Source: an uncultured Anaerolineales bacterium (lineage in GTDB: Bacteria > Planctomycetota > Phycisphaerae > FEN-1346). Taken from it: a stretch of DNA of 64,000 bases. Shown here one piece after another: positions 1-64,000 of the stretch; position 1 is the stretch's first letter, and every line of letters starts with the position of its first letter. The notes beneath the pieces are model-generated. The model was not told where the DNA came from. It worked only from the letters and a program-made list of their open reading frames with translations, and did no database searches. Position numbers and translations under genes: made by a program. The DNA lies in contig CAZNYC010000001.1 of NCBI GenBank assembly GCA_964577175.1, positions 14,851 through 78,850 on the forward strand, in the 5' to 3' direction.

Positions 1-1
1 C

Positions 2-3000
2 GACGGCGTCACGGAGTTCGGCGTCTTCATCGATCCCGCCACCGGCCACCTGTACGACGACTCGAACGGCGGGCTCTACGACCTCGAGGGCACCGGCCTC
101 AACCGCATGCTCGGCCAGGCCGGCGACGACCGGCTCTACGGCGGCACGTCGCTCGACTTCCTATACGGCAACGGCGGCGACGACGAACTCTACACGCGCG
201 ACGGTGAACGCTTCGAGGCCGCCTACGACGTCCCCGCCGGCGACGAGTGGAAGGCCTACGCCCAGTCCACCAACAAGGCCTGGTACTACGGCGCCACCGG
301 CGCCGACGACGTCATCGCCGTCGATTTCGTGACCGAACCCGGCCTGCTGAAGGACCATCACCTCATCACCCGCCTCACGAACAACGGCGGCAACTACTCG
401 TTCGACGCCCAGGTCCGTCTCGACTTCAGCGCCGTCGACGACGAGGGCAACTACATCTGGGACCCCGTCGACACCCTGACCGACATCGAGCGCATCCGCG
501 CCCAGGACCCCGACGAGCGCGCCGCCGGCGACCCGTACCGCGACATCCTGCTGACCGACGGCCTGCTGCCCCCGGAGGGCGATTTCCTCGCCATCATCAT
601 CGATTGCCTCGAGGGCAACGACCAGGTCACCGTCGGCCCGACCGTCCAGAAGACCGTCTGGACGGACGGCGGCCCCGGCGACGACCGCATCGAGTACCTG
701 GCCGGCAACGCCATCCTCGTCGACCGGACCGAGAGCCCGCGGAACGAGGTCGTCGGCGACCCGGCCGACGTCTCGCGGGCCTGGGCCCTGCCCGGCCCGG
801 CGGCCGTGCTCCTCGACTCGCCCGACCTCGTCCTGGACGACTCGGCCCTGTTCACGCTGAGCGCCGGCGGCGGCGAACCCGTCGAGGTCATCCTCGCCGC
901 CGCCGCCACCACGGACAACACGACCCCGGACGACCTCGTCGCCGACCTCGCTGCCGCGCTCGACGGCGCGGGCCTGACGGGCGTCGTCACGGCCGTGAAC
1001 ATGAACGGGCAGGTGGCCCTGCGGACGACGGCGGCCGGCCCGGACGCGGCGCTCGAGGTCCATTCCGCGAACAGCGTGGCCCGCACGGCCCTCGGCCTGG
1101 AGCAGGGGCAGGTCTCCGGCGGCATCACCATCGCCGGCAGCGCCGCCTTCACGGGCCTGACCGTCGACAACCCGGACGACGTGGACTGGTACACGTTCAC
1201 GATGGCGGACTACGGCTCGCCGGCCACGATCGCGCTCGAAAGCGCCTCCTCGGCCGACGAACTGGTGGCGCGGCTGTACCGGCTGGCCTCCGACGACACG
1301 CTCGTCCAGGTGGCCACGAACGAGGGCGTGCCGCTGCCCATCACCCCGGACGCCACCGAGGGCGTCCTCGTGGCGCCGAACGCCCTCTCCACGTTCCGGT
1401 TCACCGAGGACGTGACGTTCTCGCTCATCCTCGACGGCGACGAGGCGGACCCCCTCGAGGTCGCCGTTCCGCTCGCCCAGACCTCCGACAACCTGAACCT
1501 GGCGTACCTGGTGGCCGACCTGAACACGGCCCTGGCGGGCGTGCCCCGCGGCGAGGGCGTCGTGGCCGGCCAGTGGGAAGGCCGCATCACCTTCGCCCCG
1601 GCGGAGGGCTCCGGCATCTCGGACCTGGCCATCCGGGACGCCGCCCAACTCGGCTTCCCGCCCGTCAAGGCCCCCGGCGACGTGCCCAACGCCTGGCCGC
1701 TCGACCCCATCGAGAACCTCGACCGCGTCCGGGGCCTGACGGTCCACGACGCCGCCGACGCCGACTGGTTCCGGTTCACCCTGGCGGGCGACTCCGCCGG
1801 CAAGGCCGGCACGCTGACGCTGGAGCAGACGGCCGGCAGCGGGAACCTGCGGCTGGACCTGTACGACGCCGGCGGTGTCCCGCTCCTCGGCCGGCGGGTC
1901 GACCCGGCGGAAGGCACCGCCGTCCTCAACACCCGCGAGGTGGGCGGCCTCGCGGCCGGCACGTATTACCTCCGCGTCACCCACCACGACCCGGCCACCA
2001 ACGACCTGCCCACGCAGTACGACCTGGTTACGGCCATGCCCGGCGACGGCATGACGCAGTACGACCTTTCCGGCAAGGGGACGGCCGCACTCACCTTCAC
2101 GCCCGACCCGGACGAGGTGTACTACCTCCAGATCACCACGCCGAACCATCTGCCGACCGTCTACGACCTGGCCATCGACGCCGGCGACGGCGCGGAGGCG
2201 GCCGAGGTCGATCTGGCCACCCGCTCCGACCACGTCCGCCGCGACGTCCTGATCGGCGGCGAGGGGCACGACGTCCTCCGCGGCGGCCCGGCCGAGGACT
2301 GGATCTTCGGCGGGCCCGGCAACGACGTCCTGACCGGCGGCCTGGACTACCAGGAAAGCGACCTCCTCTTCGGCGGCGAGGGCGACGATACCTTCCAAAT
2401 CATCCCCACGCCCCTCGGCCCCACGCCCGACGCCGGACCCGAGACCCGCGTCGACCGCTTCGACGGGGGCGAGGGCACCGACCGCGTCCTCTACCTGGGC
2501 GGCGACACCGACCGCCTCGGCCGGCCCGTGCCGGACCACGTCGCCATCCGCTGGAACCGCTTCATCTACCGCTACGAGTTCGTGGCCCTGCAATGGGATA
2601 CGGCCAACCAGACGTTCGTGGTCGATCCGAACAAGAAGGTCCGGGCGAAGGTCGTCGCCGGCGACGCCGCGCCGGAGGACGGCGTGCTCTCCGGCGACGC
2701 CGTCTTCAGCCTCCAACTCGGCGGCACCGAGTACGGGCCGATTACCGTATCGGCCGACGCCACGGACGGCGGCGACGGCACGCCCGCCAACGAGACCCTC
2801 CAGGACCTGGTCGACGACCTCGACGCCGCCATCCTCGCCGCCGGCCTCAGCGAGCACTTCCTGGCCGGCAACGAGGGCGTCCTGCTGACCCTGGCCTCGG
2901 TCGGCCACGGCGAGGACCTGACGGTCGTCTCGCCCAACGCCGTGGCGGAGGAGGAACTGTACTTCGCCGACGGCGTCACCGCCCCGGGCACCGTGGCGGC

Positions 3001-6000
3001 CTACCTCCAGAACTACTCGTTCTACCAGGCCATCGACGTCGAGCGGACCGTCATCGACACCCAGGCCGGCGACGACGAGGTCCGCGGCGACCCCGAGTAC
3101 AAGTTCCCCCTGGCCGACGACTCCGGCGTCATCGACGAGGAGTGGGGCATCAAGGCCGGCCATTACCAGGAGGGCGCCTACATCGGCGCCCTGGAGATCT
3201 ACGGCGGCGAGGGCAACGACCGACTCTTCGGCGGCTACCTGGCCGACACCATCGACGGCGGGCCCGGCACCGACTACATCGCCGGCTCCATGGGCGACGA
3301 CCACCTGACCGGCGGCCCGGGGGCCGACCTGATCGTCGGCGACGGCGGCGTCGAGCCCGACCGGTTCGAGTTCGTCACGCGCGCCGGCGAGGACGGCACG
3401 AACACCAGCCCCATCTTTGCCGCACTCCTGGAGGGCCTCGGCTCCGACACGATCCTCTCGAACCTCTCGTTCAGCCTGGCGGACCGCGGCGACTGGTACG
3501 TCATCCCGACGCCGACGGCCAAGCAGGCGTTCGGCACCGCCGACGCCGCCCACGTCACCGTCGAGGAGGTGTTGAAGGGCCTGGCGTTCGACGACGACCT
3601 GGACATGGACCTGTTCGAAGGCCGCCTCCTGCCCGAGGCGAGCGGCTCGGAGTGGGACGGCCCGGGCGCCTACCTCTTTGCCGCCGAGGTCGACGACCCG
3701 GACGCCGAACTCTCGCTCATCCCGTCCGAGCAGTTCGCCGGCGTGCCGGACTACTACATGCTGCACATCGTGAACCCGCGGAGTTTCGGCGTCAAGGCCG
3801 TCGATGCGCCGGATACCGAGGGCATCGACCCCGTCACGCCGGAGAACGTAACCCTGTGGCTGGAGATCGACGGCGAGGCGACGGCCCCGTTCACCATCAC
3901 GGTCCACAATGCCGAGAGCGCCTCGAGCCTCATCACGCGCAACGAGCCCGGCGACGACCCGAACCTGAACGAGGTGCTCGCCGGCGCGGGCCTGGCCGAC
4001 CGCGCCATCGCCTGGTACGACCCGCGGTCGCCGGACCGCATCGTGCTGTCGCTGCGGCGGGACGGGTGGGCGAAGGTCCGCTTCGCCGATCCGTCGCAGG
4101 CGCGGCTGCTGGGATTCGAGGACGGCCAGGACAACCTCGGCCCGGTGGAGGCGCTGGGCACGTACTCGCTGACGCTGCCGCCGGAACTCGGCGACGTGAC
4201 CGACGTGGGCCCGGAGGCGGCCGACCAGGTCGTCTCGCCCGCCCAGCCGACCGACGTGCCGCGCCTCATCCCGCTCGGCGATCTCAACGGCGACGGCTCC
4301 GCAGACTTCGTGACGACGGCCCGCGACACGGTCGGTCCCTGGTCGCTCATCTCGGAGACGCCCGCGGGCGTCCATCCGCAGGAGATGGTCGGCCCGAGTT
4401 ACGCCACGATTTATCTCTCCGACCCGCTGCTGGACGAGGTCTCGGCCGAGGACGGCCGGTTCGTCACGCTCGAACTGCCGGCCCCGGCGGAGCGGAACTC
4501 GCTGTACATCCTCTCGGCGTTCGCCGGCCCGGCCGACTACAACGGCGACGGGTACGACGATCTCGCCGTCGGCGTCACGTCGCAGACGCTCGCGCTCGAC
4601 ACGTACACGAAGCAGGGCGTATATATCGTGTTCGGCCACGGCGGCGAGTGGGACGAGCCGATCGACATCCTGCACGAGGCCGACGCCATCCTGACGGGCT
4701 TCGAAAACCTCATGGACGTGGCCGCCGCCGGCGACGTCAACGGCGACGGGTACGACGACCTCCTGGCCTCCGACAACGGCGCCCCCGTGGGGGCGGAGCG
4801 CGGCCGCACGCTCCTGTTCTACGGCGGCCCGAACGCCTTCGCCGGCAGCGGCGTCCTGTACCGGGCGGAGTTCTCGCCCCGGAACGCGGGCGGCTTCACC
4901 ATCGACAACCGGATCGGGGCGGACGAGGACGGCCTCTGGCACCTCTCCACCGGCCGCGGCGCCGACCCGTATCACTCCGCCGACACGAGTTTCTACTTCG
5001 GCACCGGCGAAGACGAGGCGGGCGGCGGCCACTACGACGTGGGCGACACCGCCGGACGCATCACCTCGCCCCTCGTCACCCTCGACCACGCCGTGACGAA
5101 CCTGGAACTCTCGTTCACCTATTTCCTGGAAACCGAGCGCGCCGGCACGGGGCCCCTGGGCTGGGACGACGCCACCGTCGGCGTCAGCGTCAACGGCAAC
5201 GCTTTCGCGCAAGTCGTCTCGAACGACGACGCCCTCGTCGAATGCCAGGGCGACGAGGCCTGGTGGCACCGCGCGACGGTGGACCTCGGTGCCCTCGCGA
5301 AGGGCGACACCGTCCAGGTCCGGTTCCAGTTCGATACCGGCGACTACATCAGCAACGACCACGAGGGCTGGTACGTCGACGACGTGATGCTGCGGGCCAC
5401 GCTGGACGCCGAGGCGCTGGCCGATGCGGCCCTGTACGGCGAGTACGACCTGGAGTTCAACGGCCGCGTCCTCGCCGGCGTCGGCGACGTGAACAAAGAC
5501 GGCTACGACGATTTCGCCGTCGGCAACACCGGCGTGGAACCCGACCACGCGGCCCAGGTGTACCTGGTGCTCGGCCGGGCCGGCGCGATGCCCACGGGCG
5601 GCATCGCCGGCATCGCCGCGGAGCGGTTCGATTTCCCGTACATGTGGCCGATGATGGCCATCCGCCCGACCGGGCACGTCGAGGGCACGACCGGCGATGA
5701 CTTCGCCGTCTTCCTCAGCCACCCGAGCGGCCGGTACACGTATGTCGTGTACTACACCGGCAGCGTGTTCGACATGTTCAACGTTTCGGGCGAACTCATC
5801 CCCGTCGGCGACGTCAACGCCGATGGCCTGGCGGACATCGCCGCCGCCGGTGTCGAGACCACCCAGACCCTGGAAGAGGACGGCTCGCGCGTCGACCACC
5901 AGGTGTTCCAGGTGTTCCTGAACGAGTCGCACACCTCGTGGACGGACCCGGGTGCGTTCGACGTGCCGGACCTCGTCTTCGAGAGCGCCCGCCCGCTGTA

Positions 6001-9000
6001 TGCCGAGAGCGGCTCGCTCCAGTTGCTGACGGGCCTCTTCGCCGGCGTCGGCGACGTCAACGGCGACATCGTGGCCGACGTCGCCCTCGGCGACAGCCTG
6101 GGCGGCAACGTGCGCGTGTACTTCGGACGGGAACTCCTCGACACGGAGTCCGAGGCGACGGCGGCCGAGGACCCCGACCTCTTCCGCCTGCCGCTCGCCA
6201 AGCCCTGGCTGCCGGAACCCGAAGGGCGGCAGGGGCTCGACCTGAACGAGCCCGCCCCGCCGGACATCCGCGACGCCTGGCGCGTAGAAGGCGACGCCCG
6301 CGAAGACCACCTGTCCGGCAGCGGCTCCGTCGGCGACTTCAACCGCGACGGCTACGACGACCTGCTCGTCTGGGACGACGAGGCCGCCCACGTCCTGCTC
6401 GGACCGGTCAAGTTCGACAGGGCGGAAGCGATCGACCCGCGCGGCGAAATCCACGTCGACCTCGCCGGCAAGGCACGCTTCGGCATGGCCGCCGGTTTCG
6501 GCGACGTCGACGGCGACGGGTTCGACGACCTCCTCTTCGTCCATCTCGAGGAGGACCACCTGGGACCCGGCGGCGACGTGTGGTTCGTCTCGGCCATCTG
6601 GGGCAACGCCGACCCGGCCCGAACGCTGTCGGCCGCCGACGCCGAACCCCTGATCCAACTCTACGCGGACGACTACGCCACGGGCGAAACCCCGCAACTG
6701 CTGCTGCTGAACTGGGACGGCGACGAGCGGACCGACGTGTACGTCCACTTCCGCCATCCCGGCACGGGCGACATCCCCTACCACGGCGTTCTGTACGGCG
6801 GGGCCAGCCTGACGCGCGGCGGCGGCCCGGCCTCGACGGCCGACCGGTACTTCGACGTGGGGGACGGCTCGGACGACGAGGAGGCGCTCGGCGCCCACCT
6901 CTTCGGCGAGGATTGGGACGAGGCGTACGAACTCTCGGAACTGACCGGCCCGTTGACGGCCCTGGCCACCGATATCACCGGCGACGGGCTGGACGACCTT
7001 CTCTTCGCCCGGCAGGACGCGTTCAGCGTCGAGGAGATCGGCCAAGGGCCTCTGCCGAACGTCGGCCGCGTCTACAGCCTCTCCCCCGGAGCGGTGAATC
7101 CGAAAGACCGCCTGGTGACCGTCGGCGACGAGGCCATGGGCTTTCCGACGGCCGGCGTCATCGCGGAGGACCTGGCGTTTGCGGCGGGGATTTTCGACAT
7201 CGGCGACGCGAACCGCGACGGCAAACAGGACGTGGCCGTCACCCGCCCCTTCGAGAAGGCCGACGAGGCCGAGGGCAGCGTCCTGGTCTACTACGGCAGT
7301 GCGTGGTGGCCGGGACCCCTCAGCGCCGCCGACGCCGCCGTCACCCTCCGCCGCGTCGAGGCGGACGTCCTGCCCGCCGATACGTACATCGAAGGCCCGA
7401 TTGACGTGACGGCCGGCGACTTCGACGGCAACCGCGTGCCGGACCTGGCCGTCAGCCAGCCCGCGTGGCAACTGACCGACGGCGTCAGCATCTTCGACCA
7501 GGATTCACGGGGCGTCGTGCACGTGGTGTGGAACGTGGCGGACCTCGCGACCCATGCGGGCGGGGACCTCGTCCTCGTCGACGGCCCCGTGGACCTCGAC
7601 GGCGACGAACTCCAGGACCTCCTGGCCCTGGAGGGCCAGACCGAGGGCGACCGGTTCGGCACCCTCCCGCTCACCATCCACCTGAACCTCGACCACGACC
7701 GGTACGACGACCTGGTCGTCGGAGCGCCGCTCTCCGACGCCATCGGCCAGACCGTCAAGGAGGAGGCCGGCAAGGTCTACGCCGTCTACGGGTCGCCCCG
7801 GCGGCGGTCGCTGCCCGACGGCTGGACCGAAATCACGAACAAGTCGTTCACGGGCCTGGGGGACCGCCTGGTCAACCCCGCCACCGGCCGGCCGGACACC
7901 TACACCGACCAGGACAACGACGGCGACGGCACGCCCGATACGAACGATTTCACCGTCCCGCCGCCCGGCGCCGGCCGGGACACCGAGGCCTGGTTCCGCT
8001 TCACGACGGCCGGCGACGGCAAGGCAGGCGATACGATCCGACTGCTGCCGACGGCCTACGACGAACTCGAGGTCCTGCTGAACGGCCCGGCCGGTCACCT
8101 CGACCTCGGCACCGGCGAGGTGGTGGATTCCGCATCCACCATCGAGGTGGGCGGCGCCCCCGACCGCCTCGGCATCTTCGAGTTCAACCTGTCGGAACTC
8201 CTCGAGCAACTCGGCAACCCGGACGGCATCGAGAAGGCCGAACTGACCCTCCACGCCAGGATCGATCCTCACCTGCCGTTCACAAAGCCGGGCGCCTACG
8301 CCGAGGCGGGCGGCCTGGTCTACTTCCTGGGCGCCGACCCGGTCCAGGGAGGCCACCGCCTGTGCGTCACCGACGGCACGCTCCAGAACACCGAGGCCGT
8401 CGCCCGCGTCTACGCGATGGCCCCGTACCAGATGGTCTCGGCCGGCGGCGATATCTTCTTCTACGCCTCCGATAACGAGTGGGGCCCCCAACTGTGGGTG
8501 AGCGACGGCACGGACAAGGGCACCCGGCGGCTCACGCAACTCGGGTGGCCGGGCGACGGCACCCTCATCAGCCACCTCACCGCCTGGAACGGCGACGTCT
8601 ACTTCGAGGCCATCGACGAAGACGGCCCCCAACTCTACCGCACCGAACACCTGGGCGGCGGCGAGTTCGACCTCGTCCGCCTGACCGACGAGGCAGGCGG
8701 CTTCAACGTCACCAAACTCGTGCCGGGGGCGAATCGGCTCCTCGTCAGCCGCCTCAAGGACGGCGGCGAGGTGAACGTATACGGCCTGTACGCAACCGAC
8801 GGCCGCCCGGTCACGGACCTCGGCGAATTCGAACTCGACGGGGGCAGCCAGTTCCTCCAGTATACGGGCGAACGGGACGGGTGGACCTACTTCGGCAGCG
8901 AAAACTGGGGAGGCACCGAAGAACTGTGGCGGACCGACGGCCTCAACGCCAAGTTCGTCGCCGACATCCCCGTTGCGGACGCCAACACGCGGCTCAAGGG

Positions 9001-12000
9001 CTTTTCGCCGCTCGGCGACTGGATGTACTTCATCGCGGGCGAGAACGCCCTCTGGCGCACCGACGGAACCGGCGCCAACACCAGCCACAAACTCGATTTC
9101 TTCTCCCTCTACGAGCCGGGCGTCAACCAGGCCGACGCCGTCGCCGCCGACGGCCGCGCGTTCATCGTGGCCCGGGGCGAGGCCCCCACCGGCCGGAAGT
9201 TCCGTATCTACCGGCTGAATCCCTCGGGCGAATGCGTCCCGGTGCGGGAGTTCGGCGCCGGCAGTTGGTCGCTCCGCAGACTGGAAGCGTTCGGCGACAA
9301 GGCCGTCTTCCAACTCGACGCCGCCCAGCCGCCCCAGACCGCCCTGTGGATCAGCGACGGCACGGAGCGCGGCACGCGGGTCCACCACGGGTCCCTGGAC
9401 CCGGGCAACAACCTCACCGACTGGGCCGTCATCGACGACGCCATCTACTTCGACGAGGATTCGCCCATCGACGAGACGGTCACCCTGTGGGTCAGCGACG
9501 GCACCAAACCACGGTCCATCACCCACGCGGGCACCCGGACGGCCCCGGCCACGTTCGACCTGCTCGACGAAGAGGGCGACATGGCGGTCACGCTCCGCGA
9601 CGGCGTGGTCCCGGCCGCCTTCGCCGCCACGGCGGACTTCACCACGTCGTCGGCCAAGCAGACGGTCGAGATCGACCTGACGGACTTCGTCAAGTCCGCC
9701 CTCGAGGAAGGCTACCGCCGCGCCACCCTGCGGATGACGTCCGACCCGTCGCTCGCCTGGGAAATCGACATCCCGACCGGCGACATCCCCGTGCCGACGG
9801 GCCTGGAGATCACGCGGGCGCACGGTGTGCTCGCCGACGTCCTCGACGGCAACGGGGGCGTCCTGTACCAGGGACTCGGGGCGATCGACATGCGGTGGCT
9901 CGACGCCGGCACGTACTATCTGCGGGTCTACAATCCCCATGCATGGGCCCAGACCGAGCCGGTCCGGTTCGCCATCGACTTCATGGCCCCGTTCCAGGGG
10001 CAGGCCCACGAGGCCACCGACATGGACCGCATCGAGGGCGACGACGGCGACGATATCCTCGTGGGCGGGGCCCATCTCGACCGCCTCTTCGGCGAAAGCG
10101 GCGAGGACGCCTTCCTGACCGAGGCCGTCGAGGTTCGCGACCTGGCCCCCTACGAGTTCACCCGCGCCCCGGACGCCGAGGACCGGCTCGTCTCGGACAA
10201 ACCGTCCATCATCGACCCCGCGGTGAACGACGTCTTCACGGACGTGCCGGTCATCCAGGCCGTGGCCGAGGCGCTCGACATCCCGCTCATCTCCGGCCTC
10301 TTCGCCGTGCCGCGCTTCGCCATTCCGGTCTACGCCAGCGAGATGAACACGCTGGTGCGCCTGGACCTGTCTTACACCTCGCTGATGGACCTGAGCGGCC
10401 TGGAGTACGCGACGAACCTGATGACGCTCGACCTCTCGGACACCACGGCCGCCGGCATGCTGCATGACATCGAACCCCGTGCCGCCGAGGCCGACATGCC
10501 CGACGCGGGCTTGCAGGTGGGCCTGGCGCGGCTGCGGTACCTCTCGCTGGACGGGACGGGGGTGGCGGCGGCCGACCTCGAATCCCTGGAACTGATCGTC
10601 ACCCTCCGGACGCTCTCCGCCTCCGGCAACCAGATCGAGACCACCGACGCGCTCGAAGACCTGTACCAGATGCGGTGGCTCGACCTCTCGGACAACCGCC
10701 TCGAGTCCCTCGACTCGCTCGCGCGCATGCCGGACCTGGAGTACGCGCTGCTTGAGAACAACTACCTTCTGGACGTCGGGCCGCTGGTCTACGGAGCGAT
10801 CATCGACGACGGCGACTGGGACACCGGCTACGGCGAGTATATCGGCGACGGCTCCGACTACCGCTGGTTCCACACCGTGTACCCGGTGGCGACGGCGTTC
10901 CGCGGCGACTACCACTTCCTGCCGTCCGACGCGCAGTGGCCAGACGAGGACCTCGTCGCCCGCTACGAGTTCACCGGCCTGCCGCACGACGACTACGAGG
11001 TCCTGGCCACCTGGCACGCCCACCAGGGGCAGTCGTCCACCGTCACGTATACGATCCCCGGCCCGGACGAGGCCGTCGACGTGGTCGTGAACCAGAAGTT
11101 CGACCCGTCCGGCCCGGCGTGGGGCGGCCGGCCGTGGCAGAGCCTCGGCGTCTTCCAGCCCCTGGCCGACGAGACGCTCCCCGTAACCCTCCGGCACGAG
11201 GGAAGCGACGGCACGGTCGTCGCCGACGCCGTGATGCTCCTCTCCACCGAGGGCCCGGTCCAGAACCTGAGGCTGCTGAACCTGCTCGGCAACGGCCTGG
11301 ACACCGACAGCCACGACATCTACCTGCCCCTGCTCGGCGACCGCGTCACCAACGAGGATTACGAACTGCTGGTCGAGCCGAACGCGGCCTCGCCCGTGTG
11401 GGACCAGGCCATCGATCCGCAGCACCTGCCGTTCAACCCCGTCCTGTATGGGACCGGCACGATCGAGGGGCTCGAGGCGTACCTTTCCGACCCGGCCGGC
11501 TGGGACATGCTCGTCGGCATGGGCGGCTCGCCGGAGGTCCTTCGCTACGCCGGACCGTACGACGCCGAGCCCGGCGCCTTCCTCGGCCGTCTGGGCTCCA
11601 CCAAGGCGCCCTGGCAGGAGGGCACGCACCAGGTCGCCGCCGGCGTCTACGACGCGTACGGGTTCCTGCTGGTCGTCGACCACGGCACGGACCGGCTCGT
11701 CCGGCTCGACCCGGTCACCGGCAAGATTCTCCAGACGGCGAACCTGACCGGCATGGGCGGCCTGCACGGGCCCACGGACATCACCACCTACGGCAACAAG
11801 GCGTACCTGGCGGATCCGCTCTCGCGGACCCTCCTCGCGTTCGAGGTCACGGCCGCGTCCTTCTCCGGGCCGACGCCGGTAACCGCCCTGCCCGGCACGC
11901 CGTACACCTACCGCATCGCTTACCTCCCCGGCGACCCGACCGACGGCATCCTCGTGGGATTCCAGACCGACGACCACACCGACTGGGTCCGGCGCTACGA

Positions 12001-15000
12001 CCTGGACACCGGCGCCGCCTGGACGGTCATCGACACCGACGACCTCCACTGGGACGACCTCTGCGACATCGCCGTGGCCGATGACGGCACCATCTACGCG
12101 CTCACGTGGGATTTCGTGGGCGGCAGCCACCCGATCGAACTGAACGTCCTGGCGTTCGCGTCCAACGGCGACCCCCTGAATGCTGGAAATCCGCTGGTCA
12201 CCGACACCCTGCCCACCGGGGCCCAGGACGCCACCATGGAACTTGGTCCGGACGGGCGGCTGTACGTGACGAATCCGCCCGAGGCCGCCGTCTGCGTCTA
12301 CAACCTCGACACGGGCGCGCGCGAGGAAACGCTCGTCTCCGGCGCGGGGGCGCTCCTGGCGCCGAGTTTCGTCACCTTCCGCCCGCCCACGTATTCGTAC
12401 GAGGTCGTGACCGACACCGGCGGCGCCGGGGGCGGCGCCGGGGCCCAGTTGGTCGACGGCGACGTGCGCGACGTCTTCACCTTCGAAACGGCGCCGGGGT
12501 ATCAGGGCACGGCCCAGATGACCGTCATCGCGCGCGACGCGATGCGCCGGCCGGGGCTGGGGCGCAACCTGCCCAAGCGAGGCCGCGACGCCGAAATCAC
12601 CTTCAACCTCCACGCCGGCACGGGCGGCATCTACGGCACCAAGTTCGACGACCTCGACGGCGACGCCGAGCGCGATGTCGGCGAACCCGGCCTCGAAAAC
12701 TGGGTCATCTTCCTGGACCTCAACGCCGACGGCGACCGGGATAGCGGCGAGCCGTGGACCCTGACGGATGCGAACGGCGACTACGCGCTGGTGGACCTGG
12801 ACTTCGGCCATTACGTCGTGGCCGAGACGCCCCAGGACCACGCCGGCCAGACCTTCCCCGAGCCCGGCCAGGCGGTCGGCGAGACCGTCCTGCTCGACAC
12901 CGATTTCGAGGAGGGCGAGGACGGCTTCACGATCGAGAACGTCGGCGGCGGCGCACCCGGCCTGTGGCACCGCTCCGACTACCACGGCGGTGAAGCCGGG
13001 CACGGCGGCGACTGGTGCTTCTATTTCGGGCGCGAACCCGAGCACGACTACGACACCGGCACCCCCGCCGGCCGCATCATTACCCCCGAAATCAGCCTCG
13101 CCGGCGTTACCGACGCCGCCCTCTCGTTCAATTACTACCTGGACGTCGAATACAGCCGCAGTTACGACTGGGCCGACGTCTACGTCTCGACCAGCGGCTT
13201 CGCCTGGACGAAGGTGGCGTCGCGCTACGGCGAGACGGACCCCGACCTTGAATGGATCATCGACCGCGAGGAGGTCTCCTCCTGGCACAGCCTCACCGTC
13301 GACCTGGACGACTGGCTCGGCGAAGAGATCGTCATCAAGTTCGAGTTCCGCACCTTCAGCCCGCAGTACAACGACCACGAAGGCTGGCTTGTCGACGACG
13401 TGACGGTCACCGCCGACCTTGCCGCTGCGGGCGTCCACGCCGTTCTTGTCGACGACGACGAGCCGGTCGCCGACGACCGCGACTTCGGCAATCAGCAAAT
13501 CGTCGACGCCGGTCCCGACCGGCAGGTGGACGAGGGCGACGTTGTGGAACTCGACGCCTGGGTGGCGGACCTGGAAGTCGCCTATCTCCTGGAGGACATC
13601 AACGGCGCCGGCAGTTCGGGGCCCCTGTGGTTCACCGAATACGCGGGCGACCTCTACTTCGCCGCCACCGGCAGCCAGGGACGCGAGTTGTACGTCTGGG
13701 ACGACAACGCCGTCCAGATGGTCGCCGACATCCGGCCCGGCGCCCTGTCGTCGTCTCCTTCGGAATTGACCGTCTACGACGGCGCCCTCTACTTCGCCGC
13801 CGACGACGGATCGACCGGCACCGAACTGTACCGGTACACGCCCAAAGACGGCGTCCAGTTGGCCGCCGACATCGCGCCCTCCGGCAGTTCGACCCCGGCG
13901 AACCTGTTCGTCTGGGACGGCAACCTGTACTTCTCCGCGTACGAGACCGCCGCAGTCGGCCGGGAACTGTACGTCCTCAGCGACAAAGGTGCCCACCTCG
14001 CGGCGGACGTCAATCCGGAGGGCAGCAGCGACCCCGGCGAATTCGCAGCCTACGGCGGACATCTCTATTTCGCCGCCACCACCAGGGGGACCGGGCGCGA
14101 ACTCTACGCCTACGACGGGAACCGCGTTCAGCCGGCGGCCGATATCCGGCCCGGCACGCCTTCCTCCGAACCCACCGACCTCATTGCCTTCAACGGCTAC
14201 CTGTTCTTTGCCGCCACCCATCCCGATGCCGGCCGCGAACTGCTCGTCTGGGACGGTTCGGAGGTCGCGGTGGCCCTGGACCTGGCTCCCGGCGCCGTCG
14301 GGTTCCCGGCCGTCCCACGCAGTTCCTCGCCGCAATACATGACCTACCATAAGGGCGGGCTGTACATGGCCGCCACCAACAGCCAGGGCGACCGCGAACT
14401 CGTCGCCTGGGACGGCAGCAGCAAGGTCTCCTGGATCGACGTCAACGACGACGGCTCCTCGCATCCCTACGACCTCGTCGTGTTCGACAACCGCGTCTAC
14501 TTCACCGCGAGCGACGACATCCACGGCCAGGAACTGTTCCGCCTCGAAGGCCTGAAGGCCGTCCTCGCCGCCGACATCCGCGAGGGGGCCTCCTCCAGCC
14601 CCGCCGCCATGACACCCTACAACGGGAAACTCTTCTTCCAGGCCGTCGATACCGGCGTCGGCGACGAACTGTTCTGCTTCGATCTCGATCCCGGCCTGGC
14701 TTACCACTGGCTGGTCACCGGCGGACCCTATACGAATCCCACGAGTTACGACGAGGCCCACTTCGAGTTCACGCCCATCGACGCCGACATCTACCTCGCC
14801 ACCCTGACCGTGACCGTCGAGGGCACCGGCGACACCTACCAGGACCGGTGCCGGGTCTTCGCCGACGACGTCCTGCCGACCGTCGAGGCCGGCCCGGACG
14901 CCGCCGTCGGCGAGGGCGAGACCTTCGAACGGTCCCTCACCATCGACGACCCCGGCTGGGACGACTGGACCGTCACGGTCTCCTGGGGCGACGGCGCCGA

Positions 15001-17404
15001 GCCCGACGTCTTTCTGCGCTCCGGCACCGACCGCGACGTCGACATCGCCCACACCTGGGCCGACGACGGCGAGTTCCCCGTCACCGTGACCGTCGAGGCC
15101 GACGGCGAAGACGGCATCTACACCGACACCTTCACGGTCACGGTCGGCGAACTGCCGCCGTCCATCGGCCTGACCGGCCACGACGGCACGGAAGGCACGC
15201 CGGCCCTGGTCGAGGTCGTGCTCACGGATCCGTCCGGATCGCTCGGCGAGGGCGCCGAGGGATGGACCTTCACCGTGGACATGGGCGACGGCACCGGGCC
15301 GCAGCCGTTCGTCCCGCACGTCGACTTCCCGGACCAGGCCTCCGCCAACCTCCTGTACGCGTACAACGACGACGGCGACTACGACGTGACCGTGACGGTC
15401 GTGGACGACGACGGGACGGAGGTCGCGAAGCACGTCACGCTGAGCATCGCCAACGTCCCGCCCACGATCACGGACCTGGACGGCGACCAGTTGCTCGGCC
15501 AGGACGATACCGGCGCCTACACCGCCGCCGCCACCGATCCCGGCGACGACGCCCTCACCTACGAGTGGGACTTCGACGACGGCACCGAGCCCGCCTACGG
15601 CCCGGAGGTCACCCACGCCTTCGCCGAGCCCGGCACGTACATGGTTGAAGTAACCGTCGGCGACGGGCAGGACGAGACCTCCAAGGAAATCAAGGTTCAG
15701 GTGGACGACGACCTGCCGCCGACCGTGACCGGCACCGGCCCGTCGGCCGTCGGGGCGGAGGGCGTGCTCGCGGGGACGCTCGGCGACATCGTCCTGCACG
15801 TCAGCGAACCGCTCGACCCCGCCGACGCGGCCGACCCGGTCAATTACCTACTCCTCGAAGCCGGCCCGAGCGGCGCGTTCGACGACGGCGACGACGTGCC
15901 CTGCGCCCTGACCCCGCAGTACGTGCCCGGCCAGACGCAGGTCACCCTGGCAGTGGATGCCGGACCGCTCGCCGGCGGCCTCTACCGTCTCACGGCGCGC
16001 GGCGAGACGAGCCTCCACGACCCGGCCGGCAACCGCCTGGACGGCGACGGCGACGGCGACGAGGGCGGCGATTACGTCCGCCTCTTCCAGGTCGTCACCG
16101 ATGTCGTCTGGGGAGGCGCCTTCGGCAGCGATTGGGACGTGGCCGGCAACTGGTGGGGCGACCAGGTGCCGGGCCCCGCCATGACGGCCGTCTTCGACCA
16201 GGATACGCCCAACCAGCCCGCCCTCTTCCTCGACGGATCCGTCGGGCATCTCGACCTGCGCAGCGCCGGTTGGACCATCCATGGCCACGAGCAGACGCTC
16301 GTCGTCGGCGGCATCAACAGCACCGGGCCGGGCAACAACACTCTTGAACCGGACGTCGAACTCGCACGCGACGCCACGTGGACCGTCGGCGACGGTAACA
16401 GTCTCGTCCTGAACGGCCCCCTCGGCGGCGGCGACCACACGCTCACGAAGGACGGCGAGGGGACGCTCGTCCTGGCCGGCGGCCAGGATCACGGAAGCGG
16501 CCTGTCGCTCGCCATCACCGGCGGCACGGTGCGGGCGGAGGGTGGCGAAACGCTCGACCTGGACGGCCTCTCCATGAACTCGACCCTCGACCTCACGACC
16601 GGCAGCCTCGCCGTCGACTACGAGCCGGGCGCCAGCCCGTTCGACGACGTCGAAGCCTGGGTCGTCTCCGGCTATGGCGGCGGGACGTGGGACGGCACGG
16701 GCGTCGCCTCGAGCACGGCCGCGAACGACGGCATGCCCACCGCCCTCGGCGTCGGCGACAACACCGACCCGCTCCTCGGCCTCGCGGACCTGGAAGGCGA
16801 ACCCCTCGACCCCGACGGCTCCGACGTCCTCGTCACATTCACCTGGTACGGCGACGTGAATCTCGACGGCGTCGTCGATGCCGCCGACTACGCCATCATG
16901 GACCAGTCGTGGAACAACGGGTCGCAGAGCCCGGCGGGCGGCGGCCAGTGGCGGTGGGCGTGCGGCGACGTGAACTACGACGGCATCGTCGACGCGGCCG
17001 ACTACGCCCTCATCGACCAGGTGTGGAACCACTACGGGGGCCAGACGCTGGCCGGTTCGTCCGAGCCCGAGCCCCTCGCTTCGCCGCCGGACGGTGCGCT
17101 CGCACCGCGTCTCGACATGTCCAACGAGACGGCGATGCCGGCAGAGGGCACGGGCGACGGCGGCGGCAGGCCGGCCGCGACGGCACCGTCCCCCGTGCCG
17201 ACGGGCTCCTTCGAGGCCGAGGCCCGGACGACACCTGCGCCATTCCGTGGCCTGGTGACCGCGTCGCCGCAGGAGCCCCCTTCCGCGTCGCCACGCTGGT
17301 TGCCCCGGCACGAGGCCGGCCTGGAAGACGGCGGAAGAGGCGCTTCAGACAGGCTGAGGGACCCGTTGGCCGTCCCCGCTCTCGACATCACGTTGGGGAT
17401 GTGA
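2..17404 (+). CDS. Giant multi-domain cell-surface protein (adhesin-like), 3' portion; 5' end lies upstream of window
   Basis: Frame is open from nt 2 through the listed 107..17404 ORF (>5,765 codons, no stop). Hemolysin-type Ca-binding GGxGxD repeats (aa ~1-30, ~720-770, ~1030-1085). PPC-like domains with DWYTFT/DWFRFT/EAWFRFT motifs. About 12 FG-GAP repeats (GDVNGDGYDDL, nt ~4250-7750). Two MAM-like modules ending GWYVDDV/GWLVDDV (nt ~5050-5400 and ~13070-13410). ELWxxDGT repeats (QLWVSDGT, ELWRTDG, ALWRTDGT, ALWISDGT, TLWVSDGT at nt ~8480-9500; RELYVWDxN series at nt ~13600-14650). LRR block (nt ~10370-10790). PKD domain (nt ~15500-15730). Two dockerin repeats GDVNLDGVVDAADYA / GDVNYDGIVDAADYA (nt ~16850-17040). 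Stop TGA at 17402-17404. Confidence 0.9.
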   Translation, partial: DGVTEFGVFIDPATGHLYDDSNGGLYDLEGTGLNRMLGQAGDDRLYGGTSLDFLYGNGGDDELYTRDGERFEAAYDVPAGDEWKAYAQSTNKAWYYGATGADDVIAVDFVTEPGLLKDHHLITRLTNNGGNYSFDAQVRLDFSAVDDEGNYIWDPVDTLTDIERIRAQDPDERAAGDPYRDILLTDGLLPPEGDFLAIIIDCLEGNDQVTVGPTVQKTVWTDGGPGDDRIEYLAGNAILVDRTESPRNEVVGDPADVSRAWALPGPAAVLLDSPDLVLDDSALFTLSAGGGEPVEVILAAAATTDNTTPDDLVADLAAALDGAGLTGVVTAVNMNGQVALRTTAAGPDAALEVHSANSVARTALGLEQGQVSGGITIAGSAAFTGLTVDNPDDVDWYTFTMADYGSPATIALESASSADELVARLYRLASDDTLVQVATNEGVPLPITPDATEGVLVAPNALSTFRFTEDVTFSLILDGDEADPLEVAVPLAQTSDNLNLAYLVADLNTALAGVPRGEGVVAGQWEGRITFAPAEGSGISDLAIRDAAQLGFPPVKAPGDVPNAWPLDPIENLDRVRGLTVHDAADADWFRFTLAGDSAGKAGTLTLEQTAGSGNLRLDLYDAGGVPLLGRRVDPAEGTAVLNTREVGGLAAGTYYLRVTHHDPATNDLPTQYDLVTAMPGDGMTQYDLSGKGTAALTFTPDPDEVYYLQITTPNHLPTVYDLAIDAGDGAEAAEVDLATRSDHVRRDVLIGGEGHDVLRGGPAEDWIFGGPGNDVLTGGLDYQESDLLFGGEGDDTFQIIPTPLGPTPDAGPETRVDRFDGGEGTDRVLYLGGDTDRLGRPVPDHVAIRWNRFIYRYEFVALQWDTANQTFVVDPNKKVRAKVVAGDAAPEDGVLSGDAVFSLQLGGTEYGPITVSADATDGGDGTPANETLQDLVDDLDAAILAAGLSEHFLAGNEGVLLTLASVGHGEDLTVVSPNAVAEEELYFADGVTAPGTVAAYLQNYSFYQAIDVERTVIDTQAGDDEVRGDPEYKFPLADDSGVIDEEWGIKAGHYQEGAYIGALEIYGGEGNDRLFGGYLADTIDGGPGTDYIAGSMGDDHLTGGPGADLIVGDGGVEPDRFEFVTRAGEDGTNTSPIFAALLEGLGSDTILSNLSFSLADRGDWYVIPTPTAKQAFGTADAAHVTVEEVLKGLAFDDDLDMDLFEGRLLPEASGSEWDGPGAYLFAAEVDDPDAELSLIPSEQFAGVPDYYMLHIVNPRSFGVKAVDAPDTEGIDPVTPENVTLWLEIDGEATAPFTITVHNAESASSLITRNEPGDDPNLNEVLAGAGLADRAIAWYDPRSPDRIVLSLRRDGWAKVRFADPSQARLLGFEDGQDNLGPVEALGTYSLTLPPELGDVTDVGPEAADQVVSPAQPTDVPRLIPLGDLNGDGSADFVTTARDTVGPWSLISETPAGVHPQEMVGPSYATIYLSDPLLDEVSAEDGRFVTLELPAPAERNSLYILSAFAGPADYNGDGYDDLAVGVTSQTLALDTYTKQGVYIVFGHGGEWDEPIDILHEADAILTGFENLMDVAAAGDVNGDGYDDLLASDNGAPVGAERGRTLLFYGGPNAFAGSGVLYRAEFSPRNAGGFTIDNRIGADEDGLWHLSTGRGADPYHSADTSFYFGTGEDEAGGGHYDVGDTAGRITSPLVTLDHAVTNLELSFTYFLETERAGTGPLGWDDATVGVSVNGNAFAQVVSNDDALVECQGDEAWWHRATVDLGALAKGDTVQVRFQFDTGDYISNDHEGWYVDDVMLRATLDAEALADAALYGEYDLEFNGRVLAGVGDVNKDGYDDFAVGNTGVEPDHAAQVYLVLGRAGAMPTGGIAGIAAERFDFPYMWPMMAIRPTGHVEGTTGDDFAVFLSHPSGRYTYVVYYTGSVFDMFNVSGELIPVGDVNADGLADIAAAGVETTQTLEEDGSRVDHQVFQVFLNESHTSWTDPGAFDVPDLVFESARPLYAESGSLQLLTGLFAGVGDVNGDIVADVALGDSLGGNVRVYFGRELLDTESEATAAEDPDLFRLPLAKPWLPEPEGRQGLDLNEPAPPDIRDAWRVEGDAREDHLSGSGSVGDFNRDGYDDLLVWDDEAAHVLLGPVKFDRAEAIDPRGEIHVDLAGKARFGMAAGFGDVDGDGFDDLLFVHLEEDHLGPGGDVWFVSAIWGNADPARTLSAADAEPLIQLYADDYATGETPQLLLLNWDGDERTDVYVHFRHPGTGDIPYHGVLYGGASLTRGGGPASTADRYFDVGDGSDDEEALGAHLFGEDWDEAYELSELTGPLTALATDITGDGLDDLLFARQDAFSVEEIGQGPLPNVGRVYSLSPGAVNPKDRLVTVGDEAMGFPTAGVIAEDLAFAAGIFDIGDANRDGKQDVAVTRPFEKADEAEGSVLVYYGSAWWPGPLSAADAAVTLRRVEADVLPADTYIEGPIDVTAGDFDGNRVPDLAVSQPAWQLTDGVSIFDQDSRGVVHVVWNVADLATHAGGDLVLVDGPVDLDGDELQDLLALEGQTEGDRFGTLPLTIHLNLDHDRYDDLVVGAPLSDAIGQTVKEEAGKVYAVYGSPRRRSLPDGWTEITNKSFTGLGDRLVNPATGRPDTYTDQDNDGDGTPDTNDFTVPPPGAGRDTEAWFRFTTAGDGKAGDTIRLLPTAYDELEVLLNGPAGHLDLGTGEVVDSASTIEVGGAPDRLGIFEFNLSELLEQLGNPDGIEKAELTLHARIDPHLPFTKPGAYAEAGGLVYFLGADPVQGGHRLCVTDGTLQNTEAVARVYAMAPYQMVSAGGDIFFYASDNEWGPQLWVSDGTDKGTRRLTQLGWPGDGTLISHLTAWNGDVYFEAIDEDGPQLYRTEHLGGGEFDLVRLTDEAGGFNVTKLVPGANRLLVSRLKDGGEVNVYGLYATDGRPVTDLGEFELDGGSQFLQYTGERDGWTYFGSENWGGTEELWRTDGLNAKFVADIPVADANTRLKGFSPLGDWMYFIAGENALWRTDGTGANTSHKLDFFSLYEPGVNQADAVAADGRAFIVARGEAPTGRKFRIYRLNPSGECVPVREFGAGSWSLRRLEAFGDKAVFQLDAAQPPQTALWISDGTERGTRVHHGSLDPGNNLTDWAVIDDAIYFDEDSPIDETVTLWVSDGTKPRSITHAGTRTAPATFDLLDEEGDMAVTLRDGVVPAAFAATADFTTSSAKQTVEIDLTDFVKSALEEGYRRATLRMTSDPSLAWEIDIPTGDIPVPTGLEITRAHGVLADVLDGNGGVLYQGLGAIDMRWLDAGTYYLRVYNPHAWAQTEPVRFAIDFMAPFQGQAHEATDMDRIEGDDGDDILVGGAHLDRLFGESGEDAFLTEAVEVRDLAPYEFTRAPDAEDRLVSDKPSIIDPAVNDVFTDVPVIQAVAEALDIPLISGLFAVPRFAIPVYASEMNTLVRLDLSYTSLMDLSGLEYATNLMTLDLSDTTAAGMLHDIEPRAAEADMPDAGLQVGLARLRYLSLDGTGVAAADLESLELIVTLRTLSASGNQIETTDALEDLYQMRWLDLSDNRLESLDSLARMPDLEYALLENNYLLDVGPLVYGAIIDDGDWDTGYGEYIGDGSDYRWFHTVYPVATAFRGDYHFLPSDAQWPDEDLVARYEFTGLPHDDYEVLATWHAHQGQSSTVTYTIPGPDEAVDVVVNQKFDPSGPAWGGRPWQSLGVFQPLADETLPVTLRHEGSDGTVVADAVMLLSTEGPVQNLRLLNLLGNGLDTDSHDIYLPLLGDRVTNEDYELLVEPNAASPVWDQAIDPQHLPFNPVLYGTGTIEGLEAYLSDPAGWDMLVGMGGSPEVLRYAGPYDAEPGAFLGRLGSTKAPWQEGTHQVAAGVYDAYGFLLVVDHGTDRLVRLDPVTGKILQTANLTGMGGLHGPTDITTYGNKAYLADPLSRTLLAFEVTAASFSGPTPVTALPGTPYTYRIAYLPGDPTDGILVGFQTDDHTDWVRRYDLDTGAAWTVIDTDDLHWDDLCDIAVADDGTIYALTWDFVGGSHPIELNVLAFASNGDPLNAGNPLVTDTLPTGAQDATMELGPDGRLYVTNPPEAAVCVYNLDTGAREETLVSGAGALLAPSFVTFRPPTYSYEVVTDTGGAGGGAGAQLVDGDVRDVFTFETAPGYQGTAQMTVIARDAMRRPGLGRNLPKRGRDAEITFNLHAGTGGIYGTKFDDLDGDAERDVGEPGLENWVIFLDLNADGDRDSGEPWTLTDANGDYALVDLDFGHYVVAETPQDHAGQTFPEPGQAVGETVLLDTDFEEGEDGFTIENVGGGAPGLWHRSDYHGGEAGHGGDWCFYFGREPEHDYDTGTPAGRIITPEISLAGVTDAALSFNYYLDVEYSRSYDWADVYVSTSGFAWTKVASRYGETDPDLEWIIDREEVSSWHSLTVDLDDWLGEEIVIKFEFRTFSPQYNDHEGWLVDDVTVTADLAAAGVHAVLVDDDEPVADDRDFGNQQIVDAGPDRQVDEGDVVELDAWVADLEVAYLLEDINGAGSSGPLWFTEYAGDLYFAATGSQGRELYVWDDNAVQMVADIRPGALSSSPSELTVYDGALYFAADDGSTGTELYRYTPKDGVQLAADIAPSGSSTPANLFVWDGNLYFSAYETAAVGRELYVLSDKGAHLAADVNPEGSSDPGEFAAYGGHLYFAATTRGTGRELYAYDGNRVQPAADIRPGTPSSEPTDLIAFNGYLFFAATHPDAGRELLVWDGSEVAVALDLAPGAVGFPAVPRSSSPQYMTYHKGGLYMAATNSQGDRELVAWDGSSKVSWIDVNDDGSSHPYDLVVFDNRVYFTASDDIHGQELFRLEGLKAVLAADIREGASSSPAAMTPYNGKLFFQAVDTGVGDELFCFDLDPGLAYHWLVTGGPYTNPTSYDEAHFEFTPIDADIYLATLTVTVEGTGDTYQDRCRVFADDVLPTVEAGPDAAVGEGETFERSLTIDDPGWDDWTVTVSWGDGAEPDVFLRSGTDRDVDIAHTWADDGEFPVTVTVEADGEDGIYTDTFTVTVGELPPSIGLTGHDGTEGTPALVEVVLTDPSGSLGEGAEGWTFTVDMGDGTGPQPFVPHVDFPDQASANLLYAYNDDGDYDVTVTVVDDDGTEVAKHVTLSIANVPPTITDLDGDQLLGQDDTGAYTAAATDPGDDALTYEWDFDDGTEPAYGPEVTHAFAEPGTYMVEVTVGDGQDETSKEIKVQVDDDLPPTVTGTGPSAVGAEGVLAGTLGDIVLHVSEPLDPADAADPVNYLLLEAGPSGAFDDGDDVPCALTPQYVPGQTQVTLAVDAGPLAGGLYRLTARGETSLHDPAGNRLDGDGDGDEGGDYVRLFQVVTDVVWGGAFGSDWDVAGNWWGDQVPGPAMTAVFDQDTPNQPALFLDGSVGHLDLRSAGWTIHGHEQTLVVGGINSTGPGNNTLEPDVELARDATWTVGDGNSLVLNGPLGGGDHTLTKDGEGTLVLAGGQDHGSGLSLAITGGTVRAEGGETLDLDGLSMNSTLDLTTGSLAVDYEPGASPFDDVEAWVVSGYGGGTWDGTGVASSTAANDGMPTALGVGDNTDPLLGLADLEGEPLDPDGSDVLVTFTWYGDVNLDGVVDAADYAIMDQSWNNGSQSPAGGGQWRWACGDVNYDGIVDAADYALIDQVWNHYGGQTLAGSSEPEPLASPPDGALAPRLDMSNETAMPAEGTGDGGGRPAATAPSPVPTGSFEAEARTTPAPFRGLVTASPQEPPSASPRWLPRHEAGLEDGGRGASDRLRDPLAVPALDITLGM

Positions 17405-17485
17405 CCGGCTCCTGACCCTTCGAGGGGAACGGGGCGTTGTCTCGCTCCATCCCCTCAGCACGGATGGCCTTCCTGAGTCGGGGCG

Positions 17486-20158
17486 TCACAAATCACGTTC
17501 GAGGCAGGGCTGAATCAGGTTGGCCACCAGCGCCGTCCAGCCGGTCTGGTGCGAGGCGCCCAGCCCCTCGCCCGTGTCGCCGTGGAAATACTCGTGGAAC
17601 AGGACGGCCTGGCGGGGCAACGGGTCGTCGTCGGCGAGGTGCTCGCCCATGCCGGGGCGCCGGCCGTTTGCGTCAAGCGTGAAAAGGCTGATGAGCCGGC
17701 GGGCGAGGTCGTCGGCGGCCTCCGCCAAGGTCATCCGGTTGCCCGAGCCGGTGGGCACCTCGACGGTGAAGGCGTCGCCATAGTAACGGTGGTAGGTGCG
17801 AAGGGCCTGGATGAAGAGGAAGTTGATGGGCATCCAGACGGGCCCGCGCCAGTTGGAGTTGCCCCCGAACAGGGCGGTCTGCGACTCGCCGGGCTCGTAC
17901 TGGATGCAGTGCTGGCCGACGCCCTCGCCGACGGTGCAGGTCTCGGTTTCGTGGGCCTTCGAGAGCGACCGCAGGCCGTAGGGCGAGAGGAACTCGTCCT
18001 CGTCGAACACGCGGGCGAGCACCCGCTCCAGGCGGTCGCGGTCGCAGATGGCGAGCAGGCGCCGATTGCCCTCGCCCTCCTCGGCGATGGGGGCGATCGG
18101 CTTCAGAAGCCACGGACGGTGGTCCAGAAACCACTCCATCCGCCGGCGGAAGTCCGGCACGGCGTCGAGCGTGTCGGGGGCAACGGTTTCGGCGGCCAGA
18201 AGCGGAATGAGTCCGGTGTACGAGCGGGCGCGCATCTGCTGGAACCGCCCGCCCGGCAGGTGGAGGACGTCGTAGAAGAAGCCGTCCACCTCGTCCCACA
18301 GCCCCACGCCCCCGCCGCCCACGTTGGTGATGGCACCGGCAATGTAGATGAAATGCTCGAAGAACTTGGTGGCCACGTCCTCGTAGGCCGGGCGGGTCCG
18401 GGCCAGGTGCAGGGCGATGCGAAGCATCGCCAGGCAGTAGGCGGCCATCCACGCCGTACCGTCGGCCTGTTCCACGTGCCCGCCGCCGGGCACGGCGCCG
18501 CTGCGGTCGAAAACGGCAATGTTGTCGAGTCCCAGGAACCCGCCCTGGAACACGTTGTTGCCGTCGGCGTCGAGGCGGTTGACCCACCACGTGAAGTTGA
18601 GCAGCAACTTGTGAAAGATGCGTTCGAGGAAGTCGGGGTCCTCCTCGCCGGTAACCTCGGAGGCGATGCGGTGGACCTCCCAGGCCGCCCAGGCGTGGAC
18701 GGGCGGGTTGGCGTCGTCGAGGCTCCACTCGCCACCGGGCAACTGGCCGCTGGGGTGCATGTACCACTCGCGAAGGAGCAGAATGAGTTGGCGCTTGGCC
18801 CACTCGGGGTCGACGCGCGCCAGCGGCACCGTCTGAAGGGCCAGGTCCCAGGAGGCGAACCAGGGGAACTCCCACTTGTCGGGAACCGAGAGCACGTCCG
18901 CACAGTACAGGTGCCGCCAGCCGGCGTTGCGGCCCTTCCGGCGCTGCGGCGGCGAGGGGTACGCCGGGTCGCCGTCCTGCCACAACTGGACGCCGTAATG
19001 GTAGAACTGCTTGTTCCACAGCAGCCCCGCCAACGCCTGGCGCTCGATGCGGCGCCGGTCGTCATCCAATCCCTCGGGTTGGACGGCGGCGTAGAAGGCG
19101 TCCGCCTCGGCGATGCGGGTCCGGAAGGTGTCGTCGAAGCCGTCGAACGGCGCGTCCTGCGCGTGGGGGCTCAGGCGGACTCGCACGGTGAACGCCTCGC
19201 CCGGGCGGACCACCGCCTGGACATGCGCGGCCGCCTTCGTGCCGCGCCCGTCCGGATTGACGCGTCCCCCGTCGCCGTCGACGACGGCGTCGTTGATGCC
19301 GTCCTTGGTATACGTCTGCTCGTTGGGCCGGTTGAACAGCCGCCGGTGGTTCGTTGCGTTCTCGGTGAAGAGCAAGCGCGGTGCCGTCTGGTCCTGCGTG
19401 TCGACATACCACCAGCGGTCCCCCAGGTGCCGGTCCCACGCCTTGACGGCTGCCTCGCCGGCCGCTTCGAGCGCCGGCGGCTGCCGCTTGTAGCCCCAGC
19501 CCCACGTCTTACGGAACCAGAGGTGCGGCAGGACGTGGAGCGGGGCCGGCTCCGGGCCGCGGTTCGTGGCGGTGATGCGGCACAGGAGGTCCTCTTCGTC
19601 GCGCTTGGCGTACTCGATGAGGACGTCGAAGTACCGCCCCTCGGCGAAGGCGTCGGCCAGGGCGTCGGCGAGTTCGAACTCCGGCTCGCCCCGGCCGCGG
19701 CGGCCGTCCTCCTCCACCAGCCGCCCGTACGGAAACCGCACCTGCGGGTACCGGTATAGCATCTTCATGTACGCATGCGATGGGAGGCCGTCGAGATACG
19801 CGTACACCTCCTTGACGTCCTCGCCGTGGTTGCCCTGCGTGCCGGTCAGGCCGAAGAGGCGTTCCTTGAGGATCGGGTCGCGTTCGTTCCAGAGGGCGAC
19901 GGCCAGGCAGAGGTTCTGGAAGCGGTTGCAGACGCCACCCAGGCCGTCCTCGTTCCAGCGGTAGGCGCGGGCGACGGCGTGGTCGAACGGGAAGTACTCC
20001 CACGCCGACCCGTCCGGGGAGTAGTCCTCCCGCACGGTGCCCCACGTACGTTCGGCAACGTAAGGCCCCCAGTTCTTCCAGTCGGCTTCGCGGGCGGCGG
20101 AAGCGGCCATCCGGCGGTGCTCGGCGGTATCGGGGTAGGTCATAGCGGCGCCTTTCAT
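17486..20158 (-). CDS. Glycoside hydrolase family 63-like protein (mannosylglycerate/glucosylglycerate hydrolase-type glucosidase)
   Basis: 890-aa ORF. The N-terminal motif WKNWGPYVAERTWGTVREDYSPDGSAWEYFPFDHAVARAYRWNEDGLGG is characteristic of bacterial GH63/MGH-family enzymes. ATG at 20158 is preceded by GGGGGTGA (RBS-like). Confidence 0.65.
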   Translation of the reverse strand: MKGAAMTYPDTAEHRRMAASAAREADWKNWGPYVAERTWGTVREDYSPDGSAWEYFPFDHAVARAYRWNEDGLGGVCNRFQNLCLAVALWNERDPILKERLFGLTGTQGNHGEDVKEVYAYLDGLPSHAYMKMLYRYPQVRFPYGRLVEEDGRRGRGEPEFELADALADAFAEGRYFDVLIEYAKRDEEDLLCRITATNRGPEPAPLHVLPHLWFRKTWGWGYKRQPPALEAAGEAAVKAWDRHLGDRWWYVDTQDQTAPRLLFTENATNHRRLFNRPNEQTYTKDGINDAVVDGDGGRVNPDGRGTKAAAHVQAVVRPGEAFTVRVRLSPHAQDAPFDGFDDTFRTRIAEADAFYAAVQPEGLDDDRRRIERQALAGLLWNKQFYHYGVQLWQDGDPAYPSPPQRRKGRNAGWRHLYCADVLSVPDKWEFPWFASWDLALQTVPLARVDPEWAKRQLILLLREWYMHPSGQLPGGEWSLDDANPPVHAWAAWEVHRIASEVTGEEDPDFLERIFHKLLLNFTWWVNRLDADGNNVFQGGFLGLDNIAVFDRSGAVPGGGHVEQADGTAWMAAYCLAMLRIALHLARTRPAYEDVATKFFEHFIYIAGAITNVGGGGVGLWDEVDGFFYDVLHLPGGRFQQMRARSYTGLIPLLAAETVAPDTLDAVPDFRRRMEWFLDHRPWLLKPIAPIAEEGEGNRRLLAICDRDRLERVLARVFDEDEFLSPYGLRSLSKAHETETCTVGEGVGQHCIQYEPGESQTALFGGNSNWRGPVWMPINFLFIQALRTYHRYYGDAFTVEVPTGSGNRMTLAEAADDLARRLISLFTLDANGRRPGMGEHLADDDPLPRQAVLFHEYFHGDTGEGLGASHQTGWTALVANLIQPCLERDL

Positions 20159-20263
20159 CAGGTCACCCCCATTCTAGGCCGACGCCGGCCGGGTAAACAA
20201 GAAGCGGCATAGAAGGCCGGCCGGGCTGGCAAGAGAGGCGTGCCATGGCTTTTCGCTAAGTGC

Positions 20264-20293
20264 TTGTCACGAACCGGCTGCAAGCCCTAGAAT
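20264..20293 (+). promoter_or_regulatory. Sigma70-like promoter for the rSAM-ArsM operon (TTGTCA-N18-TAGAAT)
   Basis: TTGTCA at 20264-20269, an 18-nt spacer, and TAGAAT at 20288-20293, about 100 nt upstream of the GTG start at 20391. The 5' UTR contains the hairpin cgttcgggccttccgaacg. Confidence 0.35.
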
Positions 20294-20390
20294 CGGTGTG
20301 GTCCAGAGACGACTCGCCACGTTCGGGCCTTCCGAACGGCCAGGGCCGGCCGGCGGCGGGCAGTGCAGGACATCCCTTGAGGAGCGCACC

Positions 20391-23300
20391 GTGCCATTCG
20401 ACCTCACCGCCTGGACCCGCCTCGAGAGCGACGGTGTGCCCGTCTACGTCCAGCCCGAGCGGCCGGACTGGTTCGTGCCCAACGCGGCCGCCGACCGCAT
20501 CCTGCAGTCTCTGGCGGGGGGGACCACGCCGGACGGTCACATCGAGACCCTTCGCCTGCTCGACCGTCTGCCGGACACGCCCGCCCCGGCGTACGCGGGC
20601 CGGGCCGAGCGCCTGTCGCTCGACCACCTGCGCGAACTCTGGCTGCACGTCACGAACCGCTGCAACATGGCGTGTCGGCACTGCCTGTTCGCCTCCGGGC
20701 CGGACGACGCGGCGGCACTGCCGCGGGACCGCGTCCTCGCCATCGCCCGCGAGGTGGTTGATCTCGGCTGCCGCGTCTTCGCCCTGACCGGCGGCGAGCC
20801 GACCATCCACCCGGAGTTCGAGTCCATCGTGGACGACCTGCTTGGGCTGGCGGACTCGACCGTGGTGGTTCTCACGAACGGTCGGGCCCTGCCCGCCCTG
20901 GCCGCGTCCATGGACCGCTGGCCGGCCGACCGGGTCCACCTCCAAGTCAGCCTGGACGGTCTGGGCGACCGGCACGACCGCATCCGCGGGCGCGGGGCGA
21001 TGGCCGAACTCCTGTGCAACCTCGCCTGCCTGCGCGACGGGGGCCGGCCGTTCACCCTGTCGATGTGCGTGACCGGCGAGAATGTGGCCGACATGCCCGG
21101 CCTGGTCCGCTTCGCCGCCGACGCCGGCGCCACGAACGTCCACTTCATGTGGTATTTCGTGCGTGGCCGCGGCGAGCGGGACGGCTTCGTCCCGCCGGAC
21201 GCGATCTTCCCGCACCTGGCAGAGGCGGCGGAGACCGCAGAGGACGTGGGCGTCGGCGTCGACAACCTCGACGCCTTGGCGAGCCAGGCGTTCGCGCCGC
21301 CGGGCACGATTCACGACGGCTCGACGAGCGGGTGGGAATCGGTGGCCGTCGGGCCGGACGGCAGGTTGTACCCCTCGGCGGCGCTCGTCGGCATGCCGAA
21401 TCTCGCCACGCCGCTCGATGGCGGCCTGGAGCGGGCCTGGCGCGAGGGTCCCCCGCTGCGGCGCCTGCGGCAGCGTACGGCCGCGGGGCTGGATTCACCG
21501 CTCCGCCTGCTGACCGGCGGCGGCGACCCGGACCACAGTTATACGGCGGGGGGAACGTTCGTCGGCGACGACCCGTACCTGCCGCTCCAGGAACGGACGC
21601 TGCTCTGGCTCATCGCCCGCGAGGCGTCGCGCTGGCCGGACGACGGCCCGCCCGCGGTGCGCCTGAAGATGGGCGACGTCCTGGAGTCGTGCGGCCCGCA
21701 CGGCCCCGTGGCCACCGTCCACAACAACTGCCTCGTCTCGGTGGCGGGGACCGACGGCCGGACCGCCGTCCGCACGTTCTACGCCGAGGCCGCCCGCAAC
21801 CCGCGTGAGGACATCCTCAATCCCGTGGCGTACCCGGAGGACCTGATTGCCCACATCCCGGACGCATCGCGCGTCCGCAGTTACGGCTGCGGCAGCCCGG
21901 TGCTGGAGGCGACCCTCGCCCCCGGCGACCGCGTGGTGGACCTCGGCTCCGGCAGCGGCGTGGAGTGTTTCGTTGCGTCACGGCTCGTGGGGCCGGACGG
22001 CGAAGTCCTCGGCGTCGACATGCTGGACGCGATGCTCGACCTCGCGCGGGAAGGCGCGCGCGGCGTGGCCGAGCGGCTCGGCTACGCGAACCTCGCCTTC
22101 CGCAAGGCGTATCTGGAGGCCCTGCCGCTTCCGGACGACTGGGCCGACGTCGTCGTCTCGAACTGCGTCCTGAACCTGTCGACGCACAAGCGGCGGACGT
22201 TCGCCGAGATTCACCGCATTCTGAAGCCCGGCGGGCGGCTCGTCGTGGCGGACGTGGTCTGCGAGACCGAGCCGGACACCGCCATCCGCAACGACGACTC
22301 GCTTCGCGGGGAGTGCATCGCGGGGGCGCTTACGCAGCGCGACCTGGCGGGGCTCCTCAGCGAGTCGGGCCTCGTGGGCCTGCGGGTGCTGAAGCGGTTC
22401 CCGTACCGGACGGTGCGGGGTCATCCGTTCTACTCCCTGACGTTCGAGGCGCGCACGGCCGCCGTCTCCGGCGAAACGGCCCGTGTGATGTACCGCGGCC
22501 CGTTTGCCTCGGTCACGACCTGCGCGGGGACGGTCCTGCCCGCCGGCCGCACGCGCGAGGTCCAGGCCGACGAGGTCCGCGGCGCGGGCGACGGCCTGCT
22601 CCGGCTCGACGCCGCCGGCCGCGTGACGAACGTGGCGATGGAGGCCTCGTGCGCGTGCGGCGAGCCGGAGGCCGAGACGCCCGAGGCGCCGTCCGTTCCG
22701 GCGCCGACGGCGAAACACGCCGCCGGCTGCATGGTCTGCGCGGCGCCGCTCGTTTACCACGACGTGCCTCGCTCCGCCGCCTGCGCCTACTGCGGCGAGA
22801 AGTCTGAGACGGCGGCGCTGTGCGAGGCCGGTCACTTCGTCTGCGACGCCTGTCACGCCGCCGACGCCCTGGCGCTCATCGAGCGGTCGTGCCTGGCCTC
22901 GGACGAGACGGACATGGCGACCCTGATGGAGCGTATCCGGCGGCACCCGGCCGTCCCGATGCACGGGCCGGAACATCACGGCCTCGTGCCCGGGGTGATC
23001 CTGGCGACGGCCCGGAACCTGGGCGAGCCGGTGACCGACGAGATGGTCCGCCGGGGCATCGGCCGGGGGTTGCAGATTTGCGGCGGCCACTGCGCCTACA
23101 TGGGCGCGTGCGGGGCCGCGCTGGGCGTCGGCGTGGCGTTCGGCATCCTGCTCGACGCCAGCCCCGTCAAGGGGGCCGAGCGGCGGGCGGTGCAGTGGGT
23201 GGTGACCGAGGCGCTCACCCCCATCGCCGACCTGGAGGCGGGCCGCTGCTGCCAGCGCGACGCCTGGCTGGCCCTCCGGAAGGCCGCGGACACATCGCAG

Positions 23301-23438
23301 GCCATCCTGGGCTTTCGGCTTCACGCCGACGCGGCGGTCGTCTGCTCGCAGACGACCGAGAACACCGAGTGCATCGGAGCAGCCTGCCCGCTCGCACGCG
23401 TCGGGGCCGCTACAGAGATGGAAGGAGAGACGGCATGA
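20391..23438 (+). CDS. arsM: Fusion protein: radical SAM domain + ArsM-type arsenite S-adenosylmethionine methyltransferase + C-terminal Cys-rich domain
   Basis: GTG at 20391 with GGAG 7 nt upstream, in frame with the listed 20298..23438 ORF. The radical SAM CxxxCxxC is CNMACRHC (LWLHVTNRCNMACRHC). ArsM hallmarks: SYGCGSPV, VDLGSGSGVEC, VVSNCVLNL and GECIAGAL, matching the conserved ArsM Cys residues. The ~300-aa C-terminal region carries many Cys pairs (CACGEP, CMVCAAP, CAYCGE, CDACH, ICGGHCAYMGACG, GRCCQRD). Confidence 0.8.
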   Translation: MPFDLTAWTRLESDGVPVYVQPERPDWFVPNAAADRILQSLAGGTTPDGHIETLRLLDRLPDTPAPAYAGRAERLSLDHLRELWLHVTNRCNMACRHCLFASGPDDAAALPRDRVLAIAREVVDLGCRVFALTGGEPTIHPEFESIVDDLLGLADSTVVVLTNGRALPALAASMDRWPADRVHLQVSLDGLGDRHDRIRGRGAMAELLCNLACLRDGGRPFTLSMCVTGENVADMPGLVRFAADAGATNVHFMWYFVRGRGERDGFVPPDAIFPHLAEAAETAEDVGVGVDNLDALASQAFAPPGTIHDGSTSGWESVAVGPDGRLYPSAALVGMPNLATPLDGGLERAWREGPPLRRLRQRTAAGLDSPLRLLTGGGDPDHSYTAGGTFVGDDPYLPLQERTLLWLIAREASRWPDDGPPAVRLKMGDVLESCGPHGPVATVHNNCLVSVAGTDGRTAVRTFYAEAARNPREDILNPVAYPEDLIAHIPDASRVRSYGCGSPVLEATLAPGDRVVDLGSGSGVECFVASRLVGPDGEVLGVDMLDAMLDLAREGARGVAERLGYANLAFRKAYLEALPLPDDWADVVVSNCVLNLSTHKRRTFAEIHRILKPGGRLVVADVVCETEPDTAIRNDDSLRGECIAGALTQRDLAGLLSESGLVGLRVLKRFPYRTVRGHPFYSLTFEARTAAVSGETARVMYRGPFASVTTCAGTVLPAGRTREVQADEVRGAGDGLLRLDAAGRVTNVAMEASCACGEPEAETPEAPSVPAPTAKHAAGCMVCAAPLVYHDVPRSAACAYCGEKSETAALCEAGHFVCDACHAADALALIERSCLASDETDMATLMERIRRHPAVPMHGPEHHGLVPGVILATARNLGEPVTDEMVRRGIGRGLQICGGHCAYMGACGAALGVGVAFGILLDASPVKGAERRAVQWVVTEALTPIADLEAGRCCQRDAWLALRKAADTSQAILGFRLHADAAVVCSQTTENTECIGAACPLARVGAATEMEGETA

Positions 23439-24295
23439 GACGCGCCCTGCTGTTGCTGGTGGCATGGGCGGTGCTGTGCGGCGCGCGAACGCCGCCAGGC
23501 GCTGCCGCGGACGGCGGGTTCGGGTACGACGCCTACGCCGCCGTCCTCGACCGATACGTCGATGATACCGGCATGGTCGGCTACAAGGCCCTGAAGGCAG
23601 ACCGCGGCGGACTGGACACGTTCGTCACCCGCCTCGGGAGGCTCGACCGGAAAACCTACCGAGGGTGGAATGAGAAGGCGAAGATCGCCTTCTGGATCAA
23701 CGCCTATAACGGCCTGACCCTGAAGACCATCATTAATCACTATCCCATCAAGGCAAGTTGGTGGCGGTCGCTGCGGTACCCGAAGAACAGCATCCGGCAG
23801 ATTTCGGGCGTGTGGGACGACATCACCCACGACGTCATGGGCCGGAAGATGACCCTGGAGGACATCGAACACGAGACCCTGCGCAAGGCGTTCGACGAGC
23901 CGCGCATCCATCTCGCCCTCGTCTGCGCGGCCATGGGATGCCCGCCGCTGCGGAACAAGCCGTACCGCGGCGACAAACTGGACGCGCAGTTCGCCGACCA
24001 GGCGCGCGCCTTTCTTTCGAACCCGAAGACGTTCCGCATCGACCGGGCGGCGGGCGAGGTGTACCTCTCGCCGATCTTCAAGTGGTTCGGCGAAGACTTC
24101 GTGCCGGGGTACGTGCCCGAGAAGGGCTTCGGCAACCGTGGCAAGACGCTGCGGGCCGTCCTGAATTACGTGGCCGGGCACCTCCGGCAGAAAGACGCCG
24201 AGTACCTCCGCACCGGCGAGTACGACGTCGAGTACCTGGACTACGACTGGACGCTGAACGCACAAAGCGAGGCCCGCGATGATGCCGCCGACTAA
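23435..24295 (+). CDS. DUF547 domain protein with signal peptide
   Basis: ATG at 23435 overlaps the upstream stop as ATGA. RBS GGAAGGAGAG lies upstream. Signal peptide MRRALLLLVAWAVLCGA. DUF547 motifs AFWINAYN and HLALVCAAMGCPPL. Confidence 0.8.
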   Translation: MRRALLLLVAWAVLCGARTPPGAAADGGFGYDAYAAVLDRYVDDTGMVGYKALKADRGGLDTFVTRLGRLDRKTYRGWNEKAKIAFWINAYNGLTLKTIINHYPIKASWWRSLRYPKNSIRQISGVWDDITHDVMGRKMTLEDIEHETLRKAFDEPRIHLALVCAAMGCPPLRNKPYRGDKLDAQFADQARAFLSNPKTFRIDRAAGEVYLSPIFKWFGEDFVPGYVPEKGFGNRGKTLRAVLNYVAGHLRQKDAEYLRTGEYDVEYLDYDWTLNAQSEARDDAAD

Positions 24296-25061
24296 ACCCA
24301 AGCCGGAAGCGGAAGCAACCGAGGAGGCGGCTTCGCCCGCGCGCCGCCGCGGCGTCTGGCGCCTGATCCTCCTGGGCCTGGCGGTCGCCGGCCTGGCGGT
24401 CGCGTCCTACCTCCTGCCCGTGCGCGCCTACCTGGAGCGCGTGCTCCGGTGGACCGAGGGTTTGGGTGAGTGGGGTCTGCTGGTCGCCGGTGGCATCTAC
24501 ATTCCCGCCACGGTCCTGTTCGTCCCGGGGGTCGTGCTGACGGTGGGGGCGGGGTTCCTGTACCCCCTGTGGCAGGCGGTGCCGGCGATGTCGATCGGCA
24601 GCACACTCGGGGCGTGCGCCGCGTTCCTGGTGGGCCGGACGGTGGCCCGCGACTGGGTCGCGCGCAAGGTCAAGGGCCGGCCGACGTTCGAGGCGATCGA
24701 CGACGCCGTCGGCCGAGAGGGCTTCAAGATCGTCCTGCTCACGCGCCTCTCGCCGGTCTTCCCGTTCAATCTGCTGAACTACGCCTACGGCCTGACACGG
24801 GTGCCTTTCTGGAAATACGCCCTGGCCTCGTGGATCGGCATGCTGCCGGGCACACTGATGTACGCCTACATCGGGTCCGGCCTCCGCTCGCTGGCGGCGG
24901 TGACGGCCGAACGGACCGAGCGGTCCACGCTGGAGCAGGTCTTCTTCTGGGTCGGCCTCGCCGTCGCCGTCATCGTGGTCGCGGTGGTGACCCGCGTGGC
25001 CCGCAAGGCCCTGAAGCGTGCCACCGACGAACGCCTGGCCGACGACGAGGAGGACGCATGA
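24279..25061 (+). CDS. TVP38/TMEM64 (DedA/SNARE-associated) family membrane protein
   Basis: 260 aa, multi-TM, with motif LSPVFPFNLLNYAYGLT. Overlaps the upstream gene by 17 nt. GAGG RBS 8 nt before the ATG. Confidence 0.8.
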   Translation: MMPPTKPKPEAEATEEAASPARRRGVWRLILLGLAVAGLAVASYLLPVRAYLERVLRWTEGLGEWGLLVAGGIYIPATVLFVPGVVLTVGAGFLYPLWQAVPAMSIGSTLGACAAFLVGRTVARDWVARKVKGRPTFEAIDDAVGREGFKIVLLTRLSPVFPFNLLNYAYGLTRVPFWKYALASWIGMLPGTLMYAYIGSGLRSLAAVTAERTERSTLEQVFFWVGLAVAVIVVAVVTRVARKALKRATDERLADDEEDA

Positions 25062-26578
25062 CCGCCTACGGCAAGGTCGAACCGCGCGACGCGCATAACG
25101 AGCGGCTCTTGTCCAATGCCCACCCGCCGGACTGGACGAACCCCGAGCCGGCCGGGCGGTACAACCTCGTCGTCCTCGGCGCCGGGACGGCCGGTCTGGT
25201 CACGGCGGCCGGGGCGGCCGGACTCGGCGCGAAGGTCGCCCTGGTGGAGCGGCACCTGATGGGCGGCGACTGCCTGAACGTCGGGTGCGTGCCCAGCAAG
25301 AGCCTGATCCGCTCGGCCCGGGCCGCCCACGACGCCCGCGACGCCGCACGCTTCGGCGTGCAGGTAGGCGGCGAGGTGACGGTCGACTTCCCCGCCGTCA
25401 TGGAGCGGGTACGGCGCATCCGGGCCGACATCAGCGCCAACGACGCCGCCGAGCGGTTCCGCGACCTCGGCGTGGACATCTTCCTCGGCGAGGGCCGGTT
25501 CACGGGCGACGACACGGTCGAGGTGGCCGGGCAGACCCTCCGCTTCGCCCGGGCCGTCGTCGCAACGGGCGCCCGGGCGGTCCACCCGGACGTGCCGGGC
25601 CTCGCGGAGGCGGGGTTCCTGACGAACGAGACGGTCTTTTCGCTAACGGAGCGGCCCGAGCGGCTGGCCGTCCTCGGCGCCGGCCCCCTCGGCTGCGAAC
25701 TCGCCCAGGCCTTTCAGCGGCTCGGGTGCCGGGTGACGCAGATCCAGCGCAAGGGCCAGATCCTGACGCGAGAGGACCCCGACGCCGCCGCCGTCGTCGC
25801 CGAAGCGATGCGACGCGACGGCGTGGACGTGCGGCTGAGCAGTACCCTTGCCCGCGTTGAGCCGACCGAGACCGGCAAGCGCCTGCACCTGGAGACGCCG
25901 GACGGCGAGGACGGGGTGGAGGTCGACGAGATCCTCGTCGGCGCCGGGCGGGCGCCGAACGTCCAGGGCCTCGGCCTGGACGCCGTGGGCGTGCAATACG
26001 ATGACCGGCACGGCATCGAGGTGGACGACCGGCTGCGGACGACCAACCCGCACGTGTACGCCGCCGGCGACGTGTGCCTGAAGGACAAGTTCACGCACAC
26101 GGCGGACGCGGCGGCGCGGATCGTCATTCAGAACGCTCTCTTCTGGGGCCGGAAGAAGGTTTCCGCCCTCACCATCCCCTGGTGCACGTACACGGATCCC
26201 GAGATCGCCCACGTGGGCCTGTACGAGGCCGACGCCCGCGAGCGGGGCATCGAGGTCGACACGTTCACCGAGCGGTTCGAGGACGTTGACCGGGCCCTCG
26301 CCGACGGCGAGGCCGAGGGACTCCTCAAGGTCCACCTCCGCAAAGGCACGGATCACATCCTCGGCGCCACGCTCGTGGCGCGGCACGCGGGCGAAACGAT
26401 CAGCGAACTGACGCTGGCGATGACGGCCGGCGTCGGGCTCGGAAAGGTGGCGTCCACGATCCACCCGTACCCGACGCAGGCGGAGGCCGTGAAGCACGTC
26501 GCGGACGCGCAGAACCGCACGCGCCTCACGCCGCGCACGCGGGCGCTCTTTGAATGGATTTTAGCGAAGCGGCGGTAG
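25058..26578 (+). CDS. FAD-dependent pyridine nucleotide-disulfide oxidoreductase (mercuric reductase/dihydrolipoamide dehydrogenase-like, no NmerA, no C-terminal Cys pair)
   Basis: ATG at 25058 overlaps the TVP38 stop (ATGA). FAD fold GAGTAGL. Redox-active disulfide GGDCLNVGCVPSK. Dimerisation-domain-like C-terminus. Confidence 0.8.
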   Translation: MTAYGKVEPRDAHNERLLSNAHPPDWTNPEPAGRYNLVVLGAGTAGLVTAAGAAGLGAKVALVERHLMGGDCLNVGCVPSKSLIRSARAAHDARDAARFGVQVGGEVTVDFPAVMERVRRIRADISANDAAERFRDLGVDIFLGEGRFTGDDTVEVAGQTLRFARAVVATGARAVHPDVPGLAEAGFLTNETVFSLTERPERLAVLGAGPLGCELAQAFQRLGCRVTQIQRKGQILTREDPDAAAVVAEAMRRDGVDVRLSSTLARVEPTETGKRLHLETPDGEDGVEVDEILVGAGRAPNVQGLGLDAVGVQYDDRHGIEVDDRLRTTNPHVYAAGDVCLKDKFTHTADAAARIVIQNALFWGRKKVSALTIPWCTYTDPEIAHVGLYEADARERGIEVDTFTERFEDVDRALADGEAEGLLKVHLRKGTDHILGATLVARHAGETISELTLAMTAGVGLGKVASTIHPYPTQAEAVKHVADAQNRTRLTPRTRALFEWILAKRR

Positions 26579-26611
26579 CCGGCCGCATGCCGCTGCCCCA
26601 CGCGTCCGTGG

Positions 26612-27535
26612 TCACGGCGCCATGCGGGACGGCGGGCCCTGCGTCGCCGCCTCGGCGCGCCGCGTGCGAACCCCTTCCGTCCGCCGCCAGTACCGGCGCT
26701 GCCGCCGCAGCGGCATGGCCAGCACGGACCGCACGCGGTTGTCGTCCGGCTTGAGGTACGCCGGCACGCCGATCGTGACCTTGTCCTGCGGCACGTTGAG
26801 ACGGAGGCTGCGATGCAGGCGGTCCCACCCGGAGAAGATGGTCGAGTAGTTGGAGTCGGTTTCCCGCCGAACGACCGAATGATGGATGCCGTGCATGCGC
26901 GGCGTGACGACGACCTTGTTCAGCCATCGCTCCAGCCGCACCGGAAGGCGCACGTTGCTGTGGTGGAACACGGTCCCGCACTGGAAGACCGTCTCGAACA
27001 CGATATACGTCAGCGGACCGACGCCGAGCACGGTCACCTGGGCGGCACGGAAGGCCGTCGAGTACAGCACTTCGCCCGGATGGAAGCGAAACGAGGTGGT
27101 GGTGTCGAGGTCCGGGTCGATGTGGTGGGCGCAGTGGAACCGCCACAGCAGCCCCACCCGATGGTTCGCCCGGTGCCACCAGTAGAACGTCAGGTCCATC
27201 AGCACAACGCCCGCGAGCACCGCCGCCGGCAACGGCAGCGACAGGCGGGCCAGCAGCCCCACGCCGCTCTCCTGGTTCCAGCGGGCCAGGGCGAGCGCCG
27301 CGGGTACCACGGCCAGCCTGCCGGCCGCAAACGCGCCCGCCGACGTCCAGGCGTTGGTCCACAGCCGGCGCCGGAGCCCTCGCTTGGGGGTCCGAAGCGG
27401 CCGCACCCGCTCGGCAGCGAAGAGTCCGAGGAACGTGACGGCGATAGCCGCCGACGGCGCGAAACGTCTCAAAGTGTCGAGGTCCACGTCAAACCGTCCT
27501 CCCACGGCCCATTGTACCAGGGGGGCGGAGGGCAT
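26612..27535 (-). CDS. Fatty acid hydroxylase superfamily protein (sterol desaturase/ERG3-like integral membrane di-iron enzyme)
   Basis: Histidine boxes HRANH, HCAHH and HGIHH, with multi-TM segments. ATG at 27535 is directly preceded by AGGAG. The alternative ATG at 27622 and the ORF start at 27718 are also possible. Confidence 0.65.
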   Translation of the reverse strand: MPSAPLVQWAVGGRFDVDLDTLRRFAPSAAIAVTFLGLFAAERVRPLRTPKRGLRRRLWTNAWTSAGAFAAGRLAVVPAALALARWNQESGVGLLARLSLPLPAAVLAGVVLMDLTFYWWHRANHRVGLLWRFHCAHHIDPDLDTTTSFRFHPGEVLYSTAFRAAQVTVLGVGPLTYIVFETVFQCGTVFHHSNVRLPVRLERWLNKVVVTPRMHGIHHSVVRRETDSNYSTIFSGWDRLHRSLRLNVPQDKVTIGVPAYLKPDDNRVRSVLAMPLRRQRRYWRRTEGVRTRRAEAATQGPPSRMAP

Positions 27536-27693
27536 CTCCTGAGAAAGCGAAACCGGTGGACGGCCGGGGCGCCCCCTCCCCCTGCGAACGGGCGGCGCAA
27601 AAAAACTTAACGGAATGCCCATTGACCCTGGCCGGACCGTTATCATGTCAGAAGAGTGGTGCGAACGTCTCAAGAAACGAAAGGGGAACGACC

Positions 27694-28350
27694 ATGCGTA
27701 ACCGAACGAACCGGACATCCTGGGCCGCGCTCGCGGCCGTCGCCGTGCTGCTGGTCGCGGCGGGCTGCGACCACGAGCATCCGACCGGTGCAGAACACCC
27801 GGAGGAAGGGGCCGAGCACCCGGCCGAGCATCCGTCGGGCGCCGCGGCCGAGGCCGTCACACTGGACGACGTGGCCGACGCCATCGTCGACTACGTCGAG
27901 AAGCAGGGCGGCGCCATCGAGATTGAGGACCCCGCCGCCGGCGAGACGGTGAAACTGACGCTCGACAAGGTCCACCGCGATCGCCTGTCCCGGACCGCGC
28001 CGAACGTGTACTTCGCCTGCGCCGACTTCAAGGCCCCCGACGGCACCGTGTACGACATCGACATGTTCATGAAGGGAGAGACCCCCGAGGCGCTCACCTT
28101 CACCGAAATGACGGTGCACAAGATCGGCGGCGAGGCGCGCTACACGTGGTACGAGGAAGGCGGCGTGTGGAAGAAGAAGATGGCCGAGGGCGTCGAGGCC
28201 GCAAAGCCACAGAAGGAGCATCCCGAGGGCGCCGAGCACCCCGAGGGCGCCGAGCACCCCGAGGGCGCCGAGCATCCCGAGGCCGCAAAGCCACAGAAGG
28301 AGCATCCCGAGGGCGCCGAGCACCCCGAAGGGGCCGAGCATCCCCAGTAA
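27694..28350 (+). CDS. His-rich repeat lipoprotein (putative periplasmic metal-binding)
   Basis: ATG at 27694 after AAAGGGGA. Signal peptide with lipobox-like VLLVAAGC. N-terminal HEHPTGAEHPEEGAEHPAEHP. C-terminal tandem HPEGAE x7 encoded by an 18-nt DNA repeat (cccgagggcgccgagcac) at ~28210-28340. Confidence 0.6.
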   Translation: MRNRTNRTSWAALAAVAVLLVAAGCDHEHPTGAEHPEEGAEHPAEHPSGAAAEAVTLDDVADAIVDYVEKQGGAIEIEDPAAGETVKLTLDKVHRDRLSRTAPNVYFACADFKAPDGTVYDIDMFMKGETPEALTFTEMTVHKIGGEARYTWYEEGGVWKKKMAEGVEAAKPQKEHPEGAEHPEGAEHPEGAEHPEAAKPQKEHPEGAEHPEGAEHPQ

Positions 28351-28374
28351 CGAGCGGCCGAAAGGAGACGCAGC

Positions 28375-29493
28375 ATGCGACTGCGCCCGAGGTATGCGGC
28401 AAGGAGTCTGAGCGTCGTCGCGGTCGGGCTCGTCCTGGCGTGCGGCGCTTGCGACCGCCAGGCCGAAACGCCGGCGGGGGCGCAGGGGATTCGCTGCGTC
28501 GAGGTCTTCTACCAGGTGACCGTGCCGGACGTGCCGGCCGGCGCCGACCGCATCACGGCGTGGGCGCCCATTCCGCCCACGGACGCCCACCAGACGCTCG
28601 ACCACATGGAACTCGAGCAGCCGCTGCCGTACCGCCTGGAAGTGGAGCCGGCGCACGGGAACCGGCTGCTGGTGGTCGACCTGTCGGAGGCCGACCGGTC
28701 GGACGGGGCCGTCGGGTTCACGGCCGTATTCTGCGTCACGCGGCAGGCGTACCGGGTCCTGGGGTCGGCGGTGTCCACCGAACCGCTCCGCCCCGAACAG
28801 CAGGCGGAGTACCTGGCGCCGGACCCGCTCGTCCCGACCACCGGCCAGGTGGCCGAAGAGGCCCGTCGCGTGGCCGGCGACGCCGAGGAGCCGCTACGCA
28901 TGGCCCGCCGCGTTTACGACCACCTCATCGAAACGATGGAGTACAAGAAGGTCGGCGAGGGCTGGGGCAAGGGCGACGCCGTCTACGCCTGCAATGCGCG
29001 GCGGGGCAACTGCTCCGATTTCCACAGTCTGTTCATCGGCGAGGTCCGAAGCCTGAACGTCCCCGCCCGCTTCACCATGGGCCTGCCGTTGCCGGAAGAC
29101 AAGACCGAGGGCGGGATTCCCGGCTACCACTGCTGGGCCGAGTTCTACCTGCCCGAGGAACAGGTGTGGGTGCCCGTGGACGCGTCCGAGGCGCACAGGC
29201 GGCCCGAGAAACGCGAGGCGTTCTTCGGCGGCCTGGACGAGCACCGCGTGGCCTTCAGCCGCGGCCGGCAGGTGCCCCTGCCCGACGCCGACGCCGAGCC
29301 CCTCAACTTCGTCATCTACGCGCACGTGGAGGTCGACGGCAAGCCGCACCCGGGTGTGCAGACGTCCTTCCGCTTTGCCGACCGCGAGAGGGTCCGCGTG
29401 CCGACCGTGGAAACGGCCAGACGCCCGCGCGGCACGCCCGTTCCGCTCGCGAACCGTCCGGCGGGTTGCACGGCAAAGGCGCCCAGGCGATAA
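28375..29493 (+). CDS. Transglutaminase-like superfamily lipoprotein (Cys protease fold)
   Basis: AAAGGAG RBS 7 nt upstream of the ATG. Signal peptide/lipobox LVLACGAC. Transglutaminase core RGNCSDFHSLFIGE with downstream His/Asp (GYHCWAEFY...VPVD). Confidence 0.7.
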   Translation: MRLRPRYAARSLSVVAVGLVLACGACDRQAETPAGAQGIRCVEVFYQVTVPDVPAGADRITAWAPIPPTDAHQTLDHMELEQPLPYRLEVEPAHGNRLLVVDLSEADRSDGAVGFTAVFCVTRQAYRVLGSAVSTEPLRPEQQAEYLAPDPLVPTTGQVAEEARRVAGDAEEPLRMARRVYDHLIETMEYKKVGEGWGKGDAVYACNARRGNCSDFHSLFIGEVRSLNVPARFTMGLPLPEDKTEGGIPGYHCWAEFYLPEEQVWVPVDASEAHRRPEKREAFFGGLDEHRVAFSRGRQVPLPDADAEPLNFVIYAHVEVDGKPHPGVQTSFRFADRERVRVPTVETARRPRGTPVPLANRPAGCTAKAPRR

Positions 29494-29502
29494 TCCACCC
29501 CC

Positions 29503-38477: not shown

Positions 38478-38609
38478 CAGCGTACCTCCGGGGGAGACGG
38501 GGTCAAGCGAACAATGGTATGTACGTGCCCCAAAATCCCGGAAATCGCTGAGCGGCCGAAGCCGGAGGGTTATTCGGAGAGGCTCTATGACGGGAGCGGG
38601 CGGAAACGG

Positions 38610-39704
38610 TCAGTCGAACTTGTCGTAGAAGATGGCGTCGGGCGGCAGGCCCTTGTCTTCGAGGACGCGGGTGACGGCCTCGATCATCGGCGGCGGACCG
38701 CAGAGGAACGCCTGCCGCTCGCCCCCCGGCTCGAGGTACTTGTCGACCGAGAGGTGGATGAACCCCGTCTCGCCCTGCCAGTCGGCGTCGTCGGGGCCGG
38801 GTTCGCTCAGGGCGTAGACGACGTGGAAGTTCGGGTGCTTCTCGGCCAGGGCCAGCCACTTCTCGAAGTAGAAGGCGTCGGCGGTGGTGCGGCAGCCGAA
38901 GAAGAACCAGCACGACCGCTCCGGCTGCCGCGCGTATACGGTCTCGATGATGTTCTTGACGGGTGCCATGCCGCAGCCACCCGCCACGCAGACGAGTTCG
39001 ACGTCCGGGTCCTCGTTCAGGCGGAACTCGCCGAACGGGCCGGTGAAGACGACCGGGTCGCCGACCTGGAGGTTATGGAGGTAGGTGGATCCGACGCCGC
39101 CCGGCACCAGCGTGACGACCAGTTCCACGTGCGTCGTGTCGTGGACCGGGGAACTGATCGAATAGGCCCGCCACTGGGGTCCCTCCGGCGAAGGCGCCTG
39201 GACCTGCACGTACTGGCCGGGACGCTGCGCGATCTCGGCCGGCTCGACGAGCCGGAGGCGGATCTCCTTCGTGTCGGGCGTCAGGTCGCGGGTGGACTCG
39301 ACCTCGGCGGAGAAGAGTTGGACGTTGAGGATGTCCTCGGGAATCTGGAGGTCCAGGGCCTCGCGGACCTTGACCTGGCACGCCAGGCGGACCCCCGACC
39401 GCATGTCGCGGCGGGAGAGGAACGGCAGTTCGGTCGGCAGGACCCGGCCGCCGCCCGAGAGCACGCGGACCTTGCAGAAGCCGCACGTGCCCTTCCCGCC
39501 GCAAGCCGACGGGATGTAGATCTCGCCCTCGTTCAGGGTCTGGAGCAGCGTCTGGCCGCCCTCCACCTCCAGGACCCGTTCGCCGGCGTTGATCGAGATC
39601 GGGCAGACGCCGTAGTCCAGCAGGTAGCGTTCCGCGACCACCAGGCCGAGGGCCAGCACCCCCAGCAGGACGCCGACCACCAGGATGCTCCACACGAAGA
39701 TCAT
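38610..39704 (-). CDS. nqrF: Na+-translocating NADH:quinone oxidoreductase subunit F
   Basis: Start MIFVWSILVV (ATG at 39704). N-terminal TM helix. 2Fe-2S ferredoxin motif CGGKGTCGFCKV...C. FAD site RAYSISS. NAD site GGCGMAP. Confidence 0.85.
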   Translation of the reverse strand: MIFVWSILVVGVLLGVLALGLVVAERYLLDYGVCPISINAGERVLEVEGGQTLLQTLNEGEIYIPSACGGKGTCGFCKVRVLSGGGRVLPTELPFLSRRDMRSGVRLACQVKVREALDLQIPEDILNVQLFSAEVESTRDLTPDTKEIRLRLVEPAEIAQRPGQYVQVQAPSPEGPQWRAYSISSPVHDTTHVELVVTLVPGGVGSTYLHNLQVGDPVVFTGPFGEFRLNEDPDVELVCVAGGCGMAPVKNIIETVYARQPERSCWFFFGCRTTADAFYFEKWLALAEKHPNFHVVYALSEPGPDDADWQGETGFIHLSVDKYLEPGGERQAFLCGPPPMIEAVTRVLEDKGLPPDAIFYDKFD

Positions 39705-39709
39705 GTCGC

Positions 39710-40315
39710 TCAGTCCAGCGAAGCCATGCCCATGAATCCCATGAACGCCAGGGCCATGACGCCCGTGACGATCATGACGATCGAGACGCCCCGGAATGCC
39801 GGGGGCAGGTTCGCGTACCCCATCTTCTGCCTGAGGCCCGTCATCAGCGTAATGGCCAGCGCGAACGCCAGGCCCGACCCCAGCCCGTACCACGACGCCT
39901 GCCACAGGCTGTAATCGAAGATGTTGATGGCGAAGAGGCTCGCGCCCAGGATGGCGCAGTTGACGGTAATCAGCGGCAGGAAGATGCCCAGCGAGTAGTA
40001 CAGCGTCGGGCTGAACCGCTCGACCACCATCTCCACCAACTGCACGAACGCCGCAATCACCGCAATGAACACGACGAACTGGAGATGCTCCAGCCCCAGC
40101 GGCACGAGCACCTGGTGATGGATCACGTGGTTCAGGATCGTGGTCGAGGTCATGACGAACGTCACGGCCGCCCCCAGGCCGAGGCTCGTCTCGTACTGCT
40201 TCGAGCATGCCAGGAACGAACACATCCCCAGGAAGTAGACCAGGAGAATGTTGTTCGTGAAGATGGCCGCGAAGAAGATGACCAGCGCGCCGGGGCCGCC
40301 CGTCGGGTCGGTCAT
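39710..40315 (-). CDS. nqrE: Na+-NQR subunit E
   Basis: ATG at 40315 with GGAGG 8 nt upstream. Polytopic NqrE/RnfA-family membrane protein (GMCSFLACSKQ, TVNCAILG). Confidence 0.85.
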   Translation of the reverse strand: MTDPTGGPGALVIFFAAIFTNNILLVYFLGMCSFLACSKQYETSLGLGAAVTFVMTSTTILNHVIHHQVLVPLGLEHLQFVVFIAVIAAFVQLVEMVVERFSPTLYYSLGIFLPLITVNCAILGASLFAINIFDYSLWQASWYGLGSGLAFALAITLMTGLRQKMGYANLPPAFRGVSIVMIVTGVMALAFMGFMGMASLD

Positions 40316-40977
40316 GACTCGCCCTCCGTTTCCTTCTGGAGCCCCAGGGCGTAGAAGAGGGCCACGAGCAGGCCGAGGGCGATGAATCCCCCGGGCGCCA
40401 TCTTCATCACGAGGTTCGGTTCGTAGCCCGGAATCTCCAGCAGGACCCACGACCGGCCGAACAGGATCCGCCCGCTGCCGGCGACCTCGCGCACCAGGCC
40501 GACGGCCGCCAGAACCATCGTGTAGCCCAGCCCGTTGGCCAGGCCGTCGATCAGGCTGTGGTGCGGCCGCTCGTGCAGGGCGTACGCCTCGGCCCGGCCC
40601 ATGATGATGCAGTTGGTGATGATGAGGCCGACGTAGGCGCCGAGGCGTTTCGACATATCCCAGTAAAACGCCTTCAGGAACTGGTCCACCAGGATGACGA
40701 AGGTGGCGATGACGGCGACCTCGACGATCATGCGGATGCGGCGGGGAATCGCCCCGCGCATCACCGAGATCAGCAGGTTCGACATGAGGATGACGAACAC
40801 CACCGCCGCCCCCATGACGAGCGAGTTCTCCAGCCGCGTCGTCACCGCCAGGGCCGAGCAGATGCCCAGCACCTGGATGGCGATGGGGTTGTTCTTCCAG
40901 ACGCCGGCCGTGAACGTCAGGATACCCTTCCGTTCGTCGCCCAGACCGACCGCCGGGTTGGGAGCGTCAGCCGCCAT
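40312..40977 (-). CDS. nqrD: Na+-NQR subunit D
   Basis: NqrD/RnfE family. Overlaps the nqrE start by ATGA. Confidence 0.85.
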   Translation of the reverse strand: MAADAPNPAVGLGDERKGILTFTAGVWKNNPIAIQVLGICSALAVTTRLENSLVMGAAVVFVILMSNLLISVMRGAIPRRIRMIVEVAVIATFVILVDQFLKAFYWDMSKRLGAYVGLIITNCIIMGRAEAYALHERPHHSLIDGLANGLGYTMVLAAVGLVREVAGSGRILFGRSWVLLEIPGYEPNLVMKMAPGGFIALGLLVALFYALGLQKETEGES

Positions 40978-41617
40978 CGCCGCCCTCCGCAGGCACCACC
41001 ACCTCGGCCAGCGTCCGCTCGAGCATCGCCTCGACGCGCTGGCTGGTCATCGTCGCCCCGGTAATCGCCTGGATGTCCAGGTCCACCCGGCCGGCCCGCG
41101 CCGGCACCGGCATGCCGCGGAACTGGTTGCGGAACGCCGGCGTCTCGATCTCCGCCCCCAGGCCGGGCGTTTCGGAATGCTTGTAGAACGTGACGCGGCG
41201 AACGGTCTCCAGGTCCGGCGCCAGGGCCACGAACCCGTCAATCGTCCCCCACAACCCTTTGCCCGTAAACGGGACGGCGACGGCGTCGTCGGTCCAGTAC
41301 GCCGGCCGGCCGGCCAGCGGCCGCTCGCGGACCGACCGCTCGAACCGCTCGAGGATCTCGTCGTTGCTCGCCGGCCGCTCGGTGACCGTGGTGTGGCCAG
41401 TGTCGGGGTCGACACGCTCCGCGCGAACGGTCGTCGGGATGCCGAGCACGCGGAGGATGCTGCGGGCCCGCTCGGCCCGCTGGTTCGCCGCCCGGCGCTC
41501 GGCGGTGATCGCACGGCCGGCCGTCAGCAGCGCGGCGCACGCCACTCCCACCGCCACCGCAAAGCCTACCGTGTACGCCGGTCGCCGTTTCACGCCTCGA
41601 GCCTCCGTGTGCGCCAT
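40967..41617 (-). CDS. nqrC: Na+-NQR subunit C (FMN-binding)
   Basis: ATG at 41617. Single N-terminal TM. Covalent FMN attachment motif TGATMTSQ. Confidence 0.8.
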   Translation of the reverse strand: MAHTEARGVKRRPAYTVGFAVAVGVACAALLTAGRAITAERRAANQRAERARSILRVLGIPTTVRAERVDPDTGHTTVTERPASNDEILERFERSVRERPLAGRPAYWTDDAVAVPFTGKGLWGTIDGFVALAPDLETVRRVTFYKHSETPGLGAEIETPAFRNQFRGMPVPARAGRVDLDIQAITGATMTSQRVEAMLERTLAEVVVPAEGGDGG

Positions 41618-42741
41618 CGAATCACGATTTCGTCGAGCGTCGGGGCCGCAATGTTGCCCAGCAGGATGGCGAACGTCACACCCTCGACGTACCCCGTCAG
41701 GTTCCGGATCAGCACCACCAGGGCGCCGATGAGCAGGCCGTAGAGCAGTTTCGCGGGGTTGGTGATGGGGCTGCTCACCGGATCGGTCGCCATGTAGACC
41801 GTCCCGAAGAGGAACCCGCCTGCGAAGAGGTGCCAGCCCACCGGGCCGAACGTCGCGGGCGCGGCCGCGTGCAGCACCGCGCCCAGCACCAGGAAACCGC
41901 CGATCGCCCCGCCGACCGTCCGCCACGGCACCACGCCCACCAGCACCAGGAACGCCGCGCCCAGAAGGATGCAGACGGCACTCGTTTCGCCGATGCATCC
42001 CGCGATATGGCCCCAGACGAGGTTCGCCACCGGCTCCGCCTCTTCGTAGAACGCCTCGGGCGCCTCCAGGGCCGCCTTGGCCTCCACGAGCGGCGTCGCC
42101 ATGGTGACGGCGTCGACGGCCGAATCGGCGGTCTGCCCGGCTGCGGCTGTGGCATCGCCGTACGACGCCGGCGCGACGGCGTACTCCAGCAGCCGGCCCG
42201 GCCAGGCGGTCTTCGGCTCGATCCACGCGCCCATCCCCGTCGGGTACCCGACCGTCAGGATACACCGGCCGAGCAGGGCCGGGTTGAACAGGTTCCGCCC
42301 CGTCCCGCCGAAGATTTCTTTGCCGAGGATCACGCCGGCGGCCACGCCGACCGCCACCATCCACAGGGGAATGCCGGGCGGCAGGGCCAAGGGAAAGATG
42401 AGGCCCGTCACGAGGAACCCCTCGTTGATCTCCTCCCGCCGCACGCACGCGAAGAGGACCTCGATTATGCCGCCCACCACGTACGAGACGAGAATCACCG
42501 CCAGCACCCGCAGACCGAACAGGTACACCCCCGCCAGCAGCGGCGGCACAAGCCCGATCACCACCATCGACATGTAGCGTTTGACGTCGAGCGGGTCGCG
42601 GACCCAGGGCGGTGTGTCCGGGGCGGTGTCCGGCCAAAGGTGAAACGCCTCGATGGCGTCGAACAGCGGCCGGAAAAACCGCAGCGGCGGGCGCTCGAAG
42701 CGCGGCCGCAGCCGCTCGAAGAGACGCTCCACGACCTTCAT
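41590..42741 (-). CDS. nqrB: Na+-NQR subunit B
   Basis: 383 aa, polytopic NqrB/RnfD family. Confidence 0.85.
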   Translation of the reverse strand: MKVVERLFERLRPRFERPPLRFFRPLFDAIEAFHLWPDTAPDTPPWVRDPLDVKRYMSMVVIGLVPPLLAGVYLFGLRVLAVILVSYVVGGIIEVLFACVRREEINEGFLVTGLIFPLALPPGIPLWMVAVGVAAGVILGKEIFGGTGRNLFNPALLGRCILTVGYPTGMGAWIEPKTAWPGRLLEYAVAPASYGDATAAAGQTADSAVDAVTMATPLVEAKAALEAPEAFYEEAEPVANLVWGHIAGCIGETSAVCILLGAAFLVLVGVVPWRTVGGAIGGFLVLGAVLHAAAPATFGPVGWHLFAGGFLFGTVYMATDPVSSPITNPAKLLYGLLIGALVVLIRNLTGYVEGVTFAILLGNIAAPTLDEIVIRWRTRRLEA

Positions 42742-44129
42742 GAGGCGGCTCCTTCCTGGGCGTCCGCCTTGGCAGCGGCCGCCGCAGCCGCCTCCGCCGC
42801 CTCCTTCCGTTCCTCCGCCAGATCCTGCTGGGCCTCCAGGAACTGGGCGCGGAGTTCAATCTTCGACGGGCACACGTACGAACACAGCCCGCACCCGACG
42901 CACAGGTCCACGCCTAGCCGCTCGGCATTGTCGAGCGAGCCCTGGTAAAGATACTTGTGGATCATGTGCGGCATGATGCCCGCCGGGCACACCTTCTCGC
43001 ACAGGCCGCAGGCGATGCACGCCCGCCGCTCACCGCGGAGGGCCGTCGGCATCCGTTCCGGAAACGCCCGGCGAAGCCGCGACAGGAACGTGCGGCTGTA
43101 GGACTGGCGGGACACGCCAGGACGGATCCATCCGAACAGTTGCGGCCCCGGCATCGGCGACAGGGCGGTCAGCCCCGGGCACCCGAGGGGCAGCCCCCGG
43201 ACGCCGTCGCCTGCCATCGCGCCGGTCATGGCGCCGCCCAGGATCAGCCGCGCGCCCTCCTCGACTTCCGTCGACCGGATCGGCTCCAGGGGATAGCCCG
43301 CCGGCAGCCGCAGGTGCCGCGGGCGCTTCGCCGCCGGGCCGCCCACCGTCGTCAGGACGTCCAGCGTCGGCCGGGAATGCGTCAGGGCCCGGTCGACCGC
43401 CAGGACGCCCTCCGTCCGCAGGGCCCACACCGGTGGCCCGCCGGCCTCCAGGTCCAGCCCCCGGGCAATCAGGGCGAAAACGTCCATCGGGTACCGCAAT
43501 GGAATCGTCACGATCTGAAGAAACGCGTGGCCGCGGAGTTGCTCGTGCACCTCCTCGGCCAGGGCCGACTCCACGTCCGGCATGACGAGGTAGATCGGCT
43601 GATACTCGAGCAGCCCCTGGATCCGCTCCAATCCCCGGCTGAACGCCTCCAGGCCGGACCGCAGCATCGCCTCGCCGCGGACGCCGAACGGCTCCAGCCG
43701 CACCGTCGAGACGATGACCGCGCTCGGTTCCGCCGCCGGGTCCGGCACGGCCCCCGTGTGGGCGTCCTCGAAGAAGCACCACGCCCCAAGGTTCACGAGG
43801 CTTTGACGCGGGTCCGGCGCGGGCGGCCCTTCCTCACCCTGCTCCCCCGGGGGTACCACGTCCTCCAGGACGACGTGGCCTTGGCGGGCCTCCAGCCGGA
43901 CGGTCCCGCTGCGCGGGGCGAGGAGCGGCACCTCGAAGTGCACCGGGTCGCGTGCGAGCACCTCCCCGGCCCGTACGGACTGCCCGTCGCCGATGGCCGG
44001 CTCCGTAAACGCCAGCCGCCCGCTCTCGACGGGCAGAAAGAGGGCGTCCGGCTCGGGAAGCGTCTCGGTCGTCGCCGCCGGCCGGCCCGCCAGCGGCACG
44101 TTGTATCCACCATGACGTTTCAGATGCAT
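42738..44129 (-). CDS. nqrA: Na+-NQR subunit A homolog retaining two RnfC-type 4Fe-4S ferredoxin motifs
   Basis: NqrA/RnfC N-terminal domain (MHLKRHGGYNVPLAGRP). NqrA-like LFGWIRPG...RTFLSRL. The C-terminus has CIACGLCEKVCP and CVGCGLCSYVCP; canonical NqrA has only degenerate remnants of these. No GGAGFPT NADH/FMN site. Confidence 0.75.
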   Translation of the reverse strand: MHLKRHGGYNVPLAGRPAATTETLPEPDALFLPVESGRLAFTEPAIGDGQSVRAGEVLARDPVHFEVPLLAPRSGTVRLEARQGHVVLEDVVPPGEQGEEGPPAPDPRQSLVNLGAWCFFEDAHTGAVPDPAAEPSAVIVSTVRLEPFGVRGEAMLRSGLEAFSRGLERIQGLLEYQPIYLVMPDVESALAEEVHEQLRGHAFLQIVTIPLRYPMDVFALIARGLDLEAGGPPVWALRTEGVLAVDRALTHSRPTLDVLTTVGGPAAKRPRHLRLPAGYPLEPIRSTEVEEGARLILGGAMTGAMAGDGVRGLPLGCPGLTALSPMPGPQLFGWIRPGVSRQSYSRTFLSRLRRAFPERMPTALRGERRACIACGLCEKVCPAGIMPHMIHKYLYQGSLDNAERLGVDLCVGCGLCSYVCPSKIELRAQFLEAQQDLAEERKEAAEAAAAAAAKADAQEGAAS

Positions 44130-44179
44130 CGAAGGCCTTCGTTTTTGCGTCGCCGCCGACCCGCCCGCGATTCGGCAGG

Positions 44180-44215
44180 ATTATAACAGAAAGAACCGGC
44201 CGATGGGACTGCTAT
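44180..44215 (-). promoter_or_regulatory. Candidate nqr operon promoter with extended -10 (TGTTATAAT) and A/T-rich UP-like region
   Basis: On the minus strand TGTTATAAT sits at plus 44180-44188, preceded by A/T-rich cattttatagcata and a weak -35 (gtccca). This places the TSS ~45 nt upstream of the nqrA ATG, with an AAGG RBS. Confidence 0.35.
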
Positions 44216-44445
44216 GCTATAAAATGTCCCGCCCCCCTCGGCCGGCTGAGGGGCGGTTTGCGGTCGACGATTCCCCGGCCGCGCGATGCGCGCACCGGGG
44301 GCGGTGCGAGAGGGCTCGGAGCCAAAGGAGTCTTTGCTGCTCTCACGGTGCGCGATAGAATCGTCAGAAAGGCCGGCTGCGATTGTCGGCTGGAAACCAG
44401 CCGGGAAACGCAGGGTTAAGACGACATCGCTACGTCGGCCATGGG

Positions 44446-44515
44446 CGGGGCGGGTCTCCGCACCCACCGCGCTCAAAACGGCCTTTCCAAGGCTGCGCGG
44501 CGGGTACTCCAGACC
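44446..44515 (-). repeat. REP-like element Y copy A (inverted relative to copy B)
   Basis: About 70 nt. Its reverse complement aligns at ~88% with 48483-48548 (cccgccgcgcagccYtggaaaggScgtttYgagcgcggtgggtgYggagaccc), containing nested GC-rich hairpins. Confidence 0.6.
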
Positions 44516-44570
44516 CGCCGCGCACGAGGCCGCGTGGTCGTGTTAAAGGGTGCGAGCCGGGAGGCGAACC

Positions 44571-47500
44571 GTGAACGCGTACACTCGGATCGTTCTTTGC
44601 GCCGTCACACTCGTCGGCGTGCTTCTTGCCGGCGTGACGGCTGCGGCCGCCGACGACGGCCCCTGGTGGCGATCCCACCTCGACGCCCCCATCCTCTTTG
44701 CCAAGCGCCATTCGTACGTCGGGATTCACATTTACGATACGTACTACAAGTGGAAGCCGGGCGGTGGCCTGTACGTGCTCGAGAACCCGGCCGACCCGCC
44801 GGCCGAGCACCGTGTCCGGCCCGTCATCGACCCGACCACCTCCGAGACCCTCGGCGAGGGCATTTACAGCGATCCCGAACTCTCCTGGGACGCCCGGCGC
44901 GTGCTTTTCTGCTTCAAGGGCGAACCGACGGGCTCCACCAGCATCTACGAGATCGGCGTGGACGGTACGGGCCTTCGCCGCCTCACGAATCCCGCGCCCC
45001 ACTGTGCCGACTACAAGGGCCGCGGCGGCGGCGTCCACGACGTGGCCCCGGCGTACCTGCCCGACGGTCGCATCGTCTTTCTCTCCTCGCGTCCCAGCGG
45101 CCTCGTGCCGTGCAACAACACGGGCGTGGCGATTCTGCACGTCATGAACGCCGACGGGGCCGACATCCACCCCATTTCGGTGAACAACGTCAACGAGTTC
45201 GATCCCGTGCCGCTGCCCGACGGCCGCATCCTCTTCGGCCGATGGGAGTACATCGACAAGACCGCCCTGACGATTCAGAGCCTGTGGACGGTCTTCCCCG
45301 ATGGCACGAACGAGACGGCCCTGTTCGCGAACAACATGGTCTTTCCCGAGGCGCTGCTCGACGGCCGGCCCGTGCCGGGATCGATGCACCTGGTGGCGGC
45401 AACGCTGGCGCCGCACAACTCCCCGCCGCGAGGGAGTGTGGGCATCGTGAATCCGCTTCTCGGCAAAAACGCCCCCGGCGCGATTACCAACTTCGAGCAC
45501 CCCGACAAGCCCACCCACGACCACGGCAACTCGTGCGAGCCCTGGCCGCTCGCCGAGGACGTTATCCTTTTCAGCGGCCGGCCGACGGGCGCTGCGTTCA
45601 ACGCCATCGAGATCGCCCGCCGCGACGGTCGCCGCCGCCTCGTCCACGCCGAACCGGACATCTGCTGCCACTCGCCCATACCCGTGCGGGCGCGGCCCTG
45701 CCCGCCGGCCATCCCCGACGCGACGGACCGCACGAAGCGGACCGGCCGCTTCTACGTCCAGGACATCCACGAGGGCCTCGACGGCGTCGCCCCCGGCGAG
45801 GTCACGCACCTGCGGATCATCGAAGAGACGTCCCGCACGAGCCCCAGCCCCGGCGGCGCGATGAACCAGACGTTCCTCGTGTCCGGCGTGCTGGCCTGGA
45901 GCGCGAAGAACATCCTCGGTGTCGTCGACGTGGCCGAGGACGGGTCCGCCTACTTCGAGGCCCCCGCCGGCCGGGCCCTGTACCTGCAGGCCCTGGACGC
46001 CGACCGACGCCTGGTGCGCAGCATGCGGACGTTTATCCAGGCTGCCCCGGGCGTCACGCGTTCCTGCATCGGCTGCCACGAGCACAAGTACTCGAGCCCC
46101 GCGAACCTCGGCGACCGCCGGGCTTTCCGCCGTCCGCCCGAGAAGCCCCGCCCCGAATCCTGGGGCAGCGGCTTCATCGACTACCCGAGCATGATTCAGC
46201 CCGTCTTCGACCGGCACTGCCTCGGGTGCCATGGCGGCGAGAAGGGCCTGGCGGCGCGGCTCGACCTCTCCGGGGGATGGACCCGGTACTTCACCATCAG
46301 TTACGAGAACCTCGCGGGGCGCCGTCGGAGCCAGGTGTGGGCCGACCTTATCGCCGCCATCGATTGCATGAACGGGACGAGCCGGTACTCGGCCCGGATA
46401 TTCGATCCGCGAGGGCACGGCTCAGGTGCGGCTCCGCTGGCGGACGTGCTCGTCGGCGGGCACGAGGAACGCATTCCCCGCCTCACTCGCCGCGAGCGCG
46501 ATCTCGTCCTCGCCTGGATCGACACCAATGGCCTGTACCATGGCACGTGGGACTACTCCGAGCACGGGCCGAGCCTCAAGGCCTGGAACGGCATCAAGGC
46601 GGCGGTCCTTGCCGAGATGCGCGACGCCGGCTGTATGCGGTGCCACGGCAAGAACGGGAAGCCCGCGCGGTTCGAGAACGACTGGATCAACCTCAGGCGG
46701 CCCCCGTTCAGCCGGGTGCTTCGGGCGCCGCTCGCGAAGGAGGCCGACGGCGGCTACGGCCTGGCCCTCTGCCGCCGGCGCGACGTCGATCCGAACGGAT
46801 GGCGCAGCCGCATCATGGTCCTCGGCGGATACCAACATGCCGTCAAGCCGGTGGAGCAGTTCGAGAGGCGCCCCGCGCCGGAGCCCGAGCCGGATGCCGG
46901 ACCCGCGGTCACGTTCCAATCCACGAACGACCCGCACTACCGGTCGCTGCTGGCGGCGATTCGCCGCGGACGCCGGCAGGCCCTCGCCGCCCCGCGCGTC
47001 GACATGCCGGGCGCCGAGGCCGTCGCCGGCTCTCATCGGCAGCGGTATCCGCAGCCCCTGCCCGATCCCCTGCCCCCTCTCGAGGCGCGGACCGACGACA
47101 ATGCCGTCGTCCACCTGGCGTGGGAGCGTTCCGCCCGAACGATCGGTCTCTCGGCCGAGGTCCACCGCGGCCTGGGACCGGATTTCACGCCCACCGACGA
47201 GACCCGCCTCGCCGCGACCGGCCTCTTCCATTACGCGGACGCGTCGGCGTCGCCCGGTCCCCAGCATTACGCCGTGGTGCTCGTCTCGGCCGAGGCGAGG
47301 AGTCGCCCGATGCGGGCCCGCGTGGAGGTACCGTCGCCGGCGCCGCCCCGCGCCCCCACGGACCTGACCGCCGAGTCCGAACCCGGCCGGGTGGTCCTCC
47401 GCTGGCACGGCGCCTCGGACCCGCACGTGGGGTATACGGTCCACCGCGCCCCCGCGGGGTCCGACGCATTCGAACGGCTGACACCCGAACCGACGGCGGC

Positions 47501-48278
47501 GTGGGAGTTCGCAGACGTGTCGGCACGGTCCGACGCGACCGCCCGCTACACCGTGCGGGCCGTCAGCCGGCGGGGCGCTGTGAGTGCACCGGCAACGGCC
47601 GTCGAAGCCAAGGCCCTGCCGGAGATCCGCCAGCCCGTCTTCGTGGCCGACTTCGCCGCCGGACCCGACGCTTCCGACCTTGCGGGCAAGACCGTCCCCG
47701 CTCGCCTGCAAGGCAAGGCCCGCGTCACGGAGGGGACGCTGGATCTGCGCCAGGGCGGTCACGTCACGTATCCCCATCGCGACGCCTTCGACCTCGCGAA
47801 GCGGTTCTCCGTAGAATGCCGGGTCCGCTTCGAGAAGGCAGGCACGATGCCCGTGGTCGTCAGTTGCGGCCAGTGGAACCAGGCAGGCTGGTTCCTCCAA
47901 CGCTTCGGCGGCGGGTGGCGGTGGCACGTGGGCGGCATCGACTGCGACGGCGGCCAGCCCGTCCTCGGCCGTTGGACCCACCTCGTCGGCACCTACGACG
48001 GGACGACCGCCCGCCTGTACCAGGACGGCCGCCTTGTGGCGAAGCGCGACGGCATTGCCGTTACCACGCCCTGGAAAGGGCCCCTGCACGTCGGCCAGTA
48101 CAGCGGTGGGCCGGCGGACTCCTACCAGGTGACGGGGCAGGTGAAGGACGTGCGGATCTACAGCCGGGCCCTCGCACCCGCCGAGGTGGGCCGGACAGGG
48201 AACGTTACCCGCCGGCCCTTGGTCCCGGCGGCCGGTGCCGGGCCGGTGTTTTCAGCGCCGAGGCCCCATCCGGGATAA
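44571..48278 (+). CDS. Secreted multi-domain protein: TolB-like beta-propeller + three CxxCH heme-c motifs + fibronectin-III + LamG/ConA-like lectin domain
   Basis: GTG at 44571 with GGGAGG 7 nt upstream; the listed ORF start at 44550 is less well supported. Signal peptide. WD40/TolB-like repeats (IYEIGVDGTGLRRLT, DGRIVFLSSR). Heme motifs CIGCHE, CLGCHG and CMRCHG. FN3 (VVLRWHGASDPHVGYTVHRA). LamG motif (KDVRIYSRAL). Confidence 0.7.
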   Translation: MNAYTRIVLCAVTLVGVLLAGVTAAAADDGPWWRSHLDAPILFAKRHSYVGIHIYDTYYKWKPGGGLYVLENPADPPAEHRVRPVIDPTTSETLGEGIYSDPELSWDARRVLFCFKGEPTGSTSIYEIGVDGTGLRRLTNPAPHCADYKGRGGGVHDVAPAYLPDGRIVFLSSRPSGLVPCNNTGVAILHVMNADGADIHPISVNNVNEFDPVPLPDGRILFGRWEYIDKTALTIQSLWTVFPDGTNETALFANNMVFPEALLDGRPVPGSMHLVAATLAPHNSPPRGSVGIVNPLLGKNAPGAITNFEHPDKPTHDHGNSCEPWPLAEDVILFSGRPTGAAFNAIEIARRDGRRRLVHAEPDICCHSPIPVRARPCPPAIPDATDRTKRTGRFYVQDIHEGLDGVAPGEVTHLRIIEETSRTSPSPGGAMNQTFLVSGVLAWSAKNILGVVDVAEDGSAYFEAPAGRALYLQALDADRRLVRSMRTFIQAAPGVTRSCIGCHEHKYSSPANLGDRRAFRRPPEKPRPESWGSGFIDYPSMIQPVFDRHCLGCHGGEKGLAARLDLSGGWTRYFTISYENLAGRRRSQVWADLIAAIDCMNGTSRYSARIFDPRGHGSGAAPLADVLVGGHEERIPRLTRRERDLVLAWIDTNGLYHGTWDYSEHGPSLKAWNGIKAAVLAEMRDAGCMRCHGKNGKPARFENDWINLRRPPFSRVLRAPLAKEADGGYGLALCRRRDVDPNGWRSRIMVLGGYQHAVKPVEQFERRPAPEPEPDAGPAVTFQSTNDPHYRSLLAAIRRGRRQALAAPRVDMPGAEAVAGSHRQRYPQPLPDPLPPLEARTDDNAVVHLAWERSARTIGLSAEVHRGLGPDFTPTDETRLAATGLFHYADASASPGPQHYAVVLVSAEARSRPMRARVEVPSPAPPRAPTDLTAESEPGRVVLRWHGASDPHVGYTVHRAPAGSDAFERLTPEPTAAWEFADVSARSDATARYTVRAVSRRGAVSAPATAVEAKALPEIRQPVFVADFAAGPDASDLAGKTVPARLQGKARVTEGTLDLRQGGHVTYPHRDAFDLAKRFSVECRVRFEKAGTMPVVVSCGQWNQAGWFLQRFGGGWRWHVGGIDCDGGQPVLGRWTHLVGTYDGTTARLYQDGRLVAKRDGIAVTTPWKGPLHVGQYSGGPADSYQVTGQVKDVRIYSRALAPAEVGRTGNVTRRPLVPAAGAGPVFSAPRPHPG

Positions 48279-48353
48279 TCGGCATGCAAGCGGCACGGTG
48301 TTCGTGCCGGGCCTCGAGACAAGGACAGCGTGCAATGCCCCGTCCGAGAAAAC

Positions 48354-48409
48354 GGGCTCTCCTCCCAAAACGGTGGGAGGGCGTGGCGCTTTCTCCTGCG
48401 CGGGCCCCA
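48354..48409 (+). repeat. REP-like element X copy 2
   Basis: Near-identical to 36742-36796. Confidence 0.6.
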
Positions 48410-48482
48410 ATCCAGGCAAGAGGTTAGCCCTGCAACGCTAACTCGTGCGCGGCGGGTCGGCGCCTGTCCCGAGCGGAGCCGA

Positions 48483-48548
48483 GGAACTCCCGCCGCGCAG
48501 CCCTGGAAAGGGCGTTTCGAGCGCGGTGGGTGTGGAGACCCACCGCGC
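48483..48548 (+). repeat. REP-like element Y copy B
   Basis: Contains the perfect 10-bp hairpin gcgcggtggg-tgtggaga-cccaccgcgc. Inverted partner at 44446-44515. Confidence 0.6.
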
Positions 48549-48618
48549 AAAGGGCCGACGTAGCGTTGTCGTGTCAGGAGGAGCGGCGAAGTTTACCCAA
48601 CGCAGGCGGAATCTCAGA

Positions 48619-49776
48619 ATGACCAGCGCCAGCGAGGAAGCGCACCCCATGCAAGACGCCGACCCGTCGGAGAAATCCAACCGAAGCGCCTCGGACGCCG
48701 ACCGGACGGGGCGCGGCGCGACCATCGTCCCCGTCCTGATGGCGGGCGGGTTCGGCACACGCCTCTGGCCACTCAGCACGCCGGACCGGCCAAAGCAGTT
48801 CCTCACGGAATTCGAGGGCCGGTCGCTCTTCCAGCAGACCCTGGCGCGGGCGGTGCGGCTGGCCCCGGCCGAGCGCGTCCTCGTCATGACGAGCGCATCG
48901 CTCGCGCCGCAGGCGCGCAAGCAGGCGTCCGATGTGCCGGCGGAGAACGTCATCCTCGAACCCCTGCGGCGCGACACCGGCCCGGCCGTCATCCTTGCGG
49001 CGCTCGTCGTCGGCCGGCGATGGCCGGACGCCGTCATGGCCGTCTTCCCCTCCGATCACTTCATCGGCGACGAGGCGGCGTTCGTCGAGACGCTGGCCTC
49101 GACGGCGGCGCGGGCCATGGAGGGGGGGCTCGGGACGGTCGGCATCGCGCCCACCTCGCCCGCCACGGGGTACGGCTACCTCCGCCTGAGCCGGGGCGCC
49201 GAGCCGCTCGTAGCGCAACCCGTCGAGGCGTTCGTCGAAAAACCGGACCGCGAGCGGGCCGAGGCGTACGTGGCCGACGGCCGGCACCTGTGGAACAGCG
49301 GCATCTTCATCTGGCGGCCGGCGGCCCTGCTCGAGGCCGCCCGGCAGCACCTGCCCGGTACCGTGGCGGCTCTCGAAGGCGTCGCGGACCATGTGGAGCG
49401 CGAGACGTTCGCGGCCGAGGCCCGCGCGGCGTTCGAGCGCATCGAGGCCGACTCCATCGATTACGCCGTCATGGAGAAGGCCGAAGACGTGTGGTGCGTG
49501 CCGGCCGCGTTCGACTGGGATGACGTGGGCGGCTGGGAGGCCGCCGCCCGGCTCCTGCCCGCCGACGACGCCGGCAACCGGGTGCAGGGCCGGGTGGTCC
49601 TCGACGGGGCCGACGGGTGCATCGTCCTCGGCGAAGGGGGCCGGCCCGTGGCGGTGGCGGGGATGCAGGACTGCATCATCGTCCAGGGGCCGGCGGGGAC
49701 GCTGGTGTGCCCGAAGTCGGCGGCGGACCGCATCAAGCCGCTCGTGCAGCGGATCCTGGACGGGGAACAACCGTAG
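48619..49776 (+). CDS. manC: Mannose-1-phosphate guanylyltransferase (GDP-mannose pyrophosphorylase)
   Basis: Nucleotidyltransferase motif VPVLMAGGFGTRLWPLS. ManC-family C-terminus. The alternative ATG at 48649 is also possible. Confidence 0.75.
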   Translation: MTSASEEAHPMQDADPSEKSNRSASDADRTGRGATIVPVLMAGGFGTRLWPLSTPDRPKQFLTEFEGRSLFQQTLARAVRLAPAERVLVMTSASLAPQARKQASDVPAENVILEPLRRDTGPAVILAALVVGRRWPDAVMAVFPSDHFIGDEAAFVETLASTAARAMEGGLGTVGIAPTSPATGYGYLRLSRGAEPLVAQPVEAFVEKPDRERAEAYVADGRHLWNSGIFIWRPAALLEAARQHLPGTVAALEGVADHVERETFAAEARAAFERIEADSIDYAVMEKAEDVWCVPAAFDWDDVGGWEAAARLLPADDAGNRVQGRVVLDGADGCIVLGEGGRPVAVAGMQDCIIVQGPAGTLVCPKSAADRIKPLVQRILDGEQP

Positions 49777-49801
49777 CCTGCGGGTGCCGCGCATACGAAA
49801 G

Positions 49802-49841
49802 GCGCGGCGGGTCTCCGTACCCGCCGCGCCTCATTCTTCTG
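49802..49841 (+). terminator. Rho-independent terminator downstream of manC
   Basis: Perfect 11-bp GC stem (gcgcggcgggt / acccgccgcgc) with the 6-nt loop ctccgt, followed by ctcattcttctg. The core resembles REP element Y. Confidence 0.5.
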
Positions 49842-50119
49842 CCACGCTGCCGTCCTGCGCCTATGCCTCGGGGGCCGGTTCGGGTGCCGGCGCCGCCGCG
49901 GCCTCCACCTTCGGAGGGCGCGGTTCAGGCGAAGCGTACCGATAAACATTACGAAGGAAAGAATATCCGACAGGATGGGGTAAGCGATGACGGCACTCGT
50001 CGGCGCGCTCTTCCAGACGCCGAGTCCGCCCTCGCCATGGCAGCATAGGCCCAAGACAATCGGTCAAGAAGGTCTCTTGCCTTCGCTCGACCCGGCGCAC
50101 CGAACGGCGTGAGGGGCCG

Positions 50120-51409
50120 TCAAGCCAAGGGGGGCGCCTCCTCGTGATGCGGGGCTCGGAGTGCAACCGTGAGGAGCGCGGCCAGGACCAGGAGGGCGGC
50201 CGATGTATAGTACGCGAAGTCAAAGCTCCCCTTCCACGCTTCGACGATGCGGCCATCGTAGACCCAGCCGGCGAACTTGGCCAGCATGAAACCGCCGACA
50301 CCCCACGCCGTAAACACCAGACCGTAGTTCACGCCGAAATTCACCAGGCCGTAGAAGTCCTTTGTGATCGACGGGAAGAGCGCCAGGTTCGACCCGTAGG
50401 CGGCGCCGACGATAGCCGCCATCAGCGCCAAGGCGGCGGCGGTCCCGAGCGCCGTGTCGGGCCTGGCCTGCGACAGACTAAACACCATGATGGCCTGGAG
50501 CACGAAGAAGAGGATGAGCGTAGCCTTTCGGCCAAGTTTGTCGGAAAGGATGCCCGCGATGATCCGCCCTGCCCCGTTGCCAATCGCCAAGGCGACGACG
50601 GCGATGACGCCTGCCTCGGCCCTTCCAAGTTTCTTGGCCACCGAGATAACCATCAGACCAGCACCCGCGCCGCACGCATAGAGGAACCAGATGAGGTAGA
50701 ACTGCCACGTCTTGAGCATCTCGCCCGGCGTAAAGTTCTCCTTTTTCACCGGCCCGCCGTTCGCCTTCGGGGCCGGGGGCGTGCCCGCCGGCACGTACCC
50801 CGCGGGGGGCGGCTTCAACAACTGGGCCAGCCCCACCACAATCACCAGGAAGCCAATCCCCAGGATCATGACCATGCCCGAAAGGCCCACCTGCCCGATC
50901 AACCACATCGCCAGCGGAGCCACGTACACGCTCGCCAGGCCGAAGCCCGACACAACCAACCCGGCAATCAAGCCGGTCTTGGCAGCCGAGAACCACTTGA
51001 CGGCGGGTGGCGTGGCCGAGGCATAGCCGAACCCGATACCGGCACCCGCCAAAACGCCAAAGCCAACGATGAATCCCAGCAACGCGTACTCGACCAGGTA
51101 CAGGCCACACAGCGCCGCCAGGATCATGCCGATGCCCACGAGGATCCCGCCAAGCGTCGCCACCAGTCGAGGACTTAAACGGTCCTGCATCCGTCCGGCC
51201 GGCACCATGATCAGGCAAAACACGAGGCATGCGATGGAGTAGGGCCACGCCTTGTCGCTCTGGTCCCAGCCCCATGCCTCCGGCACACCGCCCGCGATGA
51301 TGCTCCAGGAATACAGGACTCCCAGGGCCAGGTTGATGCCCATGCCGGCAAAGGTCACACGCCAACCGTGGTTCTCGACGTGCTGCGTCACCTGCAAGTC
51401 CTCCGTCAT
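50120..51409 (-). CDS. MFS transporter, oxalate/formate antiporter (OFA) family
   Basis: 429 aa, 12 predicted TM, typical OFA-family sequence (GINLALGVLYSWS...). Confidence 0.75.
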   Translation of the reverse strand: MTEDLQVTQHVENHGWRVTFAGMGINLALGVLYSWSIIAGGVPEAWGWDQSDKAWPYSIACLVFCLIMVPAGRMQDRLSPRLVATLGGILVGIGMILAALCGLYLVEYALLGFIVGFGVLAGAGIGFGYASATPPAVKWFSAAKTGLIAGLVVSGFGLASVYVAPLAMWLIGQVGLSGMVMILGIGFLVIVVGLAQLLKPPPAGYVPAGTPPAPKANGGPVKKENFTPGEMLKTWQFYLIWFLYACGAGAGLMVISVAKKLGRAEAGVIAVVALAIGNGAGRIIAGILSDKLGRKATLILFFVLQAIMVFSLSQARPDTALGTAAALALMAAIVGAAYGSNLALFPSITKDFYGLVNFGVNYGLVFTAWGVGGFMLAKFAGWVYDGRIVEAWKGSFDFAYYTSAALLVLAALLTVALRAPHHEEAPPLA

Positions 51410-51435
51410 CCCGTGCTCCGATCCATGGCTTGTCC

Positions 51436-51474
51436 TTCTGAAAGAAGCGCGGCGGCCGCGCCCGACCGCCGCGC
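51436..51474 (-). terminator. Rho-independent terminator downstream of acs (minus strand)
   Basis: On the minus strand the GC hairpin gcgcggcgg...ccgccgcgc is followed by TTCTTTCTG, immediately 3' of the acs stop at 51514. Confidence 0.45.
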
Positions 51475-51513
51475 CTGTCTATCCTCTCGGCCAGCCGTGA
51501 TGTTTGGCTGATG

Positions 51514-53499
51514 CTACTGCTGCCTTCCCTCGATGAGGGTATCCACGATGGTGGGATCCGCCAGCGTACTCGTATCGCCCAGGGTGCCCTTGTCGGTGAC
51601 GCCCTCGGCGATCTTGCGGAGGATCCGCCGCATGATCTTGCCGGAGCGCGTCTTCGGCAGCGCCGGGGCGAACTGGAGCCGGTCGGGCGTCGCGATCGGG
51701 CCGATCTCCTTCCGCACGTGCTTCACGAGTTCGTCTCGCAACTCGTCGGACGGCTCCACGCTCTCGACCAGCGTCACGAAGGCGTAGAGGCCCTGCCCCT
51801 TGATGTCGTGCGGCATGGGGGCGACGGCGGCCTCGGCCACCTTGTCGTGGCTCACCAGGGCGCTCTCGACCTCGGCCGTTCCGATCCGGTGACCGGACAC
51901 GTTCACGACGTCGTCGATGCGGCCCATGAGCCAGTAGTCGCCGTCCTCGTCGATGCGGCAGCCGTCGCCGGTGAAGTACAGATCATTATACATGTTGAAG
52001 TAGACGTCGATGAAGCGGTCGTGGTCGCCCCAGGTGGTCCGCATCATGGAAGGCCAGGGCTTCTTGATGCACAGTTTGCCGCCCTCGTTCACGTCGCACT
52101 CGGTGCCGTCGTCGCGCAGGACGATGGGCTCGACGCCGAAGAACGGCCGGTTGGCGCTGCCGGGCTTCAGGGTATGGGCACCGGGGAGCGGCGTGATGAG
52201 GATGCCGCCCGTCTCCGTCTGCCACCAGGTATCGACGATGGGCCGCTGGCCCTTGCCCACCTTCTCGTAGTACCACATCCACGCCTCGGGGTTGATGGGT
52301 TCGCCCACGGAGCCGAGGACGCGGAGGCTCGACATGTCGTACTTGGCCGGCCACTGGTCGCCCTGGCGGATGAGGGCACGGATCGCCGTCGGCGCCGTGT
52401 AGAACTGGGTGACCTTGAACTTGTCGATCATCTGCCAGTACCGGCCGGCGTCCGGGTAGAGGGGCGTGGACTCGAACATGACGCTCGTGGCCCCGTTGGC
52501 CAGCGGGCCGTACACGATGTAACTGTGGCCGGTAACCCACCCGATGTCCGCCGCACAGCAATAGACGTCCTCTTCCTTGACGTCAAAGATGAGTTTATGC
52601 GTCATCGCCGTGTACAGCAGGTACCCGCCGGTCGTATGGACGACGCCCTTCGGCTTGCCGGTGGACCCGGAGGTATAGAGGATGTAGAGGGTGTCCTCGG
52701 CATTCATCGCCTCGGCTTCGCAGTCGGCGGAGGCGTCGGCCATGACGGCGTCGTAGGCGAGGTCGCGGCCGTCCTGCATCGGGGCGTCTTCGTCGGTCCG
52801 ACCGACCACGATCACCTTTTCGATCGAGGGCGTCTGCTCGAGCGCCTCGTCGGCTATTTTTTTCAGTGGGATGCTCTTCCCCGCACGGCGCGACACGTTC
52901 GCCGTGATCAGGACCTTGCAGTCGGAGTCGTTGATGCGGTCGCGCAGGGCATCGGCGCTGAAGCCGCCGAACACCACCGAGTGGATGGCACCGATCCGCG
53001 TGCAGGCCAGCATGACGACCGGCAGTTCCGGAACCATGCCCAGGTACACGCACACGCGGTCGCCCTTCTCCACGCCGAGCGACTTCAGGACGTTGGCGAA
53101 CTTGCAGACCTCTTCGTGGAGTTCCTTGTACGTGATGGTCTTGTCTTCGTCGGGCTCGTCGCCCTGCCAGATGAGGGCGGCCTTGTTCTCGCGCTCCGTC
53201 CCCAGATGCCGGTCCAGACAGTTGTACGACACGTTCAGTTCGCCGTCGGCGAACCACGTATGGGAGACGTTGCGGCCTTCGGTGTCCCACGTGTACTGGC
53301 GGGCCTTGGTCGGCTTCTTAAACCAGTCGAGCATCTCGGCCTGTTCGAGCCAGAAGGCGTCCGGGTCGTTGATCGACCGGTCGTACATCTCCTGGTACTC
53401 GTCAAAGGACCCGATGTACGCCTTCTCCGCGATGTCGGCCGGCGGCGGGAACGTCCGCTTCTCCGACATGAACGATTCCATCCCTTTGTCTTGAGCCAT
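51514..53499 (-). CDS. acs: Acetyl-CoA synthetase (AMP-forming)
   Basis: 661 aa. Canonical Acs N-terminus ([34 protein letters not shown]) and AMP-binding motifs ([11 protein letters not shown]). ATG at 53499 with AAAGGAG upstream; the ATG 10 codons downstream (MSEK) is also possible. Confidence 0.85.
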
Positions 53500-53635
53500 C
53501 GCCTGCCCGCTCCTTTCTGGGTTCGCTTCGGTTCGTCCGTCTACGGGTTACACGCTCACCATCCGCATGGCGCAGTGGCACCACGCGACATCAGCATGGG
53601 GCTGGGTATTCTGGTCGGTGCCGGGAAGGGTGTCA

Positions 53636-53668
53636 AACAAAAAACCCGCCGGCGCCGGGCGGCGCGCG
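53636..53668 (-). terminator. Rho-independent terminator after the kinase-isochorismatase pair (minus strand); overlaps a candidate acs promoter -35 (TTGACA at 53636-53631)
   Basis: On the minus strand a GC-rich palindrome (cgcccggcgccggcggg) is followed by TTTTTTGTTTGACA. Downstream, TTGACA-N17-CAGAAT precedes acs. Confidence 0.4.
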
Positions 53669-53795
53669 AATGTCATCTCGACCGAGCCTCCGCCCTCGCG
53701 CCCCCGAGGCCGGAGCGAGCGGAGACATCTCGCCGGTGGGCTGAACGACGAGAGGTCTCCGCTCGGCCGAAACGACACGTCAACGTTCGGCCGTC

Positions 53796-54332
53796 CTACT
53801 TCACTATCTCCAGAATCTCCTTGAACGCCGGCCCCTCAGCCGCCCCGAGCATCTCGAAGAGGGCGGTCTCGACGCTCGTGACCTCGGCCCCCGCGGCCCG
53901 CATCTTCTCGAGGCCCACCTCCCGGTTCCGCGGCGAGCGGGACGAGACGCCGTCGGCGACCATGTGCACGTCGTACCCCCGGGCCAGCAGGTCGCGCGCG
54001 GTCTGGTAGACGCAGATATGCGTCTCGATGCCGCAGAGCAGCACCTGCCGCCGGCCCGTCGCCTCCAGGGCCTCGACCACCGCCGGCTCGCCACAGCAAC
54101 TGAACGCCATCTTCGGAATCGGTTCCGTCGGCAGGTGCGGACGGACCTCCTCCACCGTCGGCCCGAGGCCCTTCGGGTTCTGCTCCGTCGCGAGGACGGG
54201 CACCTCCAGCACCGTGGCGCCGCGGACCAGCCGCGACAGGTTGTCGAACAGGGCCTCCGCCTCGTGCATCAGGCGCGCCAGTTTCCCCTGCACGTCGACG
54301 ACCATCAGGACGGCCTCGTCGCGGATCAGCAT
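53796..54332 (-). CDS. Isochorismatase-family cysteine hydrolase (nicotinamidase/PncA-like)
   Basis: 178 aa with VVDVQ (Asp), a conserved Lys, and catalytic Cys in LLCGIETHICV. Confidence 0.7.
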   Translation of the reverse strand: MLIRDEAVLMVVDVQGKLARLMHEAEALFDNLSRLVRGATVLEVPVLATEQNPKGLGPTVEEVRPHLPTEPIPKMAFSCCGEPAVVEALEATGRRQVLLCGIETHICVYQTARDLLARGYDVHMVADGVSSRSPRNREVGLEKMRAAGAEVTSVETALFEMLGAAEGPAFKEILEIVK

Positions 54333-54333
54333 G

Positions 54334-55011
54334 TCAGGCGCCTCCTTTGCGGCGCTCCAGTCCCGTGCGCATCGCCTCGGCGGTGGTGTCGGCGGTCACG
54401 TCCAGCGGAATCACGTCGACGCCCCGCTCGCGGTAGTACGCCAGGAGCGGCGCGGTCTGCTCGCGGAAGACCGCCAGTTTGCGGCGGAGGCGGTCCGGGG
54501 CGTCGTCGTCCCGCCCGCCGCGGTCGCCGCCCGTGTCGCGCCGGACCCGGGCAAGGACCGTCTCTTCGGAACACGTCAAGTGCACGACCGCCCGCATGGC
54601 GGCCAGCCGTCCCATCCGCTCGGCCTGGCCCACGTGGCGGGGCAGACCGTTCAGGACGACGAGCGTCCTCCCCTTCCGCAGCCGTGCCGCAACGAACCCG
54701 CGGAACAGGCGTTCGGCGAGCGGAAAGTGCTCGTCGGCGAGCAGGGCGTCCGTCTCGATCATGCGGCGGACGAGGGCCCGGTCCTCGTCCGATACGTCCG
54801 CCCCGCCCTCGCCGCGGACGCAGGCCCGCAGGGTCCGGCCGAAGTCGAAATGGGCGCACGGCCGGCCCCACAGGCCGCCGGCCGCGAGCGCATCGCCGAG
54901 CGGCGTCTTGCCGGCCCCCGTCGGCCCGACGAGAAGGACGGCGTCCGGGCGGTCGGCGGCGCCGTGTTGTTCGTCTGCGGGTGGCGTCATGCGGCGATGC
55001 ATTATCGGCAT
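54334..55011 (-). CDS. P-loop nucleoside/nucleotide kinase (adenylate-kinase-like fold)
   Basis: Walker A LLVGPTGAGKT, an NMP-binding-like VVLNGLPR, and LID-like RRDTGGDRGGRDD. The alternative start at 54990 (MTPPADEQ) is also possible. Confidence 0.55.
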   Translation of the reverse strand: MPIMHRRMTPPADEQHGAADRPDAVLLVGPTGAGKTPLGDALAAGGLWGRPCAHFDFGRTLRACVRGEGGADVSDEDRALVRRMIETDALLADEHFPLAERLFRGFVAARLRKGRTLVVLNGLPRHVGQAERMGRLAAMRAVVHLTCSEETVLARVRRDTGGDRGGRDDDAPDRLRRKLAVFREQTAPLLAYYRERGVDVIPLDVTADTTAEAMRTGLERRKGGA

Positions 55012-55220
55012 CTCAGGGCCCGTCGCAAGCAGGTTCCAGCCATCGCGCTTGCCGATGTTCGAGCCGGCGGCGGAAGCCGCCGGTCATCGTCATCGGCGGT
55101 GGCATGTGCCATGGCGGATAAGATGACCCCCCGCTTCCGCGGCGGGTTCGAACAGCCGAGGCCCGCCCGATTCAAATCCTGCTTGAAATCGCCACCCAAT
55201 CCCGGACAATCGAATAGACG

Positions 55221-56357
55221 ATGGCACAGACACGAGCGGCGTTTCTACACTCGCCCCAGATCGAACGGTACCACTACCCTCCCGACTGCCCGTTCAAGAC
55301 CGAGCGGGCGGGCATGACCCGCGGCATTCTGGACCGCATGGGGCTGCTCTCGGGCCCGGACCGGGCGGAGGTCGGCTTCGAGGCCGCCCCGCGCGAGGTG
55401 CTCGAGCGGTTCCACACCGCCCGCTACCTCGACGCCATGCAGCGCACCGCCGCCGGCGACCTGGACGTGGCCGCACTCGGCATGGGCTTCGGCCAACCGG
55501 AGGTGCCGGTTTTCCGCGAGATGTACGACTACGCCGCCCTCGCCTGCGGGGCCACCCTCCGCGGGGCCGACCTCCTCCTGGACAACGAGGCCGAGGTGGT
55601 CTTCAACCCCTCGGGCGGGTACCATCATGCCGGGCCCGAACTGGCCGCCGGCTTCTGCTACATGAACGACGTGGCCCTCGGGTGCCTGCGGCTCGCCGAC
55701 CGGCTCGACCGCGTCCTGTTCCTCGACGTCGACGTCCATCACGGCGACGGCGTGCAGGATTTCTTCTACGGCCGGGCCGACGTCATGACGATGTCGTTCC
55801 ACGAGACAGGGGACGAACTTTTCCCCGGCACGGGGTATCCGAAGGACGCCGGCACGGGCGACGGGCGGGGCTACAGCGTGAACGTCCCCCTGCCTCCCGG
55901 CACGTACGACGCGGCCTTCCGGCGGGCGTTCGAGGCGGTCGCCCCGCCGCTGGTGGAGGCGTTCGACCCGCAAGCCATCGTCTTCGAGGTGGGGGTGGAC
56001 GGCCTCGCGGGCGATCCCCTGGCGGACCTGGCGCTGACGAACAACCTGTACGCCGACCTCGCGCAGCAGGTCGTGGGCTTCGGCCGGCCGCTTCTTGCGA
56101 CCGGCGGCGGGGGGTACCATCCGGAGAACACCGCGCGGGCGTGGGCCCTGGTGTGGAGCGTCCTCGTCGGCGAGCACAAACACGATACGATGCAGGTGGG
56201 GCTGGGCGGCGTGATGCTCGAATCGACGGACTGGCAGGGCGGCCTGCGGGACCGGAACCTCGTGACCCCCCGCGAGCAGCGCGAGGCCGTGGAGCCCGCC
56301 GTCGACCGCATCATCCAGGAGGTCCGCACCCACGTGTTTCCGCTGCACGGACTTTAA
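55221..56357 (+). CDS. acuC: Histone-deacetylase-family Zn-dependent deacetylase (acetoin utilization AcuC-like protein lysine deacetylase)
   Basis: HDAC motifs SGGYHHA, DVDVHHGDG and FHETGDELFPGTG. Confidence 0.8.
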   Translation: MAQTRAAFLHSPQIERYHYPPDCPFKTERAGMTRGILDRMGLLSGPDRAEVGFEAAPREVLERFHTARYLDAMQRTAAGDLDVAALGMGFGQPEVPVFREMYDYAALACGATLRGADLLLDNEAEVVFNPSGGYHHAGPELAAGFCYMNDVALGCLRLADRLDRVLFLDVDVHHGDGVQDFFYGRADVMTMSFHETGDELFPGTGYPKDAGTGDGRGYSVNVPLPPGTYDAAFRRAFEAVAPPLVEAFDPQAIVFEVGVDGLAGDPLADLALTNNLYADLAQQVVGFGRPLLATGGGGYHPENTARAWALVWSVLVGEHKHDTMQVGLGGVMLESTDWQGGLRDRNLVTPREQREAVEPAVDRIIQEVRTHVFPLHGL

Positions 56358-56360
56358 GCC

Positions 56361-58490
56361 ATGGAAGACCCGCGCGACACCACGAGCATCGACCGGCTGT
56401 TCACCCCCTCGTCGGTGGCGGTGGTGGGCGCCTCGCGCCAGGAGGGCAAGACCGGCCACGAGATTCTCATCAGCCTCATCCGCGGCGGGTTCGAGGGCGA
56501 CATCTACCCCGTCAACCCGAAGGCCGACGAGATCGAGGGCCTGACCTGTTACCACGACCTTTCGGCCATCGAGCCGGCGCCGGACCTCGTCGTCGTCGTC
56601 GTGCCGAAAGGGCACGTCAAGTCCGTCATCGAGCGGGCGGCACGGCGGGGGACGAAGGCGGCCATCATCATCACGGCCGGCTTCAAGGAGTCGGGTGAGG
56701 AAGGCGAGCGGCTGGAGCGCGAGATCGTCCGGACGGCCCGGCGGGCCGGCATGCGCCTCGTCGGCCCGAACTGCCTGGGCATCATGGTGCCTGGACGGAA
56801 ACTGAACGCCTCGTTCGGCGGGGAGTTGCCGGCGGCGGGGGCCATCGGGTACTTCTCGCAATCCGGCTCCCTGCTGGCCTCGATCGTCGACATGGCCCGG
56901 GCCGAGGGCATCGGCTTCAGCAAGTGCATCAGCATCGGCAACAAGGCCGACATCGACGAACTCGACATCCTCCGCTACTTCGGCCGCGACGACGAGACCC
57001 GCGTCATCGCCGGCTACCTGGAGACCATCGCCGACGGCGACGCGTTCGTGCGGGAGGCGGAACGCATCTCGCGCGACAAGCCGATCCTCCTGATGAAGGC
57101 CGGCGAGACGGGCGCCGGCCGCGAGGCCGCCTCCAGCCACACCGGCCGCCTCGCCGGCACGCAGCAGGCGTACGAGGTGGTGTTCGAGCGGTCGGGCATC
57201 CTCCGGTGCGAGTCGATCCTGGCCCAGTTCGATTACGCCCGGGCCCTGGCCGAGGCGCCCCTGCCCGCCGGCCGCAGCGTCGCCGTCATCGCCAATGCGG
57301 GCGGGCCCGGCATCATGGCCGCCGACGCCCTCGAGGACGAAGGCCTCACCCTCGCGCCCCTCAGCGACGAGACGCAGACCGCCCTGGCCGAGCAGGTGCC
57401 CGGGGCGGCGAACGTCGCCAACCCCATCGACGTGCTCGGCGACGCCCTCGCCGCCACGTACGAGGCGGCGCTGCGGCTGGCGTTGGCCGATGAGAACGTC
57501 CACGCGGTGCTGGCCATCCTCTCGCCGCACGCCATGACCGAATGCGACGCCACCGCCGAGGCGATCGTCCGGGCCGCCCGCCAGAACGGCGAGAAGCCCG
57601 TCGTGGCGTGCTTCCTGGGCGCCGGCCGGGTGAAGCAGGCCGTCCGGACGCTGCGCGAGGGCGGCATCCCGCAGTACCCGTCGCCGGAAAGCGCCGTGCG
57701 GGCCCTGCGCGTCATGGCCAAGTACCAGCGATGGAAGAACCGCCCCAAGCGGGTCGTCAAACTCTTCCCGGTCAACCGGCGTAAGGTGGAGCAGATCATC
57801 GGCCGGGCCCTGCGGCGGGGCCAGACCGAGATTCCCGAGACCGACGCCAGCGATATCCTGGAGGCGTACGGCTTCGTGACGCCGCGCGGCCAGGTGGCCA
57901 CCAGCGCCGAACAGGCCGCCAACCTCGCCGACCAGATCGGCTACCCCGTGGTCCTGAAGATCTGGTCGCCGGACATCCTCCACAAGACGGAGGTGGACGG
58001 CGTGAAGGCGGGCCTGGCGGGCCGGCAGGAGGTCATGGACGCCTTCGACCTCATGATGTACCGCATCCCGAAGAAGCGGCCGGAGGCCGACATCCTGGGG
58101 TGCCTCGTGCAGGAAACCGTCTCGGGCGGCACGGAGGTGTACCTGGGGATGCAGCGGGACCCGCGGTTCGGCCCGCTCATGATGTTCGGCATGGGCGGCA
58201 TCATGGTGGAGTTGCTGAAGGACGTGGCGTTCCACCTGGCGCCGCTGACGGCCGAGGAGGCCCGCGAGATGCTCGCCTCCACGCGCACGTACCAGTTGCT
58301 GGGCGGCGGCGAGAAGGGCGAGCGCCCGCGCGTCGACCTCGACGCCCTGGCCGAGGGGCTCCAACGCCTCAGCCAACTGGTGACGGAGTTCCCGCAGATT
58401 CAGGAGATGGACATCAATCCGTACGTGGTGGGGCCGGAGGGCACCAAGCCCGTCGCCGTCGACGCCCGCATCACCGTGGCCGAGGCGTAG
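56361..58490 (+). CDS. NDP-forming acyl-CoA synthetase-like protein (ACD; CoA-binding + CoA-ligase + ATP-grasp; Pat N-terminal-domain-like)
   Basis: 709 aa. CoA-binding N-terminus (VAVVGASRQEGKTGH). SucD-like domain. ATP-grasp C-terminus (GYPVVLKIWSPDILHKTEVDGV). Starts 4 nt after the acuC stop. Confidence 0.75.
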   Translation: MEDPRDTTSIDRLFTPSSVAVVGASRQEGKTGHEILISLIRGGFEGDIYPVNPKADEIEGLTCYHDLSAIEPAPDLVVVVVPKGHVKSVIERAARRGTKAAIIITAGFKESGEEGERLEREIVRTARRAGMRLVGPNCLGIMVPGRKLNASFGGELPAAGAIGYFSQSGSLLASIVDMARAEGIGFSKCISIGNKADIDELDILRYFGRDDETRVIAGYLETIADGDAFVREAERISRDKPILLMKAGETGAGREAASSHTGRLAGTQQAYEVVFERSGILRCESILAQFDYARALAEAPLPAGRSVAVIANAGGPGIMAADALEDEGLTLAPLSDETQTALAEQVPGAANVANPIDVLGDALAATYEAALRLALADENVHAVLAILSPHAMTECDATAEAIVRAARQNGEKPVVACFLGAGRVKQAVRTLREGGIPQYPSPESAVRALRVMAKYQRWKNRPKRVVKLFPVNRRKVEQIIGRALRRGQTEIPETDASDILEAYGFVTPRGQVATSAEQAANLADQIGYPVVLKIWSPDILHKTEVDGVKAGLAGRQEVMDAFDLMMYRIPKKRPEADILGCLVQETVSGGTEVYLGMQRDPRFGPLMMFGMGGIMVELLKDVAFHLAPLTAEEAREMLASTRTYQLLGGGEKGERPRVDLDALAEGLQRLSQLVTEFPQIQEMDINPYVVGPEGTKPVAVDARITVAEA

Positions 58491-58553
58491 GGCACCGGCG
58501 CCACATTGAGCCGCCGGGCTTGCCCGGCGCGTGCCGTAAGCAAGGGACTTCCC

Positions 58554-64000: not shown

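Follow-up and report, generated by a model that had tools for sequence, protein, structure and literature searches.

The plus-strand stretch 2-17404 of the window, by which is meant the whole 64,000 nucleotides that were analysed, is one real gene encoding a giant modular Ca-binding protein of extracellular type. The gene alone would be one more adhesin-like giant of a phylum known for such proteins; such giants and dockerin-like ends are ordinary for the phylum, while the conserved tag that replaces PEP-CTERM at the end of this one is apparently new. In relatives the tag goes together with an N-terminal motif of the PF07595 type, and this two-ended signature, exclusive of a Sec signal peptide and PEP-CTERM, provides a concrete handle on the export and retention of giants. 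We know of no mechanism by which planctomycetes export and retain megadalton surface proteins and, to our knowledge, the PF07595 motif has been presumed to be a signal since 2004 without a known pathway. It is rather probable that the product is a giant, very acidic, modular planctomycete surface protein stiffened by Ca2+, with further RTX repeats upstream and a tail acting as an alternative sorting or anchoring signal.

Domain organisation

Domains were called with Pfam and NCBIfam profiles against their curated cut-offs and, together with features recognised by other means, are listed below.

2-17404, plus strand: 3' part of the giant gene, 5,800 codons and a stop (translation, composition)
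113-193, plus strand: closing GGxGxD repeats of an RTX block whose earlier part lies upstream of the window (motif)
788-1117, plus strand: unannotated repeat domain of ~100 aa ('...TTDNTTPDDLVADLAAALDGAGL...'; repeat comparison)
1418-1594 and 2678-2974, plus strand: further copies of the unannotated ~100 aa repeat domain
1760-1981, plus strand: PPC-like (pre-peptidase C-terminal) beta-sandwich (Pfam, 21.6 bits, below the cut-off of 25.9)
2246-2503, plus strand: RTX nonapeptide block 2, HemolysinCabind (Pfam/NCBIfam)
3197-3349, plus strand: RTX nonapeptide block 3 (Pfam/NCBIfam)
4274-7729, plus strand: FG-GAP region with ~13 DxNxDGxxD Ca loops (Pfam)
4895-5398, plus strand: MAM-like domain 1, inside the FG-GAP region (paralogy)
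8351-9511, plus strand: ELWxxDGT block 1, seven L[WCY]x[ST]DG[TRL] motifs (NCBIfam, 59.2 bits, just under 65)
10031-10117, plus strand: short RTX block 4 (Pfam)
10352-10786, plus strand: leucine-rich repeat block, LRR_4 (Pfam; the NCBIfam internalin-like match is far below that family's cut-off)
10958-11239, plus strand: Golvesin_C-like domain (29.7 bits, just below the cut-off of 31.6)
12926-13414, plus strand: MAM-like domain 2, InhA-like_MAM (31.8 against 26.9 bits)
13580-14683, plus strand: ELWxxDGT block 2, ~8 repeats (TIGR04534, 191.9 bits against 65, five stretches)
14873-15712, plus strand: three tandem PKD domains, 14873-15163, 15164-15466 and 15467-15712 (Pfam)
16100-16630, plus strand: right-handed beta-helix, first part of the C-terminal cassette (AF2, pLDDT 80-95; weak PATR match)
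16838-17041, plus strand: dockerin-like double EF-hand (GDVNLDGVVDAADY ... GDVNYDGIVDAADY), second part of the cassette (Pfam, model)
17042-17359, plus strand: Pro/Ala/Gly-rich spacer of ~105 aa, predicted to be disordered (model)
17288-17305, plus strand: conserved W element SPRWLP within the spacer (conservation in relatives)
17360-17401, plus strand: conserved extreme C-terminal motif DPLAVPALDITLGM, with the stop directly after it (conservation in relatives)

HemolysinCabind, FG-GAP, FG-GAP_3, LRR_4, InhA-like MAM, PKD_4, PKD and Dockerin_1 scored above their cut-offs in the giant protein, and PPC, Golvesin_C, SdrD_B, PATR and ELWxxDGT block 1 below. An initial annotation of this DNA had listed RTX, FG-GAP, two ELWxxDGT blocks, LRR, PKD and a dockerin pair, all of which were confirmed. 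Its PPC domains are represented by the one PPC-like stretch under the cut-off, its count of about 12 FG-GAP repeats has become ~13 FG-GAP-type Ca loops and its single PKD domain has become three; the families that it named stand, and to them must be added two MAM-like domains, the beta-helix before the dockerin pair and the conserved terminal motif. The four RTX blocks of the window protein gave HemolysinCabind scores of 54-58 bits against a cut-off of 23. FG-GAP scored 65.7, 74.2 and 47.1 bits against 22.1 in three tiles, and the ~13 loops, which fall between aa 1427 and 2576, would be enough blades for two predicted 7-bladed propellers. PKD_4 reached 108.7 bits against 27 in three stretches, the two MAM-like domains proved to be paralogous (37% identity, E = 3e-27) and the unannotated ~100 aa repeat domain recurs upstream in the homologous loci L001, L003, L007, L008 and L009.

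The partial product has a mass of 617 kDa, a pI of 4.05 and 11.4% Asp, and contains no hydrophobic segment of transmembrane grade (maximum KD19 = 1.58, reached outside the C-terminal tail). From the domain families only, we infer a surface location and ligand binding, in which outward-projecting modules would attach Ca-dependently to polysaccharide, particles or other cells. The neighbours of the gene are typical of planctomycetes and include a sulfatase, GH127, GH63, BNR and an HZS-alpha/cytochrome/LamG protein.

Homologues and the size of the full gene

As the frame runs on to the edge of the window, its 5' end is missing. Locus L001 aligns collinearly with residues 6-3849 of the window protein in a single frame and a single HSP (3,931 columns, 46% identity), and L004 does so with residues 1-3807. 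Upstream of the aligned part, L001, L003, L005, L007, L008 and L014 have at least 3,333 further codons in frame. The collinearity of L001 and these additional codons make a product of ~9,000 aa probable, in which case the window would hold the 3' two-thirds of a ~27 kb gene. The initial annotation was right about the giant frame, but its 5,765 aa had been counted from the first ATG at 107, whereas the open frame has 5,800 codons, and as a size for the protein the figure is too low, given how far upstream the collinear homologues extend.

Upstream, L001 contains RTX, with more than 25 HemolysinCabind stretches, and an unannotated region. L016, which is collinear with this upstream part of L001, is the only locus with a true start and comes from a MAG labelled Gammaproteobacteria; it begins with 'FEALEPRLLLSADP' and matches PF07595 at 19.8 bits, below the gathering score of 25.5. 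If the window protein resembles its collinear homologues, its missing part would consist of ~2,000 aa without known domains and an RTX block of ~1,200 aa, and the very start of the gene would encode the planctomycete export motif RRLxxExLExRxLLA (PF07595) and not a classical Sec signal peptide. The evidence for this N-terminal motif and for the total length comes from homologues at 34-46% identity.

Among 5.8 billion proteins the best match to the first 800 aa of the window protein had 55% identity, all matches were shorter than 1,400 aa and none was the protein itself; among species-representative genomes identity reached 60% at most. Exact searches with four proteins encoded beside the giant gene led to a single 2.7-kb Logan contig, from run SRR7048227. 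The closest relative, P0083 (62-70% identity), covers the part from PKD to beta-helix, and the best named matches are from Phycisphaerales/Planctomycetota. Together with the gene neighbours they point to a bacterium of the Planctomycetota, probably Phycisphaerae-like.

The C-terminal cassette and the question of a cohesin partner

The beta-helix and double EF-hand form a cassette that was found in 7,701 representative clusters at E <= 1e-3 (2,425 at E <= 1e-10), nearly always C-terminal and on proteins from ~130 to more than 4,000 aa. The beta-helix of the last 434 aa was confidently modelled and its PDB neighbours are generic beta-helices, with E-values of 0.06 or worse. In the giant protein the cassette would be the cell-proximal end and the dockerin-like pair its standard Ca-binding module; the pair is a routine part of a widespread cassette. 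The arrangement had initially been called unusual for a protein of such size, which cannot be upheld, since proteins with the cassette reach 4,197 aa within the best matches, and dockerin-bearing giants and giant planctomycete surface proteins have already been published (bioRxiv 10.1101/2023.11.21.568195; PMC8567305). No paper treating dockerin and PEP-CTERM together came up in a full-text literature search of limited coverage.

The initial annotation also took the dockerin to imply a cohesin partner. On this model a functional dockerin would plug, in a Ca-dependent manner, into a cohesin of the outer membrane or of a scaffold, so tethering the giant or building a cellulosome-like 'planctosome'. 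Dockerin_1 (PF00404) does score well over the Pfam threshold, at 44.9 bits against a gathering score of 22.9 in two stretches, and the segments, GDVNLDGVVDAAD at aa 5617 and GDVNYDGIVDAAD at aa 5655, are 12-residue EF-hand-like loops each followed by a helix. The sequence resembles the solved type I dockerin 5m2s_B (E = 7.9e-5). A first model of the pair reached a pLDDT of only 40-64; an AF2 model from an alignment of 45 sequences reached a mean pLDDT of 75.9 and a pTM of 0.68, and has two loop-helix motifs with the helices at 20-32 and 58-71. Six of the seven PDB matches found with Foldseek are cellulosomal dockerins (TM 0.46-0.61; target-normalised 0.53-0.61), yet their E-values of 0.27 or worse are not significant. 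In the 45 relatives the Ca-ligand positions (D1, N/D3, D5, D9, D12) vary little or not at all, and conservation is also strong at the helix residues DY..ID, suggesting a partner or a structural role that has been conserved. Freshwater lineages of planctomycetes are reported to have cohesin/dockerin pairs (PMC6461901), and a cell-proximal site beside the PEP-CTERM of relatives would fit anchoring.

The model is nevertheless considered unlikely. No match to the Cohesin profile was found in the 40 scanned ORFs of the window, in the giant protein or in the neighbourhoods of two relatives (L022 and L023). The pair belongs to a cassette that is mostly carried by proteins with a PEP-CTERM anchor of their own, for which a second, cohesin-based anchor would be unnecessary. 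Furthermore, P0083 is without the pair and a neighbour protein in L022 has a degenerate pair without Ca ligands, yet the former keeps a related terminal sequence and the latter the terminal motif.

The window pair shares with cellulosomal type I/II dockerins (C. thermocellum Xyn10B, 2ccl_B; R. flavefaciens Doc8, 5m2s_B) the duplicated segments of ~22 residues and the D-x-N-x-D-G-x-x-D-x-x-D loops each followed by a helix, but differs in its own DY..ID signature, its beta-helix cassette, the putative sorting signal that follows and the lack of any cohesin found; unlike the hosts of those dockerins, the window organism is not cellulosomal. In its position at the C-terminus of a very large, scaffold-like protein the pair brings to mind the type II dockerin of the scaffoldin CipA. 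The routine place of the pair in the widespread cassette is a caution against inferring cellulosome biology from every Dockerin_1 match.

The terminal motif and its N-terminal counterpart

Motif classes were assigned with our own regular expressions on the best 150 of the 7,701 representatives, many of which are N-terminally truncated. In ~91 of these 150 best matches the cassette is followed by a PEP-CTERM-like end, and in most relatives this directly adjoining PEP-CTERM would be the envelope sorting or anchoring signal. Another 21 carry the terminal motif, 0-4 residues from the stop (one at 12), and make up, with the window protein, a class in which a long disordered spacer ends in a bipartite tail: a W-x-P element, ~20 acidic residues and then D-[PL]-L-x-[VL]-P-A-L-[DE]-[VI]-x-L-G-[VM] at the carboxyl end, or more strictly D-P-L-A-V-P-A-L-D-[VI]-x-L-G-[VM]. 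Internally the motif occurs at a rate of ~0.0002 per sequence window and it was present in none of 82 control proteins. A PF07595-type N-terminal motif was found in 13 of the 21 C-motif proteins against 0 of 103 PEP-CTERM proteins (Fisher p = 1.5e-12), and 47 of these 103 have Sec-like N-termini by a crude hydropathy heuristic. The two kinds of protein can lie side by side, as in L022, where two adjacent LTD/CotH giants, both with the N- and C-motifs, stand beside a protein with a Sec signal and PEP-CTERM.

A metagenome scan with the strict pattern gave 37 stretches and two confirmed short contigs, L024 and L025, in which the motif is again ORF-terminal; these are further independent instances. 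The motif was not found on unrelated cargo at scale, a 60-aa profile giving four meaningless matches. It had no match in Pfam at E up to 10, the last 760 aa gave no terminal-motif family in NCBIfam at E up to 0.01, and no candidate emerged for a sorting enzyme or a receptor. No description of the C-terminal bipartite motif was found, the accessible part of PMC8567305 included, and it appears to be undescribed so far. PF07595 itself, with an N-terminal basic stretch and then LExLExRxLL[AS], is seen as serving export in planctomycetes (Studholme 2004, cited in PMC8567305), and 8 of the 10 longest proteins of Tuwongella immobilis, of 4,016-10,566 aa, are reported to carry it (PMC8567305).

In the class of the giant protein the long flexible spacer and bipartite tail would replace PEP-CTERM, the tail being a possible alternative signal for sorting or anchoring that needs no transmembrane helix and is paired with the PF07595 signal at the other end. 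The motif could alternatively be a structural or propeptide element. A bolder and distinctly tentative proposal is that tail and PF07595 together mark the substrates of a dedicated, undescribed planctomycete pathway for export, sorting or anchoring of surface proteins, often giant ones. It would run alongside Sec plus PEP-CTERM/exosortase, either being able to take the other's place on one and the same cassette, and the window giant would be among its cargoes.

Type I secretion and PEP-CTERM decay as alternatives

LapA, MpIBP and SiiE are giant RTX adhesins exported by type I secretion (T1SS), and they are likewise very large, acidic and Ca-dependent, with RTX, extenders and ligand-binding modules. 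If the window protein were a T1SS substrate of the LapA/MpIBP kind, its acidic, unstructured tail would be the secretion signal and the N-motif an element of retention or processing. Several RTX blocks lie in the window, homologues carry another, very large, further upstream, C-motif proteins are without a Sec-type signal peptide, and the extreme C-terminus (D-[VI]-x-L-G-V or D-V-R-L) is like the acidic-then-hydrophobic ends of T1SS substrates of the protease/lipase type. This route is, however, improbable. RTX abuts the C-terminal signal in T1SS adhesins, whereas in the window protein it is confined to the first two-thirds and the last block (10031-10117) is ~2,400 residues from the C-terminus; smaller C-motif proteins (P0106, LTD/CotH; P0128, Beta_helix/NosD) have no RTX in precomputed Pfam lists. 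No ABC, MFP or TolC genes adjoin in the window, L022 or L023, and the scanned ORFs of the 46 kb that follow the giant gene include no T1SS components. The C-terminal sequence is also conserved to a degree not normal for T1SS signals, and homologues have a conserved N-motif of export type, which is how PMC8567305 treats it.

Two other routes were considered and rejected: a type V autotransporter (PATR at 16.6 against 27 bits, no barrel match, C-terminus predicted to be disordered) and a CTD of the T9SS type (domain not matched, tail disordered).

PEP-CTERM/exosortase proteins with a PATR-type beta-helix have a cassette homologous to that of the window protein, with up to 77% identity, but close with VPEP, then a hydrophobic helix and then RRR, whereas the window protein, in a class with a different N-terminal signal, has neither the helix nor the basic cluster of PEP-CTERM (PF07589/TIGR02595). 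What it does have is a PEP-like remnant, SSEPEPLAS, at the opening of the spacer, where relatives have VPEPATLAL. The tail might therefore be a decayed PEP-CTERM, non-functional after the anchor was lost by mutation or read-through, with the exoprotein released. Three of the 21 class members keep 'PAPEPAT...AVLLAR', and P0098, P0100 and P0101, which share 60-77% identity in the cassette, end in an intact PEP-CTERM. Decay is even less probable than type I secretion, as the terminal stretch of the tail keeps both its sequence and its position in at least 21 clusters whose cargo differs, and it varies together with an N-terminal signal of another kind, which is not expected of decaying sequence. 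In addition, in-frame GC3 stays at ~0.83 through the tail, and no PEP-CTERM is concealed by a frameshift in any of the three frames read at the 3' end. A PEP remnant is not a general feature of the class, being limited to those three members and the window protein.

Comparison with known giant surface proteins

By its domains the window protein is a member of the known giant planctomycete surface proteins (PF07595, Planc_extracel), which have 4,000-10,000 aa or more and a like mix of adhesion and Ca-binding modules. Both L016 and the 13 of 21 C-motif relatives begin with the PF07595-type motif; as the window protein's own N-terminus is missing, we infer its place in the PF07595 group. Genes for 10,000 aa or more are frequent in the PVC phyla, and the Omnitrophota have 'dockerin-type giant proteins', also PVC, extracellular, EF-hand/dockerin-rich and with a proposed role in attachment (bioRxiv 10.1101/2023.11.21.568195). 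Those reach 30,000 aa or more, with many dockerin/thrombospondin repeats and with transmembrane and SecA-like regions at the C-terminus, whereas the window protein has just one dockerin-like pair, placed within a defined C-terminal cassette.

Integrity of the reading frame

Translation of 2-17404 yielded 5,800 sense codons, closed by the stop codon at 17402-17404 and interrupted by no other, in agreement with the initial annotation of one uninterrupted frame whose start lies outside the window. GC by codon position is ~0.71/0.46/0.93. In self-comparison the internal DNA repeats were 60-84% identical and tandem repeats trivial, with no near-identical DNA repeats within the gene, and so there is no sign of repeat collapse. 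The initial annotation had named frameshifts and misassembly as what could turn the gene into several; the unbroken translation, the repeat identities and the collinearity with L001 in one HSP speak against both.

An artefact, be it a chance high-GC ORF, genes fused by error or a repeat misassembly, might be suspected in a window of 70% G+C with many long spurious ORFs, and because assembly errors are common in giant repetitive genes, but its probability is negligible: 5,800 stop-free codons would arise by chance at ~1e-46 (from the base composition of the region), in-frame GC3 was 0.89-0.97 in all 11 sampled 1.5-kb windows (covering 2-16,501) and uniformly high in the giant frame only, domain matches run along the full length of that frame, DNA-level repeats do not exceed 84% identity and L001 is collinear without a break, so that chance and misassembly or repeat collapse are both rejected. 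Long ORFs of 2,436 and 2,764 aa on the minus strand over the giant gene, like those in its alternate frames, are due to its codon-position GC bias.

Gene and domain architecture

The giant gene at window 2-17404 (+) runs for 5,800 sense codons to its stop at 17402-17404, translates with zero internal stops and is still open at base 1 of the window. The initial annotation, which had described a single uninterrupted frame with its start outside the window, is upheld on this point; its figure of 5,765 aa was counted from the first ATG at 107. A domain search with overlapping 800-aa tiles of the protein gave the following arrangement.

Features of the giant gene (window coordinates, + strand)
Window edge: end of an RTX block
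788-1117, 1418-1594 and 2678-2974: unannotated repeat domain of ~100 aa, 3 copies
1760-1981: PPC domain, sub-threshold
Between the PPC domain and the FG-GAP region: two RTX blocks
4274-7729: FG-GAP region with ~13 Ca loops
4895-5398, inside the FG-GAP region: MAM-like domain 1
After the FG-GAP region: ELWxxDGT block 1, 7 repeats
After ELWxxDGT block 1: short RTX block, then LRR, then sub-threshold Golvesin_C
After Golvesin_C: unannotated stretch of ~350 aa, then sub-threshold SdrD_B
MAM-like domain 2: 37% identity to MAM-like domain 1 (E = 3e-27)
ELWxxDGT block 2: ~8 repeats, 191.9 bits
3' end of the gene: three PKD domains, unannotated Ig-like stretch, C-terminal cassette

The domain inventory proposed earlier was essentially right, but it counted one PKD domain instead of three and omitted the two MAM-like domains, the beta-helix and the terminal motif. 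The position of a MAM-like domain within the FG-GAP blades recalls the I-domain insertion of integrin alpha subunits. The ~100-aa repeat domain, with the pattern '...TADNTT(I/P)DDL..D(L/I)N.A...G.....A......L.(L/I)RT...', is also present in many copies in the upstream parts of the homologous loci L001, L003, L007, L008 and L009, and may be PF27198, which is precomputed on some database matches. The partial product has a mass of 617 kDa, a pI of 4.05, 11.4% Asp and only 11 Cys, and no transmembrane-grade hydrophobic segment was found in its 5,800 aa. It is clear that the gene is real and that its product is an acidic protein of very large size and extracellular type, built of many domains, rich in Ca-binding modules and closed by a cassette and tail that are both conserved.

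Use of the first 500 aa as a query against species-representative genomes identified 20 loci. In L001, L003, L005, L007, L008 (Neorhodopirellula pilleata Pla100) and L014 the frame was open throughout the 21-kb locus, with ~3,300 codons upstream of the window-start equivalent in each. L001, from a Planctomycetaceae MAG, aligned with window residues 6-3849 in one HSP (3,931 columns, 46% identity) and L004 with residues 1-3807 (35%); both are orthologue-like genes. The 3,333 aa upstream in L001 consist of ~2,000 aa without a Pfam match followed by a large RTX block with >25 HemolysinCabind stretches, and the window start falls in the tail of a similar RTX block. Locus L016 is collinear with this upstream part of L001 (34%, 2,849 columns) and begins at a true start, its N-terminus reading '...RRKALFEALEPRLLLSADP...'. 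Because the homologues extend upstream and L016 supplies a true start, the full protein is most likely ~9,000 aa or more in length. Relatives of the N-terminal RTX-flanking region (L012, L013 and L015-L020) came from MAGs labelled as Gamma-, Beta- and Alphaproteobacteria and Verrucomicrobia; among them is L016, with its N-terminal motif of planctomycete type. This points either to wide sharing or transfer of the RTX-flanking module or to wrong labels on some of the bins.

The C-terminal cassette

The last 434 aa comprise a beta-helix, a 'TWDGTGVASS' connector, a duplicated GDVN(L/Y)DG(V/I)VDAADY segment and a 120-aa tail that is predicted to be disordered. The helix is right-handed (AF2 pLDDT 80-95) and its fold neighbours are generic beta-helices only. 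The duplicated segment exceeded the Pfam Dockerin_1 threshold (44.9 vs 22.9 bits) and matched solved type I dockerins (5m2s_B, E = 7.9e-5; 2y3n_B, E = 2.3e-3). A model built from a 45-sequence alignment contained two loop-helix motifs (mean pLDDT 75.9, pTM 0.68), and six of its seven PDB neighbours were cellulosomal dockerins, with target-normalised TM scores of 0.53-0.61 and E-values that were not significant. The label 'dockerin-like' is justified.

When the beta-helix and dockerin part was run with HMMER against all 1.84 billion representatives, 7,701 clusters matched at E <= 1e-3, of which 2,425 also reached E <= 1e-10. Among the best 150 of the 7,701 the match was nearly always at the extreme C-terminus, on proteins of ~130 to 4,197 aa. 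Giant genes are reported to be common in PVC phyla, Planctomycetota included, and Omnitrophota are described as having 'dockerin-type giant proteins' (bioRxiv 10.1101/2023.11.21.568195). PMC8567305 documents giant surface proteins of planctomycetes that carry the PF07595 signal. Given this census and these documented giants, a dockerin on so large a protein is not the unusual arrangement that it had been taken for, and the giant gene itself is of a known type, that of already-described giant surface proteins.

Two classes of C-terminus

The first relatives examined had a canonical PEP-CTERM (VPEPA, hydrophobic helix, RRR) within ~20-40 residues past the dockerin-like pair. When the best 150 of the 7,701 representatives were classified with regular expressions of our own making, ~91 had a PEP-CTERM-like end, and 21, plus several near misses, fell into a second class to which the window protein, ending ...DPLAVPALDITLGM*, also belongs. 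This class has an Ala/Pro/Ser/Gly-rich tail of ~130-200 aa and a terminal C-motif, D-[PL]-L-x-[VL]-P-A-L-[DE]-[VI]-x-L(-G-[VMA]), that lies 0-4 residues from the stop in 20 of the 21. Away from the C-terminus the pattern turned up at a rate of ~0.0002 per stretch of 24 aa, and none of the 82 control proteins had it. A second conserved element ~25-30 residues upstream is a Trp in [AP]-W-[SL]-P (SPRWLP in the window), and two metagenome contigs detected with the strict pattern had W-x-P ... DPLAVPALDVAL[GE]V directly ahead of the stop. The C-motif matched no model in Pfam (E up to 10) or NCBIfam, and no PEP-CTERM was found in the other frames at the 3' end of the giant gene.

The dockerin pair is not obligatory for this class, since P0083, the closest relative, is without it, and in the second gene of locus L022 the 'dockerin' pair is degenerate (PNGIVDQWDLNGF, twice), its Ca ligands being absent. 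P0083 and this L022 gene each retain a terminal sequence related to the C-motif. A PEP-like remnant, SSEPEPLAS, lies directly past the pair at window 17042-17070, and a similar one, PAPEPAT...AVLLAR, occurs in three relatives (P0099, P0119 and P0238). Such remnants suggest that the long-tail class descends from proteins with PEP-CTERM, or that there is interconversion between the two classes. A third conserved ending, '...(I/F)(N/R)KDAKFLADR', was seen in P0179, P0199 and P0244, on proteins with a PF07595-type N-motif, and may be another variant of terminal signal.

Pairing of N- and C-terminal motifs

An N-motif, consisting of a short basic stretch and [LF]-E-x-L-E-x-R-x-L-L-[SDA], was present in 13 of the 21 C-motif proteins, and these had no hydrophobic signal peptide; most of the remaining 8 look N-terminally truncated. 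Among PEP-CTERM-like proteins the N-motif occurred in 0 of 103 and a Sec-like hydrophobic N-terminus, as assigned by a hydropathy heuristic, in 47 of 103. For this association of the N-motif with the C-motif, Fisher's exact test gave p = 1.5e-12. The N-motif corresponds to Pfam PF07595, 'Planctomycete extracellular', which the N-terminus of L016 matched over model positions 2-20 of 20 with 19.8 bits, below the gathering threshold of 25.5. PMC8567305 describes RRLxxExLExRxLLA (Studholme 2004) as a presumed export signal specific to planctomycetes, and reports it for 8 of the 10 longest Tuwongella immobilis proteins (4,016-10,566 aa).

A purely phylogenetic account, with lineage-specific signals, is weakened because L022 (ENA ERZ27297441 k141_3860568, 10001-24948) carries both types. 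Its tandem large genes, with LTD/CotH (2,371 aa) and LTD/CotH/Calx-beta (2,584 aa) cargo, both have the N-motif and an LPALDV-type C-motif, and the product of the next gene, a small protein of 249 aa, combines a classical Sec signal peptide with PEP-CTERM. It is weakened further by P0098, P0100 and P0101, whose cassettes are 60-77% identical to that of the window, yet which are of the Sec and PEP-CTERM type.

Proposed mechanism and alternatives

The mechanism that we regard as fairly probable, including the localisation that we infer, begins with export of the giant protein via a PF07595-type N-terminal signal. The RTX, FG-GAP, ELWxxDGT, LRR, MAM and PKD modules would make up an adhesive filament that is stiffened by Ca and projects outward. 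The cassette would be its cell-proximal end, because PEP-CTERM, an envelope sorting signal, abuts the cassette in most relatives. In the C-motif class a flexible spacer and a short carboxy-terminal peptide would take the place of the transmembrane PEP-CTERM, the peptide being a candidate alternative sorting or anchoring signal.

The initial annotation had deduced from the dockerin a cohesin-bearing partner. Cohesins have been reported in some planctomycetes (PMC6461901), but such a tether is unsupported here, with no cohesin (and no exosortase or T1SS component) among the 40 window ORFs scanned, and it would be superfluous in the many relatives that have PEP-CTERM already; it is unlikely. More doubtful is a T1SS-secreted RTX adhesin, as the RTX blocks lie far from the C-terminus and the same scan found no T1SS genes nearby. 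That the tail is a decayed PEP-CTERM is a little less probable again: the PEP-like remnant in the window and in 3 of the 21 relatives speaks for it, and the conservation of the tail's far end against it.

A full-text literature search, of incomplete coverage, found nothing on dockerin and PEP-CTERM together, and a C-terminal partner was not discussed in those passages of the literature, likewise incompletely covered, that mention PF07595. No description was found of the bipartite tail, nor of the way in which it and the Sec signal peptide plus PEP-CTERM exclude one another on a common cassette; this is absence of evidence. Overall the interest is moderate, being low for the giant protein and higher for the possible sorting signal.

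Reality of the reading frame

Long spurious ORFs are abundant throughout the window, with its G+C of ~70%, so that ORF length alone is weak evidence. Opposite the giant gene, antisense ORFs at 161-7471 (-) and 7505-15799 (-), of 2,436 and 2,764 aa, are by-products of a GC3 of 0.93 and not genes, a trap for ORF annotation. The giant frame was judged real because of its GC bias by codon position (0.71/0.46/0.93 at positions 1/2/3, with GC3 of 0.89-0.97 in 11/11 sampled 1.5-kb windows covering 2-16,501), its matches to curated protein families over the entire length and the chance of ~1e-46, from base composition, that 5,800 codons would lack a stop. Internal DNA repeats (FG-GAP loops, RTX, PKD, dockerin pair) are only 60-84% identical, Tandem Repeats Finder returned trivial arrays only, and collinearity with an independent homologue holds, within one frame, over two-thirds of the 5,800 codons. 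None of these gave any sign of the frameshifts or repeat collapse against which the initial annotation had cautioned, and an artefactual origin of the frame is highly improbable.

Genomic neighbourhood

Downstream lie genes for GH63, a radical-SAM/methyltransferase/DUF5714 fusion, GH127, a sulfatase and a BNR sialidase-like protein, as well as for an HZS-alpha/cytochrome/LamG protein, Nqr/Rnf subunits, Acs and others, which is a planctomycete-like polysaccharide-degrader repertoire. The best named matches were to Phycisphaerales, Planctomycetota and Phycisphaerae, and the taxon is probably of Planctomycetota type.

Other features of the window
20298-23438 (+): 1,046-aa fusion of radical SAM, class I methyltransferase, zinc ribbon and DUF5714
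44550-48278 (+): 1,242 aa, hydrazine-synthase-alpha middle domain, weak c-type cytochrome match and Laminin_G_3
60560-62113 (-): PIF1/UvrD-like helicase gene
62178-63167 (-): T2SS-F/TadC-like membrane protein gene
63295-63996 (-): ORF extending to the window end

The fusion, situated between the GH63 gene and VTT/pyridine-nucleotide-disulphide oxidoreductase genes, is predicted to be an unusual multi-domain enzyme, and the architecture of the 1,242-aa protein is planctomycete-typical. The TadC-like gene, ~45 kb from the giant gene, and the ORF beside it may be a pilus or secretion locus; for Omnitrophota, giant genes with a T2SS-like locus beside them have been reported (bioRxiv 10.1101/2023.11.21.568195). 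The helicase gene overlaps a stretch of low G+C (60001-62000, 0.59 vs ~0.70 elsewhere) that may be horizontally acquired or mobile DNA.

Follow-up and report, generated by a model that had tools for sequence, protein, structure and literature searches.

A radical SAM/ArsM-like/DUF5714 fusion protein in a candidate arsenosugar-type biosynthesis cluster

Results

The window, a 64,000-nucleotide stretch of DNA, holds at ~17.5–30.8 kb a locus that is best read as an arsenosugar-type organoarsenical biosynthesis cluster, in which a single protein of three domains stands in for separate ArsM and ArsS enzymes. This fusion is a widespread and uncharacterised protein, the radical SAM part of which is unrelated to ArsS. 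We lean modestly towards the view that it is a single-polypeptide functional replacement of ArsM and ArsS, leading from As(III) to dimethylarsinoyl-deoxyadenosine. Domain identities, their conservation, and the equivalence of the neighbourhood with ArsS/ArsM clusters were directly observed.

Architecture of the fusion protein

20391..23438, + strand: gene 1, three-domain fusion protein of 1015 aa, radical SAM + ArsM-like methyltransferase + zinc ribbon/DUF5714 (ORF, Pfam, NCBIfam)
20391..21800, + strand: radical SAM region and linker, residues 1–470 (Pfam PF04055 at 87–242, NCBIfam, Foldseek, Cys census)
21801..22625, + strand: ArsM-type As(III) SAM methyltransferase and its C-terminal beta domain, residues 471–745 (NF008823, PDB, Foldseek)
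22722..23393, + strand: zinc ribbon and all-alpha DUF5714 domain, residues 778–1001

Gene 1 starts with a GTG codon 7 nt downstream of a Shine-Dalgarno sequence (GAGGAG, 20378–20383), and the N-terminus of its product aligns with 120 homologues. The product is 100% identical to one database protein, its homologues share 52–87% identity across the full length, and the AF2 model has a pLDDT of 91 and a pTM of 0.76. Pfam places Radical_SAM at residues 87–242, a methyltransferase at 511–651 and DUF5714 at 830–1001, and the motifs CNMACRHC, YGCGSP, DLGSGSG, SNCVLNL and GECIAGAL were all found. ORF, motifs and domains thus agree with an earlier sequence-only reading of this DNA, which had proposed a radical SAM domain and a full ArsM-type methyltransferase with hallmark motifs in one protein; the Cys-rich tail of ~300 aa that it described is also there, with 19 Cys in residues 700–1015. 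The family is found widely among anaerobes (Planctomycetota, Desulfobacterota, Campylobacterota) and is annotated in databases only as "DUF5714 protein"; our literature search found no paper on it.

The methyltransferase domain is assigned to the ArsM type on several grounds. Its best NCBIfam match is the arsenite methyltransferase model NF008823, at 202 bits over model positions 38–235 of 272, which is below the whole-protein cutoff of 263; ubiE-type models score far lower. A PDB sequence search matched it to CmArsM (4FR0/4KW7) at E 2.5e-34 with the cysteines aligned, and the top 13 Foldseek hits in the PDB are all ArsM/AS3MT, over about 300 columns each. C500, C592 and C642 align with C72, C174 and C224 of CmArsM, and this As(III)-ligand triad is invariant in the 120 homologues. 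The ArsM part of the sequence-only reading stands: by family and by PDB entry, the best matches are arsenite methyltransferases. The domain is 34% identical to one cluster-linked ArsM. Compared with ArsM/AS3MT structures (CmArsM 4FR0/4FSD/6CX6, CrArsM 5EVJ, human AS3MT 8XT7), it has the same fold over ~300 residues, the SAM motif and the three cysteines, but it lies inside a larger protein, and at the C44-like position, a Cys in 74 of the 120 homologues, the window protein has Ala480. Additionally, the linker upstream of the domain has invariant cysteines at C434 and C447. With 108 bits, where 400 are required, the domain falls outside the AsSugarArsM exception family, and the arsinothricin ArsM model NF040538 gives 166 bits, far below its cutoff of 500.

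The N-terminal part comprises a beta3-alpha domain (residues ~1–60), a radical SAM core (~80–300) with CX3CX2C at C91/C95/C98 and GGEP at 134–137, and a SPASM-like extension (~300–420) that lacks cluster cysteines. The domain looks catalytically complete, because both core motifs are invariant. It was expected, in the sequence-only reading, to be of ArsS type, and this does not hold. The ArsS model TIGR04167 has a cutoff of 300 bits but reaches only 50.6, in 17th place among NCBIfam models, behind Rv1681, ScmF, MoaA, and mycofactocin and sactipeptide maturases; identity to a true ArsS is 22% over 116 aa, and Pfam found no DUF3641 in the fusion protein. The N-terminal profile search proposed in that reading thus returned unrelated maturase families as better matches, an outcome it had itself named as counting against the idea. 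Foldseek likewise pairs the domain with anSME (TMt 0.71–0.74), PqqE (0.72), SkfB and SuiB, all SPASM/twitch maturases, which are its nearest relatives by HMM and the best structural matches for residues 1–420, a span that takes in the N-terminal domain as well as the C-terminal extension. The fusion differs from these maturases in its attached ArsM domain, in the lack of auxiliary-cluster Cys from residue 227 to residue 433, and in the lack of a conserved gene for a precursor peptide. By these profile and fold comparisons the radical SAM domain is placed in the SPASM/maturase lineage, with homology to ArsS stopping at the superfamily level. The adenosylation step is therefore inferred solely from context.

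In the tail, zinc ribbon residues are C780/C783/C798/C801 and C811/H815/C818/C821/H822, and the invariant Cys of DUF5714 are C901, C907, the vicinal pair C953-C954, C985, C994 and C999. The same zinc ribbon and DUF5714 module, with the vicinal CC motif (CU in MbdU), is found in MbdU and in stand-alone DUF5714 proteins; most members of that group are uncharacterised stand-alone proteins of ~240 aa, whereas here the module is the C-terminal domain of a fusion.

Neighbouring genes in the window

20264..20293, + strand: candidate sigma70-like promoter TTGTCA-N18-TAGAAT (pattern match, 10/12 positions)
23435..24295, + strand: gene 2, DUF547 protein with signal peptide (PF04784, 1.9e-25)
24279..25061, + strand: gene 3, VTT/DedA (TVP38) membrane protein (PF09335, 2.4e-31)
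25058..26578, + strand: gene 4, pyridine-nucleotide (FAD/NAD(P)) disulfide oxidoreductase, MerA-like but not MerA (NF004991)
26612..27718, − strand: gene 5, fatty-acid-hydroxylase-superfamily membrane protein, convergent with gene 4 (PF04116, 5.9e-27)
27694–28350, + strand: gene 6, His/Glu-rich repeat lipoprotein (18-nt tandem repeat)
28375–29493, + strand: gene 7, transglutaminase-like lipoprotein (PF01841, 1.2e-22)
29503..30795, + strand: gene 8, fused TIGR04282 (DUF2064, nucleotidyltransferase-like) and TIGR04283 (GT2) "arsenosugar biosynthesis glycosyltransferase"
17486..20158, − strand: divergent upstream gene, GH63/MGH1-like glycoside hydrolase (PF22422, PF03200)

Pfam recovered all three downstream genes named in the sequence-only reading (DUF547, VTT and disulfide reductase). 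Gene 4 scores 823 bits with NF004991 (cutoff 620) and 420 with the MerA model TIGR02053 (cutoff 454), and both NmerA and the C-terminal Cys pair are absent, as had been described for this MerA-like protein. ATGA overlaps, claimed for all three junctions, were seen at two of them (gene 1/gene 2 at 23435–23438, gene 3/gene 4 at 25058–25061), but genes 2 and 3 overlap by 17 nt (ATG at 24279, TAA at 24293–24295). The proposed promoter has the sequence given for it and is the only sigma70-like match in 20100–31000, where 0.4 would be expected by chance; it is a candidate by pattern match alone.

Arsenic-resistance genes are absent nearby, as the sequence-only reading had said, but two arsenic-pathway genes, 5 and 8, are present. 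The gene 8 product exceeds both curated cutoffs (192.5 against 134 for TIGR04282; 222.8 against 182 for TIGR04283). To our knowledge, the names of these two families derive from co-occurrence with ArsS, not from experiment. The start of gene 5 is probably near 27535, because its homologues are ~260–310 aa long; such hydroxylase-like genes co-occur with the fusion in four loci (L005, L027, L037 and L043) and are also found in the canonical ArsS cluster L085. Genes 6 and 7 (27694..29493) are transcribed in the direction of gene 8. Both are missing in L005, the relative at 87%, in which the hydroxylase directly precedes the glycosyltransferase, and it is uncertain whether they are part of the system. 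The upstream glycoside hydrolase is a possible member, with a 52.6%-identical homologue inside the L123 operon of rSAM-ArsM, VTT and reductase.

Neighbourhoods of fusion and ArsS/ArsM loci

Across fusion loci, the TIGR04282/TIGR04283 glycosyltransferase is the commonest neighbour (25 of 59 loci; 15 of the 37 with good flanks), and VTT adjoins the fusion in 20 of 59. Apart from that of the window, no fusion locus (0 of 58, L005 included) has DUF547, so that its partnership with the fusion is not conserved. Among well-flanked loci, 16 of 37 have no accessory gene within 8 kb. A separate ArsS or ArsM is absent from all 58 fusion loci, as is any other ArsS-like radical SAM gene; all ArsS/ArsM similarity there is inside the fusion gene.

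The decisive comparison is with L085, from another Phycisphaerae genome, with the order ArsM-like / MIP / ArsS / DUF547 / VTT / reductase / ... / hydroxylase / ... / DUF2064-GT2. Its ArsS scores 406 bits with TIGR04167 (cutoff 300), its accessory proteins are 41–66% identical to those of the window, and the DUF547 orthologue directly following ArsS is 63% identical. L085 has the accessory set of the window, with separate ArsM and ArsS where the window has the fusion. A wider view comes from the 80 closest metagenomic orthologues of gene 4: VTT is near 53 of them (53 of 81 loci), ArsS 27, the glycosyltransferase 19, DUF547 11, ArsM 8 and the fusion only 1–2, while ArsS and fusion occur together in 0. 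These shared accessory genes, and the finding that fusion and ArsS never share a locus, lend strong support to the biosynthetic ArsM + ArsS-like channel that the sequence-only reading had proposed.

Some loci have further genes: four loci of Sulfurospirillum type have an MTR-kinase-like gene (TIGR01767, 241 bits) next to the glycosyltransferase, two loci have a GalT/HIT-like gene, and the aquaglyceroporin of L029 is 64% identical to that of the ArsS cluster. Such genes are consistent with a pathway through a 5-substituted ribose and with uptake of As(III). The 25 commonest Pfam families of the nearest fusion neighbours include no ars resistance family, in keeping with a biosynthetic role.

Discussion

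The system most like this one is ArsM with ArsS (Synechocystis arsM/arsS; NF038099, TIGR04167). In both, an ArsM-type methyltransferase is coupled with a radical SAM enzyme in a biosynthetic context without ars resistance genes, and TIGR04282/TIGR04283, VTT, NF004991 reductase, DUF547, hydroxylase-like gene and MIP are held in common. They differ in that the fusion has both activities on one polypeptide, a radical SAM domain of another lineage without DUF3641, an additional zinc-ribbon/DUF5714 domain, and hosts that are mostly anaerobic non-phototrophs. In arsinothricin biosynthesis (arsQML), too, a radical SAM enzyme forming an As–C bond works with an ArsM-type methyltransferase; the window locus differs in its sugar-pathway partners and lacks both an arsQ permease and an ars operon. 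The radical SAM enzyme of that pathway, ArsL, is non-canonical and transfers a 3-amino-3-carboxypropyl group (bioRxiv 10.1101/2024.02.01.577332).

An alternative is that the radical SAM domain makes a new organoarsenical instead of the ArsS product, for example by ArsL-like transfer of another SAM fragment or by abstracting H from a carbon substrate such as a lipid or sugar, followed by As–C coupling. The SPASM/RiPP-maturase structural lineage, members of which abstract H atoms, would suit such chemistry, as would the beta3-alpha domain at the N-terminus, alignable with the front end by which SuiB and StsB bind peptides, the additional conserved Cys-rich domain, and the presence of a hydroxylase-like lipid enzyme and VTT in the cluster. 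We nevertheless find it unlikely: the fusion takes the position of ArsS among ArsS partners, the nucleotidyltransferase + GT2 pair and (in some loci) the MTR-kinase-like enzyme make most sense for a 5-substituted ribose, residues 227–433 hold no auxiliary-cluster Cys, and no conserved small peptide gene adjoins the fusion.

The same architecture could instead serve another metalloid, with Se, Te or Sb at the Cys-rich sites and a methylated or adenosylated product such as a selenosugar. The "selenium metabolism-associated" LysR regulator NF040786 (288 bits, cutoff 250) in 4 fusion loci, rhodanese genes in 7 and MsrA/MsrB in 2 could be pointers to chemistry of Se or S; in addition, DUF5714 has a match in the selenoprotein MbdU, and ArsM-like domains recur in several selenoprotein families (PMC13188914). 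Yet the LysR link may only mirror selenoproteins inside such clusters, and selD and selA are not among the commonest fusion neighbours. In ArsM/AS3MT structures, As(III)/MAs(III) is characteristically bound by three thiolates, L029 and L085 each have an aquaglyceroporin (an As(OH)3/Sb(OH)3-type channel), and the accessory genes are those of ArsS/ArsM clusters, all of which makes a metalloid other than arsenic rather improbable. Least probable is a detoxifying As methyltransferase of anoxic habitats, in which radical SAM and DUF5714 domains would only supply electrons or re-reduce the catalytic disulfide, next to unrelated redox-stress genes: the concentration of the family in anaerobes, the 16 of 37 well-flanked loci without a nearby accessory gene, and the disulfide reductases, Msr genes and rhodaneses among the neighbours would agree with this, but the motifs for SAM cleavage are intact and invariant, the fusion shows no enrichment of ars resistance genes beside it, its strongest partner is a glycosyltransferase pair rather than a resistance gene, and the accessory set tracks ArsS.

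Under the preferred reading, a single-polypeptide replacement of ArsM and ArsS, we infer the chemistry of every step as well as the metalloid and end product. We know of no report of arsenosugars from fusion-carrying taxa. This counts against the reading, as do the unrelated radical SAM domain, the family names TIGR04282/TIGR04283 that derive from co-occurrence, the 16 of 37 loci lacking accessory genes, the selenium-associated regulator, rhodaneses and MsrA/MsrB of some loci, Ala480, and the NF008823 score below cutoff. In the known pathway, adenosylation of DMAs(III) by ArsS is established (PMC13598754), and arsS and arsM are co-transcribed in Synechocystis (bioRxiv 10.1101/2022.09.23.509062). 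In the fusion, the thiolates of C500, C592 and C642 would bind As(III), perhaps aided by a hand-over or redox relay through C434 and C447 or through cysteines of DUF5714. Two SAM-dependent methylations would give enzyme-bound DMAs(III); the N-terminal domain would then reductively cleave another SAM, and the 5'-deoxyadenosyl radical would combine with arsenic to give 5'-deoxy-5'-dimethylarsinoyl-adenosine, as in the known ArsS reaction. Adenine would be removed downstream, followed in some lineages by a step carried out by the MTR-kinase-like or GalT/HIT-like enzyme. The TIGR04282 nucleotidyltransferase-like domain may activate the arsenoribose, and the TIGR04283 GT2 domain may transfer it to a glycerol-type or lipid acceptor, with the VTT/DedA protein, the partner disulfide reductase, the hydroxylase-like protein and DUF547 perhaps serving membrane or redox steps. 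By keeping both activities on one chain, the fusion would prevent the release of toxic, oxidation-prone DMAs(III).

Gene content and layout of the cluster

The window has a G+C content of about 70%, and its real genes could be recognised by a third-position G+C of 0.81–0.93. The genes of the cluster are listed below.

Cluster genes in the window (coordinates, strand, description)
20391–23438, +, gene 1: 1015 aa, radical SAM–ArsM fusion; GTG start with GAGGAG 7 nt upstream
23435–24295, +, gene 2: DUF547 (Pfam)
24279–25061, +, gene 3: VTT/DedA (Pfam)
25058–26578, +, gene 4: pyridine-nucleotide disulfide oxidoreductase (Pfam)
26612–27718, −, gene 5: hydroxylase-like (Pfam)
29503–30795, +, gene 8: fused TIGR04282/TIGR04283, both curated cutoffs passed

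A database protein matches the gene 1 product exactly, and 120 homologues share its N-terminal start position. In the sequence-only reading, genes 1–4 were described as overlapping by ATGA at each junction; this is so for genes 1/2 and 3/4, but genes 2 and 3 overlap by 17 nt. The candidate promoter proposed in the same reading (TTGTCA-N18-TAGAAT, 20264–20293) is the sole sigma70-like match within 11 kb, against a chance expectation of 0.4. No intrinsic terminators were found in 20100–31000, and no Rfam match of any weight in 17000–31500 points to a riboswitch or a leader RNA ahead of gene 1. The arsenic resistance genes said to be missing nearby are indeed not seen in window 17–54 kb. As gene 8 and the hydroxylase-like gene are found in the neighbourhood, the functional unit reaches well beyond the four genes (20391–26578) originally delimited as an operon.

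Several further genes were noted in the window. A GH63/MGH1-like glycoside hydrolase gene (17486–20158, −) is divergent from gene 1; a 52.6%-identical homologue is found at 5802–8498 of L123, an unrelated low-GC metagenome contig, inside an operon of radical SAM–ArsM, dehydrogenase, VTT and reductase genes, and the hydrolase may be a pathway member, for example in glycoside turnover. Between the hydroxylase-like and glycosyltransferase genes lies a His/Glu-rich lipoprotein gene (27694–28350, +), in which an 18-nt unit that encodes EHPEGA is repeated 7.5 times in tandem (28216–28344); its product is possibly metal-binding. This gene and a transglutaminase-like gene (28375–29493) are both missing from L005, the closest relative, whose fusion is 87% identical. 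A giant ORF of 5765 aa (107–17404, +) spans the first 17 kb and apparently encodes a repeat-rich surface protein. In a 1242-aa protein (44550–48278, +), a hydrazine-synthase-alpha middle domain (PF18582, 8.5e-24) occurs together with a laminin-G-like domain and a weak match to cytochrome c, which is unusual outside anammox bacteria. An Rnf/Nqr-type membrane complex (39710–44129, −; RnfE/NqrD-like, RnfD/NqrB-like and ferredoxin-domain subunits) is separated from the cluster by GH127, sulfatase and BNR-repeat genes.

An ArsM-type methyltransferase fused to a SPASM-type radical SAM domain

Pfam places a Radical_SAM domain at residues 87–242 of gene 1, a class I methyltransferase at 511–651 and DUF5714 at 830–1001, and the motifs quoted earlier (CNMACRHC, YGCGSP, DLGSGSG, SNCVLNL and GECIAGAL) are all found in the translation. 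The SAM-binding D-x-G-x-G-x-G motif of the class I fold is present as VVDLGSGSG (Methyltransf_31, 1.6e-27). The best family for this domain is NF008823 (arsenite methyltransferase) at 202.4 bits, which falls under the curated cutoff of 263 for whole proteins because the match is confined to model positions 38–235 of 272; other ArsM-derived families rank next. A sequence search of the PDB puts CmArsM, CrArsM and human AS3MT closest (E = 2.5e-34). Residues C500, C592 and C642, which align with the As(III) ligands C72, C174 and C224 of CmArsM (4KW7/4FR0), are invariant in 120/120 homologues. The fourth cysteine, C44 at the 'CC' site of CmArsM, is replaced by Ala at residue 480 of the window protein (window 21828–21830), a position that is Cys in 74 and Ala in 4 of the 120 homologues. 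Three-Cys ArsMs exist, so the lack of a C44 equivalent does not exclude ArsM membership. An AlphaFold2 model built with the 120 homologues (pLDDT 91, pTM 0.76) gave 13 best Foldseek PDB matches, every one of them an ArsM/AS3MT structure with an alignment of about 300 columns, which indicates that the whole ArsM architecture is present. The ArsM assignment thus stands, and the ubiquinone/menaquinone clade is rejected, since UbiE models score 45–60 bits versus 202 for ArsM.

The radical SAM domain, in turn, is not of the ArsS type, contrary to what had been supposed: the ArsS model TIGR04167 ranks 17th at 50.6 bits against a cutoff of 300, Pfam finds in gene 1 no DUF3641 (PF12345), the C-terminal ArsS domain with its Cys/Sec motif, and a BLASTP alignment with genuine ArsS covers 116 aa at 22% identity. 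The canonical CX3CX2C (C91, C95, C98) and SAM-binding GGEP (G134–P137) motifs are present and invariant. The best HMMs are Rv1681, ScmF, MoaA, and mycofactocin and sactipeptide maturases, and with residues 1–420 Foldseek recovers the SPASM-type enzymes anSME (TMt 0.71–0.74), PqqE (0.72), SkfB and SuiB, revealing a radical SAM core with a C-terminal SPASM-fold extension. No conserved Cys lies between C226 and C434 that could serve as an auxiliary [4Fe-4S] ligand in this extension. A role as RiPP maturase is unlikely, as the SPASM cysteines are absent and there is no conserved small ORF or comparable second partner. For ArsL, the non-canonical radical SAM enzyme of arsinothricin synthesis that transfers the ACP group and belongs to an arsQML context, no model is among the 25 best NCBIfam matches of the N-terminal 480 aa, and the window has no arsQ-like context.

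The Cys-rich tail noticed previously (19 cysteines in the last 316 residues) consists of a zinc ribbon and an all-helical DUF5714, a module that resembles the 'metal-binding double selenoprotein MbdU' and that forms 916 clusters at 50% identity, mainly of stand-alone proteins of about 240 aa. Invariant in the 120 homologues are the radical SAM cysteines, C434, C447, the three ArsM cysteines, eight zinc-ribbon Cys/His and seven DUF5714 cysteines, including the vicinal pair C953–C954. Shorter fusions that have no DUF5714 occur in L123 (2007–4523, 838 aa) and in the Terriglobia loci L058–L060 (matches of about 670–750 aa). These still adjoin VTT, reductase or glycosyltransferase genes, so DUF5714 is an add-on and not part of the core.

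The fusion family and its genomic neighbours

Full-length homologues with 52–66% identity are found in Planctomycetota, Thermodesulfobacteriota and Desulfuromonadales, and remoter ones (31–65%) in Campylobacterota (Sulfurospirillum), Acidobacteriota, Nitrospirota and other phyla; family members are annotated merely as 'DUF5714 domain-containing protein' or 'methyltransferase'. Neighbours were counted within 8 kb of the fusion in 59 loci, namely 58 others and the window.

Genes within 8 kb of the fusion (loci out of 59)
DUF2064/GT2 protein, the commonest neighbour: 25/59
VTT: 20/59
Ferredoxin-CCG (HdrD-like) protein, in many cases fused to VTT genes or lying between them: 9/59
Gene 4 reductase: 7/59
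Small rhodanese: 7/59
Fatty-acid-hydroxylase-like protein: 5/59
'Selenium metabolism-associated' LysR regulator (288 bits, cutoff 250): 4/59
Methylthioribose-kinase-like protein (TIGR01767 241 bits, cutoff 275): 4/59

When the one or two genes closest to the fusion on either side were tallied by Pfam family, 56 loci yielded VTT 9, DUF2064 8, GT2 7, reductase 3 and hydroxylase-like 2, with neither arsenic resistance nor selD families in the top 25. The idea that the rhodanese neighbours are Acr2-type arsenate reductases found no support, the C-X5-R motif being missing from their sequences. In L021, L024, L030 and L032, all Sulfurospirillum-type, the kinase-like gene directly adjoins the fused TIGR04282/3 gene, and its product is a candidate for the phosphorylation of 5-arsinoyl-ribose.

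The neighbourhood in the window resembles those of ArsS, in that the radical SAM domain is fused to ArsM and a TIGR04282/TIGR04283 gene lies nearby. The two domains of gene 8 (430 aa) score 192.5 on TIGR04282 (cutoff 134) and 222.8 on TIGR04283 (cutoff 182), families named 'arsenosugar biosynthesis glycosyltransferase' by NCBI; weak secondary matches of its GT2 domain are to glucosyl-3-phosphoglycerate synthase and polyprenyl-phosphate glycosyltransferases. Gene 4 proved to be MerA-like without NmerA or the C-terminal Cys pair, as described: the N-terminal metal-binding domain is absent, the C-terminal tail has no Cys, the redox-active CLNVGC is present, and it scores 420 bits on TIGR02053 (cutoff 454) and 823 on NF004991 (cutoff 620). 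VTT/DedA proteins are lipid or lipid-carrier transporters, in line with a weak UptA match. The disulfide reductase that partners VTT is a flavoprotein in the window and in most ArsS clusters, and a ferredoxin-CCG protein in strict anaerobes. In L024, L030, L032, L018, L027 and L041, a ferredoxin + CCG (HdrD-like) protein, flanked by VTT genes or fused to them, takes the place of the flavoprotein. The conserved theme thus seems to be a VTT protein paired with a disulfide reductase, a part played by two unrelated reductases.

Comparison with clusters encoding separate ArsM and ArsS

Via homologues of the window DUF547 protein we reached L085, a Phycisphaerae contig that encodes, in order, an ArsM-type methyltransferase, a MIP channel, a radical SAM + DUF3641 protein, DUF547, VTT and the reductase, with DsrE, a hydroxylase-like gene, GT87 and a GT2/DUF2064 gene further along. 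Its radical SAM + DUF3641 protein is a bona fide ArsS (TIGR04167 406 bits, cutoff 300), and identities to the window proteins are 63% for DUF547, 63% for VTT, 66% for the reductase and 41% for the hydroxylase. A reductase scan of metagenomes then gave the 80 closest relatives (58–70% identity), many of them on short contigs.

Genes near the reductase (loci out of 80; out of 81 with L085)
VTT: 52/80; 53/81
ArsS-like gene: 26/80; 27/81
TIGR04282/3-type glycosyltransferase: 19/80; 19/81
DUF547: 8/80; 9/81 (a figure of 11 also counts L086 and L087, DUF547-seeded loci without the reductase)
ArsM: 7/80; 8/81
Hydroxylase: 4/80; 5/81
Radical SAM–ArsM fusion: 1–2/80

None of the reductase loci has ArsS and the fusion together. 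Conversely, every tblastn match to ArsS or ArsM in the 58 other fusion loci lies inside the fusion gene itself, and the only other radical SAM genes near fusions are BioB-, MoaA- and photolyase-like. The fusion thus takes the position that the ArsS + ArsM pair holds within a shared accessory set, and locally each excludes the other, a pattern of functional replacement that is non-orthologous for the radical SAM part. An aquaglyceroporin is also common to L029 and L085 (64% identity).

DUF547 is absent from all 58 other fusion loci, even from L005, where VTT directly follows the fusion; only in the window genome does DUF547 lie in between. As DUF547 otherwise comes after ArsS in canonical clusters, modules seem to have been shuffled between the two kinds of cluster. 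In L106, L109 and L151, loci with neither ArsS nor the fusion, we see weak matches (31–32%) to the fusion radical SAM domain upstream of the reductase; these may represent a third radical SAM type of the same neighbourhood, with ORF calling unreliable in these high-GC contigs.

A possible route and its alternatives

ArsS adds a 5'-deoxyadenosyl radical to DMAs(III), giving 5'-deoxy-5'-dimethylarsinoyl-adenosine (PMC13598754), and arsS of Synechocystis is co-transcribed with arsM (bioRxiv 10.1101/2022.09.23.509062). We propose that the ArsM domain of the fusion would perform two methylations and the radical SAM domain the adenosylation, such that DMAs(III) would never be released. The invariant C434 and C447, in an inter-domain segment modelled with lower confidence, could mediate metalloid hand-over or a disulfide-reduction relay. 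The DUF5714 cysteines, among them the vicinal CC, could act likewise, or else DUF5714 might bind an Fe-S cluster. In later steps, a 5-substituted ribose would be converted to an activated sugar and passed to a glycerol-type or lipid acceptor, with the methylthioribose-kinase-like enzyme, a GalT/HIT-like enzyme, the CofC-like TIGR04282 domain and the GT2 domain as candidates for these steps. The aquaglyceroporin of L029 and L085 would fit As(OH)3 uptake.

A substrate other than arsenic (selenium, tellurium or antimony) is suggested by the LysR regulator, the rhodaneses, MsrAB and the selenoprotein relatives of the DUF5714 and ArsM domains. A radical reaction other than adenosylation is possible too, given that the domain descends from H-abstracting maturases, and a purely detoxifying role fits the 16 of 37 well-flanked loci at which the accessory genes are missing. 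All three explain the shared ArsS-type neighbourhood less well than does the proposed replacement of ArsM and ArsS by the fusion.

Arsenosugar-type clusters that pair ArsM with a radical SAM enzyme are known already; the novelty lies in their fusion, in a radical SAM lineage unrelated to ArsS and in the extra domain. In the literature searched, we found no paper on DUF5714 or on the radical SAM–ArsM fusion. A bolder reading, to which we give somewhat less than an even chance, is that a radical SAM domain of RiPP-maturase (SPASM) ancestry, fused to ArsM and to a new Cys-rich metalloid-handling DUF5714 domain, has converged on ArsS chemistry or on a new As–C (or Se/Sb–C) bond formation, and that this one enzyme lies behind an unrecognised arsenosugar- or arsenolipid-like synthesis in anaerobic non-phototrophs (Desulfobacterota, Campylobacterota, Planctomycetota and Acidobacteriota).

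To our knowledge, arsenosugar biosynthesis is established only as far as its first two steps (ArsM and ArsS), and we know of no occurrence beyond cyanobacteria and algae. The accessory set common to ArsS and fusion clusters offers concrete candidates for the missing steps: if this reading is true, the later ones would be drawn from the methylthioribose-kinase-like, TIGR04282, TIGR04283 GT2, VTT + disulfide reductase, hydroxylase-like and DUF547 proteins. Through the cluster comparison, the widespread families DUF5714 and DUF547, and the partnership of VTT and the NF004991 reductase, are placed in a functional context for the first time. If the reading is right, the fusion would represent a second, non-homologous route to radical As–C bonds, and hence convergent evolution within the radical SAM superfamily, as well as a self-contained enzyme in which to study channelling of a toxic intermediate. 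Many sediment and soil anaerobes would then make complex organoarsenicals, which would bear on arsenic cycling and speciation.

Follow-up and report, generated by a model that had tools for sequence, protein, structure and literature searches.

The closest described relatives of the operon reported here are the Na+-NQR of Vibrio cholerae (7xk3, 8a1u), the menaquinone-reducing NQR of Segatella (Prevotella) bryantii and other Bacteroidota, which is likewise an NQR of anaerobes, and RNF, whose RnfC subunit is represented by 8ahx_C, 7zc6_C, 9eri_C of A. woodii and E. coli RsxC. In RnfC, the cofactors are aligned: riboflavin is followed by clusters C1 and C2, and these by FMN (PMC11889175). NqrA is described in structural papers and in a 2025 review (PMC12174285) as an RnfC descendant without FMN and both clusters. 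Reviews up to 2025 state that it has no cofactors, and it is the one NQR subunit without an assigned function. The origin of NQR has been placed in Bacteroidota, and the Bacteroidota-type menaquinone-reducing NQR was proposed as the evolutionarily older type in the 2025 review (PMC12174285). Our search of the literature, the key NQR/RNF papers included, turned up no account of an NqrA that bears clusters, and papers on the genomes of Margulisbacteria, Cloacimonadota and sulfate reducers label the operons considered below simply NQR.

In the stretch of DNA analysed here (64,000 nucleotides from a Phycisphaerae bacterium, hereafter the window), the ORF listing places an nqrA-like gene with an ATG start at positions 42738..44129 of the minus strand, encoding 463 amino acids. 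Pfam matched NQRA_2nd and Fer4 dicluster models, so that the product consists of NqrA-type N-terminal and middle domains followed by an RnfC-type C-terminal 2x[4Fe-4S] domain. The top NCBIfam model was NqrA NF003761, while the RnfC models matched only the C-terminal ~90 residues. When PDB sequences were searched by phmmer, NqrA 7xk3_A (E 1e-21) and RnfC 8ahx_C (E 6e-16) ranked highest. The AF2 model of the protein (pLDDT 83, with low confidence at residues 329-368, which immediately precede the Fe-S domain) resembled both families in overall fold, Foldseek giving TM 0.74-0.78 against NqrA and 0.68-0.75 against RnfC.

The ferredoxin-like domain covers residues ~365-428 by Pfam (42846..43037, minus strand) and carries two CxxCxxCxxxCP motifs ~30-40 residues apart. 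Motif 1, CIACGLCEKVCP (42984..43019, minus strand), contributes C371, C374, C377 and C381, and motif 2, CVGCGLCSYVCP (42867..42902, minus strand), contributes C410, C413, C416 and C420 in the translation. Fer4_10, Fer4_8 and Fer4_9 were detected on residues 367-424 with E values from 4.5e-9 to 1e-7, all scoring higher than the respective gathering thresholds. In phmmer alignments with PDB sequences, residues 369-446 ran gap-free against both cluster motifs (CxxCxxCxxxCP) of RnfC from A. vinelandii (8ahx_C), as did residues 367-430 against the pair in C. tetanomorphum RnfC (7zc6_C), in exact register and with equal spacing. A preliminary description of this locus had proposed two complete RnfC-type motifs at positions homologous to the RnfC ferredoxin domain, and both the translation with its Pfam dicluster matches and these alignments bear it out. 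The ferredoxin domain of the A subunit thus most likely binds two [4Fe-4S] clusters, as judged from its motifs. By the same token, a defining feature of Na+-NQR, an NqrA devoid of redox cofactors, appears to be missing here, given the intact conserved motifs. V. cholerae NqrA (7xk3_A), aligned to the same stretch, has M,I,Y,M / D or L,L,C,C at the eight positions, so that only the last two of the eight ligand cysteines found here are present in Vibrio. As for the Vibrio remnants named in the preliminary description, FVCPGKYE was placed correctly, whereas LCAGDSDSA aligned to the inter-motif helix (YLYQGSLDNA in the present protein) and not to motif 1, the Vibrio remnant of which is MVPIGNYEKVMP.

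The flavin end of RnfC has a different fate. Alignment located what is left, in degenerate form, of the FMN/NADH-binding loops of RnfC at residues ~108-150 (43680..43808, minus strand), where GLGGAGFPT of E. coli RsxC is replaced by DAHTGAVP and NAAECEPY by STVRLEPF, resembling V. cholerae NqrA, in which the loops are lost as well. Neither the GxGGAxFPT nor the NAAECEPY loop for flavin/NAD of RnfC is therefore present, and Pfam found no Complex1_51K match in the protein. This is in line with the loss of the NADH/FMN site proposed earlier.

The operon runs in the order nqrA-B-C-D-E-F, with neighbouring genes overlapping or at most 5 nt apart; the genes that follow nqrA are those for NqrB to NqrF, as had been claimed, in the same number and order as in V. 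cholerae. The first 4 nt of nqrB (41590..42741, minus strand, 383 aa) are shared with the end of nqrA, and the nqrB product matched Pfam NQR2_RnfD_RnfE (E 4e-94) and V. cholerae NqrB (E 1e-59). Compared with 7xk3_B and in V. cholerae numbering, NqrB retains G140/G141, E144, N156, F159, T162, G198/N200/N203/A205 and D346, keeping the riboflavin- and quinone-site residues with F160 changed to L and F342 to Y. It also keeps the positions of the N-terminal amphipathic helix (L26/A29, with L33 changed to F), which closes over the quinone in cryo-EM structures that also assign roles to the site residues (PMC10643135). E. coli RsxD, when aligned, has neither the N-terminal extension nor the GG pair nor NEGF, all of which are found here; unlike the Vibrio subunit, NqrB here lacks the insertion at residues 84-128. 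nqrC (40967..41617, minus strand, 216 aa) encodes a Pfam FMN_bind protein with TIGR01938 nqrC as its best model, and the threonine motifs for covalent FMN were read from the translations as DAVTMATPL in NqrB and TGATMTS in NqrC. nqrD (40312..40977, minus strand, 221 aa) and nqrE (39710..40315, minus strand, 201 aa; Pfam Rnf-Nqr) supply the cysteine pairs of the intramembrane 2Fe-2S site, GICSAL and TNCIIM in NqrD and GMCSFL and VNCAIL in NqrE. The last gene, nqrF (38610..39704, minus strand, 364 aa), encodes a TM anchor, a 2Fe-2S ferredoxin domain and an FNR-like FAD/NADH domain, matched by Pfam Fer2, FAD_binding_6 (RAYSISS) and NAD_binding_1 (GGCGMAP). Its best PDB match was V. cholerae NqrF (E 5e-60, residues 6-172 and 200-363), from which it differs by an FAD domain ~40 residues shorter. 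Cysteine pairs, flavinylation motifs and the NqrF domains are all shared with the V. cholerae enzyme.

No RnfB was found in the operon or elsewhere in the window, where a tblastn search with E. coli RsxB matched only the NqrA Fe-S domain; in 79 of 80 related loci, likewise, no RnfB gene adjoined the operon. With a genuine NqrF in place of RnfB as partner, and an NqrB-like rather than RnfD-like membrane partner bearing the N-terminal helix and GG/NEGF, the earlier assignment to NQR and not RNF holds. The operon had also been called otherwise canonical, which is too strong. NCBIfam bit scores against equivalog cut-offs were 152/450 for A (NF003761), 322/414 for B, 104/144 for C, 240/235 for D (NF006777), 206/248 for E and 263/295 for F (TIGR01941), so that five of six subunits fall below the cut-off. 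Judged by these scores, the operon is a divergent lineage, and it may not share the substrate specificity of Vibrio NQR. No ApbE (flavin transferase) gene was found in the window, and neither apbE nor nqrM adjoins the operon, another difference from V. cholerae. Clustering of the flanking ORFs of the 80 related loci revealed nothing in common with the flanks in the window.

To see how widely the cysteines are kept, we compared homologues of the A subunit. All eight were invariant in 32 homologues of 48-87% identity and were retained together in 142 sequences of a 246-sequence alignment, these sequences extending to ~25% identity. Chance occurrence of the motifs was therefore rejected; given this invariance they are far beyond chance. 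Relatives are encoded in at least 547 species genomes, with hosts in Planctomycetota, Eisenbacteria, Spirochaetota, Verrucomicrobiota/Lentisphaerota, Desulfobacterota, Margulisbacteria and Riflebacteria, hundreds of these species being uncultured; the eight cysteines persist to ~27% identity, and eight-Cys A genes are almost always accompanied by nqrB-F. Cluster names assigned a taxon to a few of the proteins (Phycisphaerae, Margulisbacteria, Riflebacteria, KSB1), with no cultured strain among them. The cluster motifs are thus a trait of a very large family and no peculiarity of the gene at 42738-44129. The Fe-S domain is the best-conserved part of the protein, with 41-56% identity to distant eight-Cys homologues versus 16-24% in the middle domains. 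The input module varies within the family: it is NqrF here and a NuoE/NuoF-like module in Desulfocapsaceae, and in KSB1 NqrF is paired with an RnfC-like subunit whose flavin loop is near-intact. Since input modules have been swapped freely, the specificity of the soluble ends is evolutionarily labile.

We favour, by a modest preference, the reading that the operon encodes an NQR-type respiratory NADH:quinone redox pump in an older form, in which the NqrA clusters would serve as a redox-connected buffer or auxiliary branch and not as the main exit. In support of this reading are the six NQR subunits, the genuine NqrF, the absence of RnfB and ApbE from the window, the quinone- and riboflavin-site residues of NqrB, the eight invariant cysteines in RnfC register, the high conservation of the Fe-S domain and the ancestral position of this form in the trees described below. 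By analogy with V. cholerae NQR, electrons would pass from NADH to NqrF (FAD, then 2Fe-2S), from there to the intramembrane 2Fe-2S of NqrD/E, to the FMN on NqrC and the FMN on NqrB, and finally through the NqrB riboflavin to a quinone at the NqrB rim. The quinone is probably menaquinone in these anaerobic lineages, and electron flow is expected to drive the export of a cation, presumably as in the Vibrio enzyme. In 11 of the 80 related loci, the operon has a gene for a polyprenyl-diphosphate synthase in its vicinity, which weakly favours a link to quinone. The A subunit would have lost the FMN/NAD(H) pocket of RnfC and kept the C-terminal ferredoxin domain, most likely with two [4Fe-4S] clusters. 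By homology with RnfC, whose clusters line up with the riboflavin of its membrane partner, these would form a short side branch starting at the NqrB riboflavin. Beside the riboflavin/quinone site, they would either buffer one or two electrons or serve as an auxiliary branch. Typical [4Fe-4S] potentials lie far below the riboflavin/quinone end of V. cholerae NQR, and a buffer role would therefore need unusually tuned potentials. Also against a buffer, the two-cluster chain is strictly kept up to the lost flavin pocket, which suggests that electrons are still accepted or donated at that end.

It is unlikely that the clusters are a real exit or entry, passing electrons from riboflavin through NqrA to an acceptor in the cytoplasm that is neither NAD+ nor quinone, or taking them in from reduced ferredoxin. 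The acceptor could be a ferredoxin-like, rubredoxin-like or sulfur-metabolism protein, and the substrate pair would be new either way. The strict retention of the chain over at least six phyla, though its flavin is gone, fits such a role, as does the free exchange of input modules described above (NqrF; NuoE/NuoF-like in Desulfocapsaceae; NqrF with an RnfC-like subunit in KSB1). NqrB, however, has kept its quinone-site residues and the quinone-closing N-terminal helix, clustering of the flanking ORFs of 80 loci revealed no conserved gene for a soluble redox partner beside the operon, and the eight-Cys operons of Riflebacteria and Marinamargulisbacteria otherwise resemble textbook nqrABCDEF-apbE.

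Off-pathway clusters are retained by some enzymes, and an unlikely alternative to the side branch is that the NqrA clusters are bound but redox-silent, being kept for folding of the ferredoxin domain and for clamping NqrA onto NqrB. Canonical NqrA has the same domain, without clusters, in a structural role and bound to NqrB (PMC12174285, PMC9588780), and even against V. cholerae NqrA the domain is relatively conserved (34% identity versus 19% in the middle domains). Furthermore, exactly one motif has been lost while the operon was kept in several lineages (P0228, P0268, P0271-P0274, P0279, P0283/4), indicating that a broken chain is tolerated. If the clusters were silent, however, replacement of the cysteines by hydrophobic residues would be expected often, as happened in Vibrio and Bacteroidota, yet 142 of the 246 aligned sequences keep all eight.

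Neighbour-joining trees were computed for the A subunit, once with the Fe-S domain included and once with it left out, and for a concatenation of B, D and E (B+D+E). Three RnfC sequences served as outgroup for A and a single one, E. coli Rsx, for B+D+E; these outgroups are small because a homologue search with an RnfC profile (E. coli RsxC plus PDB-derived fragments) returned enteric RsxC only. In both the A and the B+D+E trees, the cofactor-free NqrA of Vibrio and Bacteroidota formed one derived clade within the eight-Cys forms, and the nested topology of the A tree was unchanged when the Fe-S domain columns were removed. The B+D+E tree grouped canonical and eight-Cys operons in a clade with 100% bootstrap, and at least two eight-Cys lineages fell below the canonical clade in 200 of 200 replicates. 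Bacteroidota NQR, with an NqrA that is already cofactor-free (Cys pattern FTYx/VxCC), is accordingly derived relative to the eight-Cys forms in these trees, unlike the present type. The eight-Cys NqrA looks like a widespread ancestral type and would represent an older state of the enzyme. This nesting also supports the earlier suggestion that the protein is an intermediate, for which a phylogeny had been proposed as the check. From a motif-regex reading, all basal clades had seemed to be flavin-less; this was rejected after column-wise inspection, as the KSB1-type protein has a near-RnfC loop.

A stronger version of this history, which we consider quite unlikely, holds that pumps with an eight-Cys A subunit are a functionally distinct Rnf/Nqr class, in which electrons drawn from NADH by NqrF exit, or low-potential electrons come in, via the NqrA [4Fe-4S] pair, and that NQR originated outside Bacteroidota through living intermediates. 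There would be a cytoplasmic partner and a substrate pair that is neither Fd:NAD+ nor simply NADH:quinone, and the series would lead from the KSB1 type through the NuoEF type and the Fe-S NqrA type to the cofactor-free type.

Very improbable is a chimeric origin, in which a cofactor-free NqrA re-acquired its ferredoxin domain from RnfC by recombination and no intermediate existed. The restriction of the NCBIfam RnfC matches to the C-terminal ~90 residues is the pattern expected of a domain swap; however, the Fe-S domain shares 41-56% identity with its counterparts in other eight-Cys NqrA-type proteins and 33-39% with true RnfC, nesting persists without the Fe-S columns, and the B+D+E tree, although built from no A sequences, agrees at the bootstrap and replicate support stated above. 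That the operon is an RNF (ferredoxin:NAD+) misread as NQR is hardly credible. NqrE does score equally (~206 bits) on the nqrE and rnfA models, and NqrB, C and D also match Rnf models, though less well. RnfB is missing, however, an NqrF orthologue takes the sixth place, NqrB has NQR-specific features, and the A subunit is devoid of the NAD(H)/FMN site on which RNF chemistry depends.

A large multi-phylum set of nqr operons thus keeps the cluster motifs, the cofactor-free form being a derived branch. These operons provide a living series of RNF-to-NQR intermediates, which makes the order of events testable, from NqrF recruitment through flavin-site loss to cluster loss. In an eight-Cys system, the role of the A subunit is open to probing by spectroscopy and mutagenesis, and the energetics or the acceptor of the enzyme could be changed by the extra clusters. 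The NCBI label of these A genes is only '4Fe-4S dicluster domain-containing protein', so that NQR goes unrecognised in many anaerobe genomes.

The nqrA-like ORF on the minus strand of the window (42738-44129) encodes a 463-aa A subunit whose translation carries CIACGLCEKVCP at residues 371-382 and CVGCGLCSYVCP at residues 410-421, confirming the two RnfC-type cysteine motifs of the preliminary description. Pfam 4Fe-4S dicluster models matched residues 367-424 (E about 1e-9, gathering scores exceeded) and NQRA_2nd matched the middle part of the protein, and Pfam found no match to Complex1_51K, the NuoF-type FMN domain. The top NCBIfam model was NF003761 (NqrA), whose 152 bits across residues 4-437 fell well short of the 450-bit cut-off, and matches of RnfC models were confined to the final ~90 residues. 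V. cholerae NqrA was the top PDB-sequence match (7xk3_A, E 1e-21, residues 108-431), with RnfC of A. vinelandii, C. tetanomorphum, and A. woodii also among the best. Both motifs aligned gap-free with those of RnfC and are positionally homologous to them; at the eight Cys positions, Vibrio NqrA has M, I, Y, M and D/L, L, C, C. The Vibrio remnant FVCPGKYE had been placed correctly, but LCAGDSDSA, proposed as the remnant of motif 1, sits in the inter-motif helix. In a column-by-column alignment, GLGGAGFPT and NAAECEPY of E. coli RsxC correspond to DAHTGAVP and STVRLEPF in the window protein. Its flavin/NAD loops are thus degenerate in the same way as those of V. cholerae NqrA, and all eight cluster ligands are kept, in agreement with the earlier proposal that the NADH/FMN site was lost and both cluster motifs retained. 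An AlphaFold2 model (pLDDT 83, pTM 0.83; low confidence only at the N terminus and residues 329-368) resembled NqrA (TM 0.74-0.78) and RnfC (TM 0.68-0.75) about equally. Together, the loop loss, the eight ligands, and the near-equal fold matches show an A subunit with an NqrA-like front and an RnfC-like back. A 90%-identity cluster mate is annotated as [quoted passage not shown].

Downstream of nqrA follow nqrB (41590-42741), nqrC (40967-41617), nqrD (40312-40977), nqrE (39710-40315), and nqrF (38610-39704), overlapping or at most 5 nt apart. In NqrF, the TM anchor and the 2Fe-2S domain are accompanied by RAYSISS and GGCGMAP. Among solved structures, V. cholerae NqrF is the closest (E 5e-60), and relative to it the FAD domain of the window NqrF is ~40 residues shorter. 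The translations showed flavinylation motifs in NqrB and NqrC as well as Cys pairs in NqrD/E, and neither RnfB nor ApbE is encoded across the 64-kb window. The assignment as nqrABCDEF with a genuine NqrF was therefore upheld, and by the architectural tests applied the complex deviates from NQR at two points only, the cofactor-free state of NqrA and the equivalog score cut-offs. Neither apbE (flavin transferase) nor nqrM adjoins the operon (38610-44129 and flanks), unlike the examined nqr operons of Bacteroidales (L090), Riflebacteria, and Marinamargulisbacteria, which end with apbE.

Among 5.8 billion proteins, 773 matches were found, the best 120 of which were all 450-490 aa long with Fer4 dicluster domains, named NqrA by JGI and "4Fe-4S dicluster domain-containing protein" by NCBI. 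The eight Cys were invariant in 32/32 aligned relatives from these 120 (48-87% identity). Scanning one genome per species, we found relatives in at least 547 genomes, a count of Fe-S forms by construction because the scan patterns included the Cys motifs. The best 80 loci of the scan came from Planctomycetota, Eisenbacteria, Spirochaetota, Verrucomicrobiota/Lentisphaerota, and Desulfobacterota; in essentially all long-enough loci, the A gene was followed by B, C, D, E, and a homologue of NqrF, and apbE adjoined the operon in just one of the 80. Both motifs were intact in relatives as low as 27% identity. HMMER, run exhaustively against 1.84 billion cluster representatives, returned 4239 matches at E<=1e-3; among the 117 full-length proteins within the best 150, 113 had both motifs and none had the strict GxGG[AGS]x[FY]P loop. 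An NqrA-like profile also recovered canonical Bacteroidota NqrA, lacking the Fer4 domain and with the Cys pattern xxxx/xxCC, and added eight-Cys proteins scoring strongly on NQRA_N and NQRA_2nd, such as those of Marinamargulisbacteria; the eight-Cys genes of Riflebacteria and Marinamargulisbacteria lie within textbook nqrABCDEF-apbE operons. The eight-Cys NQR is a common, ancestral-looking NQR form in many uncultured anaerobic lineages. Beside the 80 operons, a histidine kinase/response regulator pair recurs in 17-20 loci and a polyprenyl-diphosphate synthase in 11; a function-unassigned ORF of ~150-180 aa, absent from the window, is conserved directly 3' of nqrF in 14 Eisenbacteria and Planctomycetota loci (e.g., L039:14566-15108).

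Neighbour-joining on 178 A/C-type proteins (300 columns), with three RnfC sequences as root, placed eight-Cys proteins in a basal grade and gathered cofactor-free Vibrio and Bacteroidota NqrA into a single clade nested among eight-Cys lineages, supporting the preliminary reading of the window protein as an evolutionary intermediate. Removing the Fe-S domain columns left this topology unchanged. Across 60 bootstrap replicates, the window protein never fell inside the canonical clade, 2 to 42 eight-Cys taxa were always nearer canonical NqrA than it was, and sister lineages made up entirely of eight-Cys proteins branched off between the root and the canonical clade, with a median of 7 and a minimum of 1. 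Independently, 29 operons were compared through their concatenated NqrB+D+E sequences (747 columns; rooted on E. coli Rsx; 200 bootstraps). The resulting tree placed KSB1 at the base (100%), then Desulfocapsaceae (84%), followed by two clades with 100% support each. One joined cofactor-free Bacteroidota with eight-Cys Marinamargulisbacteria, Riflebacteria, and Desulfobacteraceae; the other, all eight-Cys, held Spirochaetota, Victivallales, Pirellulaceae, Eisenbacteria, and Phycisphaerae including the window. At least two eight-Cys lineages lay below the canonical clade in 200/200 replicates. The two trees give the same picture, within the limits set by neighbour-joining, few outgroups, and poor resolution (~20% support) inside the clade with the canonical forms. 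Re-acquisition of the Fe-S domain from RnfC is disfavoured, since the window domain is closer to other NqrA-type proteins (41-56% identity) than to RnfC (33-39%). Furthermore, NqrA homologues retaining one motif only (P0228, P0268, P0271, P0273, P0274, P0279, P0283, and P0284), with patterns such as CCCC/HTLC or FTYC/CCCC, occupy no fewer than three or four separate tree positions. Just one motif was thus lost independently in each of these lineages, and cluster loss was stepwise and repeated.

NqrA is described as having no cofactors or having lost them by Reyes-Prieto et al. 2014 (PMC4014512), Vitt et al. 2022 (PMC9588780), Kumar et al. 2025 (PMC11889175), and a 2025 review (PMC12174285), which places the NQR origin in Bacteroidota. 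No description of a cluster-bearing NqrA was found in the full-text literature, whose coverage leaves out most subscription journals, so an earlier mention is possible. The eight-Cys sequences are public with automatic annotation, and genome papers treat their operons as ordinary NQR. What the present analysis mainly adds to the preliminary description is scale and polarity.

Aligned with V. cholerae NqrB (its numbering; residue roles from PMC10643135), the window NqrB keeps the riboflavin-binding residues T162, G198, N200, N203, A205, and D346, the quinone-site residues G140/G141, N156, and F159, as well as the quinone-closing amphipathic helix at the N terminus (L26 and A29; L33 is F, as in P. 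aeruginosa). These features are common to all Fe-S-type NqrB examined, whereas E. coli RsxD is devoid of the N-terminal extension, the GG pair, and NEGF. On this conservation, the core reaction is probably NADH:quinone oxidoreduction with cation export. The quinone is likely menaquinone, because the lineages are anaerobic and menaquinone-reducing NQR is viewed as the older type (PMC12174285). In RNF structures, clusters C1 and C2 link the riboflavin of RnfD to FMN, from which the chain continues to NAD+ (PMC11889175). By homology, the NqrA clusters, their FMN pocket gone, would form a short branch off the NqrB riboflavin, serving as a redox-connected buffer or auxiliary branch, and we lean towards such an NADH:quinone pump as the whole picture. 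The clusters could instead offer electrons an alternative exit or entry by way of some other partner; we regard this as unlikely. No conserved partner gene was found near the operons in the 80 loci. A purely structural cluster pair is about as unlikely.

Further intermediate architectures were found in Desulfocapsaceae and KSB1. In a Desulfocapsaceae MAG (CAXXRX010000002.1, L070:13400-16875; also loci L067 and L068), no FNR-type NqrF belongs to the eight-Cys nqrA-B-C-D-E operon. The product of its sixth gene combines a TM anchor, Fer2, and a NuoE-like thioredoxin-like 2Fe-2S domain; next come genes for a NuoF-like protein (Complex1_51K, NADH_4Fe-4S, and two Fer4) and a NuoG-N-terminal-like protein (Fer2_4 and 2x4Fe-4S). 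With this NuoE/F-like set in the place of NqrF, the Rnf/Nqr core has a third type of NADH input module. On a KSB1 MAG contig (L089:3359-11213), adjoining V-type ATPase genes, the order is B-C-D-E, a 164-aa function-unassigned gene, an A/C-like gene, and nqrF. The A/C-like protein (P0216) has eight Cys, a near-RnfC flavin loop (GGGKGGFPT, NAIETDPY), and a Complex1_51K match, and the last position is taken by a true orthologue of NqrF, 44% identical to that of the window. This lineage is basal in both trees, and its architecture may represent an even earlier RNF-to-NQR stage. Within a basal eight-Cys clade, a Logan contig (SRR11308170, L085:148-4278, P0232) shows another arrangement: A/C-like and B/D-like genes, then a 312-aa protein with Fer2 and FeS (PF04060, RnfB-N-terminal-like), then a 199-aa Fer2 protein.

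The remaining window genes are unrelated to nqr. Immediately upstream of nqrA and oriented opposite to it, a gene at 44550-48278 (plus strand) encodes a 1242-aa protein that combines a hydrazine-synthase-alpha middle domain with CxxCH cytochrome c motifs and Laminin_G_3; no link to nqr was seen. A single 5765-aa ORF (107-17404, plus strand) with FG-GAP, RTX calcium-binding, PKD, LRR, MAM-like, and dockerin domains is predicted to encode a giant secreted or surface protein, and a 1046-aa fusion joins radical-SAM, class I methyltransferase, and DUF5714 (20298-23438, plus strand). Three acetyl-CoA/acetate enzymes lie near one another (56361-60431, plus strand, and 51514-53499, minus strand): an AMP-forming acetyl-CoA synthetase, an ADP-forming acetyl-CoA synthetase (ATP-grasp_5/Succ_CoA_lig), and an acetyl-CoA hydrolase/transferase fused to a GNAT domain. 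A histone-deacetylase-family gene occupies 55221-56357.

Follow-up and report, generated by a model that had tools for sequence, protein, structure and literature searches.

The HzsA-related gene at 44571-48278 of the window (the whole stretch of DNA analysed, 64 kb) is bracketed by two inverted palindromic elements, copies A and B, which are two ordinary copies of a dispersed repeat family and not a device specific to that gene. This non-autonomous family is REP/REPIN- or MITE-like. It is widespread and extragenic, its doublet architecture is fixed, its stems are kept by compensatory change, and orthologous spacers in related species have gained or lost copies of it. We consider it likely that A and B are independent members of this small, structure-forming intergenic family in high-GC Planctomycetota (Phycisphaerae-like MAGs), and that their flanking of the HzsA-related gene is incidental.

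Structure and kinship of the two copies

An inverted-repeat search of the window returned two arms of 84 nt on either side of the gene (44421-44504 and 48489-48572), 88% complementary and with an E value of 4e-20 in blastn within the window, and a second pair of 35 nt at 77%, offset by an indel (44512-44546 and 48424-48458). The inverted, approximately 88% identical copies around a heme-propeller gene reported in a preliminary description are thus real. Its element size of about 70 nt was too small, as the composite unit measures about 130-150 nt (Table 1), and the hairpins that it described as nested are two adjacent stem-loops, with a spacer of 22 nt between them that holds a small hairpin of its own.

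Both hairpins of a composite follow the formula GCGCGGYGGG-TCTCCNNA-CCCRCCGCGC, 28 nt long with a GC stem of 10-11 bp. The composite opens with a terminal inverted repeat (TA-RY-AC[T/G]ACA[A/G]CGC...), followed by a hairpin with C-G at stem position 7 and a CTCC loop, the 22-nt spacer, a hairpin with T-A at stem position 7 and a GGAG loop, and the inverted terminal repeat. Copy A lies between the divergent nqrA/rnfC-like gene (minus strand) and the HzsA-related gene, its end being 25 nt upstream of the GTG start codon (44571) and 13 nt upstream of the ribosome-binding site GGGAGG. Downstream of that gene, whose stop is at 48278, copy B begins at a distance of 147 nt and extends to 44 nt from the ATG of the manC ORF (48619); the TA at its right end is mutated to TC. 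According to a profile search, A and B are the only full-length composites within the window. They are oppositely oriented relative to their respective downstream genes, and present the same element end outward on both sides.

Copy B is 89-93% identical to the elements at loci L057, L064 and L048 vs. 88% to copy A, and the longest exact match between A and B is 17 nt. Because copy B is nearer to copies of other genomes than to A, a local duplication did not give rise to the pair, and neither copy is the other's closest relative. The loop-insertion variant of copy B also recurs at an unrelated locus with unrelated flanks (L057:2142-2293; 89% identity over 152 nt).

Table 1. Repeat elements and bracketed gene in the window
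Feature	Position	Strand	Remarks
Copy A, composite palindromic element	44417..44545	-	129 nt, TA to TA; nhmmer 116 bits, E 3e-34
Copy A hairpin 2 (GCGGGGCGGGTCTCCGCACCCACCGCGC)	44445..44472	+	one stem mismatch; CTCC loop on + strand
Copy A 22-nt spacer (reverse complement AGCCTTGGAAAGGCCGTTTTGA)	44473..44494	-	contains small hairpin
Copy A hairpin 1 (GCGCGGCGGGTACTCCAGACCCGCCGCGC)	44495..44523	+	9-nt loop
HzsA-related secreted protein gene (bracketed, not part of element)	44571..48278	+	HZS_alpha middle domain, cytochrome c motifs, Laminin_G_3
Copy B, composite element	48425..48575	+	151 nt; nhmmer 121.8 bits, E 5e-36
Copy B hairpin 1	48447..48498	+	loop with ~23-nt insertion
Copy B 22-nt spacer AGCCCTGGAAAGGGCGTTTCGA	48499..48520	+	
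Copy B hairpin 2 (GCGCGGTGGGTGTGGAGACCCACCGCGC)	48521..48548	-	GGAG loop on + strand; stem of T-A type
Solo hairpin	49802..49829	+	26 nt past manC stop, between convergent manC and MFS transporter gene
Solo hairpin	60459..60486	+	28 nt past stop of acetyl-CoA hydrolase/GNAT gene
Degenerate hairpin	62125..62152	+	3 mismatches to pattern; far side of low-GC Pif1-helicase island

Distribution of the repeat family

The window holds six hairpins in total, at four sites. The pattern GCGCGGYGGGT-N6-ACCCRCCGCGC was found 5 times vs. 0.05 expected from shuffles and the gapped form 5 times vs. 0.13 expected, and the observed hairpin count was reached in 0 of 100 shuffles. The third copy placed after manC by the preliminary description is present, together with a fourth past the acetyl-CoA hydrolase/GNAT gene and a degenerate one. 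The intergenic spacer that holds the fourth carries one copy in the window vs. three tandem copies in its L012 orthologue.

A genome contig scan with the 28-mer hairpin pattern yielded no fewer than 107 stretches from 18 species-level MAGs, almost all of them Planctomycetota/Phycisphaerae, with 12 of the 18 carrying at least three loci among the matches listed. The sampled loci contain 246 hairpins in 765 kb, and about 40 distinct full-length composites, each covering at least 100 of 137 profile positions, occur at unrelated loci, with profile matches as strong as E 1e-41. These numbers confirm the proposal of a REP-like element with a wide family, and the scan disposed of the possibility, raised along with that proposal, that the element occurs at these sites only. 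A similarity produced by base composition could be imagined, as the window has a GC content of 69% and short GC-rich near-palindromes are abundant by chance in such a genome. This explanation was rejected and is left with practically no probability, given the E value of the 84-nt arm, the shuffles, the recurrence of exact 28-mers in 18 MAGs and the strength of the profile matches.

The hairpins are overwhelmingly extragenic (127 intergenic vs. 23 genic, i.e., 85% extragenic), although 82% of the DNA is coding, and convergent spacers are enriched for them (30% vs. 16%). With respect to the upstream gene, the loop has no preferred orientation (42:41). The order within doublets is fixed head-to-head, with 43 '+-' vs. 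one '-+' arrangements. The doublet spacers fall into length classes of 14, 20-22, 28 and 34-37 nt, and 48 of the 68 doublets are heterotypic, joining one hairpin of the C-G type to one of the T-A type. Over 66 distinct variants, 95.6% of the stem cells are paired, and four of the 11 stem pairs are altered on both sides (28 cells vs. 10.1 in shuffles; 0/500).

Presence and absence of copies between orthologous spacers was observed in two reciprocal cases (L007 vs. L103), and at L012 other mobile DNA is inserted into the repeats. In the one tandem array seen (L024), the repeating unit is the whole 52 nt, spacer included; a CRISPR array was rejected on this ground and because the doublets are inverted, not direct.

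Bracketing of the HzsA-related gene and gene order

The preliminary description drew attention to the bracketing of a single gene, which does not look special among the sampled loci. Dozens of ordinary genes there, including many housekeeping genes, are likewise bracketed by hairpin groups, and the closest homologues of the HzsA-related gene have no such repeat flanks.

The suggestion in that description that the repeats could be scars of rearrangement may be right. The points where gene order changes coincide exactly with the two elements. Two relatives, with ManC identities of 82% and 75%, retain manC-MFS but have a VanZ-like gene upstream, and relatives have other neighbours upstream of nqrA. 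Since both elements sit at synteny breakpoints, a role in rearrangement may hold, but A and B are not closest relatives and no RAYT flanked by the hairpin was found in the loci searched. The breakpoints, the symmetric layout and the status of A and B as sole full-length composites in the window would also suit a unit made of two inverted elements plus the gene, either as a composite-transposon-like cassette or as the outcome of repeat recombination that led to the gene order seen today. The nearest homologues of the gene (84% nt) point the same way, being located in unrelated contexts with homology ending within the coding sequence; however, this gene family is very large (2049 matches at E<=1e-50), and the differing context may be paralogy. 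Synteny breaks are also frequent at 75-87% protein identity, and repeats fill a large share of the spacers. Besides, A and B share only 88% identity and an exact match of at most 17 nt, each is nearer to copies elsewhere, no target duplication was present at their outer ends, and a second A-gene-B unit was not seen. We therefore judge that A, B and the gene are unlikely to form a unit. That a pair of REP doublets captured the 3.7-kb HzsA-related gene and relocated it into the nqr-manC spacer is, in our view, quite improbable; if true, the repeats would be gene-shuffling agents for large secreted heme-protein families of Planctomycetota.

According to the explanation that we prefer, i.e., two independent members of a dispersed family, the bracketing by A and B would be incidental. 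For this locus, the inverted repeats would then be neither a gene-specific switch nor an invertible segment, which removes a tempting over-interpretation. As a counterpoint, the 64-kb window has just two full-length composites and these fill adjacent spacers, for which the a priori expectation is about 2/54, a post-hoc figure.

Predicted RNA structures and termination

The 28-nt unit, with a stem of 11 bp, has predicted folds of -30 kcal/mol (z -4.6 to -6.3). Copy A is predicted to fold at -78.8 kcal/mol (z -6.3) and copy B into a four-way junction at -85.5 kcal/mol (z -4.4). The pairing between hairpins noted in the preliminary description (cccgccgcgc...gcgcggtggg) is an alternative fold, predicted as the MFE structure in copy A but not in copy B.

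Such stability (-75 to -85 kcal/mol, z -4.4 to -6.3 for the predicted structures) might suggest dedicated cis-acting RNAs, with A as a 5'-leader regulator and B as a terminator or 3' stabiliser of the HzsA-related gene, the more so as copy A, 13 nt before the ribosome-binding site, must be leader or hold the promoter. We find this very unlikely, since more than 100 unrelated loci carry the same sequence, in either orientation to the genes, A and B are themselves oppositely oriented to their downstream genes, and homologues of the HzsA-related gene occur without the elements. Moreover, copy B begins well past the stop. The repeat unit lacks the downstream T-tract of Rho-independent terminators; in the CTCC orientation, T-rich sequence precedes the hairpin on its 5' side instead of following it, so that on the opposite strand the 3' flank is A-rich. 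Rfam 15 gave no match at gathering thresholds in the whole window, and at E<=1 over 44100-50000 only an insignificant lysM-Actino match outside the elements.

For the proposal of terminating or stabilising structures, the solo hairpin after manC is the only plausible case. This is the only copy that the terminator scan called terminator-like (13 pairs, tail CATTCTTCTG), with a predicted fold of -30.4 kcal/mol (z -6.3). Its orthologous position is occupied in two other species (three in all) by a hairpin of the same stem, with a compensatory change from T-A to C-G, and it is probably a 3'-end barrier or terminator. Elsewhere, the local effect of the elements may be passive: copy A would place a very stable structure within the promoter or 5' leader of the gene, or replace it, and copy B would place one between the HzsA-related gene and manC.

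Terminal repeats and candidate agents of mobility

Both terminal repeats are present in A, B and 12 other elements, in agreement with the terminal inverted repeats of MITEs. In 11 of these 14, a TA stands at each end with constant offset, in YTAR context, and complementarity stops beyond. Flank complementarity was observed in 21% of the doublets vs. 3% of controls, and in 1% of the solo hairpins. As no clean empty site was recovered from the orthologous spacers examined, a TA duplication is not separable from a terminal repeat that ends in TA. The dinucleotide TA is its own complement.

Terminal repeats are absent from approximately 99% of the solo hairpins and 80% of the doublets, and the oriented flanks of 76 solo and 114 grouped hairpins have no tag of the GTAG/CGTC type, only T-rich positions -4 to -1. 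With most hairpins lacking both features, the spread of bare hairpins is left unexplained by our preferred explanation.

We propose that the elements spread by transposition in trans. As the agent, we tentatively favor a hairpin-recognising HUH/Y1 (RAYT/TIRYT-like) transposase acting on single-stranded DNA. Next comes, as a rather doubtful candidate, a TA-targeting DDE transposase of the IS630/Tc1 type acting on the terminal inverted repeats, and to other or extinct mobility we assign a similarly low probability. No Y1 or DDE transposase flanked by the hairpin or the terminal repeats was detected in 0.8 Mb of hairpin-selected loci, searched for RAYT with E. coli RayT in phmmer and by motif and Pfam searches, or in 80 RAYT-like metagenome loci. 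The same MAGs contain three Y1_Tnp genes, each between its own inverted YTAG-tagged palindromes, at least 509 relatives occur in metagenomes, and the RAYT-like genes of carrier MAGs come with different, NTAGCC-tagged REPs. In a limited sample of loci, no terminal-repeat pairs 0.3-2.5 kb apart were found that could mark an autonomous IS, and the one IS630-family transposase (L044) has different terminal repeats (CTAGTGCTCTGTTACT).

Comparison with known repeat systems

TA-flanked MITEs of the IS630/Tc1-mariner type include the Correia elements of Neisseria, the pneumococcal RUP and the cyanobacterial Nezha. They measure 100-150 nt, carry terminal inverted repeats between flanking TA dinucleotides, are intergenic in either orientation, have strongly structured RNA, and often adjoin promoters or sit within transcripts. 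The present composites resemble them in size, terminal inverted repeats, flanking TA in YTAR context, structured RNA and intergenic location in either orientation, often by promoters or within transcripts. They differ in that no IS with matching ends was found in the limited sample, where only the dissimilar L044 was seen, and in that the interior hairpin also occurs by itself, free of terminal repeats, at a much larger number of sites, which is atypical for MITEs.

As a short GC-rich stem-loop palindrome in many, overwhelmingly extragenic copies, the family agrees with REPs in the broad sense, and its inverted pairs around a defined spacer with BIMEs and REPINs. It shares with the REP/BIME of E. 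coli and the GTAG/CGTC-tagged REPs (PMC3733652) the high-copy, extragenic, imperfect palindrome of 20-40 nt, the bias to 3' ends and convergent spacers, the prevalence of inverted pairs, in which two stem types alternate and spacer lengths fall into discrete classes (cf. Y/Z REPs and BIME linkers), the variable copy number in orthologous spacers and the insertion of other mobile DNA (here at L012). Unlike the tagged superfamilies (Di Nocera et al. 2013, PMC3733652), it has no GTAG or CGTC next to the hairpin. Unlike REP/BIME, its CTCC loop is conserved as strongly as the stem, and a minority, including A and B, has terminal inverted repeats of approximately 20 nt ending in TA. The literature gave no match to 15-mers of the hairpin family, whose sequence is unlike published REPs.

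REPINs (Bertels & Rainey 2011, PMC3116915; PMC3337134) likewise consist of two inverted REPs and a spacer, foldable into a long hairpin, with abundant singlets and persistence across species, and RAYT-like Y1 genes within their own inverted REPs do occur in the same MAGs. However, the defining trait of REPIN-RAYT systems is a single-copy cognate RAYT flanked by the same REPs (PMC3116915; PMC3337134), and none with the present hairpin was found in the loci searched, where the RAYT-like genes seen carry other, NTAGCC-tagged REPs. The two hairpins of the present doublets are also systematically of different types. The TIR families linked to TIRYT ('TIRtrons'), which are associated with RAYT-like HUH and not DDE enzymes (PMC3733652), similarly have terminal-inverted-repeat units in dimers or clusters, but no TIRYT gene bounded by the present terminal repeats was found in the loci searched and the published TIR motif GGGGWSAS (PMC3733652) is absent here.

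Overall, this is an apparently undescribed, sequence-conserved palindromic repeat family, common to a dozen or more uncultured Phycisphaerae-like species. Its combination of REP-doublet and MITE features makes it a useful test case for repeat copying, for which the co-resident RAYT-like clade with NTAGCC-tagged REPs offers a concrete candidate enzyme family. The repeats flag spacers that gain or lose DNA between species, and provide leaders and 3' ends with very stable hairpins. They also fragment assemblies built from short reads. In the organism of the window itself, three contigs terminate inside the elements: L201 ends at 44478, L197 spans 48522-49828 and L001 starts at 49805.

Composition and predicted folding of the inverted elements

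The HzsA-related heme-propeller gene lies between two inverted copies, A and B, of a composite palindromic element. A repeat search of the window yielded inverted arms of 84 nt that are 88% complementary, adjoined by a second, indel-offset inverted pair, and when each copy was aligned by blastn to the whole 64 kb (69% GC), the 84-nt arm was matched with an E value of 4e-20 and no further full-length copy besides A and B was returned. The hairpin core GCGCGGYGGGT-N6-ACCCRCCGCGC occurred five times in the window where shuffles gave 0.05, and its variable-loop form five times where they gave 0.13. Based on the blastn match and this excess of hairpins, the inverted repeats are real and far above chance, as the preliminary description had proposed for GC-rich repeats around this gene; the further hairpin that it placed after manC is also present. 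The similarity reported for a unit of ~70 nt was likewise found, but that length is too short, as the alignment of the reverse complement of copy A with copy B extends well past it.

The A/B alignment, together with relatives in other genomes, defines a unit of five parts: a terminal repeat (TA-GC-AC[T/G]ACAACGCTAAC-TCGT), hairpin 1 (GCGCGGCGGG-TCTCCGYA-CCCGCCGCGC), a spacer with its own small stem (AGCCCTGGAAAGGCCGTTTCGA), hairpin 2 (GCGCGGTGGG-TGCGGAGA-CCCACCGCGC) and a link (AAATGGCCGAC, then TTAGCGTTGT[A/C]GTGC-TA). The hairpin is represented by GCGCGGYGGGTCTCC and the end of the composite by TAGCAC[T/G]ACAACGC. A site of copy A without the element would read ...GAAACGCAGGGT(TA)AAGGGTGCGAGCC... 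In copy B, the loop of hairpin 1 is enlarged by ~23 inserted nt, and a mutation has turned the TA of the right end into TC. Each copy, folded as a single strand, is predicted to be very stable (-75 to -85 kcal/mol, z -4.4 to -6.3). Copy B is predicted to form a four-way junction of terminal stem, two hairpins and spacer stem, and copy A one long hairpin in which its two hairpins pair with each other. According to these folds the two hairpins, described earlier as nested, are adjacent stem-loops, and nested pairing is an alternative fold, as in the long hairpin of copy A. The elements had no match in Rfam at gathering or permissive thresholds.

Coordinates of the elements and surrounding features (positions without prefix refer to the window; L numbers are sampled loci or contigs)
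Feature	Position	Strand or orientation	Remarks
nqr/rnf-type operon, first gene	42738-44129	-	NQRA_2nd and 4Fe-4S domains; upstream of the HzsA-related gene
AT-rich box and hairpins	44200-44335	+	Upstream of copy A
Copy A	44417-44545	minus	
Copy B	48425-48575	plus	
Inverted arms, 84 nt	44421-44504 / 48489-48572		
Second inverted pair	44512-44546 / 48424-48458		
HzsA-related secreted protein gene	44571-48278	+	HZS_alpha middle domain (E 8e-24), Laminin_G_3, cytochrome c motifs
manC ORF	48619 (ATG)-49776		Downstream of the HzsA-related gene
MFS transporter gene			Downstream, convergent with manC
Hairpins within copies A and B			Two in each copy (pattern search)
Hairpin after manC	49802-49829		Pattern search
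Hairpin	60459-60486		Pattern search
Low-GC island	~60500-62200		
PIF1-like SF1 helicase gene	60560-62113	-	PF05970, E 1.8e-26
Degenerate hairpin	62125-62152		Pattern search
Contig L201	ends 44478		
Contig L197	spans 48522-49828		
Contig L001	starts 49805		
Composite related to copy B	L057:2142-2293		
In-frame hairpins	L002:3735-3762; L059:511-538		
Tandem hairpin repeat	L024:1-230		
Split third hairpin	L012:4560-5060	reverse	
RAYT-like Y1_Tnp genes	L024:3855-4442; L093:4113-4649; L053:5547-6092	- (all)	Motifs TWTTYGTWLPGDARGWVD, SNHVH, RYVSNQ
IS630-family element	L044:951-2276		HTH_32 and DDE_3 in two frames

A dispersed repeat family

In a contig scan of genomes with the hairpin pattern GCGCGGYGGGTCTCCNNNCCCRCCGCGC, the hairpin was found in at least 107 genomic stretches, so that the repeat is neither confined to this gene nor, given its blastn match against the window, a compositional artefact. 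The matches listed come from 18 species-representative MAGs, 12 of them with at least three loci, and nearly all carriers among these matches are labelled Planctomycetota, Phycisphaerae or Planctomycetia. Loci syntenic with the window (L012, from CAZEBQ) occur in a set that carries the label 'uncultured Anaerolineales', and the closest relative of the window among the matches listed is JAWODB01 (Phycisphaerae BLK5-1.bin.98), with ~88% nucleotide identity in syntenic genes.

A relaxed search of the listed loci and the window detected 246 hairpins in 765 kb, with loops that are nearly always TCTCCNNA or its complement. In the doublets of this set, the hairpin with the CTCC loop precedes the one with the GGAG loop in 43 cases and follows it in 1, a call that is the same from either strand. 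Their spacer lengths form discrete classes (14, 20-22, 28 and 34-37 nt), and 48 of 68 doublets combine one C-G and one T-A hairpin at stem position 7. Among 66 distinct 28-mers, 95.6% of stem cells are paired, and changes on both sides occur in 4 of the 11 stem pairs (28 cells vs 10.1 in shuffles, 0/500). At one end of L024, a hairpin plus a 24-nt spacer has been amplified into a minisatellite of at least four near-identical units; a CRISPR array was rejected for these tandem hairpins, the units being a 52-nt tandem repeat of hairpin and spacer.

Full-length composites also occur elsewhere. The one in L057 aligns with copy B over 152 nt at 89% identity, loop insertion included, and has flanks unrelated to those in the window. 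A 13-member profile gave 76 matches covering at least 100 of ~137 positions, which correspond to ~40 distinct elements since each palindromic element is matched on both strands; in the window the same profile recovered A and B only. Copy B is closer to outside copies (89-93% identity to those of L057, L064, L048 and L082) than to copy A (88%), and A and B are thus independent members of the family and not a local inverted duplication. Homologous recombination by RecA is usually considered to need a minimum of ~25 nt; the longest exact A/B match is 17 nt, and inversion of the segment by this route was therefore judged unlikely.

Genomic placement and the bracketed gene

A self-trained codon-bias gene caller, which assigned 82% of the DNA as coding and recovered the genes of the window, placed 127 hairpin groups of the listed loci and window in intergenic and 23 in genic positions. 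Convergent spacers held 30% of the hairpin groups vs 16% of all spacers, and divergent spacers 9% vs 13%. The loop orientation of solo hairpins relative to the gene with the adjacent 3' end was 42:41. T-richness in the flank profile is confined to positions -4 to -1 on the CTCC strand, so that the repeat unit has no downstream U-tract. In L002 and L059, a hairpin lies within an apparently continuous, conserved reading frame (...ERGGCGDPPRK...), with flanks 83-89% identical and an in-frame 3-nt indel between the species; like the Rickettsia palindromic elements, it may have inserted in frame into a linker of the protein.

Dozens of ordinary genes in the sampled loci sit between hairpin groups 0.3-2.6 kb apart, including genes for an aldolase, a short-chain dehydrogenase, a MurA-like protein, sigma factors and hydrogenase maturation. 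Single-gene bracketing is therefore the expected product of a dense intergenic repeat, and the bracketing of the HzsA-related gene does not look special.

The preliminary description also suggested that the repeats could be scars of rearrangement. Gene order does break at both copies, which would fit such a reading: relatives retain manC-MFS with a VanZ-like gene upstream of manC, the upstream neighbours of nqrA vary among relatives, and the closest HzsA-related homologues (84% nucleotide identity) occur in unrelated, hairpin-free contexts, with homology that stops within the coding sequence. Yet these homologues may be paralogues, as the family is huge (2049 matches at E<=1e-50), and the genomes compared are diverged. 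Copies A and B have also diverged from each other and show no duplication at their outer ends, and rearrangement at the repeats, or even a cassette made of A, the gene and B, is thus regarded as improbable.

Gain, loss and age of the hairpins

Two reciprocal presence/absence cases were found between L007 and L103: a doublet in one locus corresponds to a spacer of 10-40 nt in the other, and vice versa. The boundaries of these empty sites are blurred by divergence, and neither doublet has terminal repeats. In the spacer that follows the acetyl-CoA hydrolase gene, the window has a single hairpin, whereas L012 has three. The third of the L012 hairpins is split by a ~190-nt insertion bounded by its own terminal inverted repeats (TACGTGTTTAGCG...CGCTAAACACGTG); a second small element thus uses the hairpin as insertion site. 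Some hairpin copies are old, an example being the one 3' of the manC stop, which is common to the window, L195 and L196 (ManC 82% and 75% identical) with the same stem, a different loop and a T-A to C-G compensatory difference. No clean empty site was recovered: L002 and L059 are both occupied, L076 loses synteny with the window before the site, and orthologues of all three flanking genes have other neighbours.

Likeness to known repeats and possible modes of copying

The family resembles REPs and BIMEs in its short extragenic GC palindromes, paired alternating types and discrete linkers. It differs from REPs with GTAG/CGTC-type tags, as no such tag was found beside the hairpin in the oriented flank profile. 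The GTAG in the terminal repeat was rejected as a REP tag because GTCG takes its place in some elements and because ~15-25 nt separate it from the hairpin. Correia elements are TA-flanked MITEs, and copies with terminal repeats resemble elements of this kind. The family is to some extent a hybrid, with the REP doublet and terminal repeats in one element. REPs, RAYTs and terminal-repeat families linked to RAYT-like genes are known across phyla including Planctomycetes (PMC3733652), and a REPIN is by definition a pair of inverted REPs that RAYTs mobilise (PMC3116915, PMC3337134). The 15-mers of the family were absent from the searchable literature, in which REP or MITE together with Planctomycetes returned only the general survey.

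Two models of copying fit the observations. Copying by a HUH/Y1 (RAYT/TIRYT-like) transposase is quite possible, and we propose it tentatively. The units are hairpins, paired head-to-head and with many singlets, and the same MAGs encode small Y1_Tnp proteins (27.6 bits in L024 and 23.7 bits in L093, cutoff 23; a homologue in L053) with the HUH motif SNHVH and a C-terminal RYVSNQ, belonging to a RAYT-like clade with at least 509 metagenome relatives. Their genes came from inspecting ORFs in uncalled gaps; a phmmer search of all locus ORFs gave no relative of E. coli RayT. Inverted GC palindromes with an NTAGCC tag flank each of the three genes, every gene having its own; those in L053 are 36 nt long, 92% complementary and 540 nt apart. 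However, these REPs differ in sequence from the hairpin family, whose hairpin or terminal repeats adjoin none of 80 RAYT-like metagenome loci and none of the three MAG genes, and the hairpin has no adjacent tag. A terminal-repeat-like match in L135, from a low-GC organism, was dismissed as coincidence.

A TA-targeting DDE transposase of the IS630/Tc1 type is a possible but somewhat less likely source. It would account for the TA at both ends of 11 of 14 terminal-repeat elements, preceded by a pyrimidine and followed by a purine, where complementarity ends. On the other hand, TA is self-complementary, no empty site was recovered, and the sampled loci contain neither an IS with these ends nor pairs of terminal repeats 0.3-2.5 kb apart. 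Terminal repeats are also absent from ~99% of solo hairpins and ~80% of doublets, and the sole IS630-family element seen, in L044, has different terminal repeats (CTAGTGCTCTGTTACT). The L044 contig is binned as Acidobacteriaceae. A single-hairpin element (TACTACAACGCTAG...hairpin...) abuts the right end of the IS, and next to it come 22 nt that repeat the IS end, and 'NN'; the element may have inserted into the end of the IS, or the arrangement may be an artefact of scaffolding. Another or an extinct form of mobility is about as likely as a DDE transposase.

Neighbouring sequences and contig boundaries

Copy A stops 25 nt short of the GTG start of the HzsA-related gene and 13 nt short of GGGAGG, and judging from this spacing the promoter of the gene would have to lie within or upstream of copy A. 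A scan of 43500-51000 gave no sigma-70 promoter in or near the elements. The called homologue P0121 has 375 aa, which suggests that manC starts ~10 codons further in. Upstream of copy A, an AT-rich TGCTATAAAAT box is followed by a GC hairpin (CCCGCCCCCCTC...GAGGGGCGG), TTTG and a second hairpin; Rfam matched this region with lysM-Actino alone, and insignificantly (E 0.16; 19 bits, with the gathering score at 154). The minus strand has a TGTTATAAT box ~50 nt before nqrA, which is kept as TGTTACAAT in L198.

The PIF1-like helicase gene is located in a low-GC island (55-59% vs 69%) between the hairpin at 60459 and the degenerate one at 62125. The island looks like a recent insertion beside repeats, since the syntenic L012 has only ~430 nt there, without the helicase.

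Among the short-read contigs from the same organism as the window (Logan, SRR7048227), three terminate exactly inside hairpins, as expected for a high-copy repeat, and in practice the hairpin repeats thus fragment assemblies of this lineage.
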